Below, piece after piece: positions 1 to 64,000 of a stretch of DNA of 64,000 nucleotides; the stretch's first letter is position 1, and each line of letters begins with the position of its first letter. The stretch is from positions 5,187 to 69,186 of the forward strand of contig CAYFWU010000002.1 in the NCBI GenBank assembly GCA_964347025.1. The letters are read 5' to 3'. Source of the stretch: an uncultured archaeon. GTDB taxonomy: Archaea > Aenigmatarchaeota > Aenigmatarchaeia > QMZP01 > QMZT01. A program made the translations under genes and the position numbers. The notes under the pieces are model-generated. The model was not told the origin of the DNA. It ran no database searches and saw nothing but the letters and a program-made list of their open reading frames with translations.

Positions 1-1046
1 CACCTCGCTGGGATGGCCTTCGGCCGCCGCTAGGTTTACGAGCCTCCCCTCTGCCAGAAGGTAGATCTTCCTCCCGTCCCTTAACGTGTATTCCTCAACG
101 TTGTCCCTTATGGTTTTCTTATCCTTGGATATGGATTCAAGTTCCGGTATGTTTATCTCCACATCGAAGTGACCTGAATTAGCTATTATCGCTCCTGATT
201 TCATAGAGGCTACGTGTTTTCCGTTGATCACGCCTTTATCTCCCGTGGCAGAAACAAATATGTCGCCTACCTCAGACGCTTTACTCATGGGCATTACAGA
301 AAAGCCATCCATCACAGCCTCCAGCGCCTTCAAAGGGTCGACTTCCGTTACTATCACGTTCGCTCCCATACCCTTTGCTCGCATTGCTATTCCTCTTGCG
401 CACCAACCGTAGCCGGCAACTACAAAGTTCTTTCCGGCTATGAGAACAGATGTGGAACGAAGGATGCCATCTATGGTTGACTGACCTGTTCCATAACGAT
501 TGTCGAAAAGGTATTTTGTATATGCATCGTTAATCGCTATTATAGGGTATTTGAGAACGTTGTCATCTTCCATCGCCCGGAAACGGATCACACCGGTCGT
601 TGTCTCTTCTGTCCCTGCAATTATGTTCTTCAGCAGATCTTCCCTCTTTTCGTGTATTCTCGTAACCAGATCCCCGCCATCATCCATCGTGATGTTGGGG
701 TTGAAATCCAAGACGCTGTCTATACACCAGTAGTAATCCTTGTTGTTCACGCCTCTCCAGGCGAAAACACTTATTCCATCCCTGACCAGGGCAGCAGCAA
801 CATCATCCTGCGTACTCAAAGGATTGGAGCCGCATAGAGCTACCTTCGCCCCTCCTGTCTTCAGTGTTTTCATCAGAACAGCAGTCTCCTTGGTCACGTG
901 CAGACAGCAAGCGATCGTTACCCCCTTCAGGGGTTTCTCCTTCTCAAAACTTTTTCTTATGTTCATGAGAACAGGCATGTGATCCTCTGCCCATTTAATT
1001 TTCATCTCTCCTTCCTTCGCAAGCTTCATATCCTTTACCTTGCTCA
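1..1046 (-). CDS. ahcY: S-adenosyl-L-homocysteine hydrolase; the C-terminus runs off the window
   Basis: Absent from the ORF track because the frame is open at the window edge. My translation from the ATG (revcomp of cat at 1044-1046) reads [42 protein letters not shown]...GTEETTTGV...[20 protein letters not shown]...[13 protein letters not shown]...SGHFDVEI...[19 protein letters not shown]. These are the adenosylhomocysteinase hallmarks as I remember them. Confidence 0.9.
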
Positions 1047-1106
1047 TAATCTCACCTCTTGAAAATGAATTTTTACATTTTAGTTTAAAAATATAAATAT
1101 ATAAGT

Positions 1107-2138
1107 ATGTTGAGACAGACGAAGGAAATGCTGGAGGCATTGAAGAAAAAGGAATCATACGATGAGCCTGTAAAGGAAATACGAATGATCCAGACACACA
1201 TCTCCTGGGTGTTTCTTACAGGTAATTTTGTTTACAAGATCAAAAAACCAGTGGACTTCGGGTTCCTTGATTTCACAACTTTGGATAAGCGTAAGAAATT
1301 CTGCAAGAAAGAGGTTGAAATCAATCGTATGTTCTCGCCCGAGGTATACCTAGACTTCGTACCTGTAAACAAGTTTGAAAACTATTCGATAAAAATAAAC
1401 GGCCCGGGAGAGACGATAGATTATGCAGTTAAGATGAAACAGCTTCCCCAGGAATTGCTCATGGACAAACTGCTGGATAAAAATCAGGTCGAAACCAAAG
1501 ACATAGAAAGGATTGTTGATATCCTTGTTAAGTTCTATTCAAAAACCCAGACCTTTCGTGATCCCCATTCGATCGGTTCTCTGGAAACAGTTAAATTCAA
1601 CTGGAATGAGAACTTCAAACAAACCAATCAATTCATAGGAAATACAATAGAGAAAGAAACATTTGAAACCATAAAAGGCAGAATAGAAAATTTCATGGAC
1701 AAGAACAAGGATCTTTTCGAAAAGCGATTGAAAGAGGGATTCATAAAATGGTGTCACGGGGACCTTCACTCGGGAAATATATTCATAATTGACGAAAAGG
1801 TCTACATATTTGACGCAATAGAGTTCAACGAACGCTTCGCAATTTCGGACGTGGCTAGCGATATTGCCTTTCTCTCAATGGATCTGGAGTTCAGAAAAAG
1901 GAAATACCTGTCCGAATACCTGATCAGAAAATACGTGGAAGACACCGGTGATGTTGATCTGGAAAAACTTCTGGATTTCTACAGATGTTATCGGGCGTAT
2001 GTCAGGGGGAAGGTGGTAAGCTTCCGGATAAACGACCCGAACATACCTGATCATGAAAAGAAGGAAGCGATTGACACAGCCAAGATATATTTCCAGCTGG
2101 CTAGGGAGTATGCCAAAAACCTACCAGATCACCAATAG
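1107..2138 (+). CDS. Aminoglycoside-phosphotransferase/choline-kinase-fold kinase (COG2187-like, kinase half only)
   Basis: 343-aa ORF. It has [29 protein letters not shown] and a catalytic-loop-like [11 protein letters not shown] followed by IFDAIEF, which is the APH-type HxDxxxxN...D pattern. Confidence 0.6.
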
Positions 2139-3126
2139 ATTCCATGCCCTGCTCATCCAATTTTTCAGACAGATGTTTGTTTATCCCTTTCGCAAGAAAT
2201 GGTCCCTTTGTCACAAAACCTGTCACGTAAGATACACATGTAGCTCCCCTAACGATTGCTTCGTAGGCTTTCTCCGGGCTGTCGATCCCCCCTGTTGCTA
2301 TTATCTTCAAATATCTTCCAAACTTGTCGTATATTCTTTCGACATTCATAAGCACGTTCTCATATAAATTGGGCCCACTCAGTCCTCCGGAGCCTATGGA
2401 CAGGCGTTCGTCTTTAAATGATCTGGTATTCCCGAAATTAACGACATCTATTCCCGAATCAACCGCATAAGGTATTATTCGCTTGTAATTGTTTTCTTCA
2501 AATTCTTTGTCTGGAGACAGCTTTATGATTATTGGCTTTTCTGTTAGGTTTCTGCTTTCCCTGAAAAGATCCTTCACCTTCTCAGGATATTTGCTGAAAT
2601 TCATACCGTTTTCTGTATTCGGGCAGGAGATATTCAGTTCGAACATATCTGCATAATTTTCTAGTCCGGAGACAACATCCAGGTATTCGTTTTTGTTATC
2701 ACCTGTTATATTCAGTATGATCGGCTTTTTTCTCCTGTGAGATTTCAGGAATTTTTTATATCCCTCCATACCCAGGTTCTCAAATCCGACACAGTTAACA
2801 AAGCCCTCACCTCTCCTGACGATCGTGGGTTCACGATTCCCCTTCTTTGGATATTTCGTCACCTTTAGCGTCACCCCTCCGAAGCCAAGCCTCATGGCTT
2901 TCTTTATTATGTGAGGTTCGTGATAGCAGGCGGAAAGGATAACAAGATTGGGAAGTTCGCAGTTGCCGATTTTTGTAAGAAGCCTCCCATCATCAGTTTC
3001 ATATCTTCCTAGGAATTCTATTGGAAACCTCAGAAAACTTCTTCCTAAATTTATAGCATAATCCTCAGGAAATTTTGAAAGAAAACCAGAATATAATTTT
3101 TCATACGCGTTTCTTTTTAGGGACAA
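2101..3126 (-). CDS. Dihydroorotate dehydrogenase family protein (class 1-like, Cys active site)
   Basis: 341 aa. Motifs: GFGGVTLKVTKYPKKGNREP, VNCVGFENLG, ELNISCPNT, GGLSGPNL, IIATGGIDSPEKAYEAIVRGA. The 3' end overlaps the convergent kinase gene by 38 bp. Confidence 0.7.
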   Translation of the reverse strand: MSLKRNAYEKLYSGFLSKFPEDYAINLGRSFLRFPIEFLGRYETDDGRLLTKIGNCELPNLVILSACYHEPHIIKKAMRLGFGGVTLKVTKYPKKGNREPTIVRRGEGFVNCVGFENLGMEGYKKFLKSHRRKKPIILNITGDNKNEYLDVVSGLENYADMFELNISCPNTENGMNFSKYPEKVKDLFRESRNLTEKPIIIKLSPDKEFEENNYKRIIPYAVDSGIDVVNFGNTRSFKDERLSIGSGGLSGPNLYENVLMNVERIYDKFGRYLKIIATGGIDSPEKAYEAIVRGATCVSYVTGFVTKGPFLAKGINKHLSEKLDEQGMESIGDLVGFWHTP

Positions 3127-3213
3127 TTCAACCCATCTCTAATTGTCCGCAAAAACTTTTATGGTTCACCATATTAGTTTATAAATTTCTGAAAACAATA
3201 ATAGAATGGGTTT

Positions 3214-3525
3214 TTATTTTTTCTTTTTCTTCAGACTGAATGATTCCTCACCGTATAGTGTTTGTTCATACAGTTCAGGATATTTTTCCAGTAGTTTCAT
3301 TCCATTTAAATTGGGATCGCCTATTTCCCAGACATATGAATTCTTTTTTTTGTCAAAGCCCTTTTTTATGAATCCCGCTTTCTCCAGAACAATCATGTTT
3401 GAAACGAGATTTTCCAGATTTCTTGGAGATTTATCAGCGACGTGATTTATGATCTCGTTTGTAGTGACAGGCCTATCTTGCTTGGTAATGATATCCTTCA
3501 AAAGGTTTAACGTTATTATTGGCAT
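3214..3525 (-). CDS. Small winged-helix-like DNA-binding protein (hypothetical)
   Basis: 103 aa. The TTNEIINHVADKSPRNLENLVSNMIVLEKAGFIKK segment looks like the recognition helix plus wing of a wHTH. The tail is lysine-rich. The antisense ORF 3206-3445 is low-complexity. Confidence 0.45.
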   Translation of the reverse strand: MPIITLNLLKDIITKQDRPVTTNEIINHVADKSPRNLENLVSNMIVLEKAGFIKKGFDKKKNSYVWEIGDPNLNGMKLLEKYPELYEQTLYGEESFSLKKKKK

Positions 3526-3544
3526 TTGACCACTCCATTAAATT

Positions 3545-4261
3545 TCAAGAGAGCTTGAAGTAAACCCTTCGGTTGTCCTTCCCTTTGTTCTCAGCCTTGA
3601 GGAATTCGATCTTTCCGATCTCCTTCGTTGATTTAACGTGCGTCCCGCCGTCAGCTTCCTTCACAAGACCCACGATATCAACGAGCCTTATGGTTTCAAC
3701 AGAAGGCGGAAGGACATTCGCGAGTTTGAAAAGGCTTTCATCCTTCAGAGCTTCCTCTCTTTTCATGTAGGACACGCGGATGGGAAGGTCCTTGTTTATG
3801 TAGTCGTTCGAGATCTTTACGTATTCGATCAGCTTTTCCTTGTCAAAATTTTCCAGATTCAGGTCAATCCTCGAATGTTCGAGACCCAGCTGGTTCCCTG
3901 TTATCAGAGCGCCCGTTTCCTTCTCTATAATCCCGCTGAGAACATGTGCTGCCGTGTGCATGCGCATGAGTAAATATCGTCTATCCCAGTTTATCACTCC
4001 CTTCACGACATCTCCTTCCTTCAAGCCTTCCTTGGAAACCTCGTGCGAAATCTTCCCTGAGAACTTTCCTACATATACAACCGGATACTCAACTCCATCC
4101 TTTATCATCTTCCCGGTGTCGTAAGGTTGGCCACCGGAATCAGGGTAGAAAGCCGTCCTGTCCAACACAACGAAGAACTTCTTCTCCCCACCCTTGGTTA
4201 CACTAACGACCTTTGCCTCGAATTCCTTCAGATACGAATCGTCCATGTAGAGAGCGTTCAT
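3545..4261 (-). CDS. alaX: Alanyl-tRNA editing protein AlaX (AlaX-M type)
   Basis: 238 aa. It has the zinc-binding HTAAHVL and GGTHV motifs of the Thr/Ala-tRNA synthetase second additional domain. Confidence 0.85.
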   Translation of the reverse strand: MNALYMDDSYLKEFEAKVVSVTKGGEKKFFVVLDRTAFYPDSGGQPYDTGKMIKDGVEYPVVYVGKFSGKISHEVSKEGLKEGDVVKGVINWDRRYLLMRMHTAAHVLSGIIEKETGALITGNQLGLEHSRIDLNLENFDKEKLIEYVKISNDYINKDLPIRVSYMKREEALKDESLFKLANVLPPSVETIRLVDIVGLVKEADGGTHVKSTKEIGKIEFLKAENKGKDNRRVYFKLS

Positions 4262-4263
4262 AA

Positions 4264-4359
4264 TAGCGGGAGGTGGAGACTCACCTCCCGAAGGAAGTTT
4301 TGAACCACCGACCTCTGGGTTATGGGCCCAGCGAGCACTCCAGGCTGCTCCATCCCGCT
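4264..4359 (-). tRNA. tRNA-Met(CAT), initiator-like, with a ~21-nt intron in the T-loop
   Basis: Revcomp reads AGCGGGA TG GAGC AGCCTGGAGT GCTC G CTGGG CCCATAA CCCAG AGGTC GGTGG TTCAAA[ACTTCCTTCGGGAGGTGAGTC]T CCACC TCCCGCT A. It has an A1:U72 pair and three G:C pairs closing the anticodon stem, which are archaeal initiator features. Position 33 is C. The gene is 96 nt, against 75 nt once the insert at plus-strand 4278-4298 is removed. Confidence 0.85.
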
Positions 4360-4445
4360 ATACCATTTGGATTGTTTTTAATTTCTATAAATTTAAATGA
4401 AACGTTTGTTATATAAGATTTGTTATTTTTGAATTTTTACTCAAA

Positions 4446-4628
4446 TCATACCAGAACGTAGATGAAAGGTGAAATAGGGGATGCTGTACTTATGAATATA
4501 AGAACGCTTACAAACAGGAGCATAAGTATTATGGGGAGCAACCACCATTTCTTGTTAACCTTCATGAAGTCCCAGAGATCTATGAGCAGGTAGAATCTCC
4601 TTCTGAAGGATGAAACCTTTCCTTGCAT
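4446..4628 (-). CDS. DUF5989-like small membrane protein (carbamoyltransferase-associated)
   Basis: 60 aa. LIDLWDFMKVNKKWWLLPIILMLLFVSVLIFISTASPISPFIYVLV matches my memory of the DUF5989 pattern (..LWxFLKxRKKxWLxPIIL.....APFIYxLF). Confidence 0.65.
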   Translation of the reverse strand: MQGKVSSFRRRFYLLIDLWDFMKVNKKWWLLPIILMLLFVSVLIFISTASPISPFIYVLV

Positions 4629-4664
4629 AACCTCAATTTAAATTTAATTTTATTATATTTATTT

Positions 4665-4898
4665 ATGATTCGGGACAGCAAATTTTTCAGATATCTTATA
4701 AGGGCTAGCAACTTTATTTCCTCTGCCGTAAACACGGTTCTCCTTTCAATCGTCTACTTCGTGGGGATAGGATTAACCTCTTTAATAGGAAAGGCCTTCA
4801 GGAAAAAATTTTTGGATACAGGGAAGACTGAGGCAAAAACATACTGGATCCAATACAAAGGAAAAAAATCCAAGGAATCTTACTACAGAACATTTTAG
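4665..4898 (+). CDS. SxtJ-like small membrane protein (short form)
   Basis: The track ORF begins at a TTG (4623); I prefer the ATG at 4665. VLLSIVYFVGIGLTSLIGKAFRKKFLDTGKTEAKTYW resembles the C-terminal hairpin of SxtJ-family proteins that accompany NodU/CmcH carbamoyltransferases. Confidence 0.5.
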   Translation: MIRDSKFFRYLIRASNFISSAVNTVLLSIVYFVGIGLTSLIGKAFRKKFLDTGKTEAKTYWIQYKGKKSKESYYRTF

Positions 4899-4906
4899 GT
4901 GTTTAA

Positions 4907-6592
4907 ATGAATATACTCGGAATTTCGTGCTATTATCATGATTCTGCAGCCTGCCTGATAAAAGATGGAAAGGTTGCTGCTGCAGCCCATGAAGAGAGGT
5001 TCTCAAGAATCAAGCATGACGAAGACTTTCCAATAAATGCAATCAACTATTGTCTCTCCGAGGGCGGGATTTCTATTGAGGACGTAGATTACATAGGATT
5101 TTATGAGAAACCCATTTTAAAATTCGACAGGGTCCTCAGCCAGTATCTTGAGACATTCCCCAGATCATTTGGAATGTTCATAAAAACAATGCCTTCGTGG
5201 CTGACGGAAAAGTTAAAGGTCCCATCCATAATAAGGAAGAAACTGAAGTACGAAGGTGATATACTTTTCATAGAGCATCATTTAGCGCATGCAGCTTCTG
5301 CCTATATGGTTTCCCCTTTCAAAAAGGCTGCCATCCTAACGATCGATGCAATCGGAGAGTGGACATCAACATCCCTTGGTCTTGGAGAGGGGAATGAAAT
5401 AACCCTGCTAAAGGAGATAAGGTTCCCGCATTCCATAGGCCTGTTCTACAGCACCATAACAGCGTATCTCGGATTCAGGGTGAACAATGACGAATACAAG
5501 GTTATGGGCCTCTCCGCATACGGGAAACCAACATACTACGAAAGGTTTAAGGAAATTATTGATATCAAGGAAGATGGAAGCTTTCGCTTGGACATGTCCT
5601 ATTTCGATTACCACCGAAGATTCCAGATGCCCAGCAAAAAATTTACAGAGGAATTCGGGTCTGCCAGGATTCCTGAATCAAAGATAGAACAGAAACACAT
5701 GGACATCGCTGCTTCCTTACAGAAAATAACAGAGGAGATTTTGTTCAAAATGCTGAACCACCTCTATGACTTAACGAAAACAGACAATCTCTGCATGGCC
5801 GGGGGAGTCGCGCTGAACAGCGTTGCGAACGGGAAGATAACCAAGAACACTCCTTTCAAGAAGGTATATGTTCAACCAGCCTCCACAGATGCTGGAACGA
5901 GTATGGGTGTCGCTTTCTTCATACACAATTCCATATTAGGGAAGGATAGGAAATACGTGCTTAACTCCGCTTTTCTGGGGCCTTCGTTTTCTGAAGATCA
6001 GATAAGAGAATTCCTGGATAAAAACAACATTCCCTATCAGGAATTTAAGGATGATAAAGATCTCGCTAGAAAGACAGCAGAGCTTATACACAAGGACAAG
6101 ATAATAGGATGGTTTCAGGGAAGGATGGAATGGGGTCCTCGAGCGCTAGGAAACAGGAGCATACTTGCGAACCCCTGCAATCCGAATACGAAGGATATCC
6201 TAAACAGGAAGGTAAAGCACAGGGAATGGTTCAGGCCTTTCGCTCCTGTTGTCCCGCTTGAAGACGCGAAGAGGTATTTTGATACGGATATGCCTGTTCC
6301 CTACATGACCATGGTTTACCCTGTCAAGGAGGAAAAAAGGAAATTCTTACCCTCAATTACGCACGTGGATGGTTCGGGGAGACTGCAGACGATAGAGAGG
6401 GAAAGGAATTCTCTCTACTACGATGTTATAAGGGAATTCGAGAAGCTCAGCGGATTCCCTGTTGTGATAAACACCTCTTTCAACGTCAGGGGCGAACCCA
6501 TTGTCTGCTCTCCTGAGGACGCTTACAATTGCTTCAAGGGAACAGGGATAGATCACCTGGTTATGGGCAAATTTCTGATCTCAAAAATTTAA
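4907..6592 (+). CDS. Carbamoyltransferase, NodU/CmcH family
   Basis: 561 aa. It has the family-typical N-terminus MNILGISCYYHDSAACLIKDGKVAAAAHEERFSRIKHD, plus HHLAHAASAY, GGVALNSVANG and the C-terminal NTSFNVRGEPIV. Confidence 0.9.
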   Translation: MNILGISCYYHDSAACLIKDGKVAAAAHEERFSRIKHDEDFPINAINYCLSEGGISIEDVDYIGFYEKPILKFDRVLSQYLETFPRSFGMFIKTMPSWLTEKLKVPSIIRKKLKYEGDILFIEHHLAHAASAYMVSPFKKAAILTIDAIGEWTSTSLGLGEGNEITLLKEIRFPHSIGLFYSTITAYLGFRVNNDEYKVMGLSAYGKPTYYERFKEIIDIKEDGSFRLDMSYFDYHRRFQMPSKKFTEEFGSARIPESKIEQKHMDIAASLQKITEEILFKMLNHLYDLTKTDNLCMAGGVALNSVANGKITKNTPFKKVYVQPASTDAGTSMGVAFFIHNSILGKDRKYVLNSAFLGPSFSEDQIREFLDKNNIPYQEFKDDKDLARKTAELIHKDKIIGWFQGRMEWGPRALGNRSILANPCNPNTKDILNRKVKHREWFRPFAPVVPLEDAKRYFDTDMPVPYMTMVYPVKEEKRKFLPSITHVDGSGRLQTIERERNSLYYDVIREFEKLSGFPVVINTSFNVRGEPIVCSPEDAYNCFKGTGIDHLVMGKFLISKI

Positions 6593-6617
6593 ACTAACAA
6601 ATATAATTATCTAACAG

Positions 6618-6923
6618 GTGTTTTGCTTGGAAGAGACAAACGATGATATCCTTATAACTGATATAATAAGGAAGGTCAGGGAAGAACTGAAAAACCTGGA
6701 GCTTGAGAAGAGTGCGGTGATGAACTCCTTGAAAGAAGTAAGCACAGAGATAAAGACCATAGACAGGAGAGAGGTGGAGCTGCGGGTTAGGATAAAGGAT
6801 CTCGTAAAAAAGGAATCAGAACTGAGCAAAAGAAAGTTCAAGCTTGAAAAAAGGCTTGAGGACATAAGGAAGAAACTAACAAAGGTAACAGAGGCTCGAA
6901 AATCAATCGCGCAGGCCTTCTGA
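6618..6923 (+). CDS. Coiled-coil protein (hypothetical)
   Basis: 101 aa with a GTG start. The K/E/L heptad-like composition is preferred over the antisense S/L/F low-complexity ORF 6611-6865. Confidence 0.45.
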   Translation: MFCLEETNDDILITDIIRKVREELKNLELEKSAVMNSLKEVSTEIKTIDRREVELRVRIKDLVKKESELSKRKFKLEKRLEDIRKKLTKVTEARKSIAQAF

Positions 6924-6925
6924 TT

Positions 6926-7423
6926 CTAAAAAATCTGCCAGTGAAGTAGGTCTTTAAGATCCTTCTTATCATGAGGTTTCGGATTCTTCTCAAAATATCC
7001 CAGAGGCAGGAAGCATACTATTTCTAGATTTTCAGGGATATTCAAGAGTTCCCTTACATCTCCTGTATCCTTCCCCAGCGCCGCGACGTAACATGATCCT
7101 ATCCCCAAGCTCTTAGCTGCAAGTATCATGTTCTCCGTTGCTAGACAGCAGTCCTCTTTAAACCTCTTCACTTCCTTGTCACCGCATACAACTATGCAGG
7201 CAGACGAATCCTTTATGAAATCCCCCCACTCGACCTGCTCGGCTATTTTCTTTAGCTTCGCCTTATCCGTTACCACAATGAATGCCCAGGGCTGGATGTT
7301 CTTTGCGGAGGGAGCGAGTCTCCCGCAGTCAACGATTTCTTCCAGGATTTTCATGTCAACATGCCTGTCCGTATACTCACGAATGCTCCTTCTGTCCTTA
7401 ATGAGGTTGATGAATTTGTTCAT
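6926..7423 (-). CDS. Nitroreductase family protein
   Basis: 165 aa. Motifs: RRSIREYTD, APSAKNIQPW, and a C-terminal region typical of small FMN nitroreductases. Confidence 0.8.
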   Translation of the reverse strand: MNKFINLIKDRRSIREYTDRHVDMKILEEIVDCGRLAPSAKNIQPWAFIVVTDKAKLKKIAEQVEWGDFIKDSSACIVVCGDKEVKRFKEDCCLATENMILAAKSLGIGSCYVAALGKDTGDVRELLNIPENLEIVCFLPLGYFEKNPKPHDKKDLKDLLHWQIF

Positions 7424-7445
7424 ACTAAAAAATTAGTCTTCCGAT

Positions 7446-8264
7446 TTAAAGATTTTCCTTCATATATCTGACTGCATTTCTGAAAATTTTTATTCCATCC
7501 CCCTCTTCTGGGACAGGCCCTCCATTTCTTTTCAGTTCACTTTTTATTCTTGTCCAATGCGGGTGGTTTGTGAAGTCATTATAGGCTTCCGGGTGAGGCA
7601 TCATTCCGAATATCCTTCCTGTCGGATCACATATGCCTGCGACATCATGTAATGATCCGTTTGGGTTATGAGGCCATTTGCCGTTCGCTGGCCTGCCTTC
7701 TCCATCCACATAATTCGCGACAACAAGATCATTTTCGTACAATTCTTTAAGTACATCATCAGAAGCAAAAAATTTGCCTCCACCGTGTCTTATAGGAAGA
7801 TACATGCCATCAATATCTCTGGTGAAAATACACGGAGAATCTTGATTGAATTTCAGGTAAACCCAATCATTTCTGAACCTGTTGGAATCGTTCTTGGTTA
7901 GCGTGACTTTCCTTTCGAATTTTTCACCAGTTCCCGGCAGAACGCCGAGCTTGACAAGGAACTGGAAACCATTGCATATGCCTATCATCGGTTTGCCGTC
8001 ACTGATAAACTTCTCAATATCTTCCATTGCCCTGTATTTAATATCCTTTGCTAACACGATTCCGGCGTCTATATCATCTCTATATGAGAAACCGCCTGGG
8101 AAAAACATGCAATCGTATTCATGAATTATTTTTGGGTTCCTTTTAACATCGGTTACATGAACTTCATATGTCAACGCTCCTGCCTTAGTGAAACTGTAAC
8201 CACTCTCTTTCTCGCAGTTTATCCCGTTTCCGCAAAGTATCATACAATTTGGTTTTCCTAACAC
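7446..8264 (-). CDS. purQ: Phosphoribosylformylglycinamidine synthase, glutaminase subunit
   Basis: 272 aa. It has the class I amidotransferase nucleophile elbow GICNGFQ and the MMPHPE histidine motif. It sits directly downstream of purL. Confidence 0.9.
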   Translation of the reverse strand: MLGKPNCMILCGNGINCEKESGYSFTKAGALTYEVHVTDVKRNPKIIHEYDCMFFPGGFSYRDDIDAGIVLAKDIKYRAMEDIEKFISDGKPMIGICNGFQFLVKLGVLPGTGEKFERKVTLTKNDSNRFRNDWVYLKFNQDSPCIFTRDIDGMYLPIRHGGGKFFASDDVLKELYENDLVVANYVDGEGRPANGKWPHNPNGSLHDVAGICDPTGRIFGMMPHPEAYNDFTNHPHWTRIKSELKRNGGPVPEEGDGIKIFRNAVRYMKENL

Positions 8265-8272
8265 ATGATCAC

Positions 8273-11200
8273 CTAAACCTCTCTGCTCTGCCAGGCAGCC
8301 TTCAAATGATTTATGTTTTCGTCTATCACGTAATTACCTCTACTCCCTTTAACCGTCATGTACGAATCCTCGGTAACCCTCCCAACGCATGCATAATTAC
8401 CTTTCATTGCCCTTTCGAATTCCCGCCTATTCTCAGGAGCAACAGTAACCACAAATCTGCTGTTGGATTCAGAGAATAGGAGGATGTCATCACTCTTTCT
8501 GGCTTTATGTGACGCCGGAACTTTCGACAAATCGACATGCGTGCCGTAACCTCCTGCGAACGAACTCTCTGCAAGGGCAACCGCTAATCCACCCTCAGAA
8601 CAGTCATGACATGATTCCACCAATTCCCTGCCCATCACATCGCTCACAGCCCTGTACATTTTCCTGGCTTTTCTGAGCCTTACCTTTGGAACTTTGTTCC
8701 CTGTTGAATTGTGAAGATTGTAATATTCAGACCCTCCCAACTCGTCATACGTCTTGCCAACAACGTATATGAAGTCTCCAGGGGATTTGAAATCCATAGT
8801 CACGGCTTTCCTAGAATCATCTATCTTACCGATTGCAGTCATGAGAAGAGACGGCTGTCCAGCTATTTTCCCCAATTTATTTCCATCTTTATCACATACA
8901 TTGTATCCTATACTCATGCTGTCCTTTCCGGATATGCACGGGGTTCCGAATCCCTTTGTGAATTTGTAAAGAGCCTTGTTTGCCCTGTCGAGCTGTGCCT
9001 CCTTATACTCGTCCCCTATGGGACTTGGCCAGCAGAAGTTGTCATTGAATGCAAGCCAGTCCAGGTTCCCCCCAACAGCTATCACGTTCCTTATACCTTC
9101 ATCTATCGCCGTTGCAGCCATCCAGTACGTGTCTATGTCGCTGTAGCTGGGTCTATGTCCGTGCGTCACTATCAAACCTTCCTTCGATTCCAGGTCAGGC
9201 CTTATGATCGAAGCGTCACTCGGTCCGTCATTATTTTTACCTACCAACGGTTTAACGACACTCCCGCCTTTGACTTCGTGATCATACTGTCTTATCGTCC
9301 ATTCCCTGCTGCAGATGTTCCAGCTTGACAGGAGTCCTGAAAGATCATCATCATACCTTTCCTTCCTTTCAATCTCCGGTTCCTTGTATTTCGGACGCTT
9401 CCAGTTCGCTGTCGCTTCCCATTGCGGAACCCCCTCGTGAACGAAATCCATGTCCAAGTAGGCAACTGTCTGATCCCCATATCTGACGTGAAATTTATCG
9501 GATTTGTTGAAATTACCTAAAATGGTTGCTTCCACTCCTCTCCTCTTTGCGAGTTCCAAAAACTTTCCCCTGTATTCCGGTTTAAGGACTACTGTCATTC
9601 TTTCTTGTGATTCCGAAACCATTATTTCCCAGGGGTCAAGGCCTGCATATTTCAAAGGAACTTTTTCCAGGTCTATTTCAAACCCTCCGGAAAGCCTAGC
9701 CATCTCGCCCACGGACGAGGAAAGTCCCCCTGCCCCATTATCTGTTAGTGTCCTAAAGTATCCGAGATCCCTGGCTTCCATGAGGAAGTCATACATTATT
9801 TTCTGCGTGTATGAATCCCCGATCTGGACAGCGGATGTCGGGGAACCTTCTCTCAAATCCTCAGAGGAGAAGGTAGCCCCGTGTATTCCGTCTTTTCCCA
9901 CCCTTCCTCCAACCATCACAACGTAATCTCCGTCAAGAACCTCTTTAACATGAGAAGGCTTACCGTTTATGTGAGGCGGTGATTTCGCCAGTGTGCCTAC
10001 ATGAACACATGGCTTGCCCAGGTAAGAATCATGAAAGTAGAAACCACCGCTTACGGTTGGTATACCGCTCTGGTTCCCCCCATCTTCCACACCCTGTCTC
10101 ACGCCCTCCTTGATTCTTGCAGGGTGGAGTATTTGCTGATTCTTGCTCTTGTAAGGCAGCTCTTTGCCGTAATCTGGCGGGGCAAAACAGAAGAAATCCG
10201 TATTTGCGAGCAGTTCCCCTCCCATCCCTGTTCCCATGGGGTCCCTGTTCACACCCACAATGCCCGTTATCGCTCCTCCGTAGGGATCCAGAGCAGAGGG
10301 AGCATTGTGGGTTTCTACCTTAAGTATGATATTCAGTTTGTCATTAAACCTTACGACACCTGCATTGTCAGTAAAGACAGAGACACAGAAATCTTTGTCA
10401 CCTTTCTTTTTCCTTATCTTTTCCGTCGCCCTTTGTATGTATGTTTTGTAAAGGCTGTCAATAATCCTGACAGGTATACCATACCGCTTGTAAAGAACCC
10501 GTTTGTTGAAGTTCTTATGCTTGCAGTGATCAGACCATGTTTGAGCCAAAACCTCTATTTCAGTATCTGTCGGACTTGCGGGAAGGCCATACTTCTTCCT
10601 TTCCTCCACCACATCAGGCCTGCTGAAATATTTACCAATGACCTTCATCTCCTTGAGGTTCAGCGACCATACGTTTTCATCACTGAGCCTCATGAGCTCT
10701 TCATCAGAAACATCGAGGTTTACATATCTCACCTGAGGTTTATGTTCACTCGTGACCTTCTTTACGTTGTAAGGCAAACCCTTTTTCCATCCCTGTGGAT
10801 CGAAGAGGGTTATGCTTTCTATCAAATCATTTGCAAGCAACTTGCGCGCGATTCTTTCCGCATCGTTTCTGGACAGATCACCTTTCAAGAAATATCTTCT
10901 TGAAGAATAGACGTTTTCACCCTCGGGAAACCCCTCACCACTTACATCCTCTATCGCTGTCCTTGCCGTATCTCCAACATTATCCTTGACCCCAGCTTTG
11001 TAACCAACCTCTATTCCGAAATCAAAATCACCCACATTAAGCTGCCTGTTTATTGAACTTGAGTGGACAACAGGATCCGCAAACAAATTTTCTTTCAGTT
11101 CCTCAAGCTGTCTCAAGGTCATTTCCCTGTCTATTGTATAGACGTTTGTACTTCTCACAGAATCAACATGAATTCCAAGGTTCCTCTTTATCCCCTCTCT

Positions 11201-11275
11201 TACCTTGTCACCCACCGGGTCTTTCAATTCACCCTTAAACCCAACCTCAACAAAATTGACCGACGATGCAGACAT
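8273..11275 (-). CDS. purL: Phosphoribosylformylglycinamidine synthase subunit PurL with an N-terminal tandem PurS-like extension
   Basis: 1000 aa. The PurL core starts near LAQTWSDHCKHKNF, around residue 245. The preceding ~225 aa contain two PurS-like units: VEVGFKGELKDPVGDKVREGIKRNLG... and IEVGYKAGVKDNVGDTARTAIEDV.... No separate purS is present in the operon. Confidence 0.9.
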   Translation of the reverse strand: MSASSVNFVEVGFKGELKDPVGDKVREGIKRNLGIHVDSVRSTNVYTIDREMTLRQLEELKENLFADPVVHSSSINRQLNVGDFDFGIEVGYKAGVKDNVGDTARTAIEDVSGEGFPEGENVYSSRRYFLKGDLSRNDAERIARKLLANDLIESITLFDPQGWKKGLPYNVKKVTSEHKPQVRYVNLDVSDEELMRLSDENVWSLNLKEMKVIGKYFSRPDVVEERKKYGLPASPTDTEIEVLAQTWSDHCKHKNFNKRVLYKRYGIPVRIIDSLYKTYIQRATEKIRKKKGDKDFCVSVFTDNAGVVRFNDKLNIILKVETHNAPSALDPYGGAITGIVGVNRDPMGTGMGGELLANTDFFCFAPPDYGKELPYKSKNQQILHPARIKEGVRQGVEDGGNQSGIPTVSGGFYFHDSYLGKPCVHVGTLAKSPPHINGKPSHVKEVLDGDYVVMVGGRVGKDGIHGATFSSEDLREGSPTSAVQIGDSYTQKIMYDFLMEARDLGYFRTLTDNGAGGLSSSVGEMARLSGGFEIDLEKVPLKYAGLDPWEIMVSESQERMTVVLKPEYRGKFLELAKRRGVEATILGNFNKSDKFHVRYGDQTVAYLDMDFVHEGVPQWEATANWKRPKYKEPEIERKERYDDDLSGLLSSWNICSREWTIRQYDHEVKGGSVVKPLVGKNNDGPSDASIIRPDLESKEGLIVTHGHRPSYSDIDTYWMAATAIDEGIRNVIAVGGNLDWLAFNDNFCWPSPIGDEYKEAQLDRANKALYKFTKGFGTPCISGKDSMSIGYNVCDKDGNKLGKIAGQPSLLMTAIGKIDDSRKAVTMDFKSPGDFIYVVGKTYDELGGSEYYNLHNSTGNKVPKVRLRKARKMYRAVSDVMGRELVESCHDCSEGGLAVALAESSFAGGYGTHVDLSKVPASHKARKSDDILLFSESNSRFVVTVAPENRREFERAMKGNYACVGRVTEDSYMTVKGSRGNYVIDENINHLKAAWQSREV

Positions 11276-12181
11276 TCATTCACCAATTCGAAATCCGTAG
11301 TAGGGAAGCTCTTCCATGTCCAACGAAACAGTGAAATCATCGATGGCTAACCTTCCCTTTGAAGTCAATTCAAGCGCCTTCGCATAGGTAGGACCGTCCC
11401 CACCCCACTTCATCTCATCCTGTAAATCATCACGGGCGTAATCAGCGACAGCTCCGATGTTCCACTCTCTAAGCTTTCTGGTAACAGATTTTCTTTTAAC
11501 AGGAAACTTTTTTGATTGAACCAGTATGGGACCCCCGTCAACTTCCTTCGTGAGTATGTGAACAGTGGCTCTTGTATATTCCTCCCCGTTCAGTACAGCC
11601 AATGTGACCGCGTCAGGGCCTGTGTATGCTCTTTTCCAGCCATTCTTCTTGATTATTTCAAGTAGACTTTTAACGTCACTTGGAATCCCCCCTTCACCTG
11701 CACGGAAAACCTCGAAAGGAATATAAAATTCTTCCTTCGCTTTCCTGAATATGTGGAGAGGGGCAGGGTGGACGTTGAAAACATGACTTTCGTGTTCGCT
11801 CAGCAGAGGGTCGCTTACAATATGCATGTAACCTGAAAGCGCTATTATGTCTGGATCGAATTGCTCAATGTCCCTGCAGACTTGTTCGTAATAGAATTTT
11901 CTGTTATCGAAAACCTTTGGATTGAGATTTTTCTCCTGGTAGAAGGTTTTCCTGTCGAGAATTATTACTGGAACTTCTTTATCCTTTGCTATGCCTATTC
12001 CCTTCTCTGCAGACTGCTTGTCAGTGAAGGCAGCGACGACTTTGTAAAGCTTTCCATGATTTGGATCGTTTTCAAGCATGTACTTCATGGATGAAGCTCC
12101 ACCAGAGAAAAAAACCATAACCCTCATCGGTTCATCTATACTTCCACTTTCATCAGTCCGTGGTTTGTATAGTAATTGCAT
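11276..12181 (-). CDS. Formyltransferase-family protein, PurN-like (GAR transformylase candidate) with a C-terminal extension
   Basis: 301 aa. Motifs: MVFFSGGASS, IIALSGYMHIV, FNVHPAPL (compare NxHPSLLP in PurN). It lies between purM and purL, and its stop abuts the purL start. Confidence 0.6.
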   Translation of the reverse strand: MQLLYKPRTDESGSIDEPMRVMVFFSGGASSMKYMLENDPNHGKLYKVVAAFTDKQSAEKGIGIAKDKEVPVIILDRKTFYQEKNLNPKVFDNRKFYYEQVCRDIEQFDPDIIALSGYMHIVSDPLLSEHESHVFNVHPAPLHIFRKAKEEFYIPFEVFRAGEGGIPSDVKSLLEIIKKNGWKRAYTGPDAVTLAVLNGEEYTRATVHILTKEVDGGPILVQSKKFPVKRKSVTRKLREWNIGAVADYARDDLQDEMKWGGDGPTYAKALELTSKGRLAIDDFTVSLDMEELPYYGFRIGE

Positions 12182-12192
12182 AAAAATTACCC

Positions 12193-13233
12193 TTAATACC
12201 TACCGATATCTATACCGTTTACGATTATCTTACCCTTTCCCTCCTTCAGTTTACCTATCTCTCTAGCTCTCAACCCATCGTGCTCAACTCTTTTTATAAG
12301 ATCTCCAGGTCTTGAAGTACCCAAAACCATCACATGTCCCATATTGAAAGTTCTGTACATCTCCCTATCGGACACATTTCGTCCTTCCTGTATGACTTGA
12401 AATATTGTGTTGGGTCTCATATCAAATTCTATTTCGGCATCCAGTTTCTTAGGCAAGATCCTGGCTATATTTCTATATCCGCCTCCTGTTATAGGGGCGA
12501 AAAAGTAAACCTTTTCAGTATTTTTCAGCTTGTGCATTAATTCTGAAATTATAAGGCTCGGCGAAGTCAGTTCTTCAATTAATGTTCTGTCGGTTACCCT
12601 TTCATTTAGATCGTATATATTTAGCTCGTATAATTCTCTGGCCAAAGTAAGACCATTTGACTGTAAAGTATATCCTCCTCTTTCCTGATCATAACCTTCA
12701 ATTCCTACTATGGACAAACCTTTGGTCAGGTCACTCCTCCGGGCTATGAATTCTTTGTGTCTTTTTTCGTCTTCAAGTCCAACAGCTGTTCCGGCCCAAT
12801 CGAACGTCCCTTCCTTTATCTGGTCAGGCAAAGTTGCCGTTTCCCCGCCAGCAATGAAAACCTTTGCCTTTTCACAGGCCTCTCTCAAACCCCTGTTCAT
12901 TTGTTCTGCAAGTTTTTTGTCCATCTTGGGCAGGGCGACATAATCGACGAAAAATATAGGGTCTATGAACTCAGCCGCAAGATCATTAACATTCATCGCC
13001 AGTAGATCGTAAGCTGCACCAGATACATCTCCCTTCTTTATATAACAGATGATCTTGCTCCCTACGCCATCCGTGCTTATCCCTATTGCCTTCCCATACT
13101 CGTACGCATAACCCGCAAATATCCCAGGAAATTTCTCAATGCCTGCGGTCAAGCCTTTAACGAATTGACTTTCACGGTATGTACTAACACCCGATTGTGC
13201 ATATGTTCTTCCCTTTCCCATAAAAACCCTCAA
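12193..13233 (-). CDS. purM: Phosphoribosylformylglycinamidine cyclo-ligase (AIR synthetase)
   Basis: 346 aa. GISTDGVGSK, NVNDLAA and IAGGETA motifs of PurM. The start may be the internal Met four codons downstream. Confidence 0.9.
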   Translation of the reverse strand: MRVFMGKGRTYAQSGVSTYRESQFVKGLTAGIEKFPGIFAGYAYEYGKAIGISTDGVGSKIICYIKKGDVSGAAYDLLAMNVNDLAAEFIDPIFFVDYVALPKMDKKLAEQMNRGLREACEKAKVFIAGGETATLPDQIKEGTFDWAGTAVGLEDEKRHKEFIARRSDLTKGLSIVGIEGYDQERGGYTLQSNGLTLARELYELNIYDLNERVTDRTLIEELTSPSLIISELMHKLKNTEKVYFFAPITGGGYRNIARILPKKLDAEIEFDMRPNTIFQVIQEGRNVSDREMYRTFNMGHVMVLGTSRPGDLIKRVEHDGLRAREIGKLKEGKGKIIVNGIDIGRY

Positions 13234-13285
13234 AACTTGTTATATTAAATAAAGAAAAAAATTTTTTATTGGTATATGTTTCCAA

Positions 13286-13768
13286 TCACTTGTTGAACCT
13301 GTCGTAGAATCTCCCCAGCAAGTAACCGAACGCCAGGAAGAAAAGTATGTTTAGAGGGGTGAACATGATGAACGTGGTCTGTACCATTACCAGGGGGAGA
13401 CCTGATCCCGGGAAGGCGAGTTCTGCGATACCTGTCCCTATTATCAAAAGAATAACGAAACACAGGCCTTTCCTTTTCGAGTTCTTCCCCAGAAGTTCTC
13501 CATGAAGAATCATGAAAATAATACCCAGTATCGCCCCGACTATCAGCCCGCTCATTATCGCCCCGGGTATGCTCATAGCGACAGTGATAGGGTAGACCTG
13601 CTCAGCTGTTATAGGGATATCGTAGGGGACACTTGCGAACTGTGCCTGGATCTGCTTTATGATATCGTCTTTCATAACGATGGTTATCGCCAGGGCAACG
13701 ATCCCGGTGAGAAACCCGTATACCGCTCCTGCGACCACCCCTGTCTTCAACCCAGGCTTCCATTTCAT
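13286..13768 (-). CDS. Integral membrane protein (hypothetical, about 4 TM)
   Basis: 160 aa with four long hydrophobic segments. No motif recognised. Confidence 0.5.
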   Translation of the reverse strand: MKWKPGLKTGVVAGAVYGFLTGIVALAITIVMKDDIIKQIQAQFASVPYDIPITAEQVYPITVAMSIPGAIMSGLIVGAILGIIFMILHGELLGKNSKRKGLCFVILLIIGTGIAELAFPGSGLPLVMVQTTFIMFTPLNILFFLAFGYLLGRFYDRFNK

Positions 13769-13808
13769 ATAACCACTAATGATTTCTGTATTAATAAAAA
13801 GAAAGGTC

Positions 13809-14558
13809 TCACTCCTCTACCCTTGGAGCGAGTATGAACGAAAGGTTAATCTTGTCGATGGATTTGAAGTTCAATCGCATGGGGTAGTCCGTTCCAAACT
13901 CAACATCTACCTGTTCAGAGAGTTTTGCTGCCTTTATCATCTTTTTCAGGTATTCTAAGGGATATCTTGACTTCAGAGGTTCGGACGAGTCCAGTTTTCT
14001 CAAACCCTCTTCACCCTTTTTCAGCTCAAGCTGCGCGGAAGAAACGTCTCCCTTTGCCCACATCTTGAAAAGATCAGGATGCGCTTCAAAAACGACGGAA
14101 TCATCCACTATGTCCGCGTCTGAAATCCCTTCCTCCAAAACGCTCGAATCCAGTTCGACCTTGCCTTTGAAATCCAGCTGGTCTACAGGAGGTTTCTCAC
14201 CCGTTATATCAAGAAGAGGTAGCTCGAATCTCCTTCTACCTCTCCCTTCAAGGACAACCTCCAAAAAATTTGTTCCTTCATCCTTTTTAAGGGTAACCTT
14301 ATCCTCGTTTTTTATCCTCTTAACGACTGCCACAAGGTTGGCGAGATTCAAACCTAGCGAATCCTCACCAGTAACCTTGAAATCATCAAAGGCCGATGCC
14401 AACAACTGGAAGTTCACAACAGCTATCATGCTCCTGTCTGGAGATAACAAAGACATCCCGTTAGAATCAACCTTGAATACCCCCTCATCAATAATCTCCG
14501 ATATTATTGGAATTGAATTCTTCAACAGGTCCACATTGGACAGACTTATCTTAAACAT
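13809..14558 (-). CDS. pcn: DNA polymerase sliding clamp (PCNA)
   Basis: 249 aa. It begins MFKISLSNVDLLKNSIPIISEIIDEGVFKVDSNGMSLLSPDRSMIAVV and has the two-domain length and C-terminus typical of archaeal PCNA. Confidence 0.9.
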   Translation of the reverse strand: MFKISLSNVDLLKNSIPIISEIIDEGVFKVDSNGMSLLSPDRSMIAVVNFQLLASAFDDFKVTGEDSLGLNLANLVAVVKRIKNEDKVTLKKDEGTNFLEVVLEGRGRRRFELPLLDITGEKPPVDQLDFKGKVELDSSVLEEGISDADIVDDSVVFEAHPDLFKMWAKGDVSSAQLELKKGEEGLRKLDSSEPLKSRYPLEYLKKMIKAAKLSEQVDVEFGTDYPMRLNFKSIDKINLSFILAPRVEE

Positions 14559-14574
14559 ATCCTCACCTCACTTC

Positions 14575-14913
14575 TCAAACACTTTCCCTTTCCAGTTCGT
14601 TAACCTTTTTGTAAAGATCGAGATCAACATCCTTCATATCCTGGATGACCTCTCCCTGGATTTCGACCCCGTCTTCAATTGGTATTGTCCTGCCAAAAAC
14701 CCTGACCAGGTGATTTGTTTCGAATTCCACAGGTTCCGCGAAACTCACATTTATCTTCCCTGTCCCGTCGTCGATCACTATTACGTTATCCTTCTTGTCT
14801 ATTATTGTTCCAAGCAAGCGAACCCGAACGTCGCCCTTGTCTATCTCCGATACCCTCTTCCCGAGGGATGGAAGTCTCCTCGGTGAAACAAATCCTTCAA
14901 GTGTTTCTGGCAT
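14575..14913 (-). CDS. OB-fold nucleic-acid-binding protein (RPA-associated/RPA14-like candidate)
   Basis: 112 aa. VRVRLLGTIIDKKDNVIVIDDGTGKINVSF...LVRVFGR is a classic OB-barrel pattern. It is immediately upstream of pcn on the same strand. Confidence 0.55.
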   Translation of the reverse strand: MPETLEGFVSPRRLPSLGKRVSEIDKGDVRVRLLGTIIDKKDNVIVIDDGTGKINVSFAEPVEFETNHLVRVFGRTIPIEDGVEIQGEVIQDMKDVDLDLYKKVNELERESV

Positions 14914-14983
14914 ATATTACCTTTATATTGATTGAAAATTTATAAGCGTTAGTTTTATATCGAACCAAAAACAAATCTAGATT

Positions 14984-16408
14984 ATGAGATATTTATTCAT
15001 AACAATCTTCCTATGCCTTTCGCTTTTGGCTGTTCCTGCCCTTTCACTGGAGAATAACATGTACTTCTCTGTCAGTCCTTACACGGACTACAGCTGTGTT
15101 TACGTGAACCTGCCGCAGGACTTAGGTCTGATATCCGTTGAAAATAATCTGGAATCGATAATTGAGGCAAACAAGGAGGAGAGCCTATGGGTGGATACAA
15201 CGTACAACAAGGTTGTTGTTAATCCCGGAGTTTTGAACAAGAATCCCCTTTGTTTTTATTATCCTGGAAGGGGCGAAGGCGACTTCTCTTTCTACAAGGT
15301 AAAGGTTTATTCCCCCGGCACAGGGGTTTCAAACGAGATGTCAGGAGGTTTATGCATTTCCGAATACGACGATATGGATGGCGGGCCGAATGCAACACAG
15401 ACAACAAACATATGTAAATTGCTGAATGACAACGCCGATCTGTTTGATCTCCAGTTCAAGTACGAAACCAGTTTTGCCAATCCAGGGGAAACCTTGACGA
15501 AGACCATCTATCTGACGTCCTATGCAAGGCTTAACATAGACCTGACGATAATAACAACCCTCCAGTCAGATTTCGGAAGCCAGACCGTTTCCACGTCCCC
15601 TGAACGTCCATTGGTGACGAAGAGCTTCAAGGTAAAGGTCCCGAGCAAGGAAGGTGAATATTCCCTTATAGTATTTGCCAAAGTCAGGGGGTGCGGACTG
15701 AAGCTTTGCGAGAAGGAGGTGGAGGGCAAGATAAACGTGGCAAGCGATTTCGTAAACAAGGGTTTTGTAACAACCATTGTCCCCAAAAACATAAACCTCA
15801 AGACTCCTCAGGAAACAATTTACAGGTTGTTGATCACAAATTACGAAGATTCTGATGAATTCTCGATAGAAACCAATTCTGACCCTTCGGTAAGCATAGA
15901 CCCGAAATCGATAACTACATCCATTGGCAAAGACGAGGAAAAGACCTTGACCTTCAAGGTGACCCCACCCTCGGCCGAACCCACCCTCTACAGACTTTAC
16001 TTCAAGGTTAAGACGAGCAAGGCGGAAAAAATGGTCAACGCTTACCTAACAGTCGGTGAACTCTTGACAGATGCTTTCCGTGAGTCAACAAACCTTGAGA
16101 ACACCCTAACAGATCCTCTCGCTCTGAACAAGATAACGCTTGCAAAAAATGAATTCATAAACAGCTACAACACCAGTTCCTATGGGGATGAACTGGACGA
16201 TTATGAGAAGTTCAAGGAAGATCTGGATAATGCAAGGACCGGTTTAAACGGAAACGGCATTCAACCACCACCGCCACCAGACGGTATCGGAGGACTAGAC
16301 TGGATATGGTTCGTGATACCCGTGGTAATAATAGTAGTCGTTCTCCTATTCTTCATTTTCAAGAAATCCAGGGTTGTAAAGGACCTGGAATATCCTGAAT
16401 TTGAATAA
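14984..16408 (+). CDS. Secreted, C-terminally membrane-anchored surface protein (hypothetical)
   Basis: 474 aa. Signal peptide MRYLFITIFLCLSLLAVPALS, a PPPPPDG linker, then the TM WIWFVIPVVIIVVVLLFFIF followed by KKSR. Confidence 0.6.
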   Translation: MRYLFITIFLCLSLLAVPALSLENNMYFSVSPYTDYSCVYVNLPQDLGLISVENNLESIIEANKEESLWVDTTYNKVVVNPGVLNKNPLCFYYPGRGEGDFSFYKVKVYSPGTGVSNEMSGGLCISEYDDMDGGPNATQTTNICKLLNDNADLFDLQFKYETSFANPGETLTKTIYLTSYARLNIDLTIITTLQSDFGSQTVSTSPERPLVTKSFKVKVPSKEGEYSLIVFAKVRGCGLKLCEKEVEGKINVASDFVNKGFVTTIVPKNINLKTPQETIYRLLITNYEDSDEFSIETNSDPSVSIDPKSITTSIGKDEEKTLTFKVTPPSAEPTLYRLYFKVKTSKAEKMVNAYLTVGELLTDAFRESTNLENTLTDPLALNKITLAKNEFINSYNTSSYGDELDDYEKFKEDLDNARTGLNGNGIQPPPPPDGIGGLDWIWFVIPVVIIVVVLLFFIFKKSRVVKDLEYPEFE

Positions 16409-16432
16409 AAATATAAAAAAAGATTAATTCTT

Positions 16433-17449
16433 ATGAAAAACGTTTTTTTGTTCGTCCTGTCAGGAGAACATAAAACCCTTCCTATAGCGGAGCTGGAAGC
16501 CGTTCTTTCGCTAGCTAATGATTTCGACCTCTTGGAAACAAAAAAGAATTTTGCAATTTACAAGACCTCCCGTTCGGGTTCAAGGTTTCTGAAAATCCTT
16601 TCCAGACGCCTTGCCCTTACGCATTCCATTCACAAGTTCATCGGTTCATGCTACTGGAAGGACATTGAAAAATTTCTTAATGCCCTTCCCAAGTTTGAAA
16701 TGCCTTACAGGGTGAGGGTTCGTCTTTACGAAAATAAGGAAAAAACAGAGTCCCTTGAAAAACAAATCGGTGGACTGGTTTCCGAGATAATCAAGAGATC
16801 CGGAAGGAAACCGGTAATCAAACTGGAAAAACCCAAGACATCACTTGAATTTTTCATTACAGGGAACGAGGTTTACTGCTGTTCGAAGATCTTGGAAATT
16901 GACAAGAAACCCTTCGCCGACAGGAGACCCAGGAAAAAGCCTTTCGTAAAACCCGTATCCATGGACCCCAGGATCGCGAGGGTGATGGTGAACCTTTCGA
17001 GAAAGGACAGCGGACGAATCCTTGATCCTTTCTGCGGGACAGGAGGAATACTAATCGAAGCGGGCATTATAGGACTGAAGCTATTCGGAGTGGACAGAGA
17101 CGAGGAGATGGTCAAAGGATGTAAAAGGAATCTTGAATTTTTCAATCTAAAGGGAGAGGTGAGAGAAGGGGATGCAAGAAACCTCGAAAAATCTTTCGGA
17201 GGGAACTTTTTCGATGGGATCGTGACAGATCCTCCATACGGACGACTTTCGTCTACAAAAGGGAGTGATACTGAAAGTCTGTACAATGAGAGCATGGTAT
17301 CAATTGAAAGGGTTTTGAAACCCGGAAGCTTCCTGGTAATGGCTGTACCAACAAATATTAATATAAAGACAAAAATGAAATTAATAGAAATCCACAGGGA
17401 AAGAATCAACAGGAGTCTTGAAAGGAATATAATGGTTTACAGAAAGTGA
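16433..17449 (+). CDS. THUMP-domain tRNA (guanine10-N2)-methyltransferase (Trm-G10 / aTrm11 family)
   Basis: 338 aa. It has a THUMP-like N-terminal half, the SAM-binding motif LDPFCGTGGILIEAG and the catalytic VTDPPYG. Confidence 0.8.
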   Translation: MKNVFLFVLSGEHKTLPIAELEAVLSLANDFDLLETKKNFAIYKTSRSGSRFLKILSRRLALTHSIHKFIGSCYWKDIEKFLNALPKFEMPYRVRVRLYENKEKTESLEKQIGGLVSEIIKRSGRKPVIKLEKPKTSLEFFITGNEVYCCSKILEIDKKPFADRRPRKKPFVKPVSMDPRIARVMVNLSRKDSGRILDPFCGTGGILIEAGIIGLKLFGVDRDEEMVKGCKRNLEFFNLKGEVREGDARNLEKSFGGNFFDGIVTDPPYGRLSSTKGSDTESLYNESMVSIERVLKPGSFLVMAVPTNINIKTKMKLIEIHRERINRSLERNIMVYRK

Positions 17450-17461
17450 GGAGGTCGAAGC

Positions 17462-17758
17462 ATGAAAGCAGTGTTTTTCATCCCATCAGAGAATTACTCG
17501 AAGGCGAAGAACCTGGTTTACGAAGACGATTTGATATCAAGGCAGTCAATAAACTTCCGAGAATCCAAGGCGCTTGGACTGAAGAAGGAAGGTTATTATC
17601 TGGAGATTGATGGTTCTGAGGAGGCAATAAAAAAATTGGCTGAACTGCTCAAAGATCTCGGGAAAGAGGTCGATAAAAAGGAAAAAGAAGAGGTTCTGCA
17701 GAAAATATCTGAACAGGAAGAATCAGCAGCGGCAGGGTTTGGTTCAATTTTCGGCTGA
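17462..17758 (+). CDS. Small acidic protein with a ribosomal-stalk-like C-terminal tail (hypothetical)
   Basis: 98 aa. It ends ...KKEKEEVLQKISEQEESAAAGFGSIFG*. See the finding for this interval. Confidence 0.55.
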   Translation: MKAVFFIPSENYSKAKNLVYEDDLISRQSINFRESKALGLKKEGYYLEIDGSEEAIKKLAELLKDLGKEVDKKEKEEVLQKISEQEESAAAGFGSIFG

Positions 17759-17765
17759 ATTGACT

Positions 17766-17788
17766 GACGCATATTTTTAATATGCGTC
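17766..17788. promoter_or_regulatory. Perfect 10-bp inverted repeat (GACGCATATT ttt AATATGCGTC) containing a TATA-like core
   Basis: Read directly from the sequence. It lies 8 nt after the stop at 17758 and 12 nt before tRNA-Gly at 17800. It could be the upstream terminator hairpin, the tRNA promoter (TTTTTAATA about 25 nt upstream), or both. Confidence 0.35.
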
Positions 17789-17799
17789 TATCGACATGT

Positions 17800-17957
17800 G
17801 CGCCGGTAGTCTAGTCTGGTAGGACACAGGCTTGCCAAGTGGAAACCGCCTGCGGGTTTCCACCCATCCCGCAGCCACGTAAAAAGCCTGTAACCCGGGT
17901 TCAAAGGGCGTATGAAGCGGACAAGTCTGCTTCTGTCTGAAGTTCCCGGTCGGCGCA
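17800..17957 (+). tRNA. tRNA-Gly(GCC) with two introns (canonical 37/38 and T-loop)
   Basis: GCGCCGG TA GTCT AGTCTGGTA GGAC A CAGGC TTGCCA[47-nt intron 17838-17884]A GCCTG TAAC CCGGG TTCAAA[38-nt intron 17906-17943]T CCCGG TCGGCGC A. The mature length would be 73 nt. The anticodon-loop intron contains the hairpin GTGGAAACC...GGTTTCCAC. Confidence 0.8.
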
Positions 17958-18031
17958 TAATATGGTTTAAATGGTTAAACCTGACTTCTAATTAATTAAT
18001 TTATTTATTATTGCAAAGCGAAATAATAAAC

Positions 18032-18559
18032 ATGAAAATATTTGGTAAATCAGAAAAGGATAAACAACCACCTAAGCCTCCCAAGCCACCAGTACCAAGC
18101 AAACAGGCGAGACCAGGAGCTGATACCGGACCAAGCAGGGTAAGGCTCCCTCCATTGAAAATTTCTCAACCGGAAAGTTCTCCTGAGGGTTCACCACCAC
18201 TCTTCATAAAAGTTGATAAGTACAGGGACGTGATCAGGAACATGCGTAACCTAAGATCATACATTCTCAACCTGAGGGACGCCCTGGATGTTCTGGAAGA
18301 CATCCAAAAGGAGCTTGCAAACGGTGTTCACATAGCTCAGAAAACCTTGGATGAACTGAATGTCATTCTTTCATCTCTGGACTCATTTTTCCTGAAACCG
18401 AACATAGTTGAACACGAGGAGAGAGAGGAAAAGATTGAACATGAAGAGTACAGACCTCGTCATCCAGAGGCCCCAGCACCTAGAGAAGTGGAGGGTTACG
18501 TAAGGGATGTTTACGGTGAGCTTGAAAGGCTAAGAAACCAGCTTAGATCAATAAGTTAA
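18032..18559 (+). CDS. Proline-rich N-terminus plus coiled-coil protein (hypothetical)
   Basis: The track ORF starts at a TTG (18011); the ATG at 18032 is preferred. It has PPKPPKPPVPSK, then PLFIKVDKYRDVIRNMRNLRSYILNLRDALDVLEDIQKEL. No family recognised. Confidence 0.5.
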   Translation: MKIFGKSEKDKQPPKPPKPPVPSKQARPGADTGPSRVRLPPLKISQPESSPEGSPPLFIKVDKYRDVIRNMRNLRSYILNLRDALDVLEDIQKELANGVHIAQKTLDELNVILSSLDSFFLKPNIVEHEEREEKIEHEEYRPRHPEAPAPREVEGYVRDVYGELERLRNQLRSIS

Positions 18560-18594
18560 ATATAAAAACTACTTTTAGTATTTTATTATAACAG

Positions 18595-18769
18595 GCGGGG
18601 GTAGCCAAGTGGTCAAACACATTAATGGACTAAAGGCGATAGCGTGGTCTTGAACTCTGATTCAAGATGATGTCGATGCTCAAGACCTATTCACTTAGTG
18701 TGTTCCTGGGTTCGAAGGGCGCATGATTCCGATTTCATCGGAATCCGTCTGGAGTTCCCAGCCCCCGCA
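18595..18769 (+). tRNA. tRNA-Leu(CAA) with three probable introns (D-loop, anticodon stem, T-loop)
   Basis: GCGGGGG TA GCCAAGTGGTCAA[~17 nt, 18617-18633]AGGC G ATAG[35 nt, 18643-18677]G CTCAAGA CCTAT TCACTTAGTGTGTTC CTGGG TTCGAA[39 nt, 18717-18755]T CCCAG CCCCCGC A. After removal the class II tRNA is 84 nt with discriminator A73. Exact intron borders are ambiguous by 1-2 nt. Confidence 0.75.
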
Positions 18770-18834
18770 TATTGCTGGAACTCTGATTTTCCCTGCACAT
18801 AAAATTTTTAAATCCAACAGGTATAGGATAAATC

Positions 18835-19089
18835 ATGGCTGAGGAGAAAAAACTTATTGGTAAGGTGACCCATTACTTTACAAACATAGGTGTTGCGGTC
18901 ATTGAATTGGAAGATACTCTGAAGGTAGGGGACGAGATTTCTATAGAGGGAGCGACTACGAATTTCACACAGAAAATCGATTCGATGCAGATAGAGCACG
19001 AGAACGTGAAAGAGGCGAAGAAAGGGGACTCTATCGGATTGAAAGTGAGCGACAGGGTAAGAGAAGGCGATCAGGTTTTCAAGGTCTAA
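18835..19089 (+). CDS. Translation-elongation-factor-like small beta-barrel protein (EF-Tu domain 2-like)
   Basis: 84 aa. LIGKVTHYFTNIGVAVIELEDTLKVGDEISIEG...VKEAKKGDSIGLKV...REGDQVFKV matches the standalone EF-Tu domain II-like barrel family as I remember it. Confidence 0.6.
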   Translation: MAEEKKLIGKVTHYFTNIGVAVIELEDTLKVGDEISIEGATTNFTQKIDSMQIEHENVKEAKKGDSIGLKVSDRVREGDQVFKV

Positions 19090-19135
19090 ATGTTCGACGA
19101 AAGTATTTAAACCTCCCCTATTTTTAATAGTTAAT

Positions 19136-21217
19136 ATGCCTTACACCCTGATAATAGCAGAAAAACCAAGCGCTGCAGAGAGGATAGCCAATGCGCTAGC
19201 TGATGACAAGGCTGAAAAAATAGGAAAATCAGGAATTTTCCATTTTCGATTGAAACATGGCGGGAAGGAGATAGTTGTTGTCCCCGCTGTCGGTCATTTA
19301 TTCGTTCTTGATCAGAAGGGCTCGAATACCAAATGGACTTACCCTGTTTTTGATGTTTACTGGAAGCCCACCTTCGAAAACAAGAACAGTCTCTGGGCAA
19401 AGAAATATTACAACAACATTGTTAAACTGGCCAAGGGAGCGAAAGAATACGTATCAGCATGCGATTACGATATTGAAGGATCGACAATCGCGTACAATAT
19501 CCTTAGGTTCATATGTGGAGTGGAGGACGGAAAGAGAATGAAATTTTCGACTTTAACAAAGAGCGATCTTCTGGATGCATATAAAAAGGCTTCTCTGCAC
19601 CTCGATTTTCCCCAGGTAGAGGCAGGATTGACGAGGCACACGCTTGATTTTTTGTGGGGTATTAATCTTTCCAGGGCTCTGACTCTGGCCCTCGAGAAGG
19701 CGGGCGGATACTGGACGCTGTCCGCTGGAAGGGTGCAGGGACCAACCCTGAATATTCTGGAGGAGAGGGAGAAAGAGATCGAAAAGTTCGTCCCTGAACT
19801 TTTCTGGGAGCTTGAGCTCTACGGAATAATAAACGGAGAAGAGATCTTGGCCTTGCACGAGGGGGGGAAGTTCTGGGAAAAGGAACAGGCTGAAAATATC
19901 CTGAACAAATGTAAAGGGAAGAAAGCGAAGGTCGAATCTATCGAGAAAAGAATGGTTAAGCAGCCACCTCCTGTCCCCTTTGATCTGACAACCCTGCAGA
20001 GGGATGCTTTCCAGAATTTTGGTTATTCTCCCAAGATGACGCTTGACATCGCTCAATCACTCTATGAACAGGCTCTCATCTCCTATCCGAGAACTTCGAG
20101 TCAGAAGTTACCGACAAAGCTAGGTTTGAAAAACATAATAGAGAAAATCTCAAGGCAAAAAACCTACTCAAAACTCTGCGGAAAGCTGATAGAAAAAGGG
20201 AGATTCTTTCCCAAGGAAGGAAAGAAAGACGATCCCGCTCACCCCTCGATATTCCCGACGGGTCACCTTCCAAAGAAGTTGAACTCATATCAGTCCAGAA
20301 TATACGATTTGATAGTTAGAAGGTTTCTCTCCACTTTCGCTGACCCCGCTTTAAGGGAGCACGTAACAGCAGTAATGGATGTTAACGGGGAAAAATTCAA
20401 GATTTTCGGAATGACCACGCTTAAACCAGAATGGATGGAGTTTTACGGGAAATACGCTAAATTCAAGGAGCAGGCTCTTCCAAAAATGAACAAGGGAGAT
20501 GTTATAGAAAACCCTGAAGTTCGAATGAACGAGAAAGAGACCACACCCCCAAACCGCTACTCTCAGGCATCCATACTGAAGATCATGGAGGATCTGGGTC
20601 TCGGAACAAAAGCGACTCGTGCTCAAATCCTTCACACGCTCTACGAAAGGGAGTACATACGTGAAAAGTCGATAAAGGTTACAGCACTTGGCTCTGCTGT
20701 GGTGGATGCCCTGAAAAAGCACTGCCCTGAAATAATATCAGAGGAGCTCACCAGGAATTTCGAAAAGGACATGGAACTCATACAGGGCGGAAAGGGAAAG
20801 AGGGAGAAGATAGTTAAATCAGCCGAGGAGGAACTTAAAAGAATCCTGACGAAATTCAAGGAACACGAAATCCACATAGGTTCGGAACTGAAGGAGGGTG
20901 TCAGGGAATTTGAGGAGATCGAACATTTCATAGGCGTTTGTCCTGAATGCAAGGGAGAGCTTCGCATCATCCGTTCACACGCAACCCACAAACGTTTCGT
21001 CGGCTGCTCCGGCTATCCTAAATGCAAACACGGTTTCCCACTCCCGCAGAAGGGAAAGCTGACAGTTCTCGAGGAAAAATGCGAGAACTGCGGACTGAAC
21101 ATAGTTCAGGTTAAGCAATTCAAGAGAAGACCCTGGAAGTTGTGCGTGAAATGCGGGTTCGTGATCAAGAAGAAAGATAAAACCGCAAAAAAGGAAACAA
21201 AGAAGAAAAAAGAGTAA
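19136..21217 (+). CDS. topA: DNA topoisomerase, type IA (TopA)
   Basis: 693 aa. It has the Toprim N-terminus LIIAEKPSAAERIA, the active-site region ISYPRTSSQKL and C-terminal Zn-ribbons (CPECKGEL...CSGYPKC, CENCG...CVKCG). Confidence 0.9.
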   Translation: MPYTLIIAEKPSAAERIANALADDKAEKIGKSGIFHFRLKHGGKEIVVVPAVGHLFVLDQKGSNTKWTYPVFDVYWKPTFENKNSLWAKKYYNNIVKLAKGAKEYVSACDYDIEGSTIAYNILRFICGVEDGKRMKFSTLTKSDLLDAYKKASLHLDFPQVEAGLTRHTLDFLWGINLSRALTLALEKAGGYWTLSAGRVQGPTLNILEEREKEIEKFVPELFWELELYGIINGEEILALHEGGKFWEKEQAENILNKCKGKKAKVESIEKRMVKQPPPVPFDLTTLQRDAFQNFGYSPKMTLDIAQSLYEQALISYPRTSSQKLPTKLGLKNIIEKISRQKTYSKLCGKLIEKGRFFPKEGKKDDPAHPSIFPTGHLPKKLNSYQSRIYDLIVRRFLSTFADPALREHVTAVMDVNGEKFKIFGMTTLKPEWMEFYGKYAKFKEQALPKMNKGDVIENPEVRMNEKETTPPNRYSQASILKIMEDLGLGTKATRAQILHTLYEREYIREKSIKVTALGSAVVDALKKHCPEIISEELTRNFEKDMELIQGGKGKREKIVKSAEEELKRILTKFKEHEIHIGSELKEGVREFEEIEHFIGVCPECKGELRIIRSHATHKRFVGCSGYPKCKHGFPLPQKGKLTVLEEKCENCGLNIVQVKQFKRRPWKLCVKCGFVIKKKDKTAKKETKKKKE

Positions 21218-21265
21218 TTAACTACTTCTAGATAAATACTTAAAGCTTTCTATCAATAATCAAGC

Positions 21266-22078
21266 ATGAAGCCCCAAAATCCAGAAAATGACACCATAGA
21301 ATTCAGGAATGATATGGAAACACTTAAGGAACTCAAAAGAAAGAATCCATATCCTACGATTCATGATGTCGATTCTGAGCTAACGTCTGCGCTTTACACA
21401 CCAGAGAAGGGCATAAAATGGGATGACGTTGGATCAGTAGTTGTAAATCTTGATAGTATTAAAATTTTGAAAGTATTGGAACCCATATGGGACAGGAATG
21501 CAGAAATTTACGCAATAACGATGGTGAATGACGATCTTACATTTGAGAATAAAAGCGAAGAGAACCCGACGAATGTACACTCATTTGGGATTTTTGATAA
21601 AGTCAAAAAGAACGACACCATCAATTTGAAAAACTATCCGATTTACACTTACAAATGCGCAGAGAAAGGGGTGACACCCGAACAGCTTGTATGTAAATTC
21701 CTAATCATGGAGTCTGACCAAAAGGATCGCGAAATAGGAGACATTCTCGAGCATATCAGGGAAAGGGAAGAATACAAGCGAGCTGTCGATATACTCAGAA
21801 AATACCCCAAACCTGAAGTTTCAATGATCACCATCGTAACTGATTTGGTTTTTTCTGCAATCACGAAGGCACTTGAGACCAATAAAGACGACCAGGTAAT
21901 GCTGAGTTATGACGGGTTTCATAAATGGATTAACAAATTAGGTTTTGGAAGACACCGTGACCGGAATCGGAATGCGATCTTAAATTACAGTATACACCTC
22001 CCGCCTTACTACATCGTAAAGGCAATGGAACAAAATGATATTCCTATAATAGGGAAAGATAAAAAATATCATAAATAA
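21266..22078 (+). CDS. Hypothetical cytoplasmic protein (orphan)
   Basis: 270-aa ORF with no signal peptide or TM segment. No motif recognised. Confidence 0.4.
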   Translation: MKPQNPENDTIEFRNDMETLKELKRKNPYPTIHDVDSELTSALYTPEKGIKWDDVGSVVVNLDSIKILKVLEPIWDRNAEIYAITMVNDDLTFENKSEENPTNVHSFGIFDKVKKNDTINLKNYPIYTYKCAEKGVTPEQLVCKFLIMESDQKDREIGDILEHIREREEYKRAVDILRKYPKPEVSMITIVTDLVFSAITKALETNKDDQVMLSYDGFHKWINKLGFGRHRDRNRNAILNYSIHLPPYYIVKAMEQNDIPIIGKDKKYHK

Positions 22079-22079
22079 T

Positions 22080-22763
22080 CTAAAAAATCCTGAACCCGGA
22101 TGGTCTTACACCTTCTTCCACTATCTCAAACTTAACTGATTTACCCTCAGGGATCGATCGGTGTTTCATGATTGTCGCTTTCCTTTCACCCATTTTCCCT
22201 GTGTGTTCCACGAAAATGATTGATTTTGACCAGTACTTGATCGAGTCCCCTCCTATTATCCGGTTCTCTCCTGTTTCCCAGTCCTTGAAGGTGTGTGCGG
22301 TTATCACTACAGGGATTTTCCTTTTCCTTGCTATGTTTGAGAGGACCGAAAGCTGAACAGAAAGCTCTTTGTTCGCCTCGAGCGTTTCTTTCGTTGGATC
22401 TGCGCATTTCAGGCGATAGAGAGCGACAGAAGAGTCGAGAACTAACATATCGAAATCTTGGTTCTCCAGGTTCTTTATAACGACTCCCTGTTCCTCGAAG
22501 GTTTTCGGCTCTATCAGAATCATATTTTTGAATATATCTTCGTTACCCATGGATATCTGTTTAACCCTTTCGGGAGATAGCCCGCCTTCTGTATCTATGT
22601 AAACCACTTCCCCCCCTTTTATTATGCAATCAAGTGCAGCGAGTATGCACAAGTTCGTTTTCCCTACTCCGGGGGGTCCGTAAAAGTTCGTGATCGCCCC
22701 CTTTTCAATCCCCCCTGTTAACGAGTGGAAGGGCTCGGGAAGAAGAATCTTTTCCGAGTTCAT
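22080..22763 (-). CDS. radB: DNA repair and recombination protein RadB
   Basis: 227 aa. It has the Walker A motif GPPGVGKTNLC and a Walker B-like LVLDS. The short RecA/RadA-core-only length is typical of RadB. Confidence 0.85.
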   Translation of the reverse strand: MNSEKILLPEPFHSLTGGIEKGAITNFYGPPGVGKTNLCILAALDCIIKGGEVVYIDTEGGLSPERVKQISMGNEDIFKNMILIEPKTFEEQGVVIKNLENQDFDMLVLDSSVALYRLKCADPTKETLEANKELSVQLSVLSNIARKRKIPVVITAHTFKDWETGENRIIGGDSIKYWSKSIIFVEHTGKMGERKATIMKHRSIPEGKSVKFEIVEEGVRPSGFRIF

Positions 22764-22797
22764 AGAAAATAATTGTTTGGTAATTTTAAATAAAAGA

Positions 22798-22976
22798 CGC
22801 TGGGACTGGGAGTTTCGAGCGAAGCAGACTCATCTGCTTCATGCGCCCTTCGAACCCAGAACCCCGTAAGGGGACTAGCTACCTGGGAAACGCAAGCTTT
22901 AGCTGCTGTTTTCGCTAAAGCCTTTTGGATAAAAGGCTTTTTCCAGGCTAGCGCGTTGCCGTTCCGCCATCCCAGC
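22798..22976 (-). tRNA. tRNA-Ser(GGA) with two introns (canonical 37/38 and T-loop)
   Basis: Revcomp reads GCTGGGA TG GCGGAACGGCAACGC G CTAGC CTGGAA[60 nt, plus-strand 22881-22940]A GCTAG TCCCCTTACGGGGTT CTGGG TTCGAA[37 nt, 22812-22848]T CCCAG TCCCAGC G. The mature form is 82 nt with a class II variable arm and discriminator G73. Confidence 0.85.
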
Positions 22977-23009
22977 TTTATACCTAATTTATTGCGAGCA
23001 GTTTTAAAA

Positions 23010-23156
23010 TTATTTCTTTATCCTGTTTGCGCAGTTTCTGCACAAACCAGAACTAGCATCGAAGTGTTCGCTGCATACGATCGCCCCGCAAAATCTGCAG
23101 GAATGCGCTGGTTTCGCTACCTTCCCGCATATTGAACACAATCCAGATACCTGCAT
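23010..23156 (-). CDS. Small C4 zinc-ribbon protein (48 aa, below the ORF-track cutoff)
   Basis: My translation: MQVSGLCSICGKVAKPAHSCRFCGAIVCSEHFDASSGLCRNCANRIKK*. It has two CxxC pairs plus an extra CxxC. It lies between tRNA-Ser and the 1400-aa gene. Confidence 0.55.
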   Translation of the reverse strand: MQVSGLCSICGKVAKPAHSCRFCGAIVCSEHFDASSGLCRNCANRIKK

Positions 23157-23165
23157 TAAAACACC

Positions 23166-26100
23166 TCATGTCCTTATTATGACAGTTTCCTTCTCCCTCT
23201 TTCTCCTCACTTTCCTTTCAGTCCTTCTCCTTATGACGTAATAGGCTCCTAGGGCCAGGAGACCCACCACTATCACACCTATTAATATCTCGATTGCCGG
23301 GACTCTCTCCCTGATACCTGGAACCACGGACTGCGTCATGTTGGCGGAATATCTTATCAGATCCCTGCAGTTCTGAAGTGCGGTCTCTGTAAGATCCCTT
23401 GCCTTCCCTATATCTCCCTTTCCGAGTTCCCTCTCGGCCTGAACTATGAGCTCAGTCAGGTCCAGGCATTCAGGATTCTCCTCAAAAAGGTCCTTTACAA
23501 GCTCTATCCTCTCCTCAAGCTTGGTCCGGTTCTCAAATATATTCTCTAGGTATATGACCGTTGACTGGTTGAATTTCGGACTGCCCACTTTACCTATGAT
23601 CTTTATCTCATACCTGTCCTTTGTTAAATTGTAAGCATCTATTGTCAGCTCTGCGGTCGCGTTTTTATACGTCTCCAGTACACTTATTTTAGCCGGGTCC
23701 ACGGACAGGGAAAAATCATCCTTTTCGCTGGTCTCGGTCACTATATTTATATCGTTCAGGGTAACATCTCCAGTGTTCTTGAAGTTCACAGGAACAACGG
23801 TCTTTGTATTGGACTTTACTTGTACGGGAGAAATAACTGTTATCGTAAGCGAGGCTATTCTGGTCACCACTGTAGCGGTCCCGCTTGTCGTATGCTGCAC
23901 AATTGTCTGGGTCTCTGTCTCCACGTAAGTTACATTTAATGTTATGTTGTTACTTGATATCTCAAATTCCGAATCGTTAAAGGTGAAAATTATGTAGTCC
24001 ACCCCATACCAGTCAGGTGCCGGCGTGAGCGTTGCCTGTGTTGTATTCTGATTTATCGAGACTGATATGGAACTCGGCTCTCTGGTAAAAGAGTATGTGA
24101 GAGCGGTGTCGTCATCCGATACATTGTTCTCGTTATCAGGATCCCTCATGTAATAACTGAGATTTGGATATATCTGATGCGGGATGTTCATGGGCCAGGT
24201 TTGGGGAGTCAGTATGTCCACGAAAAGCACAGGTGGTCTGTTCTTATTCGTAACGTTGACATCCCACCAGTCCAGTGTTGTATAAATACCATCTGTAATC
24301 CTCAGGGTGAAGTTGTGCGTCCCATTATTTATCCCTGAATCTTCAAAACTTGATTTATATGTAATACTTCCTGCCTGTCCCCCGCTACCGTGGCAATCTG
24401 AAATCGTCCTGTTAAGAACACCGTTCTTGTACCATCTGCAGGTCAGCGGATCCCCATTCGGATCGGAAACAGTAATGAAAAATGTTATGCTGTCGTTCTC
24501 CACCAGGCTCCTGTTGGTTGGGTCGGTAAACCACACATCAAGGCTAGGTGGCATGTTCAACATGTTTACAGTGAAATTTATAACCTGCCAGCCTGTTGAA
24601 TTGTAAGGGCTCGTGGTGTTCCCGCTATCCCTTACTGTCGTATTGATGGTGTAGTTGCCTATATCATTGTAAACAGGGGTGAAATTCACAACACCGGTCG
24701 TTTCATTAACTGTAAAAATTGAACAATTCGTATCGTTTACATTAATCTTAGAGCAGTTCAAAAAGGTCAGGTTGTAGTAGAATGGCGTGTTGCCCTCCTC
24801 GTCCGTTGCATTGACACTGAGATTCATAAGGAACGTAACGTTTTCCCATGCAGTTCTGTTCGAGAAGTTGAAAACAGGAGGATCGTTGACCGCATTTATT
24901 GTGAGGTTGAATTCAGTCCAGTCGATCGAACCGTTGCTATCGGTAACGCTTATGTTCATTAAATACGTCAGGTTATACGTATTGTTGGCCCATGAATCAT
25001 TGGATGGTGTAAAGTTCAGAACGCCTGTTGTTGAATTTATGCCGAAGAAGTTAAACCCAGAGATGATGGTCAGGTTATACGTCAAGGTATCGTTGTCTGG
25101 TGTTTGCATGTCTAAATCCGTCGTGTTCTCCCCCACGTTACATATGTATTCTATATCTTCGTTCGTAGAGTTCGCACAAGAAAAATTCAGAACAGGCGGA
25201 TCATTCAGATTCCAAACCGTGAAATCCACAAGGATGGAATTCTCCCTCCCCCACGTGTCGTTAACAATGATCTTTATACTGTAGTTCCCCACTTGGGAAT
25301 TGTTCACAGATGTGTAATTCATTATTCCCATGGTTATGTTCTCCGAAACCCAGAAGGTCGTATCCGTATCTATAGGGAACAGCGTGTTGTTCAGAAGCAC
25401 GCTGTTATAATAGGTCTCTGTTCTGAACGTTATATTGTCAGCAGTTGCGTTATCGAGGTCTGTTGCATTGATCTCAAGGTAGAAGGACTGGTTCTGCCAG
25501 GCCGTCTGGGCAGGGACAGAGGTAATTATATTTGGTTGGTAATCCGCAATTAAGGTGAGGTTGAACTCCGCCCAATCGGTCAGGTTCCCACCGTCCGTAA
25601 CCGATATGTTTAATGTGTAGTTACCGGCGTCTTTTTTCAGGGGGTTCGTATAGTTTATAACACCCGTCTGGTCGTTTATTCCGAATATAGAACAATTGGT
25701 ATCACTTTGATTCACCTTGGAACAGTTGGTGAAATTCAGATAGAAGGTAAGCGTTCCGTTAACCGGATCTACATAAGGAACGTAGGCGGGGAAATCGTCC
25801 GGATCTGTTGTGTTCTCCTCGATGTCGCAGTAGTATTCAAGGCCTTCAACAGAGTAGTTCTTGCAGTTAAAGCTTATGTTGGGAGGATCGTTTATGTTCG
25901 CAATAGTGACGTTGAAGACTGTCCAGGCTGTTCCATTCACCCTTCCATCATAAACCGAGATGTTCACTGTGTAATTACCTACCTGGTTGGGTGATACGGT
26001 GTAGTTAAGTGTTACATTACCGAGGCTCGTCCCGTTGTCCAGGTAAACCGTCTGATTAACCGTTACGGGGAAGAGACTTGTGTTGTGATAAAAAACAGAG

Positions 26101-27368
26101 AGATTTCGATAGAGTGCTGTCGTATTGAAAACCAACGTTCCGTTATCTATGTCACTCGCGTTTATAACAAGCGTTACGCTTTCGTTTTGTGTCCAGAACT
26201 GGTTCTGTACGCTGTCAATAACAGGACGGTCATTTATGTCAATGACCATGAAATTAACAACCTGGTATCCTGTCGCGTTCGGCAGCCATATGTATGGGGG
26301 GATGCTTGTTCCTGTAAGGTTGTCTCCAGGATCTGTTGCTGTGAAATTTATGCTGTAATTCCCGACATCAAAATTTTCGAAAACAGTTGTTCGGTTTATT
26401 ATACCACTTTGATTATCTATCGAGAACAGACCCGAACAGTTCGTTACGTTCGAATGCTGCGCATTGAACGGCCTGTAGCAGGAAATGAATGTTGTGTTAA
26501 AGTAGAACGTATTGGACTCCTCATCACTTGCGTCAATATCAGCATAAAAAGAAGAGTTCTGGTAAGAGCTTGATGGAACACCTGAGAGGGTAGGCTTGTC
26601 ATTGACTGCATTAACTATGAATTCCTTGTCAGCTGTCGCCCCTTCTCCCACCGCATCCTTATCCAGAAGCGTCACAAAGAAATCACCACAATCCGAATCA
26701 GTCGTGATATCAACTGTAACATTCCCATTTGCATCCATTGAGAAACCGGTAAATTCCGTCCCTGCCTTATATCCGTAGGTAAGGTTATTTTCATCTATGT
26801 CATCTATATCATAACATTTTTCGCTGAAATTGTATAGACATACCGTGTCTTCAGAACAATTTATGCTTCCAAGTGGAACGTATATGCCCGCCGGCGTGTT
26901 CGTAACTGACATGTTGTCTGTCGTGTTGAGTATTTCGTAATCTTGGGAAAAACCGTCACACGTTACATTCCAGAAGTAAAATCCCCTTGAATCGAATGTT
27001 TTGCTGTATTCATAAATTTTAGAAGTTGAATTGAACGACATGCTATTGGTGCTCCAGTTGCCTGTTTCATTGAAACTTATGTTGCACTCGACACCGGATC
27101 CGTTTATCGATTCCCCTGAGGTCAGATTTGTGAAGTTTGCGAAAAACTCGGCTGTAGTTGTTGCGTTAGGTCCGCCTCCTTGGGGACTACCATCGGCATA
27201 AACCTTGTAAGATCCTCCTTCAGGGTCGGTGATGTCCCAGATTTCGAGACTTGCATTATTACCTGTCACAGAAGATGTTGAGGATACATTGGGTGCCAGT
27301 GGGAAGAAAAGAACTACGAAAGTGATCAATATTATCAAGACTATTAATGCGCCAGCATACCCCTTCAT
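23166..27368 (-). CDS. Giant cadherin-like repeat surface protein, hyper-sequon-rich, with a C-terminal TM anchor
   Basis: 1400 aa. N-terminal signal/anchor ALIVLIILITFVVLFFPLAP. At least 7 repeats are delimited by cadherin-like xNDxP boundaries: NAVNDKP, DINDRP, NINDPP, NLNDPP, AVNDPP, NMLNMPP, NKNRPP. The C-terminus has the TM ILIGVIVVGLLALGAYYVI followed by RRRTERKVRRKREK. Confidence 0.8.
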   Translation of the reverse strand: MKGYAGALIVLIILITFVVLFFPLAPNVSSTSSVTGNNASLEIWDITDPEGGSYKVYADGSPQGGGPNATTTAEFFANFTNLTSGESINGSGVECNISFNETGNWSTNSMSFNSTSKIYEYSKTFDSRGFYFWNVTCDGFSQDYEILNTTDNMSVTNTPAGIYVPLGSINCSEDTVCLYNFSEKCYDIDDIDENNLTYGYKAGTEFTGFSMDANGNVTVDITTDSDCGDFFVTLLDKDAVGEGATADKEFIVNAVNDKPTLSGVPSSSYQNSSFYADIDASDEESNTFYFNTTFISCYRPFNAQHSNVTNCSGLFSIDNQSGIINRTTVFENFDVGNYSINFTATDPGDNLTGTSIPPYIWLPNATGYQVVNFMVIDINDRPVIDSVQNQFWTQNESVTLVINASDIDNGTLVFNTTALYRNLSVFYHNTSLFPVTVNQTVYLDNGTSLGNVTLNYTVSPNQVGNYTVNISVYDGRVNGTAWTVFNVTIANINDPPNISFNCKNYSVEGLEYYCDIEENTTDPDDFPAYVPYVDPVNGTLTFYLNFTNCSKVNQSDTNCSIFGINDQTGVINYTNPLKKDAGNYTLNISVTDGGNLTDWAEFNLTLIADYQPNIITSVPAQTAWQNQSFYLEINATDLDNATADNITFRTETYYNSVLLNNTLFPIDTDTTFWVSENITMGIMNYTSVNNSQVGNYSIKIIVNDTWGRENSILVDFTVWNLNDPPVLNFSCANSTNEDIEYICNVGENTTDLDMQTPDNDTLTYNLTIISGFNFFGINSTTGVLNFTPSNDSWANNTYNLTYLMNISVTDSNGSIDWTEFNLTINAVNDPPVFNFSNRTAWENVTFLMNLSVNATDEEGNTPFYYNLTFLNCSKINVNDTNCSIFTVNETTGVVNFTPVYNDIGNYTINTTVRDSGNTTSPYNSTGWQVINFTVNMLNMPPSLDVWFTDPTNRSLVENDSITFFITVSDPNGDPLTCRWYKNGVLNRTISDCHGSGGQAGSITYKSSFEDSGINNGTHNFTLRITDGIYTTLDWWDVNVTNKNRPPVLFVDILTPQTWPMNIPHQIYPNLSYYMRDPDNENNVSDDDTALTYSFTREPSSISVSINQNTTQATLTPAPDWYGVDYIIFTFNDSEFEISSNNITLNVTYVETETQTIVQHTTSGTATVVTRIASLTITVISPVQVKSNTKTVVPVNFKNTGDVTLNDINIVTETSEKDDFSLSVDPAKISVLETYKNATAELTIDAYNLTKDRYEIKIIGKVGSPKFNQSTVIYLENIFENRTKLEERIELVKDLFEENPECLDLTELIVQAERELGKGDIGKARDLTETALQNCRDLIRYSANMTQSVVPGIRERVPAIEILIGVIVVGLLALGAYYVIRRRTERKVRRKREKETVIIRT

Positions 27369-27469
27369 GGAGAGTACCCTCTAAGTAATATTATGTTTAT
27401 GAACAATTAAATAAGAAGATTTTTTCTAGATCAACTCAAATTTATATTGGTCCTTCCTAATAATTTATT

Positions 27470-28462
27470 ATGGTTGAGGTTGAGGGGATAGAGGAAGGCT
27501 TAGTAGAAAAATATATGAGAAGCCTGGAAACCATACGAAGAGAGATAGGAAAGATAATTGTTGGTCAGCAAGAGGTTGTGAACGGCCTGCTTCTTGGCTT
27601 GCTGTGCAACGGGCACGTATTGGTGGAGGGAGTTCCTGGAATAGCAAAAACCTTATTGATACGTTCCCTCGCTAGAGTTACAGGTTGCAAATTCAAGAGG
27701 GTACAGTTCACTGTTGATCTTCTGCCAACGGACATAACAGGGATAACGGCTTACCACAAAGACAAGGGGTTTTACGTCGTGAAGGGACCGGTATTTACAA
27801 ACTTCATACTTGCGGACGAGATTAACCGAGCGCCGCCAAAGACTCAATCAGCTCTGCTCGAGGCAATGGGGGAGAAACAGGTAACTATAGGAAAGGAAAC
27901 GTTCAAACTTGATGATCCTTTCTTCGTCATGGCAACACAGAACCCGATAGAGACAGCAGGAACGTACCCCTTACCTGAAGCGCAGATAGACAGGTTTTTG
28001 TTAAAACTTTTCATGTATTATCCGAACACTGACGAGGAAAAGAAGATTTTGAGAAAGAATATAAACCTTTACAAGTTTGATGAATTCGGACTGAAACCTG
28101 TGATATACCCCAATGACATAATAAAGATGCAGCAGGATGTCAAGAAGATATACATGAGCAAAAAGATAGAGCAGTACTGCGTTAACCTTACGGATGCCAC
28201 GCGAAATCCGAAGAAATACAAGATTAAACTTGGAAGATACGTCCAATGGGGCGGTTCCCCGAGGACATCGATAGGATTGTTCATAGTTTCCAAGGCAAAT
28301 GCCCTTATCCACGGTAAGAACTTCGTGATCCCTGATTTTGTCAAGGAGATCGCTCATTCTGTTATAAGACACAGAATTATCTTGAATTACGAGGGTCTGG
28401 CAGAAGGTATAAAAACAGATGATATAGTAAAGGAGATCCTAGCTAAGGTCCCTGTCCCATAA
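27470..28462 (+). CDS. MoxR-family AAA+ ATPase
   Basis: 330 aa. Walker A GVPGIAKT and Walker B/sensor ADEINRAPPKTQSALLEAM; the MoxR length fits. Confidence 0.9.
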   Translation: MVEVEGIEEGLVEKYMRSLETIRREIGKIIVGQQEVVNGLLLGLLCNGHVLVEGVPGIAKTLLIRSLARVTGCKFKRVQFTVDLLPTDITGITAYHKDKGFYVVKGPVFTNFILADEINRAPPKTQSALLEAMGEKQVTIGKETFKLDDPFFVMATQNPIETAGTYPLPEAQIDRFLLKLFMYYPNTDEEKKILRKNINLYKFDEFGLKPVIYPNDIIKMQQDVKKIYMSKKIEQYCVNLTDATRNPKKYKIKLGRYVQWGGSPRTSIGLFIVSKANALIHGKNFVIPDFVKEIAHSVIRHRIILNYEGLAEGIKTDDIVKEILAKVPVP

Positions 28463-28507
28463 ATACGAATTCTAAATTTTTAATTAAGTCAAGACAAATA
28501 TATAATC

Positions 28508-29425
28508 ATGAAAATAACCAAGATAACCAAGAAAAAGAAAAGTCTCCATCTGGATGTTGTTGCCCTTGTTAAGAAACTTGAGGTCATAATCAAGATTCTT
28601 GTGAACACACAGGTTTCGAGCAGATACAGAAGCGTGTTCAGGGGCAGGGGGCTGGAATTTGAGGACTTCAGGGTTTACACTCCCGGGGATGATGCAAAGG
28701 CGATTGACTGGAAGGCGAGCGTGCGGTCAAACGATATATTAGTTAAAGAGTACAGAGAGGAGAGGGACCTTGATGTTTATTTTTTGCTGGACGTGAGCTC
28801 ATCGATGATATTCGGTTCAACTGAAAAGCTAAAACTTGAGTATGCAGCAGAATTCGTGGCTGCATTCTCTTACTTCGTCATGAAGGCGGGTGATAAGGCA
28901 GGGCTTATAATGTTCAGCGATAAGGTGGTTAATGTCGTTCCAACTTCCACCGGTGATCAACATTTCTACATAATGTTACGTTCGCTGGTGAATGCCAGCC
29001 TTTACGGGGGCGGATACAACCTGAGCAAGGCAATAAAATTCTTGATGAATACGACAAGGCAGAGGGGTTTGCTCATTGTAGTTTCAGATTTCATAGGTCT
29101 GGAAAAGGGCTGGGATAGAATTGTAAAGACAGCGAGCGTAATGTTTGACGTAATTGGGGTAATGGTAAGGGACCCGAGGGACGAGAAACTCCCCAAGGAC
29201 ACAGGACAGATTGTTATTGAAGATCCGTACACAGATGCGAACGTGGTTCTCGACCCAAGAATGATAGCACCAGCCTACGAAAGATACGTTAGGAGAGAAG
29301 AAGAGAAGGTAAGAAAAGTGTTTTTAGGTTGTAATGCTGATTTCCTAAAACTCTCAACATCCGAATCGTTCGCGAAACCACTGATAGAGTTTTTCATAAA
29401 GAGGAGGCGGGTATCATCGATGTAA
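28508..29425 (+). CDS. DUF58 (vWA-like) protein, MoxR partner
   Basis: 305 aa. FEDFRVYTPGDDAKAIDWKASVRSNDILVKEYREERD, then LLDVSSSM. This is the DUF58 signature. Confidence 0.85.
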   Translation: MKITKITKKKKSLHLDVVALVKKLEVIIKILVNTQVSSRYRSVFRGRGLEFEDFRVYTPGDDAKAIDWKASVRSNDILVKEYREERDLDVYFLLDVSSSMIFGSTEKLKLEYAAEFVAAFSYFVMKAGDKAGLIMFSDKVVNVVPTSTGDQHFYIMLRSLVNASLYGGGYNLSKAIKFLMNTTRQRGLLIVVSDFIGLEKGWDRIVKTASVMFDVIGVMVRDPRDEKLPKDTGQIVIEDPYTDANVVLDPRMIAPAYERYVRREEEKVRKVFLGCNADFLKLSTSESFAKPLIEFFIKRRRVSSM

Positions 29426-29472
29426 CATTCTCAAATCCTCTTTATCTTTGGTTTCTGGTAGCCATACCTCTA

Positions 29473-30348
29473 ATGGTTCTTGCCCATTATTTAAGTCTCA
29501 GATTCACGAGGAGGAAGGCCCTCAAGTTTGCCAATTTCCCTGCAATAGAGAGTATAACAGGCAAGAAGATACTATCCAAAAACTACACGCTGTTGATACT
29601 GAGATTGGCAACCCTTTGTTTGCTGATATTTTCTGTGGCCGGAACCACCCTTTGGTATGAAGGACAAACTAGCGAATTTGATTTCATGCTGGCAATAGAT
29701 TCCTCAGGAAGCATGATGGCGACAGACTACACACCAAACAGGCTTGATGCCGCAAAGGGAGCTGCTCTCCTATTTGTTGATAACCTTCCGGAAAGATCAA
29801 ATGTTGGCATAGTTTCATTTGCCGGGGTAAGCTTTATCAAGCAGAAACCTACCTCCGATCTGGGAAAGATCGTAGGAGCAATAGAGAACATTTCGATAGA
29901 ACCTGTCGGAGGAACAGCGATAGGCTCCGCCATCATAACATCTTCTAACCTTCTTTCCGAGTCCGAACAGGCAAAGGTTTTGATCCTGCTGACCGACGGT
30001 CAGAACAACGTGGGACCTTCGATTGAAACCGCGATAGAATATGCGAACGAAAACTACATAACTGTTAACACAATAGGAATAGGAACAGAGGAGGGCGGCG
30101 GCTTCCCAAATCTGACATTCGTTTCAAAGCTCGACCCAAACACACTTAAGTTAATCTCAAATTCCACGGGCGGTAAATACTACGGGGCAAGGAATGAAAC
30201 AGCGCTTTCGGAAGCTTACAAAGAGATCGCACTTTCCAGTATACAAAAACTTTCAACAAACCTTTCGCTCCTTTTCCTGTTCTTGGCGATTATACTACTA
30301 TTCTTGGAATGGGGCCTTGCAAACACGAAATACAGAACACTACCATAA
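29473..30348 (+). CDS. vWA-domain membrane protein, BatA-like. The annotated ATG probably truncates the N-terminus.
   Basis: 291 aa from the ATG. It has the MIDAS motif AIDSSGSM and a C-terminal TM. The conserved BatA-type N-terminal segment (DVTFSNPLYLWFLVAIPL) lies in-frame upstream of the ATG with no canonical start codon. See the finding for this region. Confidence 0.75.
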   Translation: MVLAHYLSLRFTRRKALKFANFPAIESITGKKILSKNYTLLILRLATLCLLIFSVAGTTLWYEGQTSEFDFMLAIDSSGSMMATDYTPNRLDAAKGAALLFVDNLPERSNVGIVSFAGVSFIKQKPTSDLGKIVGAIENISIEPVGGTAIGSAIITSSNLLSESEQAKVLILLTDGQNNVGPSIETAIEYANENYITVNTIGIGTEEGGGFPNLTFVSKLDPNTLKLISNSTGGKYYGARNETALSEAYKEIALSSIQKLSTNLSLLFLFLAIILLFLEWGLANTKYRTLP

Positions 30349-30368
30349 AACAATTTATTTAGAATTAG

Positions 30369-32879
30369 TTATTTCTCCTTACCCAAACTTCTCATTATCT
30401 TGTTATACAACTTTATTATTTTTATGGTCTCCTCGTAAAGCTCCTCTTTCTTCTTATCCGGTATCTTGTCATAAAGGAATCTTATTTCGGAATAGATCTC
30501 ACTCGCTCCCTTGGAGTCCCTTCTCTTCAGAGCCTCCTCACCATCATATATCAGTTTTCTGAGTTTATCAAAGGTTTTGAGATCCTCCTTGGTAAACTTA
30601 ACTTTCTCCTTTGGCTTTTCCTTGACCTCCTTCAATTCCAACTCTATCTTTTCCTTTCTCGCCTCTGGCTCAATCTTTTTCAATTCCTTTTCTGCCCTCT
30701 CTCCGAGGGCATCCTCCATTTTCATTCCTGTCAGCCCCTCAACTATTCTTATGGCGTCCTTTATGGTAAGTACAAGTAATGTAACGGGAACTTCCTCTTT
30801 TCCATACTCTATCTCGGAAATACGTATTGAAAAGTGCGTTATCAGATCGGCAAGGTCTTTCTTTAATTTCTTCCTCCTGACAATTTCATTCAACTCAATG
30901 TAGGTGAATTTACGTCTCACCTCGAAAATCTTTGCAAAGAAGTTCCTCATAACCTTAGCGAATTCAGCTGATATCCTTCGGACGGGTTTCTTTCCAATCT
31001 CAAGCTGTATCATGTGAAGTCTTCGAAGGGTTGTGACACCCAGAAGCTGTACGTCAGTTAATATTGGTTTCTTCCTCCTTCTGTATGCCAAAGCAAGCAA
31101 ATACCAACCCCTGTAGAGCAGTATGGATGCCAGGGAGAGCGAAATTATAACGATCAGGTATTCACCCATAAGAAAACCGCAATCCTGGAAACAAGTGAAT
31201 ATCTCGTCTTTCTCGCATACACCGTCCCCGCATTTGGCCGGTATAACTATTTCACAGGGCGGGCAGGGTCCGCCACAGTCTATCCCGTCCTCGCAGATGA
31301 TTGTACCGTCTACCATTCTGTGGCAATTCTTAAGCTTATCGCTGCAGGTGGGACATGGCGGACAGGGTCCTCCACAATCCACAAGTATTTCACAAGATCC
31401 GTGGTGGCAATTCTGTACCTCGTCATTGCAGCTTGGCTCCGGTACGTACGTACAAGGTCTCATTTCAGATGGTTTGTCGAAGGTAGTCCCGCATTCGTTC
31501 TCATCCCAGCATTTCCTCGTCTGTATCTCATAAACAGGACATACGGACCACTCGGAACACCTCCAGTTCTCTATGCATACAGGCGGGGCAGCGGTAGGTG
31601 GAACTCCTCCGCTGGGTGGCGGCTCTATCGGAACATCTTTGACTATTAAGGTCCAGTTATGATAATCTGTCAGCAGACCATCTGATACTACCACGGTCAC
31701 GTTGTGTGTCCCGGCCGAGTCATAGCTTGCATAAAACACATAGCTGTCATTGATCTGACCTGATAATTCTGCTCCATTGAAGTACCATTGTGTCGAGGGC
31801 GTGGTTCCGTCTATATCTTCCTTGGTTATCCAGAAAAGTTGGGACTGCCCCTCACTGATTTCAATGGTGTAATTTTCAGGGTACCATGAAGTTATGTTGG
31901 GCGGGTGGTTAACCGCGACCACAGAGAAACTTATAACCTCCCAATCCCAGCAGATGGTATCCGATACCGAGATGTTTATCGTATAGGTTCCGTTATAGGT
32001 CTCGTTAACAAAGAAATTGATTATGCCTGTTATGGGGCTTATGTTGAAGAATGTTGAATTGTCGTAGAACGTGAGATTTGACCATGCCGGTATGACATCA
32101 TTATCGCTTGCGTTAACATCATAAAAATAGGTCTCGTTTATTATCGCTGTCTGCGCCCCTATCACATCCATAGCAGGACAATCGTTAATGTCCAGAATTG
32201 TGAATCTTACGGACTGCCAGTCCATGAGATCGTATGGATCCTTAACCCATATTATAACATCATGCACACCCACATCCATCTGGGTTGGGGTGAAATCTAT
32301 ATCCCCTGTGTCAGGGTCTATATCGAAAAACGTTGCTGTATCCCCGAAAGTTAACGTGTCGTTATCAGGGTCCGATGCGGTCACGGTGTAAGTGAAATGA
32401 TCACTCTGGTTTATCTCAAAGTCCGGTATAGGGTCGAGGATTGGAGCATAATTTTTCGGTATTACATTGAACTCCACAAATTCAGAATCCTCTTCAAGAC
32501 CACAGGTCCCATACAGCGTTATCCATACCCAGTGTACCCCGCTGTCATTCTCATTGGGGGTGAAGGAAATAATACCCGTCGTCCCATTGATTTCAAAAAG
32601 ATAAGTGTTATCGGTGAAGTAAGCACTCGTTTCGTTTCCTGTGTAGTTTACATCATAGAAATAAGGGTCCTCAACATACGCTGTCTGATTGCCTATGGGA
32701 ACGAGCTGGGCATTGGGATACGCGGTACAGGTATCAACGTAGCCTATCGCCTCTGTTGTAACCTTTGCTTCCATTCTCATAATATAAACCAAAACCTGAA
32801 GCATGAAAACAACTATAAAAATCACAATCAAGATCGCTATCACATTGTTTGAAACCTCTCTCATGCTAAACCCAAACAT
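30369..32879 (-). CDS. Bitopic receptor-like surface protein: Ig/cadherin-like repeats, Cys-rich DCGGPCPPC modules, a TM, and a ~260-aa K/E-rich cytoplasmic tail
   Basis: 836 aa. N-terminal anchor VIAILIVIFIVVFML; domain boundaries DINDCP and AVNHPPN; Cys modules LVDCGGPCPPCPTC and GIDCGGPCPPC; a second TM YLIVIISLSLASILLY followed by RRRKK and a long charged tail. Confidence 0.75.
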   Translation of the reverse strand: MFGFSMREVSNNVIAILIVIFIVVFMLQVLVYIMRMEAKVTTEAIGYVDTCTAYPNAQLVPIGNQTAYVEDPYFYDVNYTGNETSAYFTDNTYLFEINGTTGIISFTPNENDSGVHWVWITLYGTCGLEEDSEFVEFNVIPKNYAPILDPIPDFEINQSDHFTYTVTASDPDNDTLTFGDTATFFDIDPDTGDIDFTPTQMDVGVHDVIIWVKDPYDLMDWQSVRFTILDINDCPAMDVIGAQTAIINETYFYDVNASDNDVIPAWSNLTFYDNSTFFNISPITGIINFFVNETYNGTYTINISVSDTICWDWEVISFSVVAVNHPPNITSWYPENYTIEISEGQSQLFWITKEDIDGTTPSTQWYFNGAELSGQINDSYVFYASYDSAGTHNVTVVVSDGLLTDYHNWTLIVKDVPIEPPPSGGVPPTAAPPVCIENWRCSEWSVCPVYEIQTRKCWDENECGTTFDKPSEMRPCTYVPEPSCNDEVQNCHHGSCEILVDCGGPCPPCPTCSDKLKNCHRMVDGTIICEDGIDCGGPCPPCEIVIPAKCGDGVCEKDEIFTCFQDCGFLMGEYLIVIISLSLASILLYRGWYLLALAYRRRKKPILTDVQLLGVTTLRRLHMIQLEIGKKPVRRISAEFAKVMRNFFAKIFEVRRKFTYIELNEIVRRKKLKKDLADLITHFSIRISEIEYGKEEVPVTLLVLTIKDAIRIVEGLTGMKMEDALGERAEKELKKIEPEARKEKIELELKEVKEKPKEKVKFTKEDLKTFDKLRKLIYDGEEALKRRDSKGASEIYSEIRFLYDKIPDKKKEELYEETIKIIKLYNKIMRSLGKEK

Positions 32880-33291
32880 TGAGGTAAACTACCTGAAGCT
32901 TACCTGTATAGTTACCGATTTCCACATCCGTCGGAACTTCACAGCTGACTGATACGTTTTTCGATTCGCTGGGATCAAGAATGAAGTTGTTTTCCGAAAC
33001 ATAGACCCATTTTGATAAATCACCAAATGTTTTTATCTGTATCATATGTGGTCTGTCATCATTATTGTCGATTATTATCTTTCTTGTGGCCAGACCTCCT
33101 TTTCTGACCTTACCAAAGTATATAGCATCCGTATCCGTATTTATCCCTATCATCTTTCCTCCAACCACCTTTATGTGCATATCAACCTCTTCTGTCGAAA
33201 AGATAACAAAGTTCTCAAACCACAAATAAACGAAGGAAACAGCAATTATAACAACAGCGACAACAGCCAAAAGTTTGACCCCTCTTTTCAA
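32866..33291 (-). CDS. N-terminally anchored single Ig-like (PapD/ASH-like) domain protein (hypothetical)
   Basis: 141 aa. MKRGVKLLAVVAVVIIAVSFVYLWF, then IYFGKVRKGGLATRKIIIDNNDD...FILDPSESKNVSVSCEVP...GNYTGKLQV, a beta-sandwich pattern. Confidence 0.55.
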   Translation of the reverse strand: MKRGVKLLAVVAVVIIAVSFVYLWFENFVIFSTEEVDMHIKVVGGKMIGINTDTDAIYFGKVRKGGLATRKIIIDNNDDRPHMIQIKTFGDLSKWVYVSENNFILDPSESKNVSVSCEVPTDVEIGNYTGKLQVVYLNVWV

Positions 33292-33340
33292 GATACCACC
33301 AATATTTAAATTTGGTCAAAAAGAGTTAAATGCTTTCCAA

Positions 33341-34546
33341 TTAAGACAACTTTTTCTGTATAAACTTCTTCCTTCTTCTCCTCAGGGTTAAAACCGCCAT
33401 AATAGCGAATATTATTATCAGTATTATCACAGCGATCCACATGGGGTTTTTCACGATAAAGTCCAGGAATGACCACTCTTCCTCCACAACCTCCAACGTG
33501 AAGTCCATGGTATCGGTTCCGTTCAGGTAATAGAGCGTCGCTGTCCCCTGATATTCCCCTGGCCCCATCGCCTTCGAGGTGTCCCAGAAGTTGACGAAGT
33601 CTGTCTTTTTCCACGGATAGAGGGTTGAACTTGCACTCTGCGAACCTCCCGAATAACCATCTTTTTTAACATTAATGGAAACGTATGCGTTTTCCATTTT
33701 CTGACTCCAATAGCTTATCACAGTGGTTTTTATCGTTCCTATCGTGCCGTTGGTGATCTTTTCTGAGGTTACATTCAGTATCTTCGCGCTGGGCGAACCC
33801 ACTCTGAAGTCCTCGGAAGTGAACGTGCTGAAACCATCATAATCAATTGTCGCGTTTGCCAGGTACTCACCAGGCTCAACACTAGCCAGCCATTCAGCCT
33901 TAAATTTGGTCCACACCGAATGTTCCATGGATTCGCTGTTGGTTTTGACAAAGGCTATTTTATTTCTACCCTGATCGTAAATATCAATCGTTCCTTGTGC
34001 ATTTTCTATGGTTTGATTCCCTCTGTTTATTGCATCTATCGTGAATTTAACTATCTCGTTCACCTCTCCGCTTTCAACAGTTAACTCCGCCTCCACATAC
34101 TTGCCGGGGTACGCGAGGTGAATTATCAGGTCTGCTCCGACCCGCACCCTTCCTCCCACACCGGTCCCTCCGCTTCCGTCTGACCCGGTAACCACTTGGC
34201 CTGCCCAGATCCAGAGTCTGTGTCTCCCCGGTTTTTCCAGTTTTTCAGGCAACTGAACAACAACATCAGTACATTTAGTTCCGGTTGGCGTGGCCTTTGG
34301 ACCCAGTACAAAGCGTTTCTCGCTTATGGTCACGTATTCAGTCAGGTTTCCCTCTGCGGTCATCTCTACTTCGAAGTAACCTTGGAGAGAATTAGAGACG
34401 CAAACGTTTCTTTCAACCCTCATATTTGGCTGAAAATCGTACTCGCCCAACCCCCCTGGGGATATGCCTAGGGCAAATACGTTTGTTGGGAATATAAAAA
34501 TAAATATAAAAATAATTAAGAGTGTTTTTTTCACCATACTACTCAC
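33341..34546 (-). CDS. Secreted three-domain Ig/CARDB-like protein with a C-terminal TM anchor (paralogue of 38527-39795)
   Basis: 401 aa. Signal peptide KTLLIIFIFIFIFPTNVFA, LGISPGGLGEYDFQPN, YPGKYVEAELTV..., and the C-terminal TM WIAVIILIIIFAIMAVL followed by RRRRKK. Confidence 0.7.
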   Translation of the reverse strand: MSSMVKKTLLIIFIFIFIFPTNVFALGISPGGLGEYDFQPNMRVERNVCVSNSLQGYFEVEMTAEGNLTEYVTISEKRFVLGPKATPTGTKCTDVVVQLPEKLEKPGRHRLWIWAGQVVTGSDGSGGTGVGGRVRVGADLIIHLAYPGKYVEAELTVESGEVNEIVKFTIDAINRGNQTIENAQGTIDIYDQGRNKIAFVKTNSESMEHSVWTKFKAEWLASVEPGEYLANATIDYDGFSTFTSEDFRVGSPSAKILNVTSEKITNGTIGTIKTTVISYWSQKMENAYVSINVKKDGYSGGSQSASSTLYPWKKTDFVNFWDTSKAMGPGEYQGTATLYYLNGTDTMDFTLEVVEEEWSFLDFIVKNPMWIAVIILIIIFAIMAVLTLRRRRKKFIQKKLS

Positions 34547-34561
34547 GTTACTGAAATTTAC

Positions 34562-35299
34562 TTAACAGTTGTTTGATCCCTCAACTGTCACTGTCGTTTG
34601 CTTTCCACCCTCTGAAGTATCTGACGGCAAACCCAGCATAAAGTGAACTCTCATTTCGTCCGTACACTGAGATGCGTTCAGCTGAGTACAGATTGTGGTT
34701 GCTGATGTTCCGACATCTGTCCATTCCTCTGTGAGCGTTCCGACACAGGAATCCGGATAACCGGTTCCGGCACAGGTCGTACTTCCCCAGGTGCTCTCAT
34801 TCTGCTCTCCTGACATCTTGAATTCCGGTGTTTGTGCTGATCCTCCTATCCATGATTGCGGCGTGGCTGCTGCATAAAGCTTTATGCATGTCGATTCGTC
34901 GTTACCGTCGTTCTCAATTACGAATGGATCGGCGCAATTTCCTGAATCGTCGTTACCGCTTTTTCCATATGTACAATTGCCTTCTGTGTTGTTCCCCTCG
35001 CTTCCATTGTTGAAAAAACCTGCGTTGTTACGATCTCCCCACTGGTTTGACTCGTTGGAGTAAATTCGGTGTATAGTAGCTGTGTTGGTGTAACCGCTTC
35101 CGAAGAGAGTCTCGTTTCTAATCAGGGTTATGGATACCTCGCTCGTTATAGTCACGTTGGATTTTCCCGTTCCTGAGGTCGCAAATCCTGTATACTGCAA
35201 AACAGGAATCAGTGTTATCGTGTTCGCCAGTCCTACTATGGAAACCACTATGGCCACTATTAACAAACCTGCAAGCAAATTGTTTGATATTTCAGCCAT
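34562..35299 (-). CDS. Secreted Thr/Ser/Gly/Asn-rich protein with 8 Cys; candidate fibre or minor subunit (hypothetical)
   Basis: 245 aa. The N-terminus MAEISNNLLAGLLIVAIVVSIVG is homologous to the N-terminus of the adjacent 77-aa ORF. Confidence 0.6.
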   Translation of the reverse strand: MAEISNNLLAGLLIVAIVVSIVGLANTITLIPVLQYTGFATSGTGKSNVTITSEVSITLIRNETLFGSGYTNTATIHRIYSNESNQWGDRNNAGFFNNGSEGNNTEGNCTYGKSGNDDSGNCADPFVIENDGNDESTCIKLYAAATPQSWIGGSAQTPEFKMSGEQNESTWGSTTCAGTGYPDSCVGTLTEEWTDVGTSATTICTQLNASQCTDEMRVHFMLGLPSDTSEGGKQTTVTVEGSNNC

Positions 35300-35342
35300 A
35301 TCTATTTTTCCTCCTATTTATATCTTTATCAAAAGAGCATGA

Positions 35343-35576
35343 CTACTCTGTTTCACTCCCGCCAAGAACCTCAACTCCAACCACACCGCCGCTAAAAGTG
35401 GCAGGACTGGAGCTTTCCGGGTTCAGGATAGTTACACCCACGACCCCTGAACCTTCTGGTGGAGGGGCAACAGGAGCTACATAGAGATTGCTCAATATGG
35501 CATAGGTTCCCATTATCGATACTAAGACCAAGACCATAACGAGAACCAGCAATAATCTATTATCTATTTTAGCCAT
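35343..35576 (-). CDS. Small secreted/anchored protein, candidate major subunit (hypothetical)
   Basis: The track ORF uses a TTG at 35585; I prefer the ATG at 35576, giving 77 aa: MAKIDNRLLLVLVMVLVLVSIMGTYAILSNLYVAPVAPPPEGSGVVGVTILNPESSSPATFSGGVVGVEVLGGSETE. It is preceded by the duplicated 29-bp element. Confidence 0.55.
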   Translation of the reverse strand: MAKIDNRLLLVLVMVLVLVSIMGTYAILSNLYVAPVAPPPEGSGVVGVTILNPESSSPATFSGGVVGVEVLGGSETE

Positions 35577-35577
35577 C

Positions 35578-35635
35578 AATACCAACCCTCAAGCTTTATA
35601 TGAATAAATACCAACCCTCAAGCTTTATATGAATA
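35578..35635. repeat. Perfect tandem duplication, 2 x 29 bp (AATACCAACCCTCAAGCTTTATATGAATA)
   Basis: Copies at 35578-35606 and 35607-35635 are identical by direct reading. On the coding (minus) strand each copy reads TATTCATATAAAGCTTGAGGGTTGGTATT, with a TATA-like ATATAAA and an SD-like GAGGG. The proximal copy ends 1 nt before the ATG. Confidence 0.9.
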
Positions 35636-35686
35636 TATTTGTCTTAACTTATTTAAATTTATACTACACCAACCATTTATGGTTAT

Positions 35687-38005
35687 TTAAACCCTTTCCA
35701 CACCAAGATTTACCTTATCCCCCGTGGCCCCTTTATTCTCTATCGCCAGCCTGCTGTAACCCCTGCCTACGCTCAAAGTATCGTTGATATCCACATTATC
35801 ATAACTCAGCACTATTTTCAAAGGGTATTTGTTCCCCAGGCCATAGGAAAACGTGGGTGAGATTTGTGACAGGAATTCGCCCTTCTCTATCATATCAATT
35901 CTCTGGTTTACCTGCCTCCAGTCCCCCCTGGAAAAAACGAGGAATACCACAGAGTTTTGAAACCTCTGATCTGTTCGCATCTCATAGTTTCCTGAGCCTG
36001 TGGATGCATGTATTGATAACGGATTGTCAGGGGAAACAACGAGTGAGGTGAGGATGTTATTCATGTAGGACGCCAGGTAGTAATGAGGAGGATTAACATC
36101 CGTATACGGGCTTATCTGACCAAGCTGCGTGAAGGTTTTTTCTCCTGCTCCGGGGATGTATATGCTGGCTGAATCCCACGTGTTGTTAAACAAAATCTTT
36201 ACCTGAAAATTCAGGGAAACAACGGCTATCTTTTTGAAATCATGATTCCTTCTGTTCTCGTCATCAGTTGCCGTGACATTTACCAGCCAGAGTCCTGCGG
36301 CATTTCCCGGAAGCGTGTAGTTGTACTCGTATATGTAACCGTTGGCTATTTCCGATACATTCGTCATATTCGCGTTATTCACTATCGTAGCCCCCAAATT
36401 ATTTTTTATGACAATGGTTGCATTTGCCAGATAATCCCTTCCGTTACCGCTGGTCACACTCGCTCTCGTCCTGACCATCCTGTTGGGTTTGAAAACGCTC
36501 GTCTCAACAAGCGCCCGGGTGTAAGTTTTGACCTGAACAACCGGCGGGCCAAGACCCTGGAGATGCACGATCAATAACTTGCTGGTCGTCAGATTCTCGG
36601 AGGTCTGGTTCGAGGGGTAGCCTGTTTTGTTGACATCCACCGTATAATTGGTGTAGAAGGATTTCCCTGAGGGTGTCTGGTTGTACTCGCTGAGGACCTG
36701 TCTTGGTATGTAGCCGGAAGAGTTGGTCTGACCGCTGAACCATGAATAGTTATAGGTATCCGTTACGCTTACATTCGCGTTTGCAACAGGGGTTTCAGAC
36801 GTGTCCCTGACCTGTATGTCCAGATACCACTTGACCCAGATTACCGCACTTGAGCTTACGGAAACATCATTCTTATCGAAGGTGGAGTTTATGAAGTAGT
36901 TGTTTGAGGAGCCTGTCACGACAATCTGATAATCCGAGGACGCGCTTATGACGGTGTCAATCACGTAGTTGTTGTCGGTGTTTGAAAAGCTCACACCATC
37001 ATCGTCATTCGAGTGTATATAAGATCCTGTAAGGTTGTTGTTTGAACTAGCACTTATCGCTATCCCATCGACATCGTTTGCATAACTCTCTATACCTGTC
37101 ATAACATTGCTGGAGGAGCTGTCCATGTGAAGACCGTTCAGTGTATTGTCGGAAATAATAGCATTATCAACCCTGTTACCGTTGGAGGAGGATTCAAAAT
37201 AGATTCCGTAGCCCGTGTTGAGAGAGCTGTTCACACCGGTTATATTATTGTTCGTTGACTGGGAAAATCGAATGCCTGTGTTCCCGTTCGATTTGACATT
37301 GCCTCCCTCTATCCTGTTTCCAGATGACGATCCCAAATAAATTCCCCTTACCTGGTTTGACGTTACGTTGCTCTCATAGATAACGTTACCAGTGGTGGTA
37401 ACGAAATTAACGCCGTCCTGGGTGTTTAAACCTACGTATGTGTATTCGATCCTGCTGTTGTTCGAGGCCGAGAACCAGAACCCGTGATTCGTATTGTTCG
37501 AGACGTTTCCATGGCTGAAGTTGTTACCCAGGGAGGAAAGAAAAACCACACCATAATCATTATTCAGATAAACCGTGTTGTTGGTGAAGTTGTTGTAATT
37601 AGAGGAGGAGAATGCGTTTATACCTCTGTTTGTAATGGATGTGATGAGGTTGTTGTATATCTTGTCATCGGTTGAAGAGGACATATAAATTCCGTACGTC
37701 CAGTCGGATATCTCACAGTTACGGACAGTCACGTTATCGTAGTTTACAATGAATACCCCGTAAGTGTCACCACCATCAACACCGTCTATCCTATAACCCT
37801 GGCAATCCAGGATCACATCATTCGCCTGAACATCCATGCATGTCGAGTTCGTGGAATTCCAGATGTCCTGTGTTAAATTGTAGGTCTCTCCTTGTGTGTC
37901 CAGAACCGAACAGTTATCTATATTGACCGATAAAACAGGTTGTGCATTTAATAACGCGAAGATGATGGTCATGAATGCCGCTATCCAAACACCCTTCCCC
38001 CACAT
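35687..38005 (-). CDS. Secreted right-handed parallel beta-helix (NosD/PbH1-like) repeat protein
   Basis: 772 aa. Signal VWIAAFMTIIFALLNAQPVLS. It has many ~22-residue repeats of the type N.I..N...GI.l..S..N.i..N, for example VRNCEISDWTYGIYMSSSTDDKIYNN. Sequon-rich. Confidence 0.7.
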   Translation of the reverse strand: MWGKGVWIAAFMTIIFALLNAQPVLSVNIDNCSVLDTQGETYNLTQDIWNSTNSTCMDVQANDVILDCQGYRIDGVDGGDTYGVFIVNYDNVTVRNCEISDWTYGIYMSSSTDDKIYNNLITSITNRGINAFSSSNYNNFTNNTVYLNNDYGVVFLSSLGNNFSHGNVSNNTNHGFWFSASNNSRIEYTYVGLNTQDGVNFVTTTGNVIYESNVTSNQVRGIYLGSSSGNRIEGGNVKSNGNTGIRFSQSTNNNITGVNSSLNTGYGIYFESSSNGNRVDNAIISDNTLNGLHMDSSSSNVMTGIESYANDVDGIAISASSNNNLTGSYIHSNDDDGVSFSNTDNNYVIDTVISASSDYQIVVTGSSNNYFINSTFDKNDVSVSSSAVIWVKWYLDIQVRDTSETPVANANVSVTDTYNYSWFSGQTNSSGYIPRQVLSEYNQTPSGKSFYTNYTVDVNKTGYPSNQTSENLTTSKLLIVHLQGLGPPVVQVKTYTRALVETSVFKPNRMVRTRASVTSGNGRDYLANATIVIKNNLGATIVNNANMTNVSEIANGYIYEYNYTLPGNAAGLWLVNVTATDDENRRNHDFKKIAVVSLNFQVKILFNNTWDSASIYIPGAGEKTFTQLGQISPYTDVNPPHYYLASYMNNILTSLVVSPDNPLSIHASTGSGNYEMRTDQRFQNSVVFLVFSRGDWRQVNQRIDMIEKGEFLSQISPTFSYGLGNKYPLKIVLSYDNVDINDTLSVGRGYSRLAIENKGATGDKVNLGVERV

Positions 38006-38080
38006 ACTTTATAATTTGTACTCAATTAAATAATAGTTTAAATCTCGAAAGGATATAAAATTTAAAACCAAGGAATATGC

Positions 38081-38530
38081 ATGAAAGACCCCAGATTTTA
38101 CATTCTTCCTATCATTTCAATAATTCTGATCGCGGTAATCCTCTTCAGACCTGACATAACTGGATTAGTTGTGGGAGCGGGAGAACCCGCGGATGGGATA
38201 AAACACCTGACCGGTAAGGTTAGGATAACCATTTACGATACCATAATACCAGAGGATTCGGTCGTTACGATCTTCCTTGGTGACCAGAGTTCAAGCATGC
38301 CGATAAAGGAATTCATAGAGAAGTCAGGCGGTATTTACGAAGTTGAGTACGGGCGAATCCCTGACATAGGCTATGAAGGATACGGTTACGCTGGCGAGCA
38401 TTTCTACACACTCGATCTTTCAGAATTCGACCTCGATCTGGATCTGGAACCGGGTGAATATACCCTGATAACAGAGGTCAGCTATGAAAACTTCGTCATA
38501 TCAAGTACAGCAGAAGACATAGTTGTTTAA
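38081..38530 (+). CDS. N-terminally anchored small protein (hypothetical)
   Basis: 149 aa. FYILPIISIILIAVILF then ITGLVVG. It is the only plus-strand gene inside the surface region and is convergent with the 422-aa gene (4-bp stop overlap). Confidence 0.45.
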   Translation: MKDPRFYILPIISIILIAVILFRPDITGLVVGAGEPADGIKHLTGKVRITIYDTIIPEDSVVTIFLGDQSSSMPIKEFIEKSGGIYEVEYGRIPDIGYEGYGYAGEHFYTLDLSEFDLDLDLEPGEYTLITEVSYENFVISSTAEDIVV

Positions 38531-39795
38531 CCACTTCTCCTTCTTCTCCTGAAGTAGAAGAACCACCCCATGTTTATCATTATCAGTATTATGACGAGCG
38601 GCGTCAGTACATCGTATCCCCCTTCCTCCTCTCTCCTGAGGACCTCTGCCGTCACGCCGATTATTTCAGTTGTAAGGCTTTCGAGCTCTATGTATGTCTT
38701 CAGCTTCCTTTCCGTTGTTTTACCAGCGTAGTGCAGGATAAGCTTCGCATCGTATACCCCCTTCTCAACACCCACAGTGTCCCAATACGCCAGCAACGTT
38801 TCCTTTTGAAGAGGTTCGATGTCAACAGAAGCTGATTTAAAACTAGTAACTACATCTCCCTTGGGATCTGTTATTATCATCTCAGCATACACATTTTCGA
38901 TCTTCTCGTTCCATTTGCTCTCGACCAAAATATTGAACTTCGCGACTCCGCCGAGCCTGAATCCTTTCACTGTCACCTCCTTAACCTCTACGAAAAGATT
39001 TCCCACATAGAAGTTATCTTCCTTTCTTGCGAGATTCCCGTCGTAATCCAAGGTCGCTACCGCATGATAAACCCCTGGGTTTACATCGGCTTTCCAGTAT
39101 GCTGCCAGATCCTTCCTCTCCTTTGATTTTATAGATATCTCATCTGTTTCTATCGTAGCGATCACTTCGTTGGTCGGACCTTTTATTTCAACAGTCGCCT
39201 TCGCTCTTCCTATGTTCTGCGTTCCTAGGTTGTAAACCTTTACAAAGAAGTTCACAGTTTCAGACGGCTGGGCCTCGGCAATTGACAGGTCCATTTCCGC
39301 ATACTTACCCGGGTATGGAACCTTTACAAGCAGCTGATGGATTACGGCAGTGGTGGCTATCACGAACTGCCCTTCGATTTCTTCAGCCTCCATTCCAGGC
39401 GGGAGTTCCATGACAACTATCTTTCCCCAGTGCTCACCAGGTTTGTCGATCCTTTCAGGCAACCTTACAGTGTAGGTGAAGGGCTTGGAGTTGTCAGATT
39501 CCTTGAACTCAACAAGATTCTTTTCCAGGGTTACGTAATCCTTCAGATCGCCTTCCACGTAGACTAGGGCATTGAATGCCTTGTGATCGTTGTTGAGGAT
39601 ATCGAAATTGACCTTCTGGAAGAGATTTGGCTCGAAATCTACGGTTTTTCTACCAGGCGTTACCCCTATCCCTTGAACGCCCTGTGAGAATACGCCTAGG
39701 GCTAACACCAACGTCAGCATCACTACCAAACCCCTAAACCTGCTCTGCCTTGACATTTTCCTCTTCTCCCACTTCCAGGGATTCATCAACCCCAA
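38527..39795 (-). CDS. Secreted three-domain Ig/CARDB-like protein with a C-terminal TM anchor (paralogue of 33341-34546)
   Basis: 422 aa, with an alternative start at 39756. Signal GLVVMLTLVLALGVFSQGVQG, IGVTPGRKTVDFEPN, YPGKYAEMDLSI..., and the C-terminal TM PLVIILIMINMGWFFYF followed by RRRRRSG. Confidence 0.7.
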   Translation of the reverse strand: MGLMNPWKWEKRKMSRQSRFRGLVVMLTLVLALGVFSQGVQGIGVTPGRKTVDFEPNLFQKVNFDILNNDHKAFNALVYVEGDLKDYVTLEKNLVEFKESDNSKPFTYTVRLPERIDKPGEHWGKIVVMELPPGMEAEEIEGQFVIATTAVIHQLLVKVPYPGKYAEMDLSIAEAQPSETVNFFVKVYNLGTQNIGRAKATVEIKGPTNEVIATIETDEISIKSKERKDLAAYWKADVNPGVYHAVATLDYDGNLARKEDNFYVGNLFVEVKEVTVKGFRLGGVAKFNILVESKWNEKIENVYAEMIITDPKGDVVTSFKSASVDIEPLQKETLLAYWDTVGVEKGVYDAKLILHYAGKTTERKLKTYIELESLTTEIIGVTAEVLRREEEGGYDVLTPLVIILIMINMGWFFYFRRRRRSG

Positions 39796-40222
39796 GTACG
39801 AAAGACCCGGTCAACCTATGTAAAACAAGGTCGACGTTTCCTGAGTTCTTAACATCATCACCTGCCCTCGAAAGACTCACGCTCGACCCTATCGTTAGCT
39901 TACGAACGCCACTCGAAAAGACCCCGCTGTTAACCTTCCAGTAATACGTTCCGAAATTCAGGTCGTTAACGAACCTGAAGGAATTTCCGGAAACCTTTGT
40001 TGAGAAGGGTGAAGTGAAGCCGGGATCATCATCCAAGAAAAGATCGTATTCATTATGCAAACCGTTCCACACGAATTCAGGCCTTCTCTCTGTTGTATAA
40101 ACCCCGTCAGCCGGTTCTATCAAAGGGATAGTCGCTATGTTTACAAAGAGGTAAACAAGCAGACCTATGACTAACAAATTCGTTAGTACCACCCCAAATT
40201 TCAAGATTTTAAGTTTCACCAA
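39734..40222 (-). CDS. N-terminally anchored Fn3-like module protein (hypothetical)
   Basis: 162 aa. TM VVLTNLLVIGLLVYLFV, then PADGVYTTERRPEFVWNG...YDLFLDDDPGFTSPF...GTYYWKV. It overlaps both neighbouring genes. Confidence 0.5.
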   Translation of the reverse strand: MVKLKILKFGVVLTNLLVIGLLVYLFVNIATIPLIEPADGVYTTERRPEFVWNGLHNEYDLFLDDDPGFTSPFSTKVSGNSFRFVNDLNFGTYYWKVNSGVFSSGVRKLTIGSSVSLSRAGDDVKNSGNVDLVLHRLTGSFVLGVDESLEVGEEENVKAEQV

Positions 40223-41795
40223 TATACCACCCTGTGAATATAAGGGTTGAAGACTTCGCCCCTGGAGGTTCGTCGAGCGGAACCATTATCTGCATTTCGA
40301 CTTCAGCCGAATCGTTGTTATCCGTGTAATTCAGGGAATCTATGAATGTAACATTGACCAAGGGGACGTTAGTCCATGTTGTGGTTGATCCACTCCAATT
40401 GAATGCCCCAATCTCACCGGAGAACCAGTCAACAGAGTAGTTGAAGTAGTCCGAAGGGAGGCCGGCTGAAACCCAGAGAGAATCCATCGCGGAAACATTC
40501 GCGTCTATTATGCAGTTCCCGTCGTTATGCAACCCGAATGGATTCGGAGCACCATCAGATGTGTCGTTCTGGTAACCCAGGGGCCTGTCTTCTCCGAAAT
40601 CAACCAGATCAGGTGAGATGGAAATGGAAACGTTTGTATCTATTGTGAAGTTCCATTTCACGCTCTCCGTTCCGTTCTCGTACGAATCATACGCCTTTAC
40701 GGACCAGTTGTAGTAGTAGTTGTCATCCCCGAAGTACTGCAATTCGCTGGGTGGTGTATAGTTGAGTTCGCTGGTACTTGCATACCTGTCGTCACTTGAG
40801 CAATCCCCTCCCCCCAACTTAAAACAGCTTATGTTTACGAAGTACGTGAGAGAATCACCATCCGCGTCACTTGGCTCGTTCCATTTTAGTGTTGGCGTTC
40901 GGTTGGTGAAGTGATCCCCATTTGGAGGGGAATCCAGAATGACCTGATCCGGTTCGTCATTCTCTCTGAACAGCCTCTGCGATTCATTGCCCCACATGCC
41001 GTTCGAATCGTTCGCGTAAACATTGAAGTAGTATGTCGTCCCGTCAGCCGTGGCCTTCGTTATGTTACAAAACACGTTACTCCCGCTCCCTATCATTTCC
41101 ATTGTCTCATTCTGCGCATCCGCGGCCCCCACCTTCCATTCAAGAATGCACGTATCCACGCTTGTCTGCGAATCCGCTGTAACGGATACGTTTATAATCA
41201 CGCTGTTGTTGATCTGTCTAGAATCATTCGCCGGGGTCGGATCTTCATACATTACGCTCAGATCAGTCGCAACCCTGCAGCATATCTTTTTCTCGTACTG
41301 ATCGCAGGGCCCTATATGCGAATCGGTGTCATTGTTTACAGAGGCATTCGAGCTTGCCATGGAAGCGAAGCACTCCCTGTCGCTAGGGCAGGCGCTGTCC
41401 ACGTACGTGCAGTTAAAGTAACCGGGCGTTGTAAACAGACAGACACTGACACCGTAAATTATCCCAGGCCCTGAATAATCACCTCGCTGAACGTGAGAAT
41501 TCGTTGTGTCGTTAAGTCTCAGAAAAACGCCACCGCACCCGGACGCCAGGGTCGAGTTAGAATTACAGCACACGACGTAATCATACGTTCCGACAGAAAC
41601 ATTCTGGGCATGCGCATTCCGGTAACCCCCCGTGTCGTTTTCGAGGTAGATAACATCCGTGAAAGCGCAGGTCTGGTTTTCCATTATCGTGCAGTTGAAA
41701 TCACCTGCCGCTGACGCCAGGTATACGAAAACCATGGAGAGAAGAAAAATTAGCTCAAAGATCATTAAGTTGCTTCCCCTGGAACTTTTTTTCAA
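40209..41795 (-). CDS. Secreted Cys-rich, sequon-rich protein with an Fn3-like module (hypothetical)
   Basis: 528 aa. Signal LIFLLSMVFVYLASAAG. The N-terminal domain repeats N(A/S)H...Y..vCC-type motifs, followed by PPNGDHFTNRTPTLKWNEPSDADGDSLTY. Confidence 0.6.
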   Translation of the reverse strand: MKKSSRGSNLMIFELIFLLSMVFVYLASAAGDFNCTIMENQTCAFTDVIYLENDTGGYRNAHAQNVSVGTYDYVVCCNSNSTLASGCGGVFLRLNDTTNSHVQRGDYSGPGIIYGVSVCLFTTPGYFNCTYVDSACPSDRECFASMASSNASVNNDTDSHIGPCDQYEKKICCRVATDLSVMYEDPTPANDSRQINNSVIINVSVTADSQTSVDTCILEWKVGAADAQNETMEMIGSGSNVFCNITKATADGTTYYFNVYANDSNGMWGNESQRLFRENDEPDQVILDSPPNGDHFTNRTPTLKWNEPSDADGDSLTYFVNISCFKLGGGDCSSDDRYASTSELNYTPPSELQYFGDDNYYYNWSVKAYDSYENGTESVKWNFTIDTNVSISISPDLVDFGEDRPLGYQNDTSDGAPNPFGLHNDGNCIIDANVSAMDSLWVSAGLPSDYFNYSVDWFSGEIGAFNWSGSTTTWTNVPLVNVTFIDSLNYTDNNDSAEVEMQIMVPLDEPPGAKSSTLIFTGWYIGET

Positions 41796-41873
41796 GATAT
41801 CCCCCTCCCTCTAAAACACGCATTCCTTCCAATTATAATCTTGGTGGCTAAGAAATAAAAAACGACTCTGAAG

Positions 41874-42464
41874 TTAAAACTTACATCCCGTCAGACTTTC
41901 AATCCACTCAAGGGATTTGACACCTGTGTGTATCTGGTTGTTGTAAACGATCGAAGGTATCTGCTGTATTCCAAGCTGCTGGCATGCCTGCAGGTTCGCT
42001 CCTGTACAGTCCACATAGATCTTATTCGCGTAATTCCCTATCGTTAGCAACTGCTGAACTGTGTTGGGCTCGCTCTTTTGACCGAATACGATCAGGCCCT
42101 TCGAACTCAGACATTCCGCGAAATCCTTTTCCCTCTCCAACCTAACGAGGGTTTCCGAAACATCCATGATGTTCTCGGTCAGGAACTTCCCGTCCTTGGT
42201 CGCATAAAGCTCCCTGATAACATCACCGCTAGCGAGCTTCAGCCTGATCAGTATCTTGTAAATATGTCCTTCATCCTTCACGCTCAGAACCTCCACTTCG
42301 CCCTCCGTCAACATCTTATAAACACTCTCCACGCTGTCCAGAACCTGTTTCTGAGAGCCCGCAGTGATCGTATTCTGAAGGAACATGAAAGCAAGAATGA
42401 TCACAAGAACAACAATTACACCAATGTAAACCAGATCTTTTTTCATTGGTTTTCTCGAAGCCAT
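41874..42464 (-). CDS. Membrane-anchored extracytoplasmic thioredoxin-fold protein lacking the CxxC active site
   Basis: I prefer the start MASRKPMKKDLVYIGVIVVLVIILAFMF at 42464; the track ORF extends to 42578 through F/L-rich junk. The C-terminal FAECL..GLIVFGQKSEPNTVQQ....IYVDC......ACQQLGIQQIPSIV.N...H.G...LEWIESLTGC matches the VKOR-associated Trx-like domain pattern, but SEPN replaces the redox CxxC. Confidence 0.6.
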   Translation of the reverse strand: MASRKPMKKDLVYIGVIVVLVIILAFMFLQNTITAGSQKQVLDSVESVYKMLTEGEVEVLSVKDEGHIYKILIRLKLASGDVIRELYATKDGKFLTENIMDVSETLVRLEREKDFAECLSSKGLIVFGQKSEPNTVQQLLTIGNYANKIYVDCTGANLQACQQLGIQQIPSIVYNNQIHTGVKSLEWIESLTGCKF

Positions 42465-42479
42465 ACAATAAAAATGTAG

Positions 42480-42643
42480 ACATAATTTAAAAAAGTTAAA
42501 TAAAAAGAAAAACAAAAAGGGACTAAAGGAGCTTTTACTTCCTCGTCCCTTCTTGTATCTTTCCTGTTTTGGAAGCAAGCGACGGAGCAGAACGCGAGTA
42601 AGCGCAGCTCCTTTCTGCTTAAGCTCTTTCTTGAAAAGAGCTT
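42480..42643 (-). terminator. Hairpin at the stop codon plus a downstream oligo-T tract (candidate terminator of the fibre gene)
   Basis: A 9-bp stem AAGCTCTTT/AAAGAGCTT (42621-42643) overlaps the TAA of the 1399-aa ORF. On the minus strand, 42486-42519 reads as T-runs (ttttgtttttctttttatttaactttttt). Confidence 0.3.
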
Positions 42644-45600
42644 ATCCTAACTGGATGATCACGTTGCCGCTGCTCGAGCTTATTGTCAGATTCCCGTCGC
42701 TGTCCACCGTGAAGTTCGCGTAGTCGACGTTGTCCGTATGCGTTAACACTAACTGAGAACCACTGTTGTCTAGGACCTCAAGTATTGCGTCCGGAGTTGA
42801 GTCTCCTATACCGACTTCACCGGTATTTAATATGTATATTTTCGCAGCATTATTTGTGATTAACCGCAAATTATGGTTAGTTGTGGTGCCAAAAAGCGCT
42901 TCGTTTACCCTTGCGCTGATTTTGGCTGTTACACCGTCTGTGCGGTTTACTTCAAGAACTGCATTAGCACTGCTATCTGCTATTTCCAAATCTACATTAG
43001 GATTCGACGTCCCGATGCCGACTTGATCACTTGAACCATCAACATACAATGTATCAGCTATGTTGGTAACTCCATCGCTGTCGCTGTCTATGGTTACATT
43101 ATCTGTCGTGGTCGCTCCTCTAGTCGTAACAGTCTGCAACGTATCGCTCTCGCTTCCCAATACATTGCTCAGACAGTTTCCTCCCTGTATGCAAACATCG
43201 GTCGTTGCATTGATGTAATTTGTTGAGTTTATGTTACCTACAACATCGAGTTGTTGCTGTGGATCCGTCGTCCCGATGCCGACCTTGCCGTTTGGTACCC
43301 AAATATCTCCTAAACCAGCAGTGTCGGTGGCGAATTGTATAGCATCTACTTCTGAACTGCCATCAGATGCACCGATTGAAAATGGACTGCCTGCACCATG
43401 CGGCACATCCAAATAACCATAACGTCCAGTAGCTGCCCTTGTTAGTCTGAAAGCCCCATCAGAAGTATGATTAGTGAATATCTCAAAGATGGTTTGTGGA
43501 ATAGTTGTGTTTATGCCGATGTTGCCGTCTGCATCAATGACCAAATCGCCCCACCTATCATTAGTGAAAAACCTTAACTGGTCATAGGTCTTAGCTCCTA
43601 CATAACCATTTCCGCCAAAAACTGTCATTTCGATTTCCACATCACTTGTACTATCTCGTACTGTTATTCCAGTGTCTCCAGTACTAGTTGCCAAAATGGT
43701 TGTGTATGATTGTCCTGCATCTGTTCCATTCCCAACATGTAGTAACCGATTCGGACTAGCTGTCCCGATTCCGACTTGATCACTTGAACCATCAACATAC
43801 AATGTACCAGATATGTTGGTCAATCCATCGCTGTCGCTGTCTATTGTCACATTGTCAGTAGTGGTCGCTCCTCTAGTCGTAACAGTCTGCAACGTATCTG
43901 ACTCGCTCCCCAATACATTGCTCAGACAGTTTCCTCCCTGTATGCAAACATCGGTCGAAGAGTTTATAGTTCCCGTTGCGTTTATATCACCTTTCACATC
44001 CAGCATATTTTGTGGAGTTTCCGCGTTGATGCCGACCTCACCTGAACTTAATACCGTTAACCTTATTAGATCAGATGTTGCTAATCGTAGTCCCAGATGA
44101 GGGGCAGCCGCTGTCGTGTCACCTATATCCATAAAGCCTCCTTGGACTCTTATTAATGCGAGGTTGCCCGTTTCGTTGACAAAATTTATCACAGGGGCAC
44201 TCGCATTAACATCTATTGATCCCGAATTGACTTCCAAATTTCCTGACACGTAAAGTCTGTTGCCGTCCGTCGTTGTCGAGCCTATGCTGACGTTGCCGCT
44301 CCCGTCAGGTATTATGTATACAGGTCCGTCACCGTTTGTATAGTAGGGGATTTGAATCTTTGGAACTGAAATCCAGGCCGTTTCAATTGTGCTTATATTA
44401 AGAGTATTTTTATTCCGGACCCTGAACTGGTTGCTGAACATCCCATCTGACATAGATGTGACGTTATCGGTGGCGTTTATATTACCAACTACATCCAATT
44501 CCTGCTGCGGGGTCTGCGTCCCAATGCCGACTTGATCACTTGAACCATCAACATACAAGGTATCTGCTATGTTGGTAACTCCATCACTGTCGCTGTCTAT
44601 CGTTAGATTCTGATCAGTTGTTGCTCCCCTGTCTGCTACGCTGTCCAGTGTATCGCTCTCGCTTCCAATACCATCATCCTCTGAACAGTTCCAGTAAGAG
44701 CCACTTGAAACCCATTTCAAAACCTCTCCGTTTGAACAGCTCTGGTTGAGAACAACCGTGTCCGAGCTTATCTCTATACCATTCCCTACATTCACAAGGA
44801 CGTTATCTCCACTCGTTCCCAGACCATCACCGTCATTAATAGCCAACACACCATTCGTATAGCTGATACCAGTCCCTGCAGAACCACTCGAAAGGTTCAC
44901 TCTCGGCTGAGGACCGCCGGGATCCGTGACAGTTATTCCCCAACCTTGCAATACGTCCGTGACATCTCCAGTTCCACCAGAGTCATCATCACTGGCGCAT
45001 ATCCAAGCGCTTTCCGTGTTATTCCACTTCAATACCTCTCCATCCGCGCAGCTCTGGTTCAATACGACTGTATCAGAGCTTATCTGTATACCATTACCCG
45101 TGTTCACAACTACATCATCTATATTGATTCCTAGACCAGACCCTGCAATAACTTCTACATTGTCGCCGCTGGTTTGTAAACCACTTCCCGCGTTCACAGA
45201 AAGGACACCCTGCGAAAAGGCCAGACCATCACCAGCGGAAAAGCTCGAAAGGTTCACTCTCGGCTGAGGACCACCAGAGTTCGTAACGTTTATTCCCCAA
45301 CCTTCTAACACAGCCGTGATATCACCGCCGACAACGCTCAGACAGTTTCCTCCCTGTACACAAACATCAGTTGTCGCATTGATGTAATTTGTTGAGTTTA
45401 TGTTGCCATGAACTTCTGTGTTGAGATTGTAGCTCGGGCTTCCTATCATTAACTGGTTCGCAGCGGTGGTGACAGCTTCCCTACCAAGGGCGACGCTGTT
45501 ATCATGGATGGCATCTGCCTCTGCTCCCAGTGCTGTTGCGTATTGTCCTGTCGCGTTTGCTGAGTCTCCCAATGCTGTCGCGGCAGTTGCTGTGGCTCTT

Positions 45601-46841
45601 GTATAGTCTCCTATTGATGTTGCACTATTCCCTGTTGCTTGTGCAAGTTCCCCTATTGCTGTTGCGTGGTCTACTGTTGCGTCTGAGTTGAGTCCCACTG
45701 CCGTTGAATAATCTCCTGATGCATTTGCTGAGTACCCTAGCGCTACTGCGTTTGATCCTGTTGCTTGCGCTCCATAACCCAAAGCTGCTGCGCTTACACC
45801 TGTTGCATCTGCATCGGCTCCCAAAACTACTGCGAACTTTCCTGCGGCGTTTGCATTCATTCCTATCGCTATTCCCTTTTCCTTTGGTGCATCTGAATAA
45901 CCACCCAGTGTTATTGAGTATTCACCTGTCGCATTTGCAGTATTTCCAATAGCAACTGTAGTGCCGTTTGTTGCTTGTGCATTGGTCCCTATTGCCAATG
46001 AATTGCTCCCTGTTGCTGATGCACTGTCTCCTATAAAGAAGAAGGTAGGCATGGTGATGTTCCCGCTGATGTTCATGCTCGTATTAACGTCAATAAAGGT
46101 TCCGTAATCAGTTATCGAGCTGTTGCCGAGCGTGAACTGACCTGTCCATTTTGGTATTATATTGGCTCCTCCGTTTCCTGTGACGTTACCTCCTGAGTTC
46201 TCATCGAGTGCACAATCCCAATCGTTCGCAGATGTCCTCTTAAGTATTTCACCATCAGAACACGTCAATCCATCAGGCATTATCTCATCATAGAAGATCA
46301 CGCTTCCTGTAGCATTGACATCACCAACTACATCCAGCTCCTGCTGCGGAGTTGCTGTTCCTATTCCAACTCTGTCTGATGTGTCATTAATGTACAGGAT
46401 TCCGGATAAGTTAACAGCATTTTCCACTCCCGAGGCAACTTCAAATCGGTAAGTTGGTGTACTCGTCCCTATTCCAACCCTCCCATTCAGCGAATCCACG
46501 TACAAAGTATCGGTGCTAACTGTGAAGTTCTGGGTGACGCTCAGGTTGTTCGGGAATACGAAGTATCCCGATTCGAACGTCCCTGACGATATCCTTGAAG
46601 CCGCATGACCCGGATCAGCCGGGGAGGCCTGAACTGTTGTCACCAGGGAGGTGAGACACGCGACCAAAATGATCGATAGAGCTACCGCTAAACAAGGTCG
46701 CGCTCTGGGCTTCGCCATTTCACACAAACCGGCTAACTCAGAGCCAATTTGTCTGGAGTTACTAACGAAGGTATATGCGTTCCTTAACGAACGCAGGGCC
46801 ACCTCCAGTATGGCGAAGATTACGGTTGCAAACCAGTTCAT
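42642..46841 (-). CDS. Secreted giant fibre protein: YadA-head-like 14-residue beta-roll, fibre-shaft-like repeats, and repeated (V)GIGT..P...L(D/E)V modules
   Basis: 1399 aa. The likely real start is 46718 (MAKPRARPCLAVALSIILVACLTSLVTTVQA|SP, a signal peptide). Residues ~271-470 form 13-14 exact 14-residue repeats (SLAIGTNAQATNGT / TVAIGNTANATGEY / ...). There is no C-terminal TM. Confidence 0.8.
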   Translation of the reverse strand: MNWFATVIFAILEVALRSLRNAYTFVSNSRQIGSELAGLCEMAKPRARPCLAVALSIILVACLTSLVTTVQASPADPGHAASRISSGTFESGYFVFPNNLSVTQNFTVSTDTLYVDSLNGRVGIGTSTPTYRFEVASGVENAVNLSGILYINDTSDRVGIGTATPQQELDVVGDVNATGSVIFYDEIMPDGLTCSDGEILKRTSANDWDCALDENSGGNVTGNGGANIIPKWTGQFTLGNSSITDYGTFIDVNTSMNISGNITMPTFFFIGDSASATGSNSLAIGTNAQATNGTTVAIGNTANATGEYSITLGGYSDAPKEKGIAIGMNANAAGKFAVVLGADADATGVSAAALGYGAQATGSNAVALGYSANASGDYSTAVGLNSDATVDHATAIGELAQATGNSATSIGDYTRATATAATALGDSANATGQYATALGAEADAIHDNSVALGREAVTTAANQLMIGSPSYNLNTEVHGNINSTNYINATTDVCVQGGNCLSVVGGDITAVLEGWGINVTNSGGPQPRVNLSSFSAGDGLAFSQGVLSVNAGSGLQTSGDNVEVIAGSGLGINIDDVVVNTGNGIQISSDTVVLNQSCADGEVLKWNNTESAWICASDDDSGGTGDVTDVLQGWGITVTDPGGPQPRVNLSSGSAGTGISYTNGVLAINDGDGLGTSGDNVLVNVGNGIEISSDTVVLNQSCSNGEVLKWVSSGSYWNCSEDDGIGSESDTLDSVADRGATTDQNLTIDSDSDGVTNIADTLYVDGSSDQVGIGTQTPQQELDVVGNINATDNVTSMSDGMFSNQFRVRNKNTLNISTIETAWISVPKIQIPYYTNGDGPVYIIPDGSGNVSIGSTTTDGNRLYVSGNLEVNSGSIDVNASAPVINFVNETGNLALIRVQGGFMDIGDTTAAAPHLGLRLATSDLIRLTVLSSGEVGINAETPQNMLDVKGDINATGTINSSTDVCIQGGNCLSNVLGSESDTLQTVTTRGATTTDNVTIDSDSDGLTNISGTLYVDGSSDQVGIGTASPNRLLHVGNGTDAGQSYTTILATSTGDTGITVRDSTSDVEIEMTVFGGNGYVGAKTYDQLRFFTNDRWGDLVIDADGNIGINTTIPQTIFEIFTNHTSDGAFRLTRAATGRYGYLDVPHGAGSPFSIGASDGSSEVDAIQFATDTAGLGDIWVPNGKVGIGTTDPQQQLDVVGNINSTNYINATTDVCIQGGNCLSNVLGSESDTLQTVTTRGATTTDNVTIDSDSDGVTNIADTLYVDGSSDQVGIGTSNPNVDLEIADSSANAVLEVNRTDGVTAKISARVNEALFGTTTNHNLRLITNNAAKIYILNTGEVGIGDSTPDAILEVLDNSGSQLVLTHTDNVDYANFTVDSDGNLTISSSSGNVIIQLG

Positions 46842-46887
46842 TTCTCTTCACCTCCCCTTTGTGACTTATTGGTCACCATGATATCAC

Positions 46888-48975
46888 CTAAAAGTCCGAA
46901 TAGTAATGGAAATCATTTTTGAAGTACATATTGCCGGTTGCGGCATCTATGTAACCTTGGACATTACCTCCTGAATCTTTAATTATGAAGTCATCCCCTC
47001 CCGAAGGGTTTAAGCTTTCCGTGTGTATGAACCTGCCTGTCGTTGCAAGGTTTCCGTATTCATCTATGTAGAGAACTGGCGTTCCTCCTGAATTGTGTAT
47101 TATGAAGCTGTTGTCAGGAGGAGAAAGCGAACCCTGATCATACGAATACGAGCCCTTGACATCAACATTCCCGAACTGATCAAACCTTGCGACGAACCCT
47201 GTGCTGTTTTCTACAAAAAGGCAGGGATTTGATGAATCACAGGTAGTGTTCGAGCCACCTTCGGTTATGTTCTCATCGCAGTCATTATCCACGCATAAGT
47301 ATTGCGTCGCCCCTTTCAAGCACTGCGCATCTGTCTGGCAGTCGTACCAGGTTCCCGAGCTGCACCAATCGTTATCACCATCGTTATCCACGTCTTTGTC
47401 CGTGTCTCCACTTGATGCGAAACAATTTCCGCCCTGATCTGCGGGATCATAACAATCCGATGCTACTTCATCCCAGTCATTGTCGAATGGACAACCATCT
47501 GTTGGTATACATAGATCCCAAGTGCCGCAGGTGTTGCAGATACAACCATCCGCGTTGTCGCATGCGCCGCCACCCGCCGTTCCTGCATATTCCGTGTCCT
47601 GCATGCAGTTCCCGGATGTGCATGCAGTTTCTAAATCACAATCTGAAAACCCATTGTTCCTCGTGTAAATACAATCGTTGCTTGTACAGGCTTCGGCACA
47701 ATCGGTGCCTCCGTAACATGTTTGAGAACTTTCCCCTTCTGCATACTCTCCTGCCGGGTCGCAGTGACCTGTAGTAGTACAATCTACCCAAGTGTTAGAG
47801 CTTGAACATACATCATCATCCGCGTTGGAATCAACGTCCGCTGTTCCGGAAAGTGCATAGCACGTATCAGCATCAACGCAGTCGGTCGAAGGATTGCAGC
47901 AGGCGTCTGTTGATGCTGGCGGGTTTTCTATAGAAGCCCCATATAAACCGGTTAGATAATTCTCCCCGCTGTCATCACCACAACATTCCGCAGTGGTTCC
48001 GGCATCGAAAGAGAAACCACGGGTCGGTCCCCAGCAACTCCCTCCCGAACACCCGGTCGCCCCCTCGCTGCAGTCACACCAGTTCTCATCTCCGTCCCAG
48101 CTTACAGTGTAAAGGTTAAGGGGGCCTGAAGTCCCTGAAGTTTCGTTTTCGTAGAGGTTGCAGACAGAGGGCGTATCTCCTCCGGATGCATTGGCAGTTA
48201 CATTCGCGGTGTACTGACCTTCTGTCGGGCAGAACGTGTATCCAAGCGTGTAGTTCCAGCTCTCGTTAATCCAAAATGGACTGGCGTCACATACACCTGT
48301 CTGTTCCCAGTAAGTCATTGTATACGTATCTGTAGTCCCCCCTCCTGATGGGGCTGTAACATTGACCCACATGTCAGCGACATCACAGCAGTGACAGGGA
48401 ACCACATCCGTTCCTGTGCAGTCTGCCCAGTTTTCAGCGTACACTTCCTCTCCCAGAAAAGAGAATTTCAGATAGTGATGACCTGTCTGCAGGATTCGCA
48501 GAACCAGCTTCCCTTTTTCACTGCATTCCCAGTCCCTTGCAATGATCTTTCCGTTGTCTATCCCCTCAGTCCATGTATCGCTTTTACCTTTTCCGGAGAA
48601 ATGCCTCTCCACGCTCGCTAGCTCATCGCCGCAGTAGAGCTGGAGGAACTCGACATTCCTCTGGAAATACGTCTTCTGGTAGGCCTCTATTTCCAGATCT
48701 CCCTTCCCCTTGGTCTCGAACTCTACGATCCACCTCCCCCACACTGTAGGTTTGGAAACGGGATTCAGGATCTTTATGTGTTCGGTTTCGTATTCGAGTT
48801 CGGGTTGCATCTCTCCCTTTGGGAAGATCAGGTTCATGAGCATTTCCCAGATCGTTGTTTGTTCAGCTCTAACCTCGATGGGGAATGCTGATAGGATTAG
48901 ACAGATCGTTATTCCTATTACCAGTATCATTTTCTTATTCATTTCCGCCTCCCAGAGTAATGATTGGAGCTTCAT
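46888..48975 (-). CDS. Secreted cysteine- and aspartate-rich protein (hypothetical)
   Basis: 695 aa. The likely start is 48942 (MNKKMILVIGITICLILSAFPIEVRA), overlapping the regulator stop as ATGAATAA. The centre has dozens of Cys with D-rich stretches (GDTDKDVDNDGDNDWC). The C-terminus has repeats F.I.(N/D)SGG..v.YID..GN. Confidence 0.65.
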   Translation of the reverse strand: MKLQSLLWEAEMNKKMILVIGITICLILSAFPIEVRAEQTTIWEMLMNLIFPKGEMQPELEYETEHIKILNPVSKPTVWGRWIVEFETKGKGDLEIEAYQKTYFQRNVEFLQLYCGDELASVERHFSGKGKSDTWTEGIDNGKIIARDWECSEKGKLVLRILQTGHHYLKFSFLGEEVYAENWADCTGTDVVPCHCCDVADMWVNVTAPSGGGTTDTYTMTYWEQTGVCDASPFWINESWNYTLGYTFCPTEGQYTANVTANASGGDTPSVCNLYENETSGTSGPLNLYTVSWDGDENWCDCSEGATGCSGGSCWGPTRGFSFDAGTTAECCGDDSGENYLTGLYGASIENPPASTDACCNPSTDCVDADTCYALSGTADVDSNADDDVCSSSNTWVDCTTTGHCDPAGEYAEGESSQTCYGGTDCAEACTSNDCIYTRNNGFSDCDLETACTSGNCMQDTEYAGTAGGGACDNADGCICNTCGTWDLCIPTDGCPFDNDWDEVASDCYDPADQGGNCFASSGDTDKDVDNDGDNDWCSSGTWYDCQTDAQCLKGATQYLCVDNDCDENITEGGSNTTCDSSNPCLFVENSTGFVARFDQFGNVDVKGSYSYDQGSLSPPDNSFIIHNSGGTPVLYIDEYGNLATTGRFIHTESLNPSGGDDFIIKDSGGNVQGYIDAATGNMYFKNDFHYYSDF

Positions 48976-49186
48976 TCCTTGGTTCAGCGTTTTCCGTCAG
49001 TGAAAAGAGCTTCGCCTTGCCAACATCCCTTCTCTTAACATGACCCTTCGCTTCAAGAACAGCGAGGTATTTAGAAGCTGTTACACGATGGACATTCGCC
49101 TTTTCGGCTATCTCAAGAATGGTGAGAGAAATATCGGATTTTCTTAATACGTCAATTATCAACTCCTCTAAAAAATCAGGACCCAT
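48935..49186 (-). CDS. Winged-helix transcriptional regulator (first gene of the surface gene block)
   Basis: 83 aa. TILEIAEKANVHRVTASKYLAVLEAKGHVKRRDVGKAKLFSL is an HTH plus wing. Confidence 0.75.
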   Translation of the reverse strand: MGPDFLEELIIDVLRKSDISLTILEIAEKANVHRVTASKYLAVLEAKGHVKRRDVGKAKLFSLTENAEPRNEAPIITLGGGNE

Positions 49187-49213
49187 TTACCCAACCCTTT
49201 GAAGGCGAAAGCC

Positions 49214-49266
49214 TTAGACATCAGTGACTAACATTAATGTCTATTTTTAGACATTAATGACTAACA
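49214..49266. promoter_or_regulatory. Candidate operator: a 12-bp perfect inverted repeat embedded in two 20-bp direct repeats
   Basis: CATTAATGTCTA tttt TAGACATTAATG lies at 49232-49259. TTAGACATCAGTGACTAACA (49214-33) and TTAGACATTAATGACTAACA (49247-66) are 18/20 identical and 33 bp apart. The site sits in the 165-bp divergent region between the wHTH gene and the Dpm1-like GT2 gene. Confidence 0.5.
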
Positions 49267-49351
49267 CCCCATTAATTAATTATTGGTATGAATCCTATAT
49301 ATTTTTTATCTCTATATAACTTATAGTCTGTATCTGGAAAATGGTGTTAGA

Positions 49352-50062
49352 ATGCAGAAAGTAAAGAAAGATATTGTTTCCATTGTGATACCAACATACA
49401 ACGAGAGGGAGAACATCGAGGTGCTGATACCCAGAATTTTCGACGCCCTTGAAAAGAAAAAGGTAAAGGGAGAAGTGATAATAGTTGATGACAATTCTCC
49501 TGACAAGACAGGAATTGCGGCAGAGGGATTTAAAGAGAAGTACAGGGTCAATGTTATACACAGGAAGGCTAAACTTGATTTATCTTCAGCTGTCTTAGAA
49601 GGTTTTAAAATAGCGGAGGGAGAAATAATTGGAGTGATGGATGCTGATATTTCACACCCTCCTGAATCAATACCAAAACTGGCGAAACCAATATTCAAAG
49701 GAGAGGCTGATTTTGTTGTTGGCAGCAGATACATGGAAGGAGGGGAAATAAAGGATTGGCCATTAAGCAGGATTGTTATTTCGAAATTCGCTGGTTTTAT
49801 GGCGAGAGGTTTAACTAACATTAAAGATCCGATGTCAGGCTTCTATTTCTTTAAAAGAAAGGTCATAGAATCAGTTAACCTAAAAACAACCGGATATAAG
49901 ATAGGATTGGAAATTGTTGTCAAGGGAAGATACGGGAAGTTGAAGGAGATTCCTTATACCTTCACTCAGAGAAAAACTGGAGAAAGCAAATTTAGTTTCA
50001 AGGAAGTTTTAAATTATGTCACAAACCTTTTCAAATTGTACTGTTACAAGGTAAAGAAATGA
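49352..50062 (+). CDS. GT2 glycosyltransferase, dolichyl/polyprenyl-phosphate mannose (or hexose) synthase-like
   Basis: 236 aa. VSIVIPTYNERENI, IIVDDNSPDKTG, VMDADISHPPE, VVGSRY. Confidence 0.8.
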   Translation: MQKVKKDIVSIVIPTYNERENIEVLIPRIFDALEKKKVKGEVIIVDDNSPDKTGIAAEGFKEKYRVNVIHRKAKLDLSSAVLEGFKIAEGEIIGVMDADISHPPESIPKLAKPIFKGEADFVVGSRYMEGGEIKDWPLSRIVISKFAGFMARGLTNIKDPMSGFYFFKRKVIESVNLKTTGYKIGLEIVVKGRYGKLKEIPYTFTQRKTGESKFSFKEVLNYVTNLFKLYCYKVKK

Positions 50063-50443
50063 TCACTCGATATCCAACCACTGCTTTTTCATGGCAATAC
50101 TTTCCAGACAGGCTCCCTTCAAACCCTCTTCTAGTATGTCCTCACACATTCCCTCCTCCAGCGAAACCCTTGCTATACAGAAAATCCTTATATCCCGATC
50201 GTCTATCATTTCGCATAGTTCGAGGTCCGAGTTTATCTCAGCCACGTCGGAAAGACAGAAATCCCTATTCTCTGTTTTTTCACAGTCCCCAAGCTTAGGA
50301 TATTCAGGGTATGTAGAACTAAGGCTTTGTGGTTGCTGGGTTTCATGTTCTATCTCCCCTGTTGGGAGAGTGACCTCGAACGGTATGAATAGCACGACCA
50401 AGACGACAACAATCGCTATCAGGACATAGAGAAGGACCCTCAT
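50063..50443 (-). CDS. N-terminally anchored small Cys-repeat protein (hypothetical)
   Basis: 126 aa. TM VLLYVLIAIVVVLVVLFIPF, then four to five repeats of the form ...C(L/E/I)....A. Confidence 0.4.
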   Translation of the reverse strand: MRVLLYVLIAIVVVLVVLFIPFEVTLPTGEIEHETQQPQSLSSTYPEYPKLGDCEKTENRDFCLSDVAEINSDLELCEMIDDRDIRIFCIARVSLEEGMCEDILEEGLKGACLESIAMKKQWLDIE

Positions 50444-50495
50444 AATAAAAACAGTGTTAAATAAAAATAAATAACTTTGATTTTCAATCTATAAA

Positions 50496-51545
50496 ATGCT
50501 CAAACTCTTAAGACCTGTTTTGAGAACAAAGATAAACAGGAAATTCGATAGATTCAACCTACCCTACAAGGTAAATCTGCACATAACCTATTCTTGTAAT
50601 TCCAGATGCAAAACCTGTTTCATCTGGGAGAAATACAGGAAAAAACCTGAGCTGAAAGACAGGGAGTTAAAGACAGACCAATGGAAAAGGTTTTTTGAAA
50701 ATTTAGGCGACAGACTTTACTGGGTTTCAATAGGAGGTGGAGAACCTTTCATGAGGGATGATCTGGTGGGAATAGTCTCCTCCATGAATACAAAAAATTT
50801 ATGCGTACTGAGCATTAATACCAACGGCCAGCTGACAGAAAAAATATACAAAACAATGAAAGAATTGCTGGACATGATACCTGAGAATGTCAGGGTATTT
50901 CTTGCAGTGAGCCTTCTGGGTTATGAAGATACACACAACCTTGTTTCGGGAAAGGAAAACGCATTCAAAACTTCAGAAAAAACATACAAGAAGTTGGAAT
51001 CTTTACAAACAAAATATGAGAACCTTTACCTTGAAAGGGAACTCGTGGTTAACAAATACAATGTTAATGAGATGCACAAAATAGCGGAAAAACTCAATGA
51101 AGAAAAAATTCCCTTTACACTCACATTTTCACAGGAATCAGATTATTACGATAACATGGGAAAGAACGTTGGATTATCCTCAAAAGAAAGGAAATTGGTT
51201 GCTAATATCTTAAAGAACTTGCGAATCCCCAGATACCAACGTGTAGATATAATTAAAGAGGTGTTCAAGAAAACCGCGATTAAATTCTTCGAAAGCGGAG
51301 AAATTCCGAAATGCTATTCTTCATGGTGTTCTGTTAGGATAGATCCCTACGGAAACGTCCATCCATGTATCATGAGAAACGAGCTTATAGGTAACCTTGT
51401 CGAAAATGAGATGGACCTAGAGAAGACTATGCAGAGAAGCGAAAAACTCAAGAAAATACAGGAAGAGATAAAGAAGAAGGAATGTTCCTGCTGGACTCCC
51501 TGCGAGGGTTATCAGAGTATTGTTCAAAATCTATCGTTTTTATAG
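50496..51545 (+). CDS. Radical SAM enzyme with a SPASM/twitch-like C-terminal Cys cluster
   Basis: 349 aa. CNSRCKTC is the CxxxCxxC motif; the C-terminus has CYSSWCSVRIDPYGNVHPC...CSCWTPC. Confidence 0.8.
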   Translation: MLKLLRPVLRTKINRKFDRFNLPYKVNLHITYSCNSRCKTCFIWEKYRKKPELKDRELKTDQWKRFFENLGDRLYWVSIGGGEPFMRDDLVGIVSSMNTKNLCVLSINTNGQLTEKIYKTMKELLDMIPENVRVFLAVSLLGYEDTHNLVSGKENAFKTSEKTYKKLESLQTKYENLYLERELVVNKYNVNEMHKIAEKLNEEKIPFTLTFSQESDYYDNMGKNVGLSSKERKLVANILKNLRIPRYQRVDIIKEVFKKTAIKFFESGEIPKCYSSWCSVRIDPYGNVHPCIMRNELIGNLVENEMDLEKTMQRSEKLKKIQEEIKKKECSCWTPCEGYQSIVQNLSFL

Positions 51546-51546
51546 T

Positions 51547-52878
51547 TCAGATTCTTAAAACTGTTTTCAGAAGCGTGACAAACATCTCGTAATCCCCTTT
51601 TTGTAAAAGGGTTTGTGTGTTTAAAATGTAGTTCAGGTAGTAGTATGTAAACCTCAGCTCGGTGTTTGAAACCCCTGAAAAGTTATGGTTTCTTGAAAAA
51701 TCGAATTCAATCCAGTCCTCTGTTGATTTCGGTTCAGAGAAGCCGTTTTTAACCAGGAAATTGTATAGGGAAGTTTCGGGATACGGCTGATAAAATCCTG
51801 CGTAGAGTACGCTCTTTAATCTCCTTGCAAGTTTTGCTGTTTGGGAGAGATCCTTCCTTGTTTCAGTCGGGATATCAAGCATGAAGGAAGCGACTGACCT
51901 CAAACCTATTTCATTGGAGAAGTCAAAAACGTCAATGATCTGTTTAACGCTGGTTCTTTTGTTTAGGAAATCCAGCATTCTCTGCGAACCGGATTCCACC
52001 CCGAAGAATATGTATTCGCAATCGTTTTTCTTGAATTCCTTAAGCATTTTTTTGTTAACATTGCTGACCCTAAACTGGCAGCCCCATCTTAAATCATGGC
52101 CTTTGAATAATCGAGACAATTGTATGGCTCTATCAGGATCGCTACCAATTAAATTATCCTCATAGTCTACCTTCAGGGCCTCTATTTTTGGATAAGAATT
52201 CAAAAGGTTTTCAAGGTTCTCTCTTACTCTCTTCAAAGAATAAGGTCTCCACCCTTCACAGTAGAAAACCTTGTTGTAGCAGAAGTTACAATCGTAGGGG
52301 CAACCCCGGGAAGTAGGCAGAGCCATTGTCCTAAAGCCCCCAATCCATTTGAAGGTATAATCCTTAACATCTATGATATCCCAGGGTATTGGGGACAGGG
52401 AATCGAGATTTTTGACAGGTTTTCCTGGAAGATTGGACCTTATCTTTCCATCATCCTTAAAAACTATGCCTTTCACCCTTTTCGGATTTTTCAGGTTGTT
52501 GATAAGATCACTGAAGATTAAATCTCCTTCCCCGGCAACAACGAAGTCCACGTAATCCTCTCTAATTACCTGATAAGGTAGGAGGGATGAATGAACGCCA
52601 CCCCACACCACTTTAGCCTGTGTGTTTTCCTTTGAGAATTTCGAAATTTCAACACAGGACTTCAGAGACTTTCCCGTCCAGCCAGTAAGCCCTATAACGT
52701 CGGGATCCGATTTCTTGATTTTCTTTTTAACCCGATCAATAGGAAGTTTATTGCAATCCAGGATTTCAACATCATTTCCCTCTTTCTCTGGGAGAGCCGC
52801 TACCTGAAGCAGACCCAAGGGTATTGAAGGAACCTTACCGGGAAATTTTGTTTCAGGATTTATGAGCAATATTTTCAT
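51547..52878 (-). CDS. B12-binding-domain radical SAM enzyme
   Basis: 443 aa. It has an N-terminal cobalamin-binding-like Rossmann domain (MKILLINPE...DVIGLTGWT) and TSRGCPYDCNFC. Confidence 0.8.
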   Translation of the reverse strand: MKILLINPETKFPGKVPSIPLGLLQVAALPEKEGNDVEILDCNKLPIDRVKKKIKKSDPDVIGLTGWTGKSLKSCVEISKFSKENTQAKVVWGGVHSSLLPYQVIREDYVDFVVAGEGDLIFSDLINNLKNPKRVKGIVFKDDGKIRSNLPGKPVKNLDSLSPIPWDIIDVKDYTFKWIGGFRTMALPTSRGCPYDCNFCYNKVFYCEGWRPYSLKRVRENLENLLNSYPKIEALKVDYEDNLIGSDPDRAIQLSRLFKGHDLRWGCQFRVSNVNKKMLKEFKKNDCEYIFFGVESGSQRMLDFLNKRTSVKQIIDVFDFSNEIGLRSVASFMLDIPTETRKDLSQTAKLARRLKSVLYAGFYQPYPETSLYNFLVKNGFSEPKSTEDWIEFDFSRNHNFSGVSNTELRFTYYYLNYILNTQTLLQKGDYEMFVTLLKTVLRI

Positions 52879-53938
52879 GCTTCCTCCTCAGCAGGGAATC
52901 AAATGCTATGTTCAACTCTTCCTGACAGTTCCATACACATTTCTCACAATCCAGCAAACTAGAACGTAGAGTTTCATATGAATCCGAATACCACAAATCC
53001 TTAATATCGTTATTACGTATATTTCCTATTTTATTTCCAAGCCAAAACATTCCATAACATGGATACAAATCTCCGTTTGAATCAATCGACAACGTTAAAA
53101 AACCAGCTCCACAGGCTCTTGACCTCTTCCCATTAAGAATAAAATTTTTGATCGTTTTAAGATATTTTTCAGTGTTGTCTATGATTCCTTCCTCTCTTTT
53201 TATTTTTATCGTCTTATTGATAATTTCATTGATCTGATCTTTTTGCTTTTCAGAGAAATACAAGGATTTTTTCCCAATGAAATTATGCACTGGTATGAAA
53301 CCTATTTTTTTAACTCCTAGGCCGTTTAAGAAATCAACTGTCTCCAGAACCCTGCTTGAGGTCTGAGGAGATATCAGGATATTCACTGTTATCTTCGACT
53401 TTTTGTTTGAAACATTCAACAAATTTTTGATTCCCAAGACCACTTTCTTATGAACACCTCTTCCTCCCCTCAAATTATCGAATATCTTGGGATCATCCGA
53501 ATCCAGGGAAACAGATATCGTATCAACTCCTGTGTTAACCAATTTTTTGGCCATCTTTTTTGTTATCAAGGTTCCGTTGGTGGATATGTCAAGGAGCATA
53601 CCCTTGCGCTTTACGTAAGTCATGATATCGAGTATATCCTCCCTTATTAAAGGTTCCCCCCCGGATACGGATAAGGTTGTTACTCCAAGTTCAGCAAGAT
53701 CATCAATAAGTTTGAGTATCTCTCCCTTTGACATTTCTTTGTTTTCTGATTCCCACAAATTACACATTTCACACCTGAGATTACACCTTCTGGTGATGAT
53801 CAAGGTTGTGAACAAAGGTGGGTGTTTTATTCTCCACCCTCTCAGGTAAAGATAAACACGTATAAAATTAAGAAATTTTTTAAAACCTTTGGTATGGAAA
53901 AAATCCCCCCACACATAACTTTTGTATTTTTCCCTCAT
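52853..53938 (-). CDS. Radical SAM enzyme with a SPASM-like C-terminal domain
   Basis: 361 aa. RRCNLRCEMC; C-terminal CGAGFLTLSIDSNGDLYPC...CEKCVWNC. Confidence 0.8.
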   Translation of the reverse strand: MREKYKSYVWGDFFHTKGFKKFLNFIRVYLYLRGWRIKHPPLFTTLIITRRCNLRCEMCNLWESENKEMSKGEILKLIDDLAELGVTTLSVSGGEPLIREDILDIMTYVKRKGMLLDISTNGTLITKKMAKKLVNTGVDTISVSLDSDDPKIFDNLRGGRGVHKKVVLGIKNLLNVSNKKSKITVNILISPQTSSRVLETVDFLNGLGVKKIGFIPVHNFIGKKSLYFSEKQKDQINEIINKTIKIKREEGIIDNTEKYLKTIKNFILNGKRSRACGAGFLTLSIDSNGDLYPCYGMFWLGNKIGNIRNNDIKDLWYSDSYETLRSSLLDCEKCVWNCQEELNIAFDSLLRRKHENIAHKS

Positions 53939-53939
53939 C

Positions 53940-55502
53940 TCAATCCTCAGTTTTATAGAGTGAAACGCATACCTTGCTTTCCAAAATCTTCAATTTACGT
54001 TCCTTTTCGAGCTGTTCGAAAACAGGTCTTCCATGCCCGAAAAACGTGGTGCCGCACATTGTATGGTTTATATATAAGTAATATATTTCTTCCCCACTTT
54101 CGCATCCTGATAAAGATGTACTTAGGTGTTTATCGGGGAGCAGTATTTCCATAACCATTTCAGGATTACACATACAAAAATTTGATTGGGAGTCCTCGAT
54201 AAGCAAACAGTCTTTATCCTTAACGTAACTTCCAAAATGTATTATATCATCAATAAGACAATCATGTTTTTCAAAGGCAAAAACATTTGTGCCCGAATAG
54301 AAAAGGAATAATATTAAAATAAGTACCGCAAAAACACCCGTGGTTCTAACCACGTACGGTATCCTTAGTGAAGACTTGTTCTCCGTAATCCACTCAATCA
54401 AATCCTTTGCCTTGAAAATACCATAACCCATTAAGATCGCTATCGATGGCTGCAGTGTTAACTGATAGACTTGAGGGCTGGTGTAGAGTGTCGCCCAGTA
54501 GAGACCGTAAAATAGGAAAAATAATATTATCCAGGAAATCGGGAAGATTAAATTGCGTTCCTTCAAGACAAAAAGAAGTGAAAATAAAAGGAAAAAATAG
54601 AGAATTGTTGGATAAAAACTCGGGTGTGCCAAATTTGAAGAAAGATGATACTGTATGTTTGGTATAAGATAACTCAATGAGAATGTGTAAGGACGCTCCT
54701 CATAGTGCGGATCCCTTACCGGACCATAGATATCGTCACCTGTTATATAATAATAGCTTACAGGTATCATGAAAATCAGGAATATAACCAAAGGGATTTT
54801 CAATTTTTCTATCTTTAATTTGTCTCTGTAGAGAATAAACCCTATGATGAACAAGGGTACGAATATGGAATTGTCTGTTCTTACATGGAGGGAGAACACC
54901 AAAAGGAGGAAAGATAGGAGGTAAACACCCCTCTTCTCAAGCCTGAGTGAGATTAGGAAAACAAGGATTGTTAACGTGACGAAAAAAACAGAGGTTATTT
55001 CACTTATATTGAACTTTGCGTATATGACAGACATGGGAAAAAGAGAGTATATCATGGAGGAGAACAAAGCCACATCATCCCTCTTGAACAGAATGTATGC
55101 AAGAAGGAAAACTATGAAAATTGTTAGTGAGCTAAAAACCAAATTCAGGTAAAAAATCGTATTGTAGTTTGAACCGAACAAAAAGAAACCTGTGGCTATC
55201 AGGAACGAATATCCCTTGGGATGCCAGAAATCCTCCACCCCCCGACCTTCCAGCATGTTAACTGAGGTTTTTACATAATCCCAGCACAAACCATCATAGG
55301 AGCCGCATGTAGGGGAGGCAAATCTCAGATAAGAGCCAAGAATAAAAATTAAGATGAATGCTATCCAGACATGTATTTTAATTTTTTTGAAGAGAGAGAC
55401 TATATACCTTATATTCAATAGAAATAGCACGCAAATTAAAACGAAGTTGATAAGCAGTATGTAAATCAAATTGTAGGAAAGGAAGGACTGAAAATCAAAC
55501 AT
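53940..55502 (-). CDS. Polytopic GT-C-type glycosyltransferase (ArnT/PMT, GT39/GT83-like)
   Basis: 520 aa with more than 10 predicted TM helices and a C-terminal soluble domain of about 100 aa. It belongs to a family of three paralogues in this island. Confidence 0.55.
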   Translation of the reverse strand: MFDFQSFLSYNLIYILLINFVLICVLFLLNIRYIVSLFKKIKIHVWIAFILIFILGSYLRFASPTCGSYDGLCWDYVKTSVNMLEGRGVEDFWHPKGYSFLIATGFFLFGSNYNTIFYLNLVFSSLTIFIVFLLAYILFKRDDVALFSSMIYSLFPMSVIYAKFNISEITSVFFVTLTILVFLISLRLEKRGVYLLSFLLLVFSLHVRTDNSIFVPLFIIGFILYRDKLKIEKLKIPLVIFLIFMIPVSYYYITGDDIYGPVRDPHYEERPYTFSLSYLIPNIQYHLSSNLAHPSFYPTILYFFLLFSLLFVLKERNLIFPISWIILFFLFYGLYWATLYTSPQVYQLTLQPSIAILMGYGIFKAKDLIEWITENKSSLRIPYVVRTTGVFAVLILILFLFYSGTNVFAFEKHDCLIDDIIHFGSYVKDKDCLLIEDSQSNFCMCNPEMVMEILLPDKHLSTSLSGCESGEEIYYLYINHTMCGTTFFGHGRPVFEQLEKERKLKILESKVCVSLYKTED

Positions 55503-55543
55503 CTAAACACCAATATTCTTTTAAAGATGTTAGGAATTAAAAG

Positions 55544-55969
55544 TTAGTAGTTCATCTCTATTTTATCACTAATCCGGTTCATCTTGCTGTTGTAACATTC
55601 TCTCGAGCAACACCATTCCAGAGAGAAACTACGAATATCAACATCGCTTTCGCACGGAACAAGTTTCAATACCCCCGTCTTTCTGCTATTGAGAGGTTCA
55701 TTTACAGTGTAATCAGCCGGCAGACTCACATTAGTCTTGACCCCAAATGGAACCACGATCTTTATGCTCGTTATATCCTGCTGGTTTGGGTTGTAAAAAG
55801 GAACCATCAAATACCCATCAACGCATTTCCCATTTCCATATTCTATTGCACACTCAGGATTGTAAAAAGTAAAATAATCCTCCCAATACATCCTTGCTAA
55901 CGAGATAATAACCACAACTATCACTATGAAAAGAAAAAGCTTCTTTTTTCCTCTTTCTTGAATTTTCAT
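55544..55969 (-). CDS. N-terminally anchored small Cys-containing protein (hypothetical)
   Basis: 141 aa. TM LFLFIVIVVVIISLA, with 7 Cys in the ectodomain. Confidence 0.4.
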   Translation of the reverse strand: MKIQERGKKKLFLFIVIVVVIISLARMYWEDYFTFYNPECAIEYGNGKCVDGYLMVPFYNPNQQDITSIKIVVPFGVKTNVSLPADYTVNEPLNSRKTGVLKLVPCESDVDIRSFSLEWCCSRECYNSKMNRISDKIEMNY

Positions 55970-55988
55970 TTACTCCGACCCTGAGTAT

Positions 55989-57644
55989 TTATGATTTTAC
56001 GGAATTGATTTTATATAAACGGAAGGTGAAAGAATCCCCCTCAATGACCTTTGATTTCAAATCTGAATAATTTTCATTCAAATCTATCTCAAATTCTTTG
56101 AAAATTTCAAGTTCGAATTTCTCATGCATTTCTCTGCATAACCTTTTGTATTCCTTGTCCACTGCCTCATCATCATATATGGCTTTGGAAGCATTGCAGT
56201 ACATATCTTCAAAGAACAAAACACAATCCCCCAATCCGTTCAAAATACCCGGATCTTCCAGAACATATCCTATAGTAAAGGGTCTGAGATGTCCGGCTAT
56301 GAAAGGTTCAGAATCAACCACCAGTATCACACACTCTCCCAGATTCCTTTCCATGTAAAGCATAGCTTCCCTTTCAAGGTAAGGCTCCCTCTGTTCCCAT
56401 AGATAGAGCCTCGTATTCACTTTTGTTGGACTTCTCTGAACCAAAGCCAGGTAGGGATAGAATGCAAAGGATAAGAGCAATAAAATAGCTATTGAAATAC
56501 CCAAGGAAATTCTGGGATCAGGTTTTTTGAAAACCATTTTTTTTGCAGATTCCTCTAGGAAAGATATCCCTCCTGCCCAGAGAACAATAACCATTATATA
56601 CCCAATCAGTAAAAGTCTCTCCTGAGGGAATTCAAATGAAAGATAAACGACGATGAAGGTCAATATCCACAACAAGAGAAAAAATAATTTTTTTCTTTCT
56701 CTTATAAGCAGGGAAGCGGCCCCGATAAGAAAAAACAATATGAAGTAAGAAGGAAAAAATGACGGATTTATAAACAATCTTTCTGCAAAGTAAATATTTT
56801 CACCCAGTGCCGCAGTGCTAAGTATGTGCTGATAATATCCGTATGCATGCGGATTTTCTTCTGAAATGAGTGTTGCGTAGTAAGCAGTGCTTATCAAAAA
56901 AGGTGTAACAAGGAGTATTGATAATATCCAGGGAGACCAGTATTTGAGAGTTCTAAAACCCTTCCTTAGATCTTTGTCAAAAAGCAAAACCATAATTCCA
57001 AAAACTAAAATCAAAACAACAAATTCAAGCCTTGAACACACAGCGAGTGATAAAGAAACTGCGGCAAGCATTCGTGATCTGAAGCCTCTGTTTTTAAAAT
57101 AAAATAAAAAACAGAAGAGAGCTAACATGGCAAAGAATATTGATGATGTATTCGACTCCATACTGCCTGAGACCAAAATGTGTAGGGGGAAAAAACTAAG
57201 CAAAAGAGCAGAATACAGAGCCGCTCCCTCCCTTTCAAAAAGAAGGTAAGTGACAAGGAAGATGACAAGAACTGATAAAGCTCCTAAAAACAGATTTAAG
57301 GAGTAAAAGACGCTCAAGCTCGATCCGAATATAAGGAAGGTTAGAGTAATCAGAAACGGATACGTGATTGATTTTTCCAGTGCCAAAGCGATATTGCCAC
57401 TTAGAATTTCCTTTGAAACCTTTCCAAACGAATATTCGTCGTGTAGCGTGAAAAACATTTTCGGAGAGATACTTATCGTAAAGAAAGCAAAAATGAAAAT
57501 TATAAGAAGCATTATCCATGTGGTTTTTCTTATTCTGGATAGATGTTTAATAATATCCTTCAAGTTAAAGTAAAAGAGAACGATCATTAAAAAAAAGCAC
57601 ACAGATAGCAAGAATATGTGGATAATTGAAATATTCACCAACAT
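55989..57644 (-). CDS. Polytopic GT-C-type glycosyltransferase (ArnT/PMT-like)
   Basis: 551 aa, multi-TM. The first loop carries HDEY, comparable to the acidic DE motif of PMT/ArnT loop 1. It has a C-terminal soluble domain. Confidence 0.6.
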   Translation of the reverse strand: MLVNISIIHIFLLSVCFFLMIVLFYFNLKDIIKHLSRIRKTTWIMLLIIFIFAFFTISISPKMFFTLHDEYSFGKVSKEILSGNIALALEKSITYPFLITLTFLIFGSSLSVFYSLNLFLGALSVLVIFLVTYLLFEREGAALYSALLLSFFPLHILVSGSMESNTSSIFFAMLALFCFLFYFKNRGFRSRMLAAVSLSLAVCSRLEFVVLILVFGIMVLLFDKDLRKGFRTLKYWSPWILSILLVTPFLISTAYYATLISEENPHAYGYYQHILSTAALGENIYFAERLFINPSFFPSYFILFFLIGAASLLIRERKKLFFLLLWILTFIVVYLSFEFPQERLLLIGYIMVIVLWAGGISFLEESAKKMVFKKPDPRISLGISIAILLLLSFAFYPYLALVQRSPTKVNTRLYLWEQREPYLEREAMLYMERNLGECVILVVDSEPFIAGHLRPFTIGYVLEDPGILNGLGDCVLFFEDMYCNASKAIYDDEAVDKEYKRLCREMHEKFELEIFKEFEIDLNENYSDLKSKVIEGDSFTFRLYKINSVKS

Positions 57645-57685
57645 TCAGTAAGTTTTTGAATCCAAATTTTAAAAACAAATGCCGA

Positions 57686-59026
57686 TCAGGATACCACGAA
57701 TCTTAATCCCCGAAGTCCCCTTTTAAAATCACCGAATGATGTTATTTTTCTTAACTGATTGAGGATGTAGCCAGCTCTCAGGTAATACCTTCTGTACAGT
57801 TCCTTCTGGATTTCCTTAAGATCACTTTCCGTGAATTTACAAAACCCTTTCTGCCCCCTTCCGTGCATTTCCGAACCCGGGTATATCGTTATCGGATTGA
57901 ACTGAACGTAGTCCGGTTTCAACATTTCCATCAATCTTAAAGTTTTTTCTATGGAACCTCTGGTTTCTCCCGGAGACCCTATAATTAAATAAGAGAGTAT
58001 TTTTATCCCTACCCGTTTTGTCATTTCAAAAGCCTTCCTCGTTTCATATGAGTTCATATTCTTTTTTATGTTGTTTAAGATTTTTTGATCACCGCTTTCA
58101 GCTCCGTAGGCTATTACTGAACAACCTGCTTTCTTCATTTTTTCCAGCAAATTTTTATCAACCAGATCAACCCTCGTCGCGCAAACCCATTTTATGTCGA
58201 AATTTTCCTTAATGATGATATCGCATATTTTTTCGGTTCTCTTCTTGTTTACCGTGAAGTTATCATCGTAGAAGACAATGTTTTTTAACTTTTGTGCATC
58301 TACAACTTCCCTGAGTTCATTAAACGCATTTTCAACACTTCTTTCCCTGTAAGGGCCATAAACACTCCTCGAGCAGTAAACACATTCGTAAGGGCAGCCC
58401 CTGGCGGTAAGAAATGTAGTCATCGGCCTGTCTATCAGTACGTGGTTGTACATGTTCGTTTCTAACAATTCACGTGATGGGAACGGGATGGAATCAAGAT
58501 TTTTAGTGAAGTAAGGCTTGTTTACGTGTATCTTGTTCTTTATCCTTAAACCAAGACCTTTCATGAGTTTTAATTTTTTTTCATTCCCAAGATTTTCAAT
58601 AAGATTTTTGAAAACAATTTCCTGATCACCTCTTACAACGAAATCCATATATTCTAGAACGCGTTCAGGAAACACGCTAGCAAATGGCCCGCCAGCAACT
58701 GTTATAACATCTTTTTCTGTCGATTTTAGTTTACTAAAAAAGGATTTTGTCCAAAGTTCGAAGTCTCCCATTACGAAGTCGCAGTAATTGTTTGGGATAA
58801 CTCCGACAACGTCCGGTTTGCTTTCTTTTACCTTCTCTACGCAGTCTTCTATTTCAATTTCTTTCGCGTAACAGTCTATTATTTCAATGTCGGCCATTCC
58901 CTTTAGCGAGGAGGCGATGTACGCAAGGTTCAAGGGAGGAGGCACGAATAATTTCTTGTATCCGTCTAACTTGCCCCACCCTGGATTTATCAGACAAACC
59001 TTAATCTTATCACCTTCGAAAACCAC
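57686..59026 (-). CDS. B12-binding-domain radical SAM enzyme
   Basis: 446 aa. It has an N-terminal B12-binding-like domain and ARGCPYECVYC. It is a paralogue of 51547-52878. Confidence 0.8.
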   Translation of the reverse strand: MVFEGDKIKVCLINPGWGKLDGYKKLFVPPPLNLAYIASSLKGMADIEIIDCYAKEIEIEDCVEKVKESKPDVVGVIPNNYCDFVMGDFELWTKSFFSKLKSTEKDVITVAGGPFASVFPERVLEYMDFVVRGDQEIVFKNLIENLGNEKKLKLMKGLGLRIKNKIHVNKPYFTKNLDSIPFPSRELLETNMYNHVLIDRPMTTFLTARGCPYECVYCSRSVYGPYRERSVENAFNELREVVDAQKLKNIVFYDDNFTVNKKRTEKICDIIIKENFDIKWVCATRVDLVDKNLLEKMKKAGCSVIAYGAESGDQKILNNIKKNMNSYETRKAFEMTKRVGIKILSYLIIGSPGETRGSIEKTLRLMEMLKPDYVQFNPITIYPGSEMHGRGQKGFCKFTESDLKEIQKELYRRYYLRAGYILNQLRKITSFGDFKRGLRGLRFVVS

Positions 59027-59104
59027 ATAAAAATTTAATGAAAATTAAATTTAAAAACCCAAACAAAGGGAAATTCTATTTAAAATTACCAAGAAATTAT
59101 AAAC

Positions 59105-59809
59105 ATGAAAAAATACGAGATTTCTTTTCTAATACCTGCATTCAATGAGGAAATGAACATAAAAAAAGTTTTAGGAGACATAGATTCTGTATCACGTTTT
59201 TTGGGACTCAGGAAATACGAAATGATCGTTGTAAACGATGGTAGCACTGATAACACGAAGATAATTCTGGAATCTCTGCAAAAGAAATTTAATGTTATTA
59301 AAATCATAAATTTTGAAAAGAACAGGGGTTATGCTGACGCCTTTAAAGAGGGCTTCCGAGTTGCGAAATGCCCTCTGATCTTTTGCACCGATGCCGATGG
59401 GCAATGCAACATAAAGGAACTGAAATCTCTTCTGAACGTGATGGAAAAATATAATTGCGACCTTGTTTTCGGTTACAGAAATAAAAGGAAAGATTCGGTC
59501 GGGAGGATTCTAATCAGCTATGTATTCAACAGACTTTCCAACAATTTATTCAGTTTGAATTTGAGGGACATAAATTGCCCGTTCAAACTTTTTAAAAAAA
59601 GAGTACTTGATAATATTCAAATAAAATCAAAAGGGTTTTTGGTTGACCTTGAATTGGCAACAAAGGCAAAGAAATATGGATTTGTCATAAAACAAACCCC
59701 AGTTACGCACTACCCAAGACGAGCAGGTAAATCAAAGTTTAGATTAAGAACGATATTTGAAACGTTTTATGGTATGTTAAAATTGAGAAAGGAACTAGGA
59801 AGTTTGTAG
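59105..59809 (+). CDS. GT2 glycosyltransferase
   Basis: 234 aa. ISFLIPAFNEEMNI, VVNDGSTDNT, CTDADGQ. Confidence 0.8.
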   Translation: MKKYEISFLIPAFNEEMNIKKVLGDIDSVSRFLGLRKYEMIVVNDGSTDNTKIILESLQKKFNVIKIINFEKNRGYADAFKEGFRVAKCPLIFCTDADGQCNIKELKSLLNVMEKYNCDLVFGYRNKRKDSVGRILISYVFNRLSNNLFSLNLRDINCPFKLFKKRVLDNIQIKSKGFLVDLELATKAKKYGFVIKQTPVTHYPRRAGKSKFRLRTIFETFYGMLKLRKELGSL

Positions 59810-59818
59810 GACGATAAC

Positions 59819-61504
59819 ATGATATTCTACGAATCACCAGTATTGGAAGTTTTAAAGGGGTTTCTGACGTACGGCATGTTACCGATACTCGTGATTCATA
59901 TAGCACTGATAGTGTTGCTTCTTTACATTTGCAGAGATGATCTCAAAAAAAACATAAGGCTGGACAAAAGAGATCTGGTCTACATTTTTATAATTTTCGT
60001 TCTTTTTGCCTCTTCTATTTTTTATCTGGCGGAAAACAACAGAATATGTCTGGAGTTTCAGGACCAGGGATGGTATTCACTCAAAATAGCAAAGATAATG
60101 GCCAGAACCGGAAGATATCAAAGTTCTGAATTTTCAGTTAATGGTCTCGGTGAGAACCCCGAATGCGCTATTTATGGTTTTCCTTCAAGAATGGAAGGAA
60201 CGCCCTTCGTATTCTTAATTGCATTCTTGTTGATAGGTCCCAATGTTTACATAAACCTCTGGATTAATCTGATATTTTCACTCTTGTTTTTGATAACAAC
60301 CTACATTTTGATGTCATTCTTAACTAAAAACAAAGAAATAGGTTTGATAACTTCGATAACATTTTTAATTTCTCCGCTGTTTTTGGTATATTCACTTTCC
60401 CACGAAAACATGATATCTTTATTTTTCCTTTCCCTCTCACTGCTTTTCATTCTGATTTCGTTTAGGATAAACAAATTATACTCTTACATGCTCACATTTC
60501 TGATAATTGGCTTCGCTGCAAGAATCAGGCCGGAGAACACAGTTCTTTTTGCCATCTTCTTCATACTGGTTTTTGCTTTCAAAAGGAAACTTTTCAAGAA
60601 TAAAATTTTCATAAAAAACATTTCCTTTGCCCTCGTTCTGGCTTTGATATTGGGAGTATCATTCGTTATGCATGTAATATTTATCCCGAGATTCTGGGGA
60701 ATAGAATTCATGGGACCGGAATACGAAGGGATTCACCCATTCGCGACTGGAACATTCTTAGAAAATCTTATTGGACACTCTTCTACCTTTTTGGAATTTA
60801 ACGGCGAGGTGATAATGATTCTTTTGGTTATAGGGTTTGTATACAGCCTTTCTAAACATAGAAAAGTACTTTTACTCTTAATACCATCCATGATACCATA
60901 TGTCCTCGTTTATTTTTTCTATGCTCACGGAGGATATAACTATACATACCACCTGAACTTTTTCCTGATACCAATAGCCGGAATGGGAATCTATCTGCTC
61001 TATGAACTGATAAAATTACCCTCAAAACATATACCTCTAAAGAAGGATTTCATTTTACCCGTAATATTCTCGATAGTGGTATTTTTGCTGTTATTTACAG
61101 TGAGCATCTCCCGGATAAATTCATGCAAAATTGGGACAGTCGAATTTCTTGATGGGATGAATGAAGTTTCAGGAAAGTTCAGAAAGAACGACATCATAGT
61201 AACAGGGAGGGACGATTTTGCAAGTGTTTTGAATTACTTAACAGAAAGCTGTGTTATATACACGGCCTTCACAACCGATGGTATAATTATCAAGCAATAT
61301 GAAAGGGAAGAATGGGGTATTATAGAGAACTTTATAGCAAACAATGAAAACAGGGTCCTTTATTTCATGCCAAAGGAGGACGTAACCACAAACTATTACT
61401 ATTACGAGGGAATGCTCGGTAAACTCTCGCAAGTTTTTGATCTCGAAATCATATTCGAGAATGATGTTTCGAAGGTCTATGAGATCAGGAATAAACAAAG
61501 CTAA
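59819..61504 (+). CDS. Polytopic GT-C-type glycosyltransferase (ArnT/PMT-like)
   Basis: 561 aa, multi-TM, with a C-terminal soluble domain. It begins 9 bp after the stop of the upstream GT2 gene. Confidence 0.55.
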   Translation: MIFYESPVLEVLKGFLTYGMLPILVIHIALIVLLLYICRDDLKKNIRLDKRDLVYIFIIFVLFASSIFYLAENNRICLEFQDQGWYSLKIAKIMARTGRYQSSEFSVNGLGENPECAIYGFPSRMEGTPFVFLIAFLLIGPNVYINLWINLIFSLLFLITTYILMSFLTKNKEIGLITSITFLISPLFLVYSLSHENMISLFFLSLSLLFILISFRINKLYSYMLTFLIIGFAARIRPENTVLFAIFFILVFAFKRKLFKNKIFIKNISFALVLALILGVSFVMHVIFIPRFWGIEFMGPEYEGIHPFATGTFLENLIGHSSTFLEFNGEVIMILLVIGFVYSLSKHRKVLLLLIPSMIPYVLVYFFYAHGGYNYTYHLNFFLIPIAGMGIYLLYELIKLPSKHIPLKKDFILPVIFSIVVFLLLFTVSISRINSCKIGTVEFLDGMNEVSGKFRKNDIIVTGRDDFASVLNYLTESCVIYTAFTTDGIIIKQYEREEWGIIENFIANNENRVLYFMPKEDVTTNYYYYEGMLGKLSQVFDLEIIFENDVSKVYEIRNKQS

Positions 61505-61543
61505 AAGATTAAAGTTTTTAAATCATTTATTGATTGTGGTTGA

Positions 61544-62482
61544 ATGAAAACACTCGTTACAGGAGGAGCGGGATTCATAGGCTCTCATTTAGTTGATGAG
61601 CTGATCAAGAGAGGTTATTCTGTCAGGGTTCTGGATAACTTGAGTTCTGGGAAGAAAGAGTTTATTGAACATCACTTCAACAATCCTAATTTTGAATTCC
61701 ATAAAGTTGATCTCTCGGATGGTAATATAGATAAATATTTTCATGGAATAGATAGGGTTTTCCATTTGGCGGCCAACCCAAAGGTTAGAATAGGGGCTGA
61801 AAAAACAAGAATAGACTTGGAACAAAATATCTTGGCTACGCATAACGTTTTGGAAGCCATGAGGAAGCAGAGGGTTAAATCCATTTTTTTCACGTCGTCA
61901 TCAACTGTTTACGGTGAAACGAAAAAACTGCCAACAGAAGAGAACCACTCGCCTCTGCAACCAATTTCTTTGTACGGTGCCTCTAAGCTGGCTTGTGAAG
62001 CCCTCATTTCCGCATACTGTCACACCTTTGGTATGAATTCTGTTGTGTTTAGATTGGCGAATGTTATAGGGAAAAGAAGTACGCACGGTGTTGTTTACAA
62101 CTTTACCAACAGGTTGAGAGAGAATCCAAATGAACTTAAAATTCTCGGAAACGGCCTGCAGAGTAAATCATACATCTACATAACTGATTGCATAGAAGGG
62201 ATGATACTAGCTGCAGACCAAGCAAAAAAACCATTCGAAATTTTTAACATAGGTTCCGAAGATCAGGTTACTGTGAAAAGGATAGCTGAACTCATCTCGG
62301 GAGAGATGGGAATAAAACCGGATTTTAAATTTGCCGGAGGAGAGAGGGGGTGGAGAGGCGATATACCCGTAATGCTTCTGGATGTTTCAAAGATTAGGAA
62401 ATTCGGATGGAGATCCAAACACAACTCCGAAGAGGCTGTTAAAAAGACAACAAAGGATTTGCTTAACAATTTCAAAGCTTGA
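61544..62482 (+). CDS. NAD-dependent nucleotide-sugar epimerase/dehydratase (SDR)
   Basis: 312 aa. It has the TGGAGFIGSHL Rossmann motif and the catalytic YGASK. Confidence 0.85.
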   Translation: MKTLVTGGAGFIGSHLVDELIKRGYSVRVLDNLSSGKKEFIEHHFNNPNFEFHKVDLSDGNIDKYFHGIDRVFHLAANPKVRIGAEKTRIDLEQNILATHNVLEAMRKQRVKSIFFTSSSTVYGETKKLPTEENHSPLQPISLYGASKLACEALISAYCHTFGMNSVVFRLANVIGKRSTHGVVYNFTNRLRENPNELKILGNGLQSKSYIYITDCIEGMILAADQAKKPFEIFNIGSEDQVTVKRIAELISGEMGIKPDFKFAGGERGWRGDIPVMLLDVSKIRKFGWRSKHNSEEAVKKTTKDLLNNFKA

Positions 62483-62489
62483 TGATGTT

Positions 62490-63584
62490 ATGATATTGAA
62501 AAATACAGCTCAGTTTTTCAACATCCTTTTTTCAAAGTCTTTAGGATTCAGGCCTAAAGGCCCCTTGTTTCTTTATTTAGAGGTCACCAGGAAGTGCAAC
62601 CTAAAATGTGAATTCTGCAACATATGGATGGTTAAGAAGAAGGATCCAAAAATGATGAATAAGGAGATGAGAACAGACGAGATATTAAATATAATAGGAG
62701 ATGCGAAGGAAATGGGGGTCGAGGTTGTGGATATAGACGGAGGGGAACCCCTGCTGAGGAAGGATATTTATGAAATAATAAGCGAAGTTGAGAAACAGGG
62801 AATGAAGGCTGTTCTTGCCACGAATGGAACACTGATAACAGAAAAAATAGCGAAAAAATTAATTGATTCTGGTTTGGCCTCTGTGCTGGTCTCTCTGGAT
62901 GCTCCCACATCTGAAAGGCATGATAAAGTGAGGGGGGTGAAGGGCTCATTCAGAAGGGCGGTCAGTGGCATAAAAATTCTGAGAAAGGTAGGCAGGGATA
63001 AAATAAAGATAGGCATAAATTCTCTGATCACAAGGGAAAACATTGATCTTGTGAAGATGGCCAAGTTCGCTAAATCAATTGGGGTTGACGGTATAAGGTT
63101 CCTTCCCTACCATTTAATTTACCCTCACAATATCTACTCATTACAGAACAAAGAACTTTTCATCAGAAAAGAAGATGATATCAAGAGATTGGAGAAGGAA
63201 ATAGAGGACTTGTTGAAATTTATTCCTGAAACAGGAATGTACACAAATTCCGCCCCATTTCTGAGGGGAATTTCTGATTACTTCAGAGGGAAGAGCGAAG
63301 TGGGGAAATGCTATGCAGGTTATCTATATTGTGATATAAATTGCTACGGTGATCTGATGCCATGCCTGATAAGGGAAAAAACCGTGAACGTACGAAATTC
63401 CTCATTCAAGGATATCTGGGATTCGGAGGAGTTTGAAAAAATAAGAAAAGAAATATCGAAAACCGCATGCAAGAACTGCTGGCATTCCTGTTATATAGAA
63501 CCAAACATAAGGATGTCACCCTTTTATATAATGAAAAACTGGAGAACTGTTTATCAGGAGATCAGATCGTACCTGAACGTTTAG
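62490..63584 (+). CDS. Radical SAM enzyme with a SPASM-like C-terminal domain
   Basis: The track ORF starts at 62382 inside the epimerase gene; I prefer the ATG at 62490 (MILKNTAQFF). RKCNLKCEFC; C-terminal CYAGYLYCDINCYGDLMPC...CKNCWHSC. Confidence 0.8.
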   Translation: MILKNTAQFFNILFSKSLGFRPKGPLFLYLEVTRKCNLKCEFCNIWMVKKKDPKMMNKEMRTDEILNIIGDAKEMGVEVVDIDGGEPLLRKDIYEIISEVEKQGMKAVLATNGTLITEKIAKKLIDSGLASVLVSLDAPTSERHDKVRGVKGSFRRAVSGIKILRKVGRDKIKIGINSLITRENIDLVKMAKFAKSIGVDGIRFLPYHLIYPHNIYSLQNKELFIRKEDDIKRLEKEIEDLLKFIPETGMYTNSAPFLRGISDYFRGKSEVGKCYAGYLYCDINCYGDLMPCLIREKTVNVRNSSFKDIWDSEEFEKIRKEISKTACKNCWHSCYIEPNIRMSPFYIMKNWRTVYQEIRSYLNV

Positions 63585-63591
63585 CTGGATA

Positions 63592-64000
63592 TCAACTACC
63601 AATTGTAACTTCAAGTTTAATTCTGATTATCTCAAAAAACTGTGAAAGACTGTCCCTGAAGAGATTCATCTTCGTTTCCTTTCCCTCTTTCCATTTGACG
63701 GCAATTTCCTTTATGCTGTAACCTTTATTTTTTGCCCTTACCAAAAATTCGAGATCCCAGCTCCATTCACTGTTTCTTATTTGTTTGTTTAGGTTCACGA
63801 ATACCTTCCTTTTGAACCCCTTGAAACCGCACTCCGTATCTGTTAATCCCAGGCCAGGGAAAAACATTCTAACAAAAAAATGATAGATCTTGCTGAGTAA
63901 AAATCTTTTCAAGGTCCTGGAAGTTTCAGAGCTCTTCAAATATCTGGAACCTATAACCACATCATATTCCTCCAAAAACCTCATAACATCCTTTACATTT
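63592..64000 (-). CDS. GT2 glycosyltransferase, N-terminus outside the window
   Basis: The frame stays open upstream of the Met at 63984 (...NVKDVMRFLEEYDVVIGSRY...). DVVIGSRY and TDTECGFKGF are typical of the GT2 C-terminal half. Confidence 0.7.
   Translation of the reverse strand, partial: NVKDVMRFLEEYDVVIGSRYLKSSETSRTLKRFLLSKIYHFFVRMFFPGLGLTDTECGFKGFKRKVFVNLNKQIRNSEWSWDLEFLVRAKNKGYSIKEIAVKWKEGKETKMNLFRDSLSQFFEIIRIKLEVTIGS

Follow-up and report, generated by a model that had tools for sequence, protein, structure and literature searches.

A conserved surface-protein gene set of DPANN archaea as a candidate system for tethering variable adhesin-like proteins

Organization of the array and its accessory genes

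The window, by which we mean the whole 64-kb stretch of DNA analyzed, belongs to an Aenigmarchaeota (DPANN) MAG and contains 13 minus-strand genes (g1 to g13) at positions 30369 to 49186, a number claimed in an earlier note and obtained both from the open reading frame (ORF) listing and from the depositor's gene calls on contig WVXR01000359.1. The products of g1 through g13 are 83, 684, 1399, 196, 528, 161, 409, 772, 77, 245, 398, 141 and 836 amino acids (aa) in length. Start/stop overlaps were present as described: genes overlap by 14 nt at 40209-40222 and at 32866-32879, and ATGAATAA occupies 48935-48942. Kyte-Doolittle analysis likewise detected the expected N-terminal hydrophobic segment in 12 of the 13 products, the sole exception being the winged-helix-turn-helix (wHTH) protein. 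The gene list was incomplete, however, as a plus-strand gene, gX (38081..38530), which encodes an N-anchored protein of 149 aa, sits between the two blocks, convergent with g7 and divergent from g8. A single co-directional unit behind one regulator had been proposed, but this opposite-strand gene splits the array and further candidate promoters lie inside it. A hairpin with a T-run followed by a TATA-like box was found between g3 and g4, and there is a TATA-rich divergent spacer upstream of g8. A perfect 12-nt inverted repeat, CATTAATGTCTA N4 TAGACATTAATG, at 49232..49259, 46 to 73 bp upstream of g1, represents a candidate operator.

Conservation was assessed in a comparison set of 79 species-level loci, labelled almost entirely DPANN. 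The parts emphasized previously (wHTH, Cys-rich, fibre and thioredoxin-like proteins) turned out to be lineage-specific accessories present in few of the 79 loci. The regulator domain of g1 (48935..49186, minus strand) was confirmed by Pfam (HTH_11, TrmB, MarR-type), and this lineage-specific 83-aa protein was found in 2 loci (L005 and L006), where a copy also lies directly upstream of g5. The secreted protein g2 (46888..48975, minus strand; 684 aa, ORF of 695 aa) is indeed Cys rich, with 45 Cys in the ORF; matches were present in 14 loci, mostly to residues 62-184, and only this one domain (residues ∼62-184) recurs in distant relatives. The secreted 1399-aa "fibre" g3 (42642..46841, minus strand) carries YadA-head-type repeats (Pfam YadA_head, 7e-24) and had matches, for the most part partial, in 5 loci. 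The 196-aa protein g4 (41874..42464, minus strand), present in 3 loci, is N-anchored and had no Pfam match; the thioredoxin fold claimed for it has as its sole basis a phmmer match (E=0.075) to a VKOR/thioredoxin domain, and we describe it as possibly thioredoxin-like. The beta-helix assignment of the secreted 772-aa protein g8 (35687..38005, minus strand) was sound (Pfam Beta_helix, 5e-26; NosD, 6e-24). This right-handed beta-helix protein, with its conserved C-terminal region, is a semiconserved accessory, with tblastn matches in 23 loci that were full length, including the C terminus, in 11. Homologs of gX were detected in 12 loci; most of them occupy the corresponding site after g7 and, like gX, are inverted relative to it. 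N-glycosylation sequons were absent from g7, g6, gX, g9 and g4 and numbered dozens in neighbouring proteins, which could mean a different location or role for these five products.

A syntenic core of two paralogous modules

The conserved part of the region consists of module A (g5, g6 and g7) and module B (g9/g10, g11, g12 and g13), all on the minus strand. The secreted 528-aa protein g5 (40209..41795) comprises a Cys-rich beta domain, two FN3-like domains and a C-terminal domain, here called the C-domain, a ∼150-aa beta-sandwich common to the g5 C terminus (residues ∼376-528) and to g10; the g10 family aligned with g5 residues 378-524 with an hhalign probability of 99.7% (E=1.4e-25). The core also encodes two N-anchored proteins, g6 (39734..40222; 161/162 aa), which is FN3-like and matches g5 residues 284-433 (hhalign probability, 98.2%), and g12 (32866..33291; 141 aa), which has one ASH/MSP (PapD-like) Ig domain. 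Pfam matches of g12 to ASH, Cep192_D4 and Motile_Sperm were all sub-threshold, while its family profile matched the ciliary ASH proteins FAP65 (9e-8) and Hydin (4e-4), and g12 aligned with domain 1 of g7 (hhalign probability, 95.5%; E=1.3e-8). The paralogs g7 (38527..39795; 409 aa, ORF of 422 aa) and g11 (33341..34546; 398/401 aa), related at a BLASTP E value of 2e-37, each have a signal peptide, three Ig domains and the C-terminal transmembrane (TM) segment previously claimed and confirmed here by Kyte-Doolittle analysis, followed in g11 by a basic tail.

Two small proteins precede g11. The first, g9 (35343..35585; 77/80 aa), consists of a leader, a TM helix and a short tail, and the second, g10 (34562..35299; 245 aa), has a leader, a TM helix, a conserved [IL]TG motif and the C-domain. 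No match to g10 was found in Pfam, NCBIfam or PDB; its family contains 225 representative clusters at E<=1e-3, all of about 200-250 aa. The N terminus said to be common to g9 and g10 was recovered with the g10-family HMM (E=3e-8). This leader, M-x-E-[IV]-S-N-N-x-L plus about 20 hydrophobic residues, extends also to g13 (E=3.4e-6), a similarity beyond those noted earlier, and is kept in g13 homologs. Relatives likewise contain short ORFs with this leader (33 of <110 aa in 59 loci, e.g., L082 and L083). The 836-aa protein g13 (30369..32879) continues after its leader and TM with Ig/PKD-like repeats, a Cys-rich region and a second TM at residues 570-588; the large cytoplasmic tail that had been attributed to it follows as ∼245 Lys/Glu-rich residues.

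The interval assigned to the system was too short, as it reaches left to positions 23166-30348. This segment encodes u1400 (23166..27368, minus strand), a 1400-aa protein with Cadherin and Big_9 repeats (Pfam), TM segments at residues 7-25 and 1361-1379 and 110 N-x-S/T sequons, and a plus-strand triad of a MoxR AAA+ ATPase (27470-28462; Pfam AAA_3, 5e-61), a DUF58 protein (28508-29425; DUF58, 3e-53) and a VWA protein (29473-30348; VWA_2, 6e-21) with TM segments at 39-57 and 264-282. Both u1400 and the triad are also syntenic with the core. A glycosylation island adjoins the region.

The core co-occurred in syntenic order in relatives. A C-domain protein was encoded directly upstream of a g7-type gene in 54 of 58 loci, and g6 lay immediately upstream of g7 in 30 of 58; 31 of 50 loci had a second g7/g11-type gene no more than 7 kb downstream, g12 was present in 29 of 50, and g13 and u1400 homologs were downstream of the core in 25 and 24, respectively, of the 44 loci with enough flank. 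The triad was found within 10 kb of the core in 14 of 44 loci, a count limited by flank length. It is linked to g13/u1400 in Aenigmarchaeota and has another order in Woese-/Pacearchaeota loci (L043, L053, L079 and L029), the link of the core to MoxR and u1400 persisting despite rearrangement. An apparatus that is possibly ATP independent had been suggested; the synteny of the triad and u1400 with the core, in differing arrangements across lineages, makes this doubtful. In contrast to the core, the flanking GT2 and radical-SAM genes of the window had matches in 0 or 1 loci.

These data also bear on whether unrelated surface-protein genes have simply accumulated here by chance, as might be suggested by the poor conservation of g1 to g4 and by an array broken up by candidate promoters at several points and by one or more genes on the opposite strand. 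The same core order recurs in dozens of other species-level genomes across phylum-level DPANN lineages, so the arrangement is far beyond chance, and the two paralogous modules have matched composition. We regard accumulation by chance, already contradicted by the synteny analysis, as extremely improbable. Overall, conserved gene order indicated that the region is one copy of a real and conserved DPANN-wide cell-surface system (Aenigmarchaeota, Woese-/Pace-/Nanoarchaeia). The products had no match to a recognizable type IV filament, archaeosortase-dependent or known S-layer family, and a published description of this gene set was not found in the literature, in agreement with the proposal of an undescribed surface-protein system.

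The C-domain, its putative anchors and competing interpretations

The most conserved component is g7. Among the best 120 of its 440 homologs, identity was 44 to 100% over about 400 aa, and all homologs with a named source were DPANN. Across phylum-level lineages its identity was 44 to 80%, a level similar to that of the VWA protein and unlike that of the variable N termini of g5 homologs. An AF2 model of g7 (pLDDT, 85) comprised three Ig domains and a TM helix, and Foldseek searches with it returned tandem-Ig matches; these included the WxLIP chain 9i25_C (of a solved WxLIP-long WxL complex), which had the highest target TM-score in the list, although generic tandem-Ig proteins ranked above WxLIP. 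WxLIP_HBD matched 10 of 24 g7-family members at or below the gathering score, and WxLIP_HBD and WxLIP_PGBD (the latter once) matched in the right domain order. CARDB scores on the family were similar to those of WxLIP, and no WxLIP chain was found when the g7-family profile was compared with PDB sequences.

Homologs of g5 range from about 300 to 8,931 aa, with variable N-terminal parts that include LamG and DUF2341, and the giant homologs in other DPANN terminate in the C-domain and not in a hydrophobic segment; g5 itself has no C-terminal TM by Kyte-Doolittle analysis. We tentatively favor a reading, at somewhat less than even confidence, in which the system tethers and displays variable, often giant, adhesin-like proteins via membrane Ig anchors that dock the C-domain, a docking modelled on Gram-positive WxL/WxLIP clusters. 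Membrane-anchored g7 and g11, aided by g6 and g12, would bind the C-domain, probably by beta-strand augmentation as in PapD-like/ASH domains and WxLIP, and would thereby retain the secreted adhesin on cells lacking a wall to which it could attach. The g13 tail may connect the extracellular assembly to the MoxR/DUF58 ATPase pair on the cytoplasmic side; this pair would build or remodel the surface complex, while the extracytoplasmic VWA domain could provide a metal-dependent contact. MoxR triads are known from many unrelated contexts, which, together with the finding of the triad in only 14 of 44 loci, speaks against this reading. The lineage-specific g1 to g4 and g8 would serve as cargo and helpers, with g1 as the regulator, g2 as the Cys-rich protein, g3 as the YadA-like fibre, g4 as a disulfide helper and g8 as the beta-helix protein. 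No indication was found that the 1399-aa fibre is held by the 401/422-aa anchors; a search of g3 detected no C-domain, which accompanies those anchors everywhere. A separate anchor may be unnecessary for several giant g5 homologs, as these possess an N-terminal TM helix themselves. The absence of sequons from g7, g6, gX, g9 and g4 is a further point against the tethering model.

The leader of g9, g10 and g13 raised the possibility that these proteins are type IV pilin-like and are assembled into a pilus or pseudopilus by machinery encoded elsewhere, with g7, g11 and g12 as accessory proteins and g5-type giants as tip adhesins. The three share a conserved N-terminal module, which we take to resemble the mature N terminus of archaeal pilins (VSPVIG...-type), and a helix plus an Ig domain is the architecture of an archaeal pilin or archaellin. 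In a few homologs [KR]G or G lies just before the module ("KRGISKN" in a 69-aa ORF of L082, "KGEITN" in L015, "HHGISNN" in L019), but the would-be -1 position is E, K, D or Q in most members, not G or A, leaders are often merely 2 or 3 residues long, and no Pfam pilin/archaellin N-terminal domain matched at E<=0.1. In favor of a pilus, some archaeal T4P loci are associated with MoxR/vWA pairs (PMC4858521). As had been stated, however, PilB/FlaI, PilC/FlaJ and prepilin peptidase domains were not found in the sizeable ORFs of the 64-kb window, and this machinery was also absent within 10 kb in L082 and L083. The C-domain also ends secreted giants with no adjacent helix, an ill fit to pilin incorporation, and we consider a pilus of this kind unlikely.

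The relationship of g12 and g7 domain 1 to the ASH/MSP/PapD-like Ig group is also consistent with a thin filament of C-domain proteins polymerized by donor-strand exchange, in which g7, g11 and g12 would be membrane-bound chaperones and g5-type proteins two-domain tip adhesins, as modelled on chaperone-usher pili, Sulfolobus threads, bundling pili and cannulae. A small subunit (N-terminal strand "G..NVT[IV]") and a large C-domain protein mirror a major subunit and a tip adhesin, such systems do not require an ATPase, and small-subunit genes are often tandem duplicates (L006, L009, L041, L058, L059 and L065-L067). Nevertheless, in the AF2 model of g5 (pLDDT, 88) the C-domain was a complete sandwich with a pLDDT of >92 and no strand missing, the N-terminal TM helix retained by the small subunits would tether them, none of the solved donor-strand subunits showed similarity and an usher-like pore protein was not present. 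Such a fibre appears improbable.

An S-layer, with u1400 or g5-type proteins as the lattice, g7 and g11 as SlaB-like stalks and MoxR/VWA in envelope assembly, would account for the signal segment, C-terminal TM and 110 sequons of u1400 (typical archaeal S-layer glycoprotein features), the housekeeping-like conservation of g7 and the neighbouring glycosylation island. Candidate S-layer proteins of Nanobdella are similarly Ig rich, one without a TM (SlaA-like) and others with a C-terminal TM (SlaB-like) (10.1101/2023.10.27.564410). The size range and unrelated N-terminal domains of g5 homologs are unexpected for a lattice protein, however, g7 has neither a sequon nor a coiled-coil stalk, and modules are duplicated within loci; we judge this explanation to be doubtful. 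The tether for variable adhesins remains the preferred reading. Since its gene order is maintained across DPANN and giant surface proteins are often encoded next to it, the core is a candidate for adhesin retention by tiny symbiotic archaea.

Comparison with known systems

Gram-positive WxL clusters encode one Ig-Ig-TM WxLIP with short and long partners that have a common C-terminal domain, and AF2 predicts strand insertion between WxLIP and WxL (PMC10599100). The DPANN set resembles these clusters (Csc; Lactobacillales, Listeria) in that a tandem-Ig protein with a C-terminal TM adjoins short and long partners that both end in a common domain, the long one with variable N-terminal binding domains, and in the presence of an additional small anchored protein. 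It differs in that g7 has three Ig domains rather than two, with Pfam scores at or below the gathering level, and in that the C-domain is not WxL (no PF13731 match, no dual W-x-L motif, no similarity detected to WxL or any Pfam/PDB entry). Furthermore, the host is archaeal and lacks peptidoglycan, a conserved leader tethers the small partner to the membrane, and the set additionally includes MoxR-VWA and cadherin-like proteins.

Chaperone-usher pili and archaeal donor-strand filaments share with the DPANN set PapD-like/ASH Ig genes beside small beta-sandwich subunits, a large protein ending in the subunit domain and the lack of a secretion-ATPase-type ATPase. In contrast to those systems, the DPANN set lacks an usher, its Ig protein is membrane anchored and its subunits keep a TM helix; these subunits match known ones in neither sequence nor fold, and nothing points to an incomplete fold. 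As in SlaA/SlaB, a large secreted Ig-rich protein has a partner anchored by a C-terminal TM, but the large partner is hypervariable and can reach giant size, and the anchor is unglycosylated by sequon count and without a coiled-coil stalk. The YadA family of trimeric autotransporter adhesins resembles g3 only, through its head repeats; the YadA anchor domain is missing from g3, which is an accessory of close relatives only, and archaea lack an outer membrane. Bat-type MoxR-DUF58-VWA triads contain the same three families in the same order, with VWA flanked by TM segments, whereas the triad described here accompanies one particular set of DPANN surface proteins in different lineages.

Gene array, neighbors, and intergenic signals

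An ORF map placed 13 genes on the minus strand within positions 30369 to 49186 (g1 to g13, numbered from 49186 downward) and agreed with the depositor's gene calls on WVXR01000359.1 (GCA_011773405.1, a "Candidatus Aenigmarchaeota archaeon" MAG), both sources giving the gene number and strand claimed in the earlier note. The products, from g1 to g13, are 83, 684, 1399, 196, 528, 161, 409, 772, 77, 245, 398, 141, and 836 amino acids (aa) long. The gene overlaps described in that note were seen in the sequence, and a hydrophobic N-terminal segment was detected in 12 of the 13 products, matching the signal peptides or anchors claimed for twelve of them. Pfam agreed with the assignment of g1 as a wHTH regulator, of g8 as a beta-helix protein (Beta_helix, 5e-26), and of the 1399-aa g3 as a carrier of YadA-head repeats (7e-24); the thioredoxin fold suggested for g4 drew a weak match (E = 0.075). 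When all cluster proteins were searched against Pfam and NCBIfam, no family was assigned to g2, g4, g5, g6, g9, g10, g11, or gX. The last of these, a 149-aa N-anchored product encoded on the plus strand (38081 to 38530), parts the minus-strand genes into two blocks and was absent from the earlier list. YadA-type head repeats are unusual in archaea, and beside them g3 (42642 to 46841, minus strand) has several near-identical ~60-aa segments, e.g., SESDTLQTVTTRGATTTDNVTIDSDSDG.TNI..TLYVDGSSDQVGIGT.

The array is probably not a single operon, given the position of gX on the opposite strand, the signals at the g3/g4 boundary, where a hairpin, a T-run, and a TATA-like box at -27 part the two genes, and the TATA-rich spacer between gX and g8. 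These intergenic signals were read by eye and by pattern only; scans built for promoters and terminators of bacteria were left aside for this archaeon. Rfam and tRNA scans of the window gave no match. A perfect 12-nt inverted repeat (49232 to 49243 and 49248 to 49259) lies 46 to 73 bp upstream of g1, as does a 20-nt direct repeat (49214 to 49233 and 49247 to 49266), and is a candidate autoregulatory operator for the wHTH protein. A g1-like wHTH gene is located directly upstream of the g5 homolog at two homologous loci of related Aenigmarchaeota (L005, 1633 to 1821 and 7747 to 7920; L006, 4264 to 4443), and the regulator recurs inside the cluster there, though at another place. A tandem 29-nt duplication (35575 to 35632; 97% identical) covers the start region of g9, including a Shine-Dalgarno-like GAGGG, and may create alternative g9 starts.

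Housekeeping genes (purine synthesis, PCNA, topoisomerase, and RadB) lie to the left of the cluster, and a lower-GC glycosylation-type island (49352 to 64000) lies to the right. The island encodes two GT2 and two PMT_2 membrane glycosyltransferases, five radical-SAM proteins (three with SPASM and two B12-binding), and one NAD-dependent epimerase; its GC content is 0.36 to 0.39, versus 0.44 to 0.48 in the cluster, and it has no synteny to the cluster in relatives. A 343-aa protein encoded at 1107 to 2138 (plus strand), at a position unrelated to the cluster, gave a subthreshold match to TCAD9 (ternary complex associated domain 9), a family known from MoxR-vWA-type conflict systems.

A core shared among DPANN archaea

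Homologs of g7, a membrane protein with three Ig domains, numbered 440, of which the best 120 were ~400 aa long and 44 to 100% identical. Every match with a named source was from DPANN, and a profile built from divergent members again retrieved DPANN-named proteins only. Scanning one genome for each GTDB species by alignment yielded 79 loci with flanks of up to 10 kb, which were labeled Aenigmatarchaeota, Woesearchaeota, Pacearchaeota, Nanoarchaeia, and, in one case, Micrarchaeota; a few carried the labels "Methanosarcinales" or "bacterium," which we suspect to be binning or labeling errors.

Every window protein was then compared with the 79 loci by tblastn. The paralogs g7/g11 matched all 79 loci, followed by g5 (64 loci, through its C-terminal third), g12 (42), g6 (39), g10 and g13 (30 each), the cadherin-like 1400-aa protein u1400 (28; encoded at 23166 to 27368, minus strand), g8 (23), g2 (14, mostly through residues 62 to 184), gX (12), MoxR/VWA (10), DUF58 (8), g3 (5), g4 (3), and g1 (2), while the flanking glycosylation genes matched 0 to 1 loci. 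Neighbor frequencies were corrected for the available flank, giving denominators of 58, 50, or 44 loci. A protein ending in the same domain as g5 (the C-domain) was encoded directly upstream of the g7-type gene and on the same strand in 54/58 loci, with g6 immediately upstream of g7 in 30/58. A second g7/g11-type gene was present at most 7 kb downstream in 31/50 loci and g12 in 29/50; g13, u1400, and the MoxR-DUF58-VWA triad were found in 25/44, 24/44, and 14/44 loci, respectively. The core stays linked to MoxR and u1400 despite rearrangement: in Aenigmarchaeota, g13 is followed by VWA-DUF58-MoxR on the opposite strand and then by u1400, and the order in Woese- and Pacearchaeota is g13, u1400, and MoxR on a single strand (L043, L053, L079, and L029).

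These results indicated that the system is real and conserved. Chance accumulation of surface genes is contradicted by the synteny and is very improbable. As the core recurs across loci, the lack of co-occurrence in relatives that the earlier note had named as evidence against its proposal was not what was found, and that note was partly right in describing a surface system that co-occurs in relatives. Co-occurrence holds for a core, however, which differs from the parts that had been emphasized: the wHTH protein, g4, g3, and g2 were matched in 2, 3, 5, and 14 of the 79 loci versus all 79 for g7/g11, and g1 to g4, together with g8, resemble cargo and helpers that are lineage specific. Nor did the proposed boundaries (30369 to 49351) stand, as the core reaches left to about 23166.

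Membrane Ig proteins, C-domain, and leader

The g7 and g11 products are paralogs (E = 2e-37), each with a C-terminal TM helix and a basic tail. An AF2 model of g7 (24-sequence alignment; pLDDT 85) comprised a signal helix, beta-sandwiches at residues 43 to 131, 150 to 264, and 269 to 385, and the C-terminal TM helix. Where domains 1 and 2 meet, a VPYPGKY motif is nearly invariant. Conservation of g7 was comparable to that of the VWA protein (identities of 77% with L002, 60% with L001, and 55% with L006). The N-anchored single domain of g12 is homologous to g7 domain 1 (hhalign probability, 95.5%), and its family profile matched ciliary ASH-domain proteins (FAP65, 9e-8; Hydin, 4e-4), with ASH, MSP, and PapD-like Pfam matches that were all subthreshold. 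These ASH-type matches were consistent with the top Foldseek matches of g7, which were ciliary central-apparatus proteins; most Foldseek matches of the whole-protein g7 and g5 models were generic Ig and FN3 arrays. A relationship was detected between the FN3-like g6 product and the second FN3 region of g5 (probability, 98.2%). The possibility that g6 and g12 are paralogs was dropped, as no homology was detected by BLASTP or hhalign and the former is FN3-like whereas the latter is ASH-like.

In the AF2 model of g5 (pLDDT 88), a Cys-rich beta domain and a pair of FN3-like domains are accompanied by the C-domain, a beta-sandwich that makes up the C terminus (residues 376 to 528). This domain and the body of g10 are homologous (BLASTP, 7e-7; g10 family versus g5 residues 378 to 524, hhalign probability of 99.7% and E = 1.4e-25). 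It ends in "...VP.DE..G.K..T.T," without a dual W-x-L; no match was found for it among Pfam, NCBIfam, and PDB sequences, and a g10-family profile retrieved nothing meaningful from PDB sequences. In other DPANN archaea, the C-domain protein upstream of g6-g7 has unrelated N-terminal parts, e.g., LamG or DUF2341, and is often giant, many copies outrunning the 10-kb flank (>3,000 aa). No C-terminal anchor is present in g5, and its giant homologs end in the C-domain and not in a hydrophobic segment. As none of g3, g2, g8, or u1400 has a C-domain, these proteins were ruled out as carriers; in g8, the conserved region at the C terminus showed no relation to the other families. In L083 (1 to 9428; JGI 3300041085), the gene that lies upstream of the g6 and g7 homologs was called as 8,931 aa, running off the locus, and accounts for ~4% of its 664-kb contig. 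Giant g5 homologs of Woesearchaeota open with a conserved basic motif of ~35 aa, M(V)YKKYI.R.GKKFGPYYFKS.R..GKV.SVYLG (L019 from 186, L025 from 4845, L037 from 2436, L070 from 1631, and L029 from 33), followed mostly by a TM helix (L019, L025, L037, and L029) and not by a classical signal peptide.

In the g10 family (225 representative clusters, all ~200 to 250 aa), a conserved N terminus, M-x-E-[IV]-S-N-N-x-L plus ~20 hydrophobic residues, is accompanied by an [IL]TG motif that hardly varies, by a strand of the form "G..NVT[IV]," and by the C-domain. This leader is also present at the N termini of g9 (E = 3e-8), of g13 (E = 3.4e-6), and of homologs of both, and it had no match in Pfam, NCBIfam, or PDB sequence searches. 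The g13 product also contains Ig repeats, a Cys-rich region, and a second TM segment (residues 570 to 588) that precedes a Lys/Glu-rich tail of ~245 aa. An arrangement of leader, helix, and Ig domain would fit pilin-like assembly of these proteins by a type IV filament machinery encoded elsewhere, and in a few of them KG or RG precedes the leader, as at the [KR]-[GA] cleavage site of a class III signal peptide. Most members, however, lack G or A at -1, the leader proteins did not match the pilin N-terminal Pfam domain, and the C-domain also ends secreted giants. No type IV filament ATPase, platform protein, or prepilin peptidase was found among the ORFs of the 64-kb window or, for L082 and L083, in their precomputed Pfam annotation; such genes may lie elsewhere in the genome. 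We regard pilin-like assembly as an unlikely explanation.

Counts of N-x-S/T sequons were sharply bimodal (30369 to 46841 and 23166 to 27368): g4, g6, g7, g9, and gX are sequon-free, and 30, 31, 43, 20, and 110 sequons are present in g5, g8, g3, g13, and the 1400-aa protein, respectively. The first conserved strand of the g10 family holds a conserved N-V-T sequon. We considered whether these are S-layer genes, as u1400 resembles an S-layer glycoprotein and Ig-rich SlaA/SlaB-like pairs were proposed in a study of Nanobdella (10.1101/2023.10.27.564410). For the modules of g5 to g7 and g9 to g13, the wide size range among the g5 homologs and the sequon-free g7 speak against this reading, and we regard an S-layer as improbable.

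The triad is encoded together at 27470 to 30348 on the plus strand (AAA_3, 5e-61; DUF58, 3e-53; VWA, 6e-21 [Pfam]). The VWA domain sits between two TM segments behind a basic N terminus, which suggests that it is extracytoplasmic. The earlier suggestion that the system may be ATP independent is probably wrong.

Pairing of a C-domain protein with a g7-type membrane Ig protein was one to one, g7 is conserved whereas the N termini of the C-domain proteins are hypervariable, and neither g5 nor the giants are anchored at the C terminus. These features led to the proposal that g7 and g11, with g6 and g12, may serve as docking sites for the C-domain and thereby hold variable adhesins on the wall-less cell. 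Docking would occur by beta-strand augmentation, in the way that PapD-like/ASH domains and the bacterial WxLIP bind their partners; for WxLIP, hairpin insertion into WxL is predicted by AF2 (PMC10599100), and a complex of WxLIP with long WxL is present in the PDB (9i25). The leader, Ig repeats, Cys-rich region, and cytoplasmic tail of g13 make it the obvious candidate for a protein that would couple assembly to the cytoplasmic MoxR/DUF58 pair. We infer this mechanism as a whole, and the system is rated as a variant of a surface-protein anchoring and display cluster. The DPANN cluster is apparently undescribed, no description having been found in open-access papers and bioRxiv, an absence that is no proof. 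Its core families are missing from Pfam and NCBIfam.

A bolder reading, to which we give a minor probability, is a previously undescribed, DPANN-specific attachment organelle. Its conserved membrane platform would combine g7/g11/g6/g12 with g9/g10/g13, which carry the leader, and with a cadherin-like stalk; interchangeable giant adhesins would dock on it via a dedicated docking domain, and the cytoplasmic MoxR AAA+ ATPase would load or remodel the platform via the g13 tail. If true, this would be a general host-attachment machinery of Aenigma-, Woese-, and Pacearchaeota. DPANN archaea account for much of the diversity of archaea, and a life attached to other cells is assumed for most of them; the gene set bears on the attachment molecules of uncultured members of these three groups. 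It is defined by unusually conserved membrane Ig anchors, a common N-terminal leader, and, at the end of hypervariable proteins that reach ~9,000 residues, a new docking-type domain. The set offers named targets for metaproteomics, cryo-ET labeling, and multimer modeling and a marker by which the repertoire of adhesins could be located in any given DPANN genome.

Comparison with known systems

Likeness of g3 to trimeric autotransporters (YadA) is limited to the YadA_head repeats, and the C-terminal YadA anchor domain was not detected by Pfam. The PapD-like/ASH similarity of g12 and g7 domain 1 is shared with chaperone-usher systems, and a donor-strand fiber with membrane-bound PapD-like chaperones would account for the pattern of small subunit and large tip adhesin and for the tandem duplication of subunit genes. 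No usher candidate was found, however, the C-domain of g5 was modeled as complete with high confidence, and the subunits retain a TM helix, all of which make such a fiber rather doubtful.

The nearest described system in logic to the anchoring and display cluster is the Gram-positive WxL/Csc cluster, in which an Ig-Ig-TM protein occurs with a small anchored protein and with two partners, one short and one long, that have a C-terminal domain in common. Here also a short (g10) and a long (g5) partner end in the same domain, and the long homologs have variable LamG and DUF2341 parts and reach 8,931 aa. WxLIP comprises DUF916 (PGBD), DUF3324 (HBD), and a C-terminal TM helix, whereas g7 and g11 have three Ig domains and a TM helix. 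Domains 2 and 3 of the g7 family scored on CARDB and WxLIP_HBD, the latter matching 10/24 members with a best score of 28.9 bits, equal to the gathering score of 28.9, and most below it; CARDB scores were similar. WxLIP_PGBD matched domain 1 of 1/24 members (20.4 bits versus a gathering score of 27.3). In Foldseek, the g7 model matched 9i25_C with E = 4.6e-8 and a target TM-score of 0.40, ranking 29th among generic Ig arrays. No WxLIP chain and nothing meaningful was retrieved from PDB sequences by the g7-family profile, and phmmer with a WxLIP_HBD-matching member did not find the WxLIP chain. The WxL domain (PF13731, dual W-x-L) was not detected in g5, g10, or 31 g10-family members at E <= 0.1, and there was no PDB sequence match. 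Membership in WxL/Csc is not established: the similarity to WxLIP is borderline, the domain shared by the partners is other than WxL, and peptidoglycan is missing from the organism. DPANN archaea are not known to have murein, and any docking target must therefore differ from the Gram-positive wall of WxL clusters. Overall, the comparison suggests that the logic of the Gram-positive WxL cluster, an Ig anchor with short and long partners, exists in wall-less archaea, by distant homology or by convergence.

Follow-up and report, generated by a model that had tools for sequence, protein, structure and literature searches.

We showed that three proteins encoded by one operon of a DPANN archaeon (Candidatus Aenigmarchaeota), here called small (77 aa), mid (245 aa) and large (831 aa), carry a common N-terminal module. 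By profile comparison, the likeness between small and mid is true homology, with a module of about 55 residues, and the module matches no known signal class. As judged from the sequences, the helix of the module, conserved and unusual, marks a large uncharacterised archaeal cell-surface protein family. The reading that we tentatively favour, with a chance somewhat short of even, is that the operon would build a membrane-anchored multi-protein cell-surface (adhesion) complex analogous to the WxL clusters of Firmicutes. The three genes were located as follows in the window, i.e. the whole stretch of 64,000 nucleotides that was analysed.

35343-35576, minus strand: small protein gene, 77 aa (ORF list)
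34562-35299, minus strand: mid protein gene, 245 aa (ORF list)
30369-32864, minus strand: large protein gene, 831 aa counted from an internal Met, with the ORF extending to 32879 (ORF list)

The 77-aa and 245-aa ORFs of the original prediction were both present on the minus strand. The module consists of a head of 1-4 residues, usually acidic, a helix with the pattern [DE]-[IV]-S-N-[NK]-x-L-A-x-L-L-x-x-A-I-x-x-S-x-x-G, a variable linker and a first beta-strand with the pattern G-x-[AV]-N-V-T-I or G-V-V-G-V-x-I-L. The proteins start with MAKIDN (small), MAEISN (mid) and MREVSN (large), respectively. Over the first 23 residues, small and mid were identical at 12 of 23 positions in register; the similarity predicted earlier was therefore real, while its count of 11/23 was one too low (the pattern given with it itself holds 12 letters). 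At least 11 identities, the count of the original prediction being used as threshold although 12 were observed, arose in composition-preserving shuffles with p = 8e-5, and with p = 7e-4 when head and core were shuffled separately. As a control, 55 pairs of other N-terminal TM segments of the window were compared at any offset and gave at most 8/23. An HMM built from the N-termini of the 245-aa family only gave the N-terminus of the 77-aa protein 12.1 bits (E = 8.8e-3, 1316 ORFs searched), against 3.3 bits for the best unrelated TM segment. By hhalign, the small family matched the mid family over residues 1-53 (96% probability, E = 4.5e-9) and the large protein matched the mid family over residues 1-67 (93.5%, E = 2.4e-7); a TM-anchored operon neighbour, used as negative control for this kind of comparison, gave no N-terminal match. 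Chance likeness of TM anchors, which the original prediction had raised against itself, was ruled out by the control pairs, the N-terminal HMM and the negative control. The proposed design of a shared N-terminal helix with divergent C-terminal parts fits these results.

A wider search, as had been suggested, found the N-terminus conserved across a very large family. The mid family comprises 2211 clusters (50% identity, E <= 1e-3) and has no Pfam or NCBIfam model. Its most conserved part is the helix, with a majority-residue frequency of 0.62 in residues 1-25 vs 0.33 in the domain. Such conservation is not expected of ordinary cleaved Sec signal peptides. Among 115 representatives, the residue before I-S-N was E in 57 and D in 42 (99/115 together), and the pre-sequence ahead of I-S-N was 1-4 residues long and had no basic stretch. 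The helix has an acidic N-flank and is often followed by K/R. The 42-aa profile of the N-terminal module (alignment A8) retrieved only 6 short proteins from a set of 5.8 billion, and the N-terminal profile matched nothing significant among the PDB sequences, pilins and archaellins being absent at E <= 10.

The small protein consists of the N-terminal helix MAKIDNRLLLVLVMVLVLVSIMG, a Pro-rich linker and two short strand motifs, GVVGVTIL and GVVGVEVL. The helix and both motifs were conserved in the small-family alignment (A4, 14 sequences), and the small gene was found upstream of the mid gene in many loci (L001, L004-L010, L013, L014 and L016-L030). Neither the 77-aa nor the 245-aa protein matched any model of Pfam and NCBIfam.

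The mid protein begins with the helix MAEISNNLLAGLLIVAIVVSIVG, followed by a linker, the conserved T37-G38 and G45, and a beta-sandwich domain that contains 8 Cys as well as 8 N-x-S/T sequons. The AF2 model (pLDDT 83.7, pTM 0.73) predicted the beta-sandwich, with a helix at residues 6-29 and then a coil of about 25 residues. In a Foldseek search with this model no match reached E <= 1e-3, and TM-scores, normalised to the target, were at most 0.55. The best matches were CfaB (E = 0.03-0.04, probability up to 0.84), FimA and FimF (TM 0.49-0.52), the cannula protein CanX (9h8b) and the Hyper2 tube (TM 0.55), with further weak matches to PapA/PapE, CsuA/B and Caf1, and the TasA, AbpA and thread structures were absent from the top 50. 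For the 245-aa protein, the predicted beta-sandwich, with weak best matches to pilins and cannula subunits, agrees in part with the original prediction; a TasA/AbpA relationship was not supported. The mid profile found nothing significant or relevant among the PDB sequences. Peptidase_M73/TasA and Fimbrial Pfam models matched 0/100 mid-family members, in which one stray Caf1 match appeared (E = 0.0096), so that TasA/AbpA membership had no sequence-profile support. Some genomes hold 2-4 tandem mid paralogues (L007, L009). Protein P0158 of locus L014 is a fusion of a beta-helix protein with a mid-type domain which lacks the helix yet keeps the TG-x-A segment. Because this helix-less domain retains it, TG-x-A is structural and not just a cleavage site, and its reading purely as a signal-peptidase site was ruled out.

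The large gene, with the same N-terminus, had been overlooked in the original prediction. The N-terminus of its product, MREVSNNVIAILIVIFIVV, was identical to that of the 245-aa protein at 10/23 positions. After the module follow PKD/Ig-like domains, Cys-rich CGGPCPPC repeats and, on the C-terminal side, a second TM segment, from which a Lys-rich tail of about 230 aa extends into the cytoplasm; with this second TM segment and tail, the large protein therefore cannot leave the membrane. One member of the large family starts with MKG|VSNN and is the sole case of a KG dipeptide.

The neighbouring genes encode further surface proteins.

35687-38005, minus strand: beta-helix protein, 772 aa (Pfam Beta_helix 5e-26, NosD 6e-24)
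33341-34537, minus strand: WxLIP_HBD-like protein, about 398 aa (alignment A5, Pfam)
32866-33291, minus strand: PapD-like protein, 141 aa (Pfam ASH/MSP)
38527-39756, minus strand: WxLIP_HBD-like paralogue, 409 aa from an internal Met at 39756 (alignment)

The conserved operon order was beta-helix protein, small, mid, WxLIP_HBD-like protein, PapD-like Ig protein and large. Small, mid and WxLIP_HBD-like genes occurred together in Aenigmarchaeota loci and in the distant archaeal loci L013 and L014; L012 kept mid, WxLIP_HBD-like, PapD-like and large genes, and the small gene was not found there. PapD-like and large genes were often present in related loci too. The 772-aa protein, a secreted right-handed beta-helix (NosD-like), is a conserved upstream neighbour (L001, L002, L005-L007 and L010). 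The protein of about 398 aa has a signal peptide, three Ig-like domains, a C-terminal TM helix and an RRRRKK tail. WxLIP_HBD (PF11797, DUF3324) was the top Pfam match in 6/8 members of this family (E 1e-6 to 6e-5), with one member above the gathering score (29.0 bits vs a cut-off of 28.9), the others mostly below it and the window copy at E = 0.15 only. Pfam detected no DUF916/PGBD domain in the family, and the profile of the family matched nothing significant among PDB sequences. The 409-aa paralogue (a 422-aa ORF to 39795 if read from an upstream TTG) aligned end to end with the 398-aa family and has a CARDB-like domain (E = 2.5e-4) and a C-terminal TM helix. The 141-aa protein combines an N-terminal TM anchor with one ASH/MSP (PapD-like) Ig domain; the Pfam matches to ASH (E = 1.9e-4) and MSP (E = 3e-3) were both under the gathering score, and its profile matched the ASH domains of FAP65/hydin in the PDB (E = 1.7e-3). 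Sequons per 100 aa were 2.4-4.0 in mid, large and beta-helix proteins vs 0-0.4 in cytoplasmic proteins (1.0 in a DUF58 protein). The annotated ORFs of the 64-kb window included no type IV pilus ATPase, no platform protein, no peptidase A24 and no signal peptidase I; no usher gene was found in the window, and the conserved operon of related loci lacked an assembly ATPase, a platform protein and a prepilin peptidase.

The regions ahead of the small and mid genes contained the following elements.

35650-35657, minus strand: TATA box TTTAAATA of archaeal type, conserved, its start 81 nt upstream of the small-gene ATG
35578-35635, minus strand: perfect tandem duplication, 2 x 29 bp, of TATTCATATAAAGCTTGAGGGTTGGTATT (TRF)
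35615-35619, minus strand: distal SD-like GAGGG (sequence)
35586-35590, minus strand: proximal SD-like GAGGG, within the conserved TTGAGGGTTGGTATT (sequence)
35310-35315, minus strand: canonical SD AGGAGG, 10 nt upstream of the 245-aa ATG

TRF recovered the perfect 29-bp duplication as originally described (period 29, 2.0 copies, 100% matches, score 116), ATATAAA and GAGGG were present in each copy as noted, and 1 nt separated the end of the repeat from the small-gene ATG. The 29-mer did not occur elsewhere in the window, even with 3 mismatches, and a dispersed repeat was ruled out by the presence of two copies only. The NCBI MAG contig and a Logan assembly made independently from run ERR2564004 both contain the 58 bp, and the unit was single-copy in all of about 13 relatives; on this evidence the repeat is a genuine, recent and strain-specific tandem duplication. 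The original prediction had offered a recent event or an assembly artefact: the former agreed with the single copy in relatives, and the latter was contradicted by the second assembly.

Across about 13 related loci, TTTAAATA started 46-57 nt upstream of the ATG. The identical octamer lay at -46 to -57 in L001, L004-L008 and L010, L009 had the TATA-like TTTAAGAG at -54, L023 had TTTTAAATA in its place, and in L016-L020, L022 and L025 TTTAAATA was seen at a similar distance (by eye, positions not computed). The window has few TATA boxes of this kind (about 0.2 per kb per strand), and TTTAAATA is probably the operon promoter. Its start at -81 in the window equals -52 minus 29, and this shift by 29 nt therefore puts the repeat downstream of the likely transcription start and upstream of the ATG. 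Lying downstream of the conserved TTTAAATA, the repeat duplicates the 5' leader with the SD-like GAGGG and not the promoter. Transcription would start from the TTTAAATA box upstream of the repeat, and with the duplication the leader would measure about 51 nt in place of about 22 and have the SD-like element twice. The proposal of a duplicated promoter, with a leadered mRNA from the distal copy and a near-leaderless one from the proximal copy, did not survive the position of TTTAAATA upstream of the repeat, and the very high expression of a major structural subunit derived from it was not supported. GAGGG/TTGAGGGTTGGTATT stood directly before the ATG in L001, L004, L005, L008 and L020; before the mid gene a purine-rich GGAGG(-like) SD element was found in 9/9 loci, with AGGAGG in 5/9. 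Rfam contained no RNA family matching 34400-35900, and the leader structure was not above shuffles with or without the duplication (z = +0.6 and +1.6), which ruled out a riboswitch or attenuator. It is very improbable that the duplication is an assembly artefact or a functional second promoter. A perfect repeat invites suspicion and each copy carries ATATAAA, but the 58 bp are shared by the two assemblies, and the periodic stretch is shorter than period + k (k = 31) and than the read length, so that the assembly should not be ambiguous. The conserved TTTAAATA upstream accounts for transcription in all relatives, and the proximal ATATAAA, starting at about -25, is too near the ATG and would have transcription begin within the start codon or past it. 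Taken alone, the leader duplication is a minor matter; it shows a promoter/leader region changing by small tandem duplications.

In the favoured reading of an anchored surface complex, the module helix would insert N-in/C-out and stay, serving as membrane anchor and as a common interface joining small, mid and large. On the outside, the mid beta-sandwich, the two free strands of small and the Ig domains of the WxLIP_HBD-like and PapD-like proteins may join by strand augmentation, and the large protein would direct its PKD/Ig and Cys-rich domains outward with its tail in the cytoplasm. The homology of the module, the conservation of the operon, the size of the family, the predicted fold and the position of the repeat relative to the TATA box are results of the analysis. 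Retention of the helix, formation of a complex, function in adhesion and the transcription start we infer. The module homology, the conserved helix with its D/E before I-S-N, the operon conservation, the topology of the large protein, the sequon density and the missing pilus machinery speak for such a complex. The charges around the helix do not obviously favour N-in, and the likeness to WxLIP is at domain level and mostly below the gathering score; both speak against it.

Other assemblies may be considered for the same proteins. A fibre held together by donor-strand complementation (TasA/thread/cannula-like or chaperone-usher-like) is possible but rather unlikely. The SNN helix would then be a specialised leader or a transient anchor, after processing the mid strand G-x-A-N-V-T-I would complete the beta-sandwich of the neighbouring subunit, the 77-aa protein (helix and two strands, no acceptor domain) would be a membrane-anchored terminator or base, and the PapD-like 141-aa protein would be the chaperone. 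Archaeal donor-strand filaments are established (PMC12518558). The top Foldseek matches of mid, though weak, are mostly donor-strand subunits (CfaB, FimA, FimF, CanX), and these matches together with the tandem mid paralogues of L009 and L007, as in pilin loci, both favour a fibre. The strand after the linker alternates hydrophobic residues in all three families, and the PapD-like/ASH Ig domain of the 141-aa protein also agrees with it. Against it, the mid matches do not reach E <= 1e-3, TasA, AbpA and thread structures fall outside the top 50, Peptidase_M73/TasA and Fimbrial models are found in none of the 100 members, and neither the operon nor the window has a signal peptidase I gene, which is often adjacent in TasA-like loci. 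Moreover, conservation is higher in the leader than in the domain, the large protein, which has the same module, carries a TM segment on its C-terminal side followed by a cytoplasmic tail, and TG-x-A is kept inside the helix-less domain of P0158.

It is quite doubtful that the proteins are leaderless type IV pilin-like subunits with the SNN helix as polymerisation helix, where small would be a minimal pilin, mid a major or minor pilin and large the tip or base, with machinery encoded elsewhere and prepilin processing slight or missing. It would suit pilins that a single conserved hydrophobic N-terminal helix recurs ahead of different C-terminal parts and exceeds the globular part in conservation. 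The LLVVAIVV of the helix we take to resemble, loosely, the archaeal Pilin_N core, one large-family member has the KG dipeptide, and archaeal pilins also have an Ig-like beta-sandwich domain. However, D/E precedes I-S-N in nearly all representatives after a very short pre-sequence free of basic stretches, and the 77-aa and 245-aa proteins have no class III [KR]-[GA] motif, as the original prediction had already stated. Pilin_N and archaeal flagellin N-terminal profiles gave no match among the window proteins (Pfam and NCBIfam, E <= 0.1) or in 100 mid-family members (E <= 0.01), and PDB pilins and archaellins were likewise unmatched. The predicted short helix with its coil is not a long alpha-1 packed on a sheet, the ATPase, platform protein and peptidase A24 are absent from the 64 kb and from the conserved operon, and the large protein has a C-terminal anchor as well. 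The cleavage motif, the profile matches and the neighbouring machinery expected of the type IV pilin class all failed.

Attachment to other cells is the way of life of DPANN archaea, and to our knowledge the molecules making this contact are largely unknown. The operon, being widespread and glycoprotein-rich with adhesin-type domains, is a candidate for DPANN cell contact. A further reading, which we consider unlikely, takes the [DE]-[IV]-S-N-[NK] helix as a new archaeal assembly signal class, with leaderless subunits forming a DPANN-specific host-contact fibre without class III processing, the 77-aa protein as membrane base and expression tuned by recurrent small promoter/leader duplications; polymerisation would then proceed via the helix or the strand after it. 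Should the module be a co-assembly anchor that is retained, the operon would be an archaeal counterpart of WxL-type surface complexes, and should it be a polymerisation signal, it would define a new filament class. The pattern [DE]-[IV]-S-N-[NK]-x-L-A-x-L-L provides a sequence handle for finding such proteins.

Compared with known systems, the type IV pilins and the archaellins of archaea (class III signal peptide, Pilin_N PF07790) likewise have a conserved hydrophobic N-terminal helix common to several proteins of a locus, an extracellular beta-sandwich and glycosylation sequons, but differ from the proteins described here, which have an acidic residue at -1 in place of a [KR]-[GA] site, a pre-sequence of 1-4 residues, a short helix followed by a long coil and no machinery nearby. 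The TasA superfamily (AbpA, Sulfolobus thread 0406, CanX) and the chaperone-usher pilins (CfaB, FimA) are the best, albeit weak, structural neighbours of the mid beta-sandwich, and a conserved N-terminal strand and a PapD-like Ig protein in the operon also recall donor-strand filaments. Unlike these, the mid family has no sequence-profile link to them, its N-terminus is a strongly conserved helix and not an ordinary Sec/SPI signal, and signal peptidase I and usher are not adjacent.

The WxL/Csc clusters of Firmicutes consist of a small WxL protein, a large WxL protein, a WxLIP (DUF916-DUF3324-TM) and a small LPXTG protein; their composition has been described and insertion of a WxLIP strand into WxL predicted (PMC10599100, PMC9772566), and WxLIP-WxL assembly by beta-strand insertion is a prediction (PMC10599100). 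The shared module here is an N-terminal TM helix and not a C-terminal peptidoglycan-binding WxL domain, which Pfam found in none of 100 mid-family members nor in the large protein; the host is an archaeon without peptidoglycan, and the beta-helix and PapD-like Ig proteins are extra members. In both systems a small (about 200-250 aa) and a large protein (500-1000 aa, adhesive Ig-type domains) share one anchoring module and are clustered, in conserved gene order, with a WxLIP-like protein. This protein of about 350-400 aa has a signal peptide, Ig domains, a middle domain matching WxLIP_HBD, a C-terminal TM helix and, as in WxLIP, a basic tail after it, and both systems include a very small, separately anchored protein. 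The parallel with WxL clusters is one of architecture, not of shared ancestry of the anchoring module.

We found that the small and mid genes belong to a widespread, unannotated archaeal surface-protein operon, three of whose products have a common non-canonical N-terminal module. The original prediction had reported N-terminal likeness between the 77-aa and 245-aa ORFs; this observation was confirmed and extended to a third carrier of the module, the large protein. The operon genes are listed below in the order observed in Aenigmarchaeota, together with one paralogue.

Genes of the operon and a paralogue encoded in the window
First in order: beta-helix protein, ~680-775 aa
35343-35576, minus strand: small gene, 77 aa (ORF call)
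34562-35299, minus strand: mid gene, 245 aa (ORF call)
33341-34537, minus strand: WxLIP-like protein, ~390-400 aa; signal peptide, three Ig-like domains, C-terminal TM helix
32866-33291, minus strand: TM + Ig (PapD-like) protein, 141 aa here and ~140-170 aa across Aenigmarchaeota loci; fifth in order, before large
30369-32879, minus strand: large gene, 836-aa ORF, most likely starting at the sixth codon (MREVSNNVIAILIVIFIVV), giving 831 aa
38527-39756: paralogue of the ~390-aa WxLIP-like protein

Over their first 23 residues the small and mid proteins were identical at 12 positions, in register. A shuffled 77-aa segment attained at least 11 identities at p = 8e-5, or at p = 7e-4 with separate shuffling of polar head and hydrophobic core, and the similarity stood clear of random membrane anchors, with 55 control pairs of other N-terminal TM segments of the window reaching at most 8/23 at any offset. 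As a non-circular check, an HMM trained on residues 1-30 of mid-family representatives alone was used to search every ORF of 50 aa or more, 1316 in total, from the window and the related loci L001-L012. All small- and large-family N-termini were recovered at 6-22 bits, placed exactly at the N-terminus (window 77-aa protein, 12.1 bits, E = 8.8e-3), and the top unrelated TM segment scored 3.3 bits. Profile-profile comparison aligned small residues 1-53 with mid 2-55 (96% probability, E = 4.5e-9) and large residues 1-67 with mid 2-76 (93.5%, E = 2.4e-7), while a TM-anchored operon neighbour used as control had no N-terminal match. At the sequence level, the N-terminal similarity exceeds chance, and the extent of the profile alignments shows that the homologous unit is larger than the helix alone, comprising helix, variable linker and first beta-strand (GTGKSNVTIT in the mid protein, GSGVVGVTIL in the small).

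The mid protein had 18 relatives in a 90%-clustered set, and an exhaustive profile search returned 2211 clusters (50% identity) at E <= 1e-3 and 1319 at E <= 1e-10, nearly all with members of 200-250 aa aligned from residue 1. No Pfam or NCBIfam family covers mid-type proteins. The N-terminal consensus of 115 representatives, anchored on the motif, was M-x(0-2)-[ED]-[IV]-S-N-[KRN]-x-L-A-x-L-L-V-V-A-I-V-V-S-L-G-G-T, and the residue preceding I-S-N was acidic in 99/115. With a majority-residue frequency of 0.62 over residues 1-25 vs 0.33 over 61-245, the predicted helix is the most conserved stretch of the mid protein; T37-G38 and G45, located after the variable linker, are near-invariant. Some lineages have a small-protein head of MAKSNN or MAEDISR, a direct match to the mid-type motif.

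Small-family proteins (14 sequences compared, with further ones in distant loci) always ran from the helix through a Pro-rich linker to two short strand motifs with an acidic or polar spacer between them, and had no globular domain. The mid protein has 8 Cys. Beyond the module, the large protein has PKD/Ig-like domains and Cys-rich CGGPCPPC repeats, then a second TM segment that leads into a cytoplasmic tail of ~230 residues, rich in Lys. Density of N-x-S/T sequons per 100 aa was 3.3 in the mid protein, 2.4 in the large protein (20 observed vs 4.7 +/- 2.0 in shuffles) and 4.0 in the beta-helix protein, against 0-0.4 in the cytoplasmic proteins of the window (1.0 in the DUF58 protein); because of this high density, the C-terminal parts are almost certainly extracellular glycoproteins.

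The Aenigmarchaeota gene order was beta-helix, small, mid, ~390-400-aa protein, TM + Ig protein and large, with MoxR, DUF58 and VWA genes on the other strand, convergent with the operon. In the window the MoxR AAA+, DUF58 and VWA genes lie at 27470-30348, converging on the operon end; L001 also has the VWA and DUF58 genes beside the operon, as do other Aenigmarchaeota loci judging by their ORF pattern. In the distant archaeal loci L013 and L014 the small, mid and ~390-aa proteins remain together, no small gene was detectable in L012, and in many cases the TM + Ig protein and the large protein are retained as well. L014 encodes P0158, in which a beta-helix protein is joined to a mid-type domain without the helix but with the TG-x-A segment; this 'Rosetta stone' fusion ties the beta-helix gene found upstream in the other loci to the system. 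P0158 (8001-10784, 927 aa) has two NosD-like beta-helix modules and a C-terminal mid-type beta-sandwich, and downstream of its gene lie L014's own small, mid, WxLIP-like and PapD-like genes. In L007 the entire small + mid pair is tandemly duplicated with ~60 nt of promoter (4861-5803 and 5981-6620), and in L009 (2575-4821) three to four tandem mid paralogues, one broken by a run of N, lie between the small and WxLIP-like genes. Pfam WxLIP_HBD (DUF3324) was the top match in 6/8 members of the ~390-aa family (E = 1.2e-6 to 6e-5, one member above the gathering score); the window copy reached E = 0.15 only. The 141-aa protein matched an ASH/MSP (PapD-like) Ig domain with sub-threshold scores.

The perfect 2 x 29-bp duplication described upstream of the 77-aa ORF was recovered by TRF (35578-35635, period 29, 2.0 copies, 100% identity), with no further copy of the 29-mer in the window when three mismatches were permitted. 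Both the NCBI contig and a Logan assembly made independently from run ERR2564004 carry it; the window matches WVXR01000359.1 (Candidatus Aenigmarchaeota MAG, GCA_011773405.1). The unit was single-copy in all relatives compared. In the upstream regions of ~14 related lineages a conserved TTTAAATA box starts 46-57 nt before the ATG, and the short leader after it ends in a conserved TTGAGGGTTGGTATT. The window box lies further out, with its start at -81, equal to the -51 to -52 of the closest relatives plus 29. Since the usual archaeal spacing from box to start site is ~25-30 nt, the duplicated unit would run roughly from the transcription start to position -2. Judged from these alignments, the event is a duplication of the 5' leader plus the SD-like GAGGG. 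The proposed duplicated promoter was not supported: the conserved TTTAAATA box lies upstream of the repeat, the ATATAAA of the unit sits about at the putative transcription start of single-copy relatives, and the proximal ATATAAA, at ~-25, is too near the ATG for driving a useful transcript. The leader was without notable structure, with or without the extra copy, and matched no Rfam family. A canonical AGGAGG of its own precedes the mid gene, 10 nt before the ATG, and a GGAGG-like SD element is kept there in all loci compared; the mid gene is probably co-transcribed with the small gene, because the 43-nt spacer contains no conserved TATA box.

The duplication also creates a 12-codon frame (35577-35614), which opens with a TTG immediately behind the distal GAGGG and ends in a TGA overlapping the small-gene ATG (TGATG); the TTG stands in a poor start context, and neither ATG nor GTG occurs in the added leader. 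A diverged, older 24-nt direct repeat (35650-35706, 75% identity, 34 nt apart, TTGGTGT-N9-TTTAAATAA) has one copy overlapping the beta-helix gene stop codon and the other forming the promoter. A related element, GGTTGGT[AG]T, is found again in the leader; with the repeat, it could be a regulator binding site. Perfect short tandem duplications (period >= 8) were rare, with 2 in the 64-kb window and ~11 in ~245 kb of all loci. Nevertheless, four independent lineages have their only such duplication, or one of few, within ~120 nt upstream of the small gene (window 35578-35635, L001 5637-5658, L007 4757-4781 and L009 2238-2253), with different units of 29, 10, 12 and 8 nt. The corresponding region of L006 holds a 19-nt pair that is imperfect (~4946-4983), and ~ten other lineages have no tandem duplication. 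The promoter/leader of this surface operon may be a duplication hotspot.

The 18-kb run at 30369-48975 encodes almost only secreted or membrane proteins, including a 1399-aa protein with YadA-head repeats (42642-46841) and 528-aa, 695-aa, 234-aa and 162-aa proteins without a Pfam match; a cadherin/Big_9 protein of 1400 aa is encoded at 23166-27368. The window also has neighbouring genes of archaeal housekeeping function (PCNA, RadB-like, topoisomerase, purine synthesis). From 50000 to 64000 the GC content falls from ~45% to 36-39%. Proteins encoded there include five radical SAM enzymes (two B12-binding, three SPASM), two PMT_2 glycosyltransferases, a GT2 and an epimerase; the region could be an island for modifying glycans or lipids.

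The AlphaFold2 model of the mid protein (100-sequence alignment, pLDDT 83.7, pTM 0.73) had a helix at 6-29, coil at 30-55 and then a beta-sandwich. Foldseek against the PDB gave nothing at E <= 1e-3, and the top weak matches were mostly polymerising donor-strand subunits: CfaB (E = 0.04, prob 0.84), FimA and FimF (target-normalised TM 0.49-0.52), cannula protein 9h8b and the Hyper2 tube (TM 0.55), and PapA/PapE, CsuA/B and Caf1. We take this modelled likeness as a lead, with no claim of membership. A donor-strand fibre, for which archaeal precedents exist (PMC12518558), is possible but on the unlikely side: these structural neighbours, the alternating pattern of the conserved first strand, the tandem mid paralogues in L009 and L007, the strand-only small protein and the PapD-like protein would fit it, whereas profiles gave no link to TasA or fimbrial families, a signal peptidase was not found adjacent, and the leader is conserved more than the domain. 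Leaderless type IV pilin-like subunits we regard as improbable; the pilin-like interpretation first offered, one shared helix with a divergent rest, is partly supported as a design analogy, but membership among type IV pilins fell on every testable defining feature, and the window ORFs include no type IV filament ATPase, platform protein, peptidase A24 or signal peptidase I.

Our tentative preference, held at rather less than even confidence, is an anchored surface complex, and the probability left after these three readings belongs to alternatives outside them. In the anchored complex the helix would be retained as membrane anchor and common interface, and the ectodomains would join the WxLIP-like and PapD-like proteins by strand augmentation. 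The extreme conservation of the helix, the finding of no processing motif or peptidase, the WxLIP_HBD matches and the anchoring of the large protein at both ends are consistent with this complex. Its logic is the same as in the Firmicute WxL/Csc clusters, where a small and a large protein with one anchoring module are encoded beside WxLIP and a small anchored protein, and where AlphaFold predicts a WxLIP hairpin inserting into WxL (PMC10599100, PMC9772566).

What the first reader, a model, noticed from the sequence alone, without database searches (positions are those of the whole stretch)
42642..46841. A 1399-aa archaeal fibre protein with a YadA-head-like 14-residue beta-roll and phage-fibre-like modules, G+C-rich relative to its neighbours
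After a good Sec signal peptide (start 46718), residues ~271-470 (DNA ~45432-46031) form 13-14 consecutive repeats of exactly 14 residues: SLAIGTNAQATNGT, TVAIGNTANATGEY, GIAIGMNANAAGKF, AVVLGADADATGVS, AVALGYSANASGDY and so on. This is the signature periodicity and consensus of the left-handed parallel beta-roll of trimeric autotransporter adhesin heads (Hep_Hag/YadA).

There is no beta-barrel or TM anchor. An archaeon has no outer membrane of the Gram-negative kind.

The protein also contains:
- three Cys knots of the form C.(D/N)GE(I/V)LK......W.C followed by D-rich-SGG;
- shaft-like GxGL.....D.V.V..G.GI repeats;
- at least five modules of the form D(R/Q)VGIGT..P...L(D/E)V.G.(I/V)N.T, which are common in tail-fibre-like proteins.

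Two hand-counted 60-nt lines give 35/60 G+C at 45481-45540, against 15/60 at 55381-55440 in the glycosylation island. That may reflect the Ala/Gly/Thr content, foreign origin, or both.

A YadA-type head fused to fibre modules in an archaeal secretome gene block is unusual. How it is anchored is an open question.
Basis: partly seen in the sequence, partly recalled or inferred. Interest (0 to 1): 0.7.

Follow-up and report, generated by a model that had tools for sequence, protein, structure and literature searches.

The report
Mosaic trimeric adhesin fibre of DPANN archaeon
This gene of a tiny symbiotic (DPANN) archaeon encodes a long, exported, probably three-chain surface fibre assembled from swappable modules, including a YadA-type adhesin head; its closest studied relatives are the fibres that the predatory bacterium Bdellovibrio uses to recognise prey, which makes it a candidate host-attachment fibre.

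Summary
ORF 42642-46841(-) encodes 1399 aa with 15 uninterrupted 14-residue repeats (res 263-472). They match Pfam YadA_head (E 7e-24), are modelled at pLDDT 83-98, and hit only adhesin heads in the PDB. There is no beta-barrel anchor, no stalk and no C-terminal TM segment.

Corrections:
- The start is ATG 46841, behind a conserved Shine-Dalgarno, not 46718.
- The G+C excess comes from amino-acid composition. GC3 is below expectation; the A+T-rich glycosylation island is the outlier. Foreign origin is not supported.

It is not an autotransporter. The 'VGIGTxxPxxxL' modules are the capping loops of the mosaic adhesive trimer (MAT) fibres of Bdellovibrio. A profile of archaeal units hits their crystal structures (Bd2133 3e-21, Bd1334 2e-13, Bd3182 6e-13). 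The shaft resembles triple beta-spiral fibres, weakly.

The protein belongs to an apparently undescribed family seen here only in archaea, almost all DPANN (Aenigmarch-, Woesearch-, Pacearch-, Iainarchaeota). It has an invariant mature N-terminus (ADPGHxAxxIxxGTF), an invariant C-terminal tail (…GNVIIQLG) and a shuffled middle; the head is an optional cassette. It sits in a conserved chromosomal operon.

Likely function: surface adhesion or host recognition (inferred). Anchoring remains unknown. New variant of a known kind; interest 0.6.

The parts
42642..46841 (-). Complete fibre gene, 1399 codons plus stop
   Evidence: ORF list. Identical to NCBI GTN76_07835 of a Candidatus Aenigmarchaeota MAG.
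46848..46857 (-). Shine-Dalgarno GGGGAGGTGA, 6 nt upstream of ATG 46841
   Evidence: Conserved in four homologous loci. It fixes the start at 46841.
46719..46841 (-). Residues 1-41: translated extension ahead of the signal peptide (MNWFATVIFAILEVALRS...)
   Evidence: Conserved at protein level in P0002-P0005. P0002 and P0003 have no Met at position 42. Synonymous:non-synonymous codon changes are 3:5, 7:10 and 7:6. Function unknown.
46623..46718 (-). Residues 42-73: Sec-type signal peptide. Basic n-region KPRARP, 21-residue hydrophobic core, cleavage site VQA|SP read from the sequence
   Evidence: The only hydrophobic windows with mean KD >= 1.6 lie at 45-75. The same AxA|(A/P)(D/N)PGH context recurs across the family. 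No signal-peptide predictor was available.
46512..46622 (-). Residues 74-110: invariant mature N-terminus of the family (SPADPGHAASRISSGTFESGYFVFPNNLSV...)
   Evidence: An exhaustive search found 84 representative clusters with this motif, nearly all next to their signal peptide. All 12 genome hits are archaeal and almost all DPANN. This part has no PDB relative.
46272..46511 (-). Residues 111-190: two MAT-type capping-loop modules (RVGIGTSTPTYRFEV and RVGIGTATPQQELDV)
   Evidence: Motif scan, internal repeats, phrog_5906 hit.
46176..46271 (-). Residues 191-222: Cys knot 1 (CSDGEILKRTSANDWDC...DENSGG)
   Evidence: Cys positions 194/210. Repeated at 598/615 and 702/719.
45426..46055 (-). Residues 263-472: YadA-type head, 15 x 14-residue left-handed beta-roll
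45327..45425 (-). Residues 473-505: family-specific neck following the head terminator (...TTAANQLMIGSPSYNLNTEVHGNINST...), with the C494-x5-C500 loop
   Evidence: The same terminator and neck occur in 12 heads of archaeal-type proteins. An 86-nt DNA repeat occurs three times in the gene.
44619..45326 (-). Residues 506-741: two tandem 119-aa units, each a GxGL-type shaft followed by a Cys knot
   Evidence: Self-comparison at 51-74% identity. All nine PDB matches to a profile of these units are fibre or tail-fibre proteins, mostly of the adenovirus-shaft/Afp13 type (8on5 1.7e-3, Afp13 8uut 2.8e-3), which is weak. The knots are modelled as beta-hairpins at pLDDT 67-79.
42822..44618 (-). Residues 742-1340: three cassettes of about 250 aa made of MAT-type beta-helix units bracketed by capping loops and C-x5-C necks
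   Evidence: DNA repeats at 753/756-nt spacing, 91% and 67% identical. Protein repeats. Profiles hit Bdellovibrio MAT structures. Pairwise BLAST to a Bd2133 fragment gives 3e-5.
42645..42821 (-). Residues 1341-1399: last capping loop, conserved C-terminal domain and invariant tail ...SSSSGNVIIQLG
   Evidence: The tail is shared by most complete family members whatever precedes it. Function unknown.
46888..48975 (-). Upstream co-oriented gene: 695-aa Cys-rich secreted protein (likely start 48942), itself a mosaic with conserved ends
   Evidence: The N-terminal ~200 aa and C-terminal ~120 aa are 57-69% identical to the 1538-2119-aa LamG proteins that precede the fibre gene in L001, L002 and L005.
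48935..49186 (-). 83-aa HTH-like ORF (fold judged by eye, no profile scan) at the head of the gene row
   Evidence: Orthologues 71-74% identical sit in the same position in L001 and L002. Their precomputed Pfam hits are weak HTH families: MarR_2 and HTH_IclR in L001, DUF7342 in L002.

Best explanation
The gene encodes an exported surface fibre of a DPANN archaeon (Aenigmarchaeota). It is rich in N-glycosylation sequons and almost certainly a homotrimer.

One chain strings together modules that, in every solved relative, exist only as trimers:
- MAT-type intertwined beta-helix units bracketed by VGIGTxxPxxxL capping loops;
- a 15-turn YadA-type beta-roll head with its own neck;
- a beta-spiral-like shaft;
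- disulfide knots.

The protein belongs to a family found here only in archaea, almost all DPANN. Its two ends are fixed: the mature N-terminus ADPGHxAxxIxxGTFExGxYxFPxNL and the C-terminal tail ...GNVIIQLG. The middle is rebuilt by cassette duplication and exchange.

Proposed working: one conserved end holds the fibre on the archaeal envelope. By analogy with MAT fibres this is the N-terminal domain. The conserved C-terminal piece nucleates trimer folding. The variable modules, here including the YadA head, bind ligands on the host cell or another surface.

Shown: module homologies, family signatures, taxonomic spread, chromosomal synteny, internal duplications, and the absence of an autotransporter anchor.
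Inferred: trimeric state, surface location, orientation, glycosylation and the adhesive, host-recognition role.
For: Export and glycosylation:
- A single signal-peptide-like segment and no other TM segment.
- 43 N-x-S/T sequons against 23.6 +/- 4.0 in shuffles.

Module identities:
- YadA head.
- A profile built only from archaeal beta-helix units, two of them from this protein, hits MAT crystal structures: Bd2133 3.4e-21, Bd1334 2.3e-13, Bd3182 5.8e-13, 8on4 2.8e-7, Bd2439 2.4e-5.
- The MAT capping-loop consensus V-G-G/N-pi-x-x-P-x-x-x-L (PMC10769870) occurs nine times.
- All nine PDB matches to a profile of the shaft units are fibre or tail-fibre proteins, mostly of the adenovirus-shaft/Afp13 type.

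Function of relatives:
- MAT fibres sit on the predator surface and bind prey glycans (PMC10769870).
- A Nanoarchaeia relative carries an FGE-sulfatase-family (PF03781) C-terminal domain next to bAvd and a reverse transcriptase. That is a diversity-generating retroelement locus, as expected for a ligand-binding tip.

Family and locus:
- 84 representative clusters share the N-terminal motif.
- The N- and C-terminal signatures co-occur.
- All 12 genome hits are archaeal and almost all DPANN.
- The same gene order recurs around fibres of 845-1487 aa, with or without a head.
- 753-nt tandem repeats lie inside the gene.
Against: - No experiment or expression data exist for any member.
- The trimer could not be modelled. 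The monomer model of the C-terminal 423 aa is poor (pLDDT 58).
- Similarity to MAT fibres is remote. Single-sequence phmmer finds nothing in the PDB, and pairwise similarity is concentrated in the capping loops.
- MAT fibres have variable C-terminal tips, whereas this family has a conserved C-terminus. The orientation may therefore be the reverse, as in autotransporters, where the head is distal and the C-terminus is anchored.
- No anchoring partner was identified.
- The head lies in the N-terminal third, an odd place for a distal binding module if the N-terminus is cell-proximal.
- Aenigmarchaeota hosts are unknown, so 'host recognition' is an analogy.
Confidence: 0.6

Rival explanations
1. 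It is a surface or extracellular fibre as described, but its job is not host recognition. It could act as an envelope-associated structural element, a matrix or biofilm fibre, a link between sister cells, or an attachment to mineral or organic particles.
For: - The neighbours are a block of secreted proteins: NosD/beta-helix, CARDB, PKD and a Cys-rich protein.
- YadA heads in bacteria also mediate autoagglutination and matrix binding (established knowledge of autotransporter adhesins).
- No host is known for this lineage.
Against: - Strong modular turnover at a conserved locus.
- A diversity-generating retroelement targets a related fibre.
- Both are more typical of recognition molecules under diversifying pressure than of structural scaffolds.
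Confidence: 0.2
2. It is the tail fibre or receptor-binding protein of an integrated archaeal virus or of a tailocin-like particle, not a cellular protein.
For: - PHROG tail-fibre families match.
- The C-terminal modules have 25-30% identical relatives in tail fibres of Pelagibacter and Synechococcus phages.
- Many relatives carry the Peptidase_S74 tail-fibre chaperone.
Against: - It has a Sec-type signal peptide, which virion proteins assembled in the cytoplasm lack (sequence).
- No capsid, terminase, portal, integrase or baseplate hit was found among the ORFs scanned across 1-59 kb.
- The same gene order, flanked by housekeeping and glycosylation genes, recurs in several genomes.
- No close phage relative exists; all hits are below 60% identity and none is an archaeal virus.
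Confidence: 0.05
3. It is a bacterial trimeric autotransporter adhesin, or a fragment of one. It would be present through mis-binning or recent horizontal transfer and would work as in bacteria.
For: - Pfam and NCBIfam see only autotransporter-type similarity.
- A JGI relative is annotated 'trimeric autotransporter adhesin'.
Against: - No YadA_anchor, stalk or ESPR.
- NCBIfam YadA scores 36 bits against a cut-off of 750.
- The gene is contiguous with archaeal genes on a 64-kb window and syntenic in other archaeal genomes.
- The nearest heads are archaeal.
- GC3 and codon usage are unremarkable.
Confidence: 0.02
4. The beta-roll and beta-helix modules serve a non-adhesive activity. Examples are ice or mineral binding, or a tailspike-like polysaccharide depolymerase acting on host envelopes.
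For: - Related bacterial proteins give sub-threshold LbR_Ice_bind hits.
- An ice-binding protein (3ult) and a hyaluronidase (4ufq) appear far down the fold-search lists.
- Trimeric beta-helices in phage tailspikes are often enzymes (established knowledge).
Against: - These hits are weak (E >= 0.045, low TM-scores).
- No catalytic family was detected.
- The solved MAT beta-helix domains are described as adhesive scaffolds.
Confidence: 0.05

Closest known systems
Mosaic adhesive trimer (MAT) fibres of Bdellovibrio bacteriovorus: Bd2133, Bd1334, Bd3182, Bd2439 (Caulton et al. 2024, PMC10769870; PDB 8ond, 8oml, 8ojn/8onb/8onc, 8ol4, 8on4)
   Same: - Exported fibres of about 1000 aa or more, built from beta-helix domains bracketed by the capping-loop motif V-G-G/N-pi-x-x-P-x-x-x-L.
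- Profile-level sequence homology, E down to 3e-21.
- Mosaic evolution by domain swapping.
- A conserved N-terminal region.
- S74 and non-S74 versions exist among relatives.
- The carrier is an organism that must attach to other cells.
   Different: - The host is an archaeon without an outer membrane.
- The N-terminal signature (ADPGH...GTF) is different, or at least uncompared.
- The C-terminus is conserved (...GNVIIQLG) rather than a variable tip.
- It contains a YadA-type head, a beta-spiral-like shaft and Cys knots. YadA is not mentioned in the main text of the MAT paper.
- Similarity is remote at the single-sequence level.
Trimeric autotransporter adhesins: YadA, BpaC, BoaA, EibD, UspA1, CbpF
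   Same: The head is a left-handed parallel beta-roll of 14-residue repeats with the same consensus. Fold-search hits are exclusively to these heads.
   Different: - No beta-barrel anchor, no coiled-coil stalk, no ESPR and no classical neck.
- The head ends in a family-specific motif, TTAANQLMIGSxSYNLNT.
- The head is internal rather than terminal.
- The organism has no type V secretion context.
Bacterial 'tail fiber domain-containing' proteins with YadA_head plus Peptidase_S74 (for example Bacteroidota P0027, P0033, P0069), and S74 phage tail fibres
   Same: They combine YadA-type repeats with VGIGT capping-loop modules in one long secreted chain. This shows that YadA heads outside autotransporters are already known.
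   Different: They end in the autocleaving S74 chaperone, which this protein lacks. They also lack the archaeal N- and C-terminal signatures.
Triple beta-spiral shafts: adenovirus fibre, and Afp13 fibres of the Serratia antifeeding prophage (8uut, 8uus, 8uur)
   Same: The GxGL....D.V.V..G.GI periodicity of residues 530-600 and 640-700. All nine PDB matches to a profile of the shaft units are fibre or tail-fibre proteins, mostly of this kind.
   Different: E-values are only about 1e-3. The monomer model of this stretch has low confidence. This is a resemblance, not a demonstrated membership.
Targets of diversity-generating retroelements in DPANN archaea (Nanoarchaeia P0130)
   Same: Shares the beta-helix, capping-loop and C-x5-C neck modules: 36% identity over 63% of the C-terminal 423 aa.
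   Different: P0130 ends in an FGE-sulfatase-family (PF03781) domain and sits next to bAvd and a reverse transcriptase. No reverse transcriptase was found among the scanned ORFs of this window.

Membership tests
Trimeric autotransporter adhesin (type Vc) | YadA-like head: tandem 14-residue repeats forming a left-handed parallel beta-roll | tested here: met
   Pfam PF05658 E 7.3e-24. PDB sequence hits. AF2 pLDDT 83-98 and Foldseek hits to heads only.
Trimeric autotransporter adhesin (type Vc) | C-terminal YadA_anchor beta-barrel translocator (PF03895) | tested here: not met
   No hit at E <= 0.1. The C-terminal 30 aa are not hydrophobic. NCBIfam YadA_autotrans scores 36 bits against a cut-off of 750.
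Trimeric autotransporter adhesin (type Vc) | Coiled-coil stalk and neck connectors (PF05662), and often an ESPR leader (PF13018) | tested here: not met
   No hit. The head is closed instead by the family-specific motif TTAANQLMIGSxSYNLNT.
Trimeric autotransporter adhesin (type Vc) | Outer membrane with BAM-dependent insertion | not testable with these tools
   The organism is an archaeon. Its envelope architecture cannot be read from this window.
MAT (mosaic adhesive trimer) superfamily | Capping-loop motif V-G-G/N-pi-x-x-P-x-x-x-L bracketing beta-helix domains | tested here: met
   Nine motifs. The motif definition comes from PMC10769870.
MAT (mosaic adhesive trimer) superfamily | Sequence homology to solved MAT beta-helix domains | tested here: met
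   Profile A6, built from archaeal units only: Bd2133 3.4e-21, Bd1334 2.3e-13, Bd3182 5.8e-13. Profile A1 gives 4.8e-28. Pairwise BLAST gives 3e-5. Single-sequence phmmer was negative.
MAT (mosaic adhesive trimer) superfamily | Intertwined homotrimer | not testable with these tools
   Only monomer AF2 was available. The C-terminal model has pLDDT 58.
MAT (mosaic adhesive trimer) superfamily | Invariable N-terminal domain shared with the Bdellovibrio MATs | not tested
   Full-length Bdellovibrio sequences could not be retrieved. The archaeal family has its own invariant N-terminus, which has no PDB relative.
MAT (mosaic adhesive trimer) superfamily | Variable C-terminal tip: S74 chaperone or an adhesive domain | tested here: not met
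   No Peptidase_S74. The C-terminus is conserved across the family instead of variable.
MAT (mosaic adhesive trimer) superfamily | Surface localisation and ligand binding | not testable with these tools
   Requires experiment.
Archaeal (mainly DPANN) ADPGH...QLG fibre family (delineated here) | Signal peptide followed directly by A(A/P)(D/N)PGHxAxxIxxGTFExGxYxFPxNL | tested here: met
   Residues 74-103. 84 representative clusters, motif listing, 12 archaeal genome loci.
Archaeal (mainly DPANN) ADPGH...QLG fibre family (delineated here) | Extreme C-terminal tail G(N/D)V(I/V)I(Q/R/T)LG | tested here: met
   The protein ends ...SSSSGNVIIQLG. 29 of the fetched proteins carry both signatures.
Triple beta-spiral fibre shaft (adenovirus / Afp13 type) | Repeating hairpin motif with conserved G and alternating hydrophobic residues, trimeric | tested here: inconclusive
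   All nine PDB matches to the shaft profile are fibre or tail-fibre proteins, but at E 1.7e-3 to 0.9. The model of this region has low confidence.
Target of a diversity-generating retroelement | Nearby reverse transcriptase and accessory gene, plus a template/variable repeat pair | tested here: not met
   No RVT_1 or Avd hit among the ORFs scanned across 1-59 kb. Only internal tandem repeats were found in the gene. ORFs at 59-64 kb were not scanned.

The most novel reading that the evidence does not exclude
DPANN archaea carry their own branch of the MAT and tail-fibre superfamily as their principal host-recognition organelle.
- The invariant mature N-terminus (ADPGH...GTF) and the invariant C-terminal tail (...GNVIIQLG-COOH) would form a previously unknown archaeal system for docking, assembling or sorting surface fibres. 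Candidates are strand insertion into an envelope partner or a dedicated processing pathway.
- Host range would be reprogrammed by cassette exchange at a conserved locus regulated by the small HTH-like gene.
- The YadA beta-roll would be one of the exchangeable binding modules, shared across the two prokaryotic domains and their viruses.
Probability: 0.3. Interest if true: 0.8.

Novelty: new variant of a known kind. Interest (0 to 1): 0.6.

Why it matters
How ultrasmall DPANN archaea find and hold on to their hosts is largely unknown at the molecular level.

This work links a family seen here only in archaea, almost all DPANN, to the experimentally characterised prey-recognition fibres of Bdellovibrio and to phage receptor-binding proteins. 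All members are currently annotated as hypothetical proteins. The result is a concrete and testable candidate. The family has simple sequence signatures for finding members in any genome. It sits at a conserved locus where module content can be compared with host association. Its discrete modules (head, shaft, beta-helix units) can be expressed and tested for binding.

It also shows that the YadA-type head is a free-standing fibre cassette used without type V secretion, in archaea as well as in bacteria and phages. And it exposes two conserved terminal elements whose role in anchoring or assembly on an archaeal envelope is unknown.

Tried and rejected
- Foreign origin by composition: rejected. 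GC3 and total G+C are at or below expectation once amino-acid usage is taken into account.
- Start at 46718: rejected.
- Autotransporter membership: rejected.
- Provirus: no viral hallmark genes, and the locus is syntenic in several genomes.
- AF2 monomer model of the C-terminal 423 aa: too poor to interpret on its own (pLDDT 58). Its fold-search list served only as a lead, which profile searches then confirmed.
- Single-sequence phmmer of residues 757-1399 against the PDB: nothing.
- Profile of the N-terminal motif against the PDB: only the capping-loop part matches; the influenza HA2 hits are at chance level.
Repeated with 8 sequences.
- Attempt to retrieve full-length Bdellovibrio MAT proteins with a Bd2133 fragment: returned only short proteins, among them Patescibacteria and Planctomycetota members. 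The two N-terminal domains could therefore not be compared.
- Cluster look-ups for organism names: mostly empty.
- Literature searches for YadA heads or MAT fibres in archaea or DPANN: nothing relevant.
- RNAalifold on the 60 nt upstream of the start: no convincing conserved structure.
- Phylogeny of the head: not attempted. The repeats are too short and too low in complexity to give a reliable tree; only pairwise scores are reported.

Full report
**1. What is in the sequence**

The ORF at 42642-46841 on the minus strand encodes 1399 aa. The protein is identical to a hypothetical protein of a Candidatus Aenigmarchaeota MAG in NCBI. The window is archaeal chromosome: it carries PCNA, a Rad51/RadA-like gene, topoisomerase and purine-synthesis genes.

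Printed in a 14-residue register, residues 263-472 form 15 repeats without a single insertion or deletion. Pfam YadA_head matches at E 7.3e-24, 84 bits against a cut-off of 25. YadA_anchor, YadA_stalk and ESPR do not match. Sequence search of the PDB finds the heads of BpaC, a Burkholderia Hep_Hag protein (3s6l), YadA and EibD, with E from 6e-13 to 4e-08.

An AF2 model of residues 225-745, built with 13 homologous segments, gives pLDDT 83-98 over the head, with strands recurring every 14 residues. Its 11 best Foldseek matches in the PDB are all autotransporter heads. So the head is real and of the YadA type.

The only TM-like hydrophobic segment is at residues 45-75. The twelve cysteines form six local pairs: three C-x15/16-C knots and three C-x5-C loops.

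**2.

*Start codon.* Translation starts at ATG 46841, not 46718.
- A GGGGAGGTGA Shine-Dalgarno lies 6 nt upstream and is conserved in four homologous loci.
- Two homologues have Leu or Lys instead of Met at position 42.
- Codons 1-41 carry synonymous as well as non-synonymous differences.

The protein therefore has a conserved 41-residue extension in front of a classical signal peptide. More distant relatives also have long, partly conserved leaders ahead of the hydrophobic core.

*Composition.*

| Measure | Fibre gene | Comparison |
|---|---|---|
| Total G+C | 0.471 | 0.448 in the other genes at 1-49 kb; 0.377 in the island at 49-64 kb |
| Total G+C expected from its amino acids and the codon usage of those genes | 0.497 | observed is lower |
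| GC1 / GC2 | 0.50 / 0.48 | carries the excess |
| GC3 | 0.427 | 0.490 expected; the gap is 1.1 sd of gene-to-gene scatter |
| GC3 of the head DNA | 0.338 | |

There is no compositional sign of foreign origin. The A+T-rich glycosylation island is the anomaly.

**3. Architecture**

Self-comparison and motif scans give this order:

| Residues | Element |
|---|---|
| 1-41 | leader extension |
| 42-73 | signal peptide |
| 74-110 | invariant N-terminal motif |
| 111-190 | two capping-loop modules |
| 191-222 | Cys knot |
| 263-472 | head |
| 473-505 | neck with a C-x5-C loop |
| 506-624 and 625-741 | two tandem 119-aa shaft-plus-knot units |
| 742-1340 | three cassettes of about 250 aa |
| 1341-1399 | conserved C-terminal domain ending ...SSSSGNVIIQLG |

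At DNA level the cassettes are 753/756-nt tandem repeats, 91% and 67% identical. They are therefore recent duplications. N-x-S/T sequons are enriched: 43 against 23.6 +/- 4.0 in shuffles.

**4. Identity of the non-head modules**

A low-confidence model of the C-terminal 423 aa (pLDDT 58) pointed, weakly, to the fibre proteins of Bdellovibrio bacteriovorus. Profile searches confirmed that lead.
- A profile of the C-terminal region with homologues hits Bd2133 (8ond) at 4.8e-28 and three further fibres.
- A profile made only of beta-helix units from the archaeal family, including two units of this protein, gives:

| Structure | E-value |
|---|---|
| Bd2133 | 3.4e-21 |
| Bd1334 | 2.3e-13 |
| Bd3182 | 5.8e-13 |
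| 8on4 | 2.8e-7 |
| Bd2439 | 2.4e-5 |

[quoted passage not shown] 2024 (PMC10769870). They are surface fibres of the predator, built of intertwined trimeric beta-helix domains. Those domains are bracketed by capping loops with the consensus V-G-G/N-pi-x-x-P-x-x-x-L. The family has S74 and non-S74 subfamilies, an invariable N-terminal domain thought to sit at the cell surface, and swappable adhesive tips. One tip binds prey glycans.

The similarity is remote. Single-sequence phmmer finds nothing in the PDB. Pairwise BLAST to a Bd2133 fragment aligns mainly the loops, at E 3e-5.

All nine PDB matches to a profile of the shaft units are fibre or tail-fibre proteins, mostly of the adenovirus-shaft/Afp13 type. 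They include an 'adenoviral fiber protein' entry (8on5), Afp13 fibres and adenovirus shaft chimeras. The E-values are only 1.7e-3 and weaker.

**5. The family**

An exhaustive search with the first 112 residues finds 84 representative clusters. Nearly all show the same pattern: a signal peptide, then A(A/P)(D/N)PGHxAxxIxxGTFExGxYxFPxNL. Protein lengths range from a few hundred to 3574 aa.

Most complete members end in the same tail, G(N/D)V(I/V)I(Q/R/T)LG, whatever precedes it. That includes an S74 chaperone plus coiled coil in some members.

Named members are Aenigmarchaeota, Woesearchaeota and Pacearchaeota. A scan of one genome per GTDB species with the N-terminal motif returns 12 loci, all archaeal:
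- five Aenigmatarchaeota/Aenigmarchaeota;
- four Woesearchaeota loci, three of them in one genome;
- one Pacearchaeota;
- one Iainarchaeum;
- one labelled 'uncultured archaeon';
- one 9-kb contig labelled Methanosarcinales.

None of these 12 loci has a YadA head. Heads occur in P0002, P0006, P0007, P0121 and in a sister group with an ANDPGHD N-terminus (P0008, P0010, P0110). They always end in the same terminator and neck, SVALGxxAxTTAANQLMIGSxSYNLNT. P0008 lies in an archaeal context.

The head of the window protein is closest to these archaeal heads (40-49% identity). Bacterial autotransporters follow at 34-42%. The head is thus an established optional cassette of the archaeal family, not a recent import into this genome. 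Its ultimate origin cannot be resolved from such repeats.

YadA heads joined to capping-loop modules and an S74 chaperone are also common in bacterial 'tail fiber domain-containing' proteins. The combination as such is therefore not unprecedented.

**6. Genomic context**

The fibre gene lies in a conserved gene order that recurs in other genomes:
1. a glycosyltransferase and radical-SAM island;
2. a small HTH-like gene (83 aa here; 71-74% identical in two other genomes);
3. a large secreted protein with conserved ends and a swapped middle (695 aa and Cys-rich here; 1538-2119 aa with LamG domains elsewhere);
4. the fibre (845-1487 aa, with or without a head);
5. conserved proteins of about 200 and 528 aa;
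6. further secreted beta-helix, CARDB and PKD proteins.

No viral hallmark gene was found among the ORFs scanned across 1-59 kb. No close phage relative exists.

A Nanoarchaeia relative of the C-terminal modules ends in an FGE-sulfatase-family (PF03781) domain and is followed by bAvd and a reverse transcriptase. That is a diversity-generating retroelement locus. It supports a ligand-binding role for this kind of fibre in DPANN archaea.

**7. Interpretation**

The best-supported reading is an exported, probably glycosylated, homotrimeric adhesin fibre: the archaeal counterpart of MAT and tail-fibre proteins.
- Trimerisation is inferred. Three different module types are obligate trimers in all solved relatives.
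- The role in attachment to a host or surface is inferred from the function of MAT fibres, phage fibres and YadA heads. It also rests on the modular turnover at a fixed locus and on the episymbiotic lifestyle of cultivated DPANN archaea.
- Orientation and anchoring remain open. The MAT analogy puts the invariant N-terminus at the cell. The autotransporter analogy, together with the conserved C-terminal tail, would put the C-terminus there. No partner was identified.

Rival readings are listed with their weights: a structural or matrix fibre, a viral fibre, a misplaced autotransporter, and an enzymatic or ice-binding role.

**8. Novelty**

The YadA_head hit is already precomputed for this protein in public data. 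YadA heads outside autotransporters are known. The MAT superfamily is published. Four things appear to be new:
- the link between the archaeal proteins and MAT fibres;
- the delineation of the archaeal, mainly DPANN, family by its two terminal signatures;
- the optional, neck-specific YadA cassette;
- the conserved two-gene mosaic gene row.

Full-text searches for YadA heads, tail fibres, adhesins or MAT fibres in archaea or DPANN returned nothing relevant. The MAT paper does not mention archaea or YadA in its main text. I rate this a new variant of a known kind, with interest 0.6.

Noticed in passing
window 48935-49186 (-): An 83-aa ORF that looks like a winged helix-turn-helix protein by eye (not scanned against any profile library) lies directly upstream of the 695-aa gene and the fibre gene, overlapping the former. 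Orthologues 71-74% identical occupy the same position in two other Aenigmarchaeota loci (L001, L002). Their precomputed Pfam hits are weak HTH families. A different small HTH gene precedes the fibre in L018. Likely a dedicated regulator.
   Followed up: partly
window 46888-48975 (-): The 695-aa Cys-rich secreted protein upstream of the fibre is itself a mosaic. Its N-terminal ~200 aa (57-69% identical) and C-terminal ~120 aa (61-63% identical) match the 1538-2119-aa LamG proteins that precede the fibre gene in other genomes. Only the middle differs. Two adjacent hypervariable surface genes therefore share one locus.
   Followed up: partly
window 49000-64000: The glycosylation and radical-SAM island (GT2, two PMT_2-type glycosyltransferases, B12-binding and SPASM radical-SAM enzymes) has 0.377 G+C in its genes, against 0.448 in the genes at 1-49 kb. 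It is the real compositional outlier of the window.
   Followed up: partly
window 42996-44713 and 43162-45416: DNA-level direct repeats inside the fibre gene. A 209-nt segment recurs at 753/756-nt spacing (91% and 67% identity). An 86-nt 'neck' segment occurs three times (79-86%). These are signs of recent cassette duplication.
   Followed up: yes
window 46719-46841 (-) and the N-termini of P0011, P0246, P0249, P0253: Long conserved extensions precede the signal peptide: 41 aa here, and 'GGKP'-type leaders of 40-60 aa in more distant members. They recall the extended signal peptides of autotransporters but are not homologous to them (no ESPR hit).
   Followed up: partly
window 46858-46887 and the same position in L002, L005, L006: A short inverted repeat lies between the stop of the upstream gene and the Shine-Dalgarno. 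Its sequence differs between loci: GTGAC...GTCAC here, GCGA...TCGC in L005 and L006. RNAalifold did not give a convincing common structure.
   Followed up: partly
L003 8001-14338 (Nanoarchaeia contig Ga0208373_1000078): P0130, a 714-aa relative of the fibre's C-terminal modules with an FGE-sulfatase domain, is followed by bAvd and a reverse transcriptase. This is a diversity-generating retroelement locus.
   Followed up: partly
P0260 (Woesearchaeota, MBN1386795.1), about 400 aa before its C-terminus: By eye the fibre contains a Hint/intein-like insert (CFAGDTLINIPAGY...VHNK). P0268, P0269 and P0283 appear by eye to combine an S74-type chaperone with the ...V(I/V)I(T/A/Q)LG tail. Neither was checked with a profile.
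   Followed up: no
window 23166-27368 (-) and 27470-30348 (+): A second giant ORF (1400 aa; cadherin above and Big_9 sub-threshold on per-stretch significance) lies next to a MoxR AAA+ / DUF58 / VWA trio. A MoxR-VWA pair also lies near the fibre gene in L018.
   Followed up: no
hits: MAT-type beta-helix and capping-loop modules also occur in Patescibacteria/CPR proteins (Uhrbacteria, Liptonbacteria, 'Patescibacteria group'), the bacterial counterparts of DPANN in cell size and episymbiotic lifestyle.
   Followed up: no
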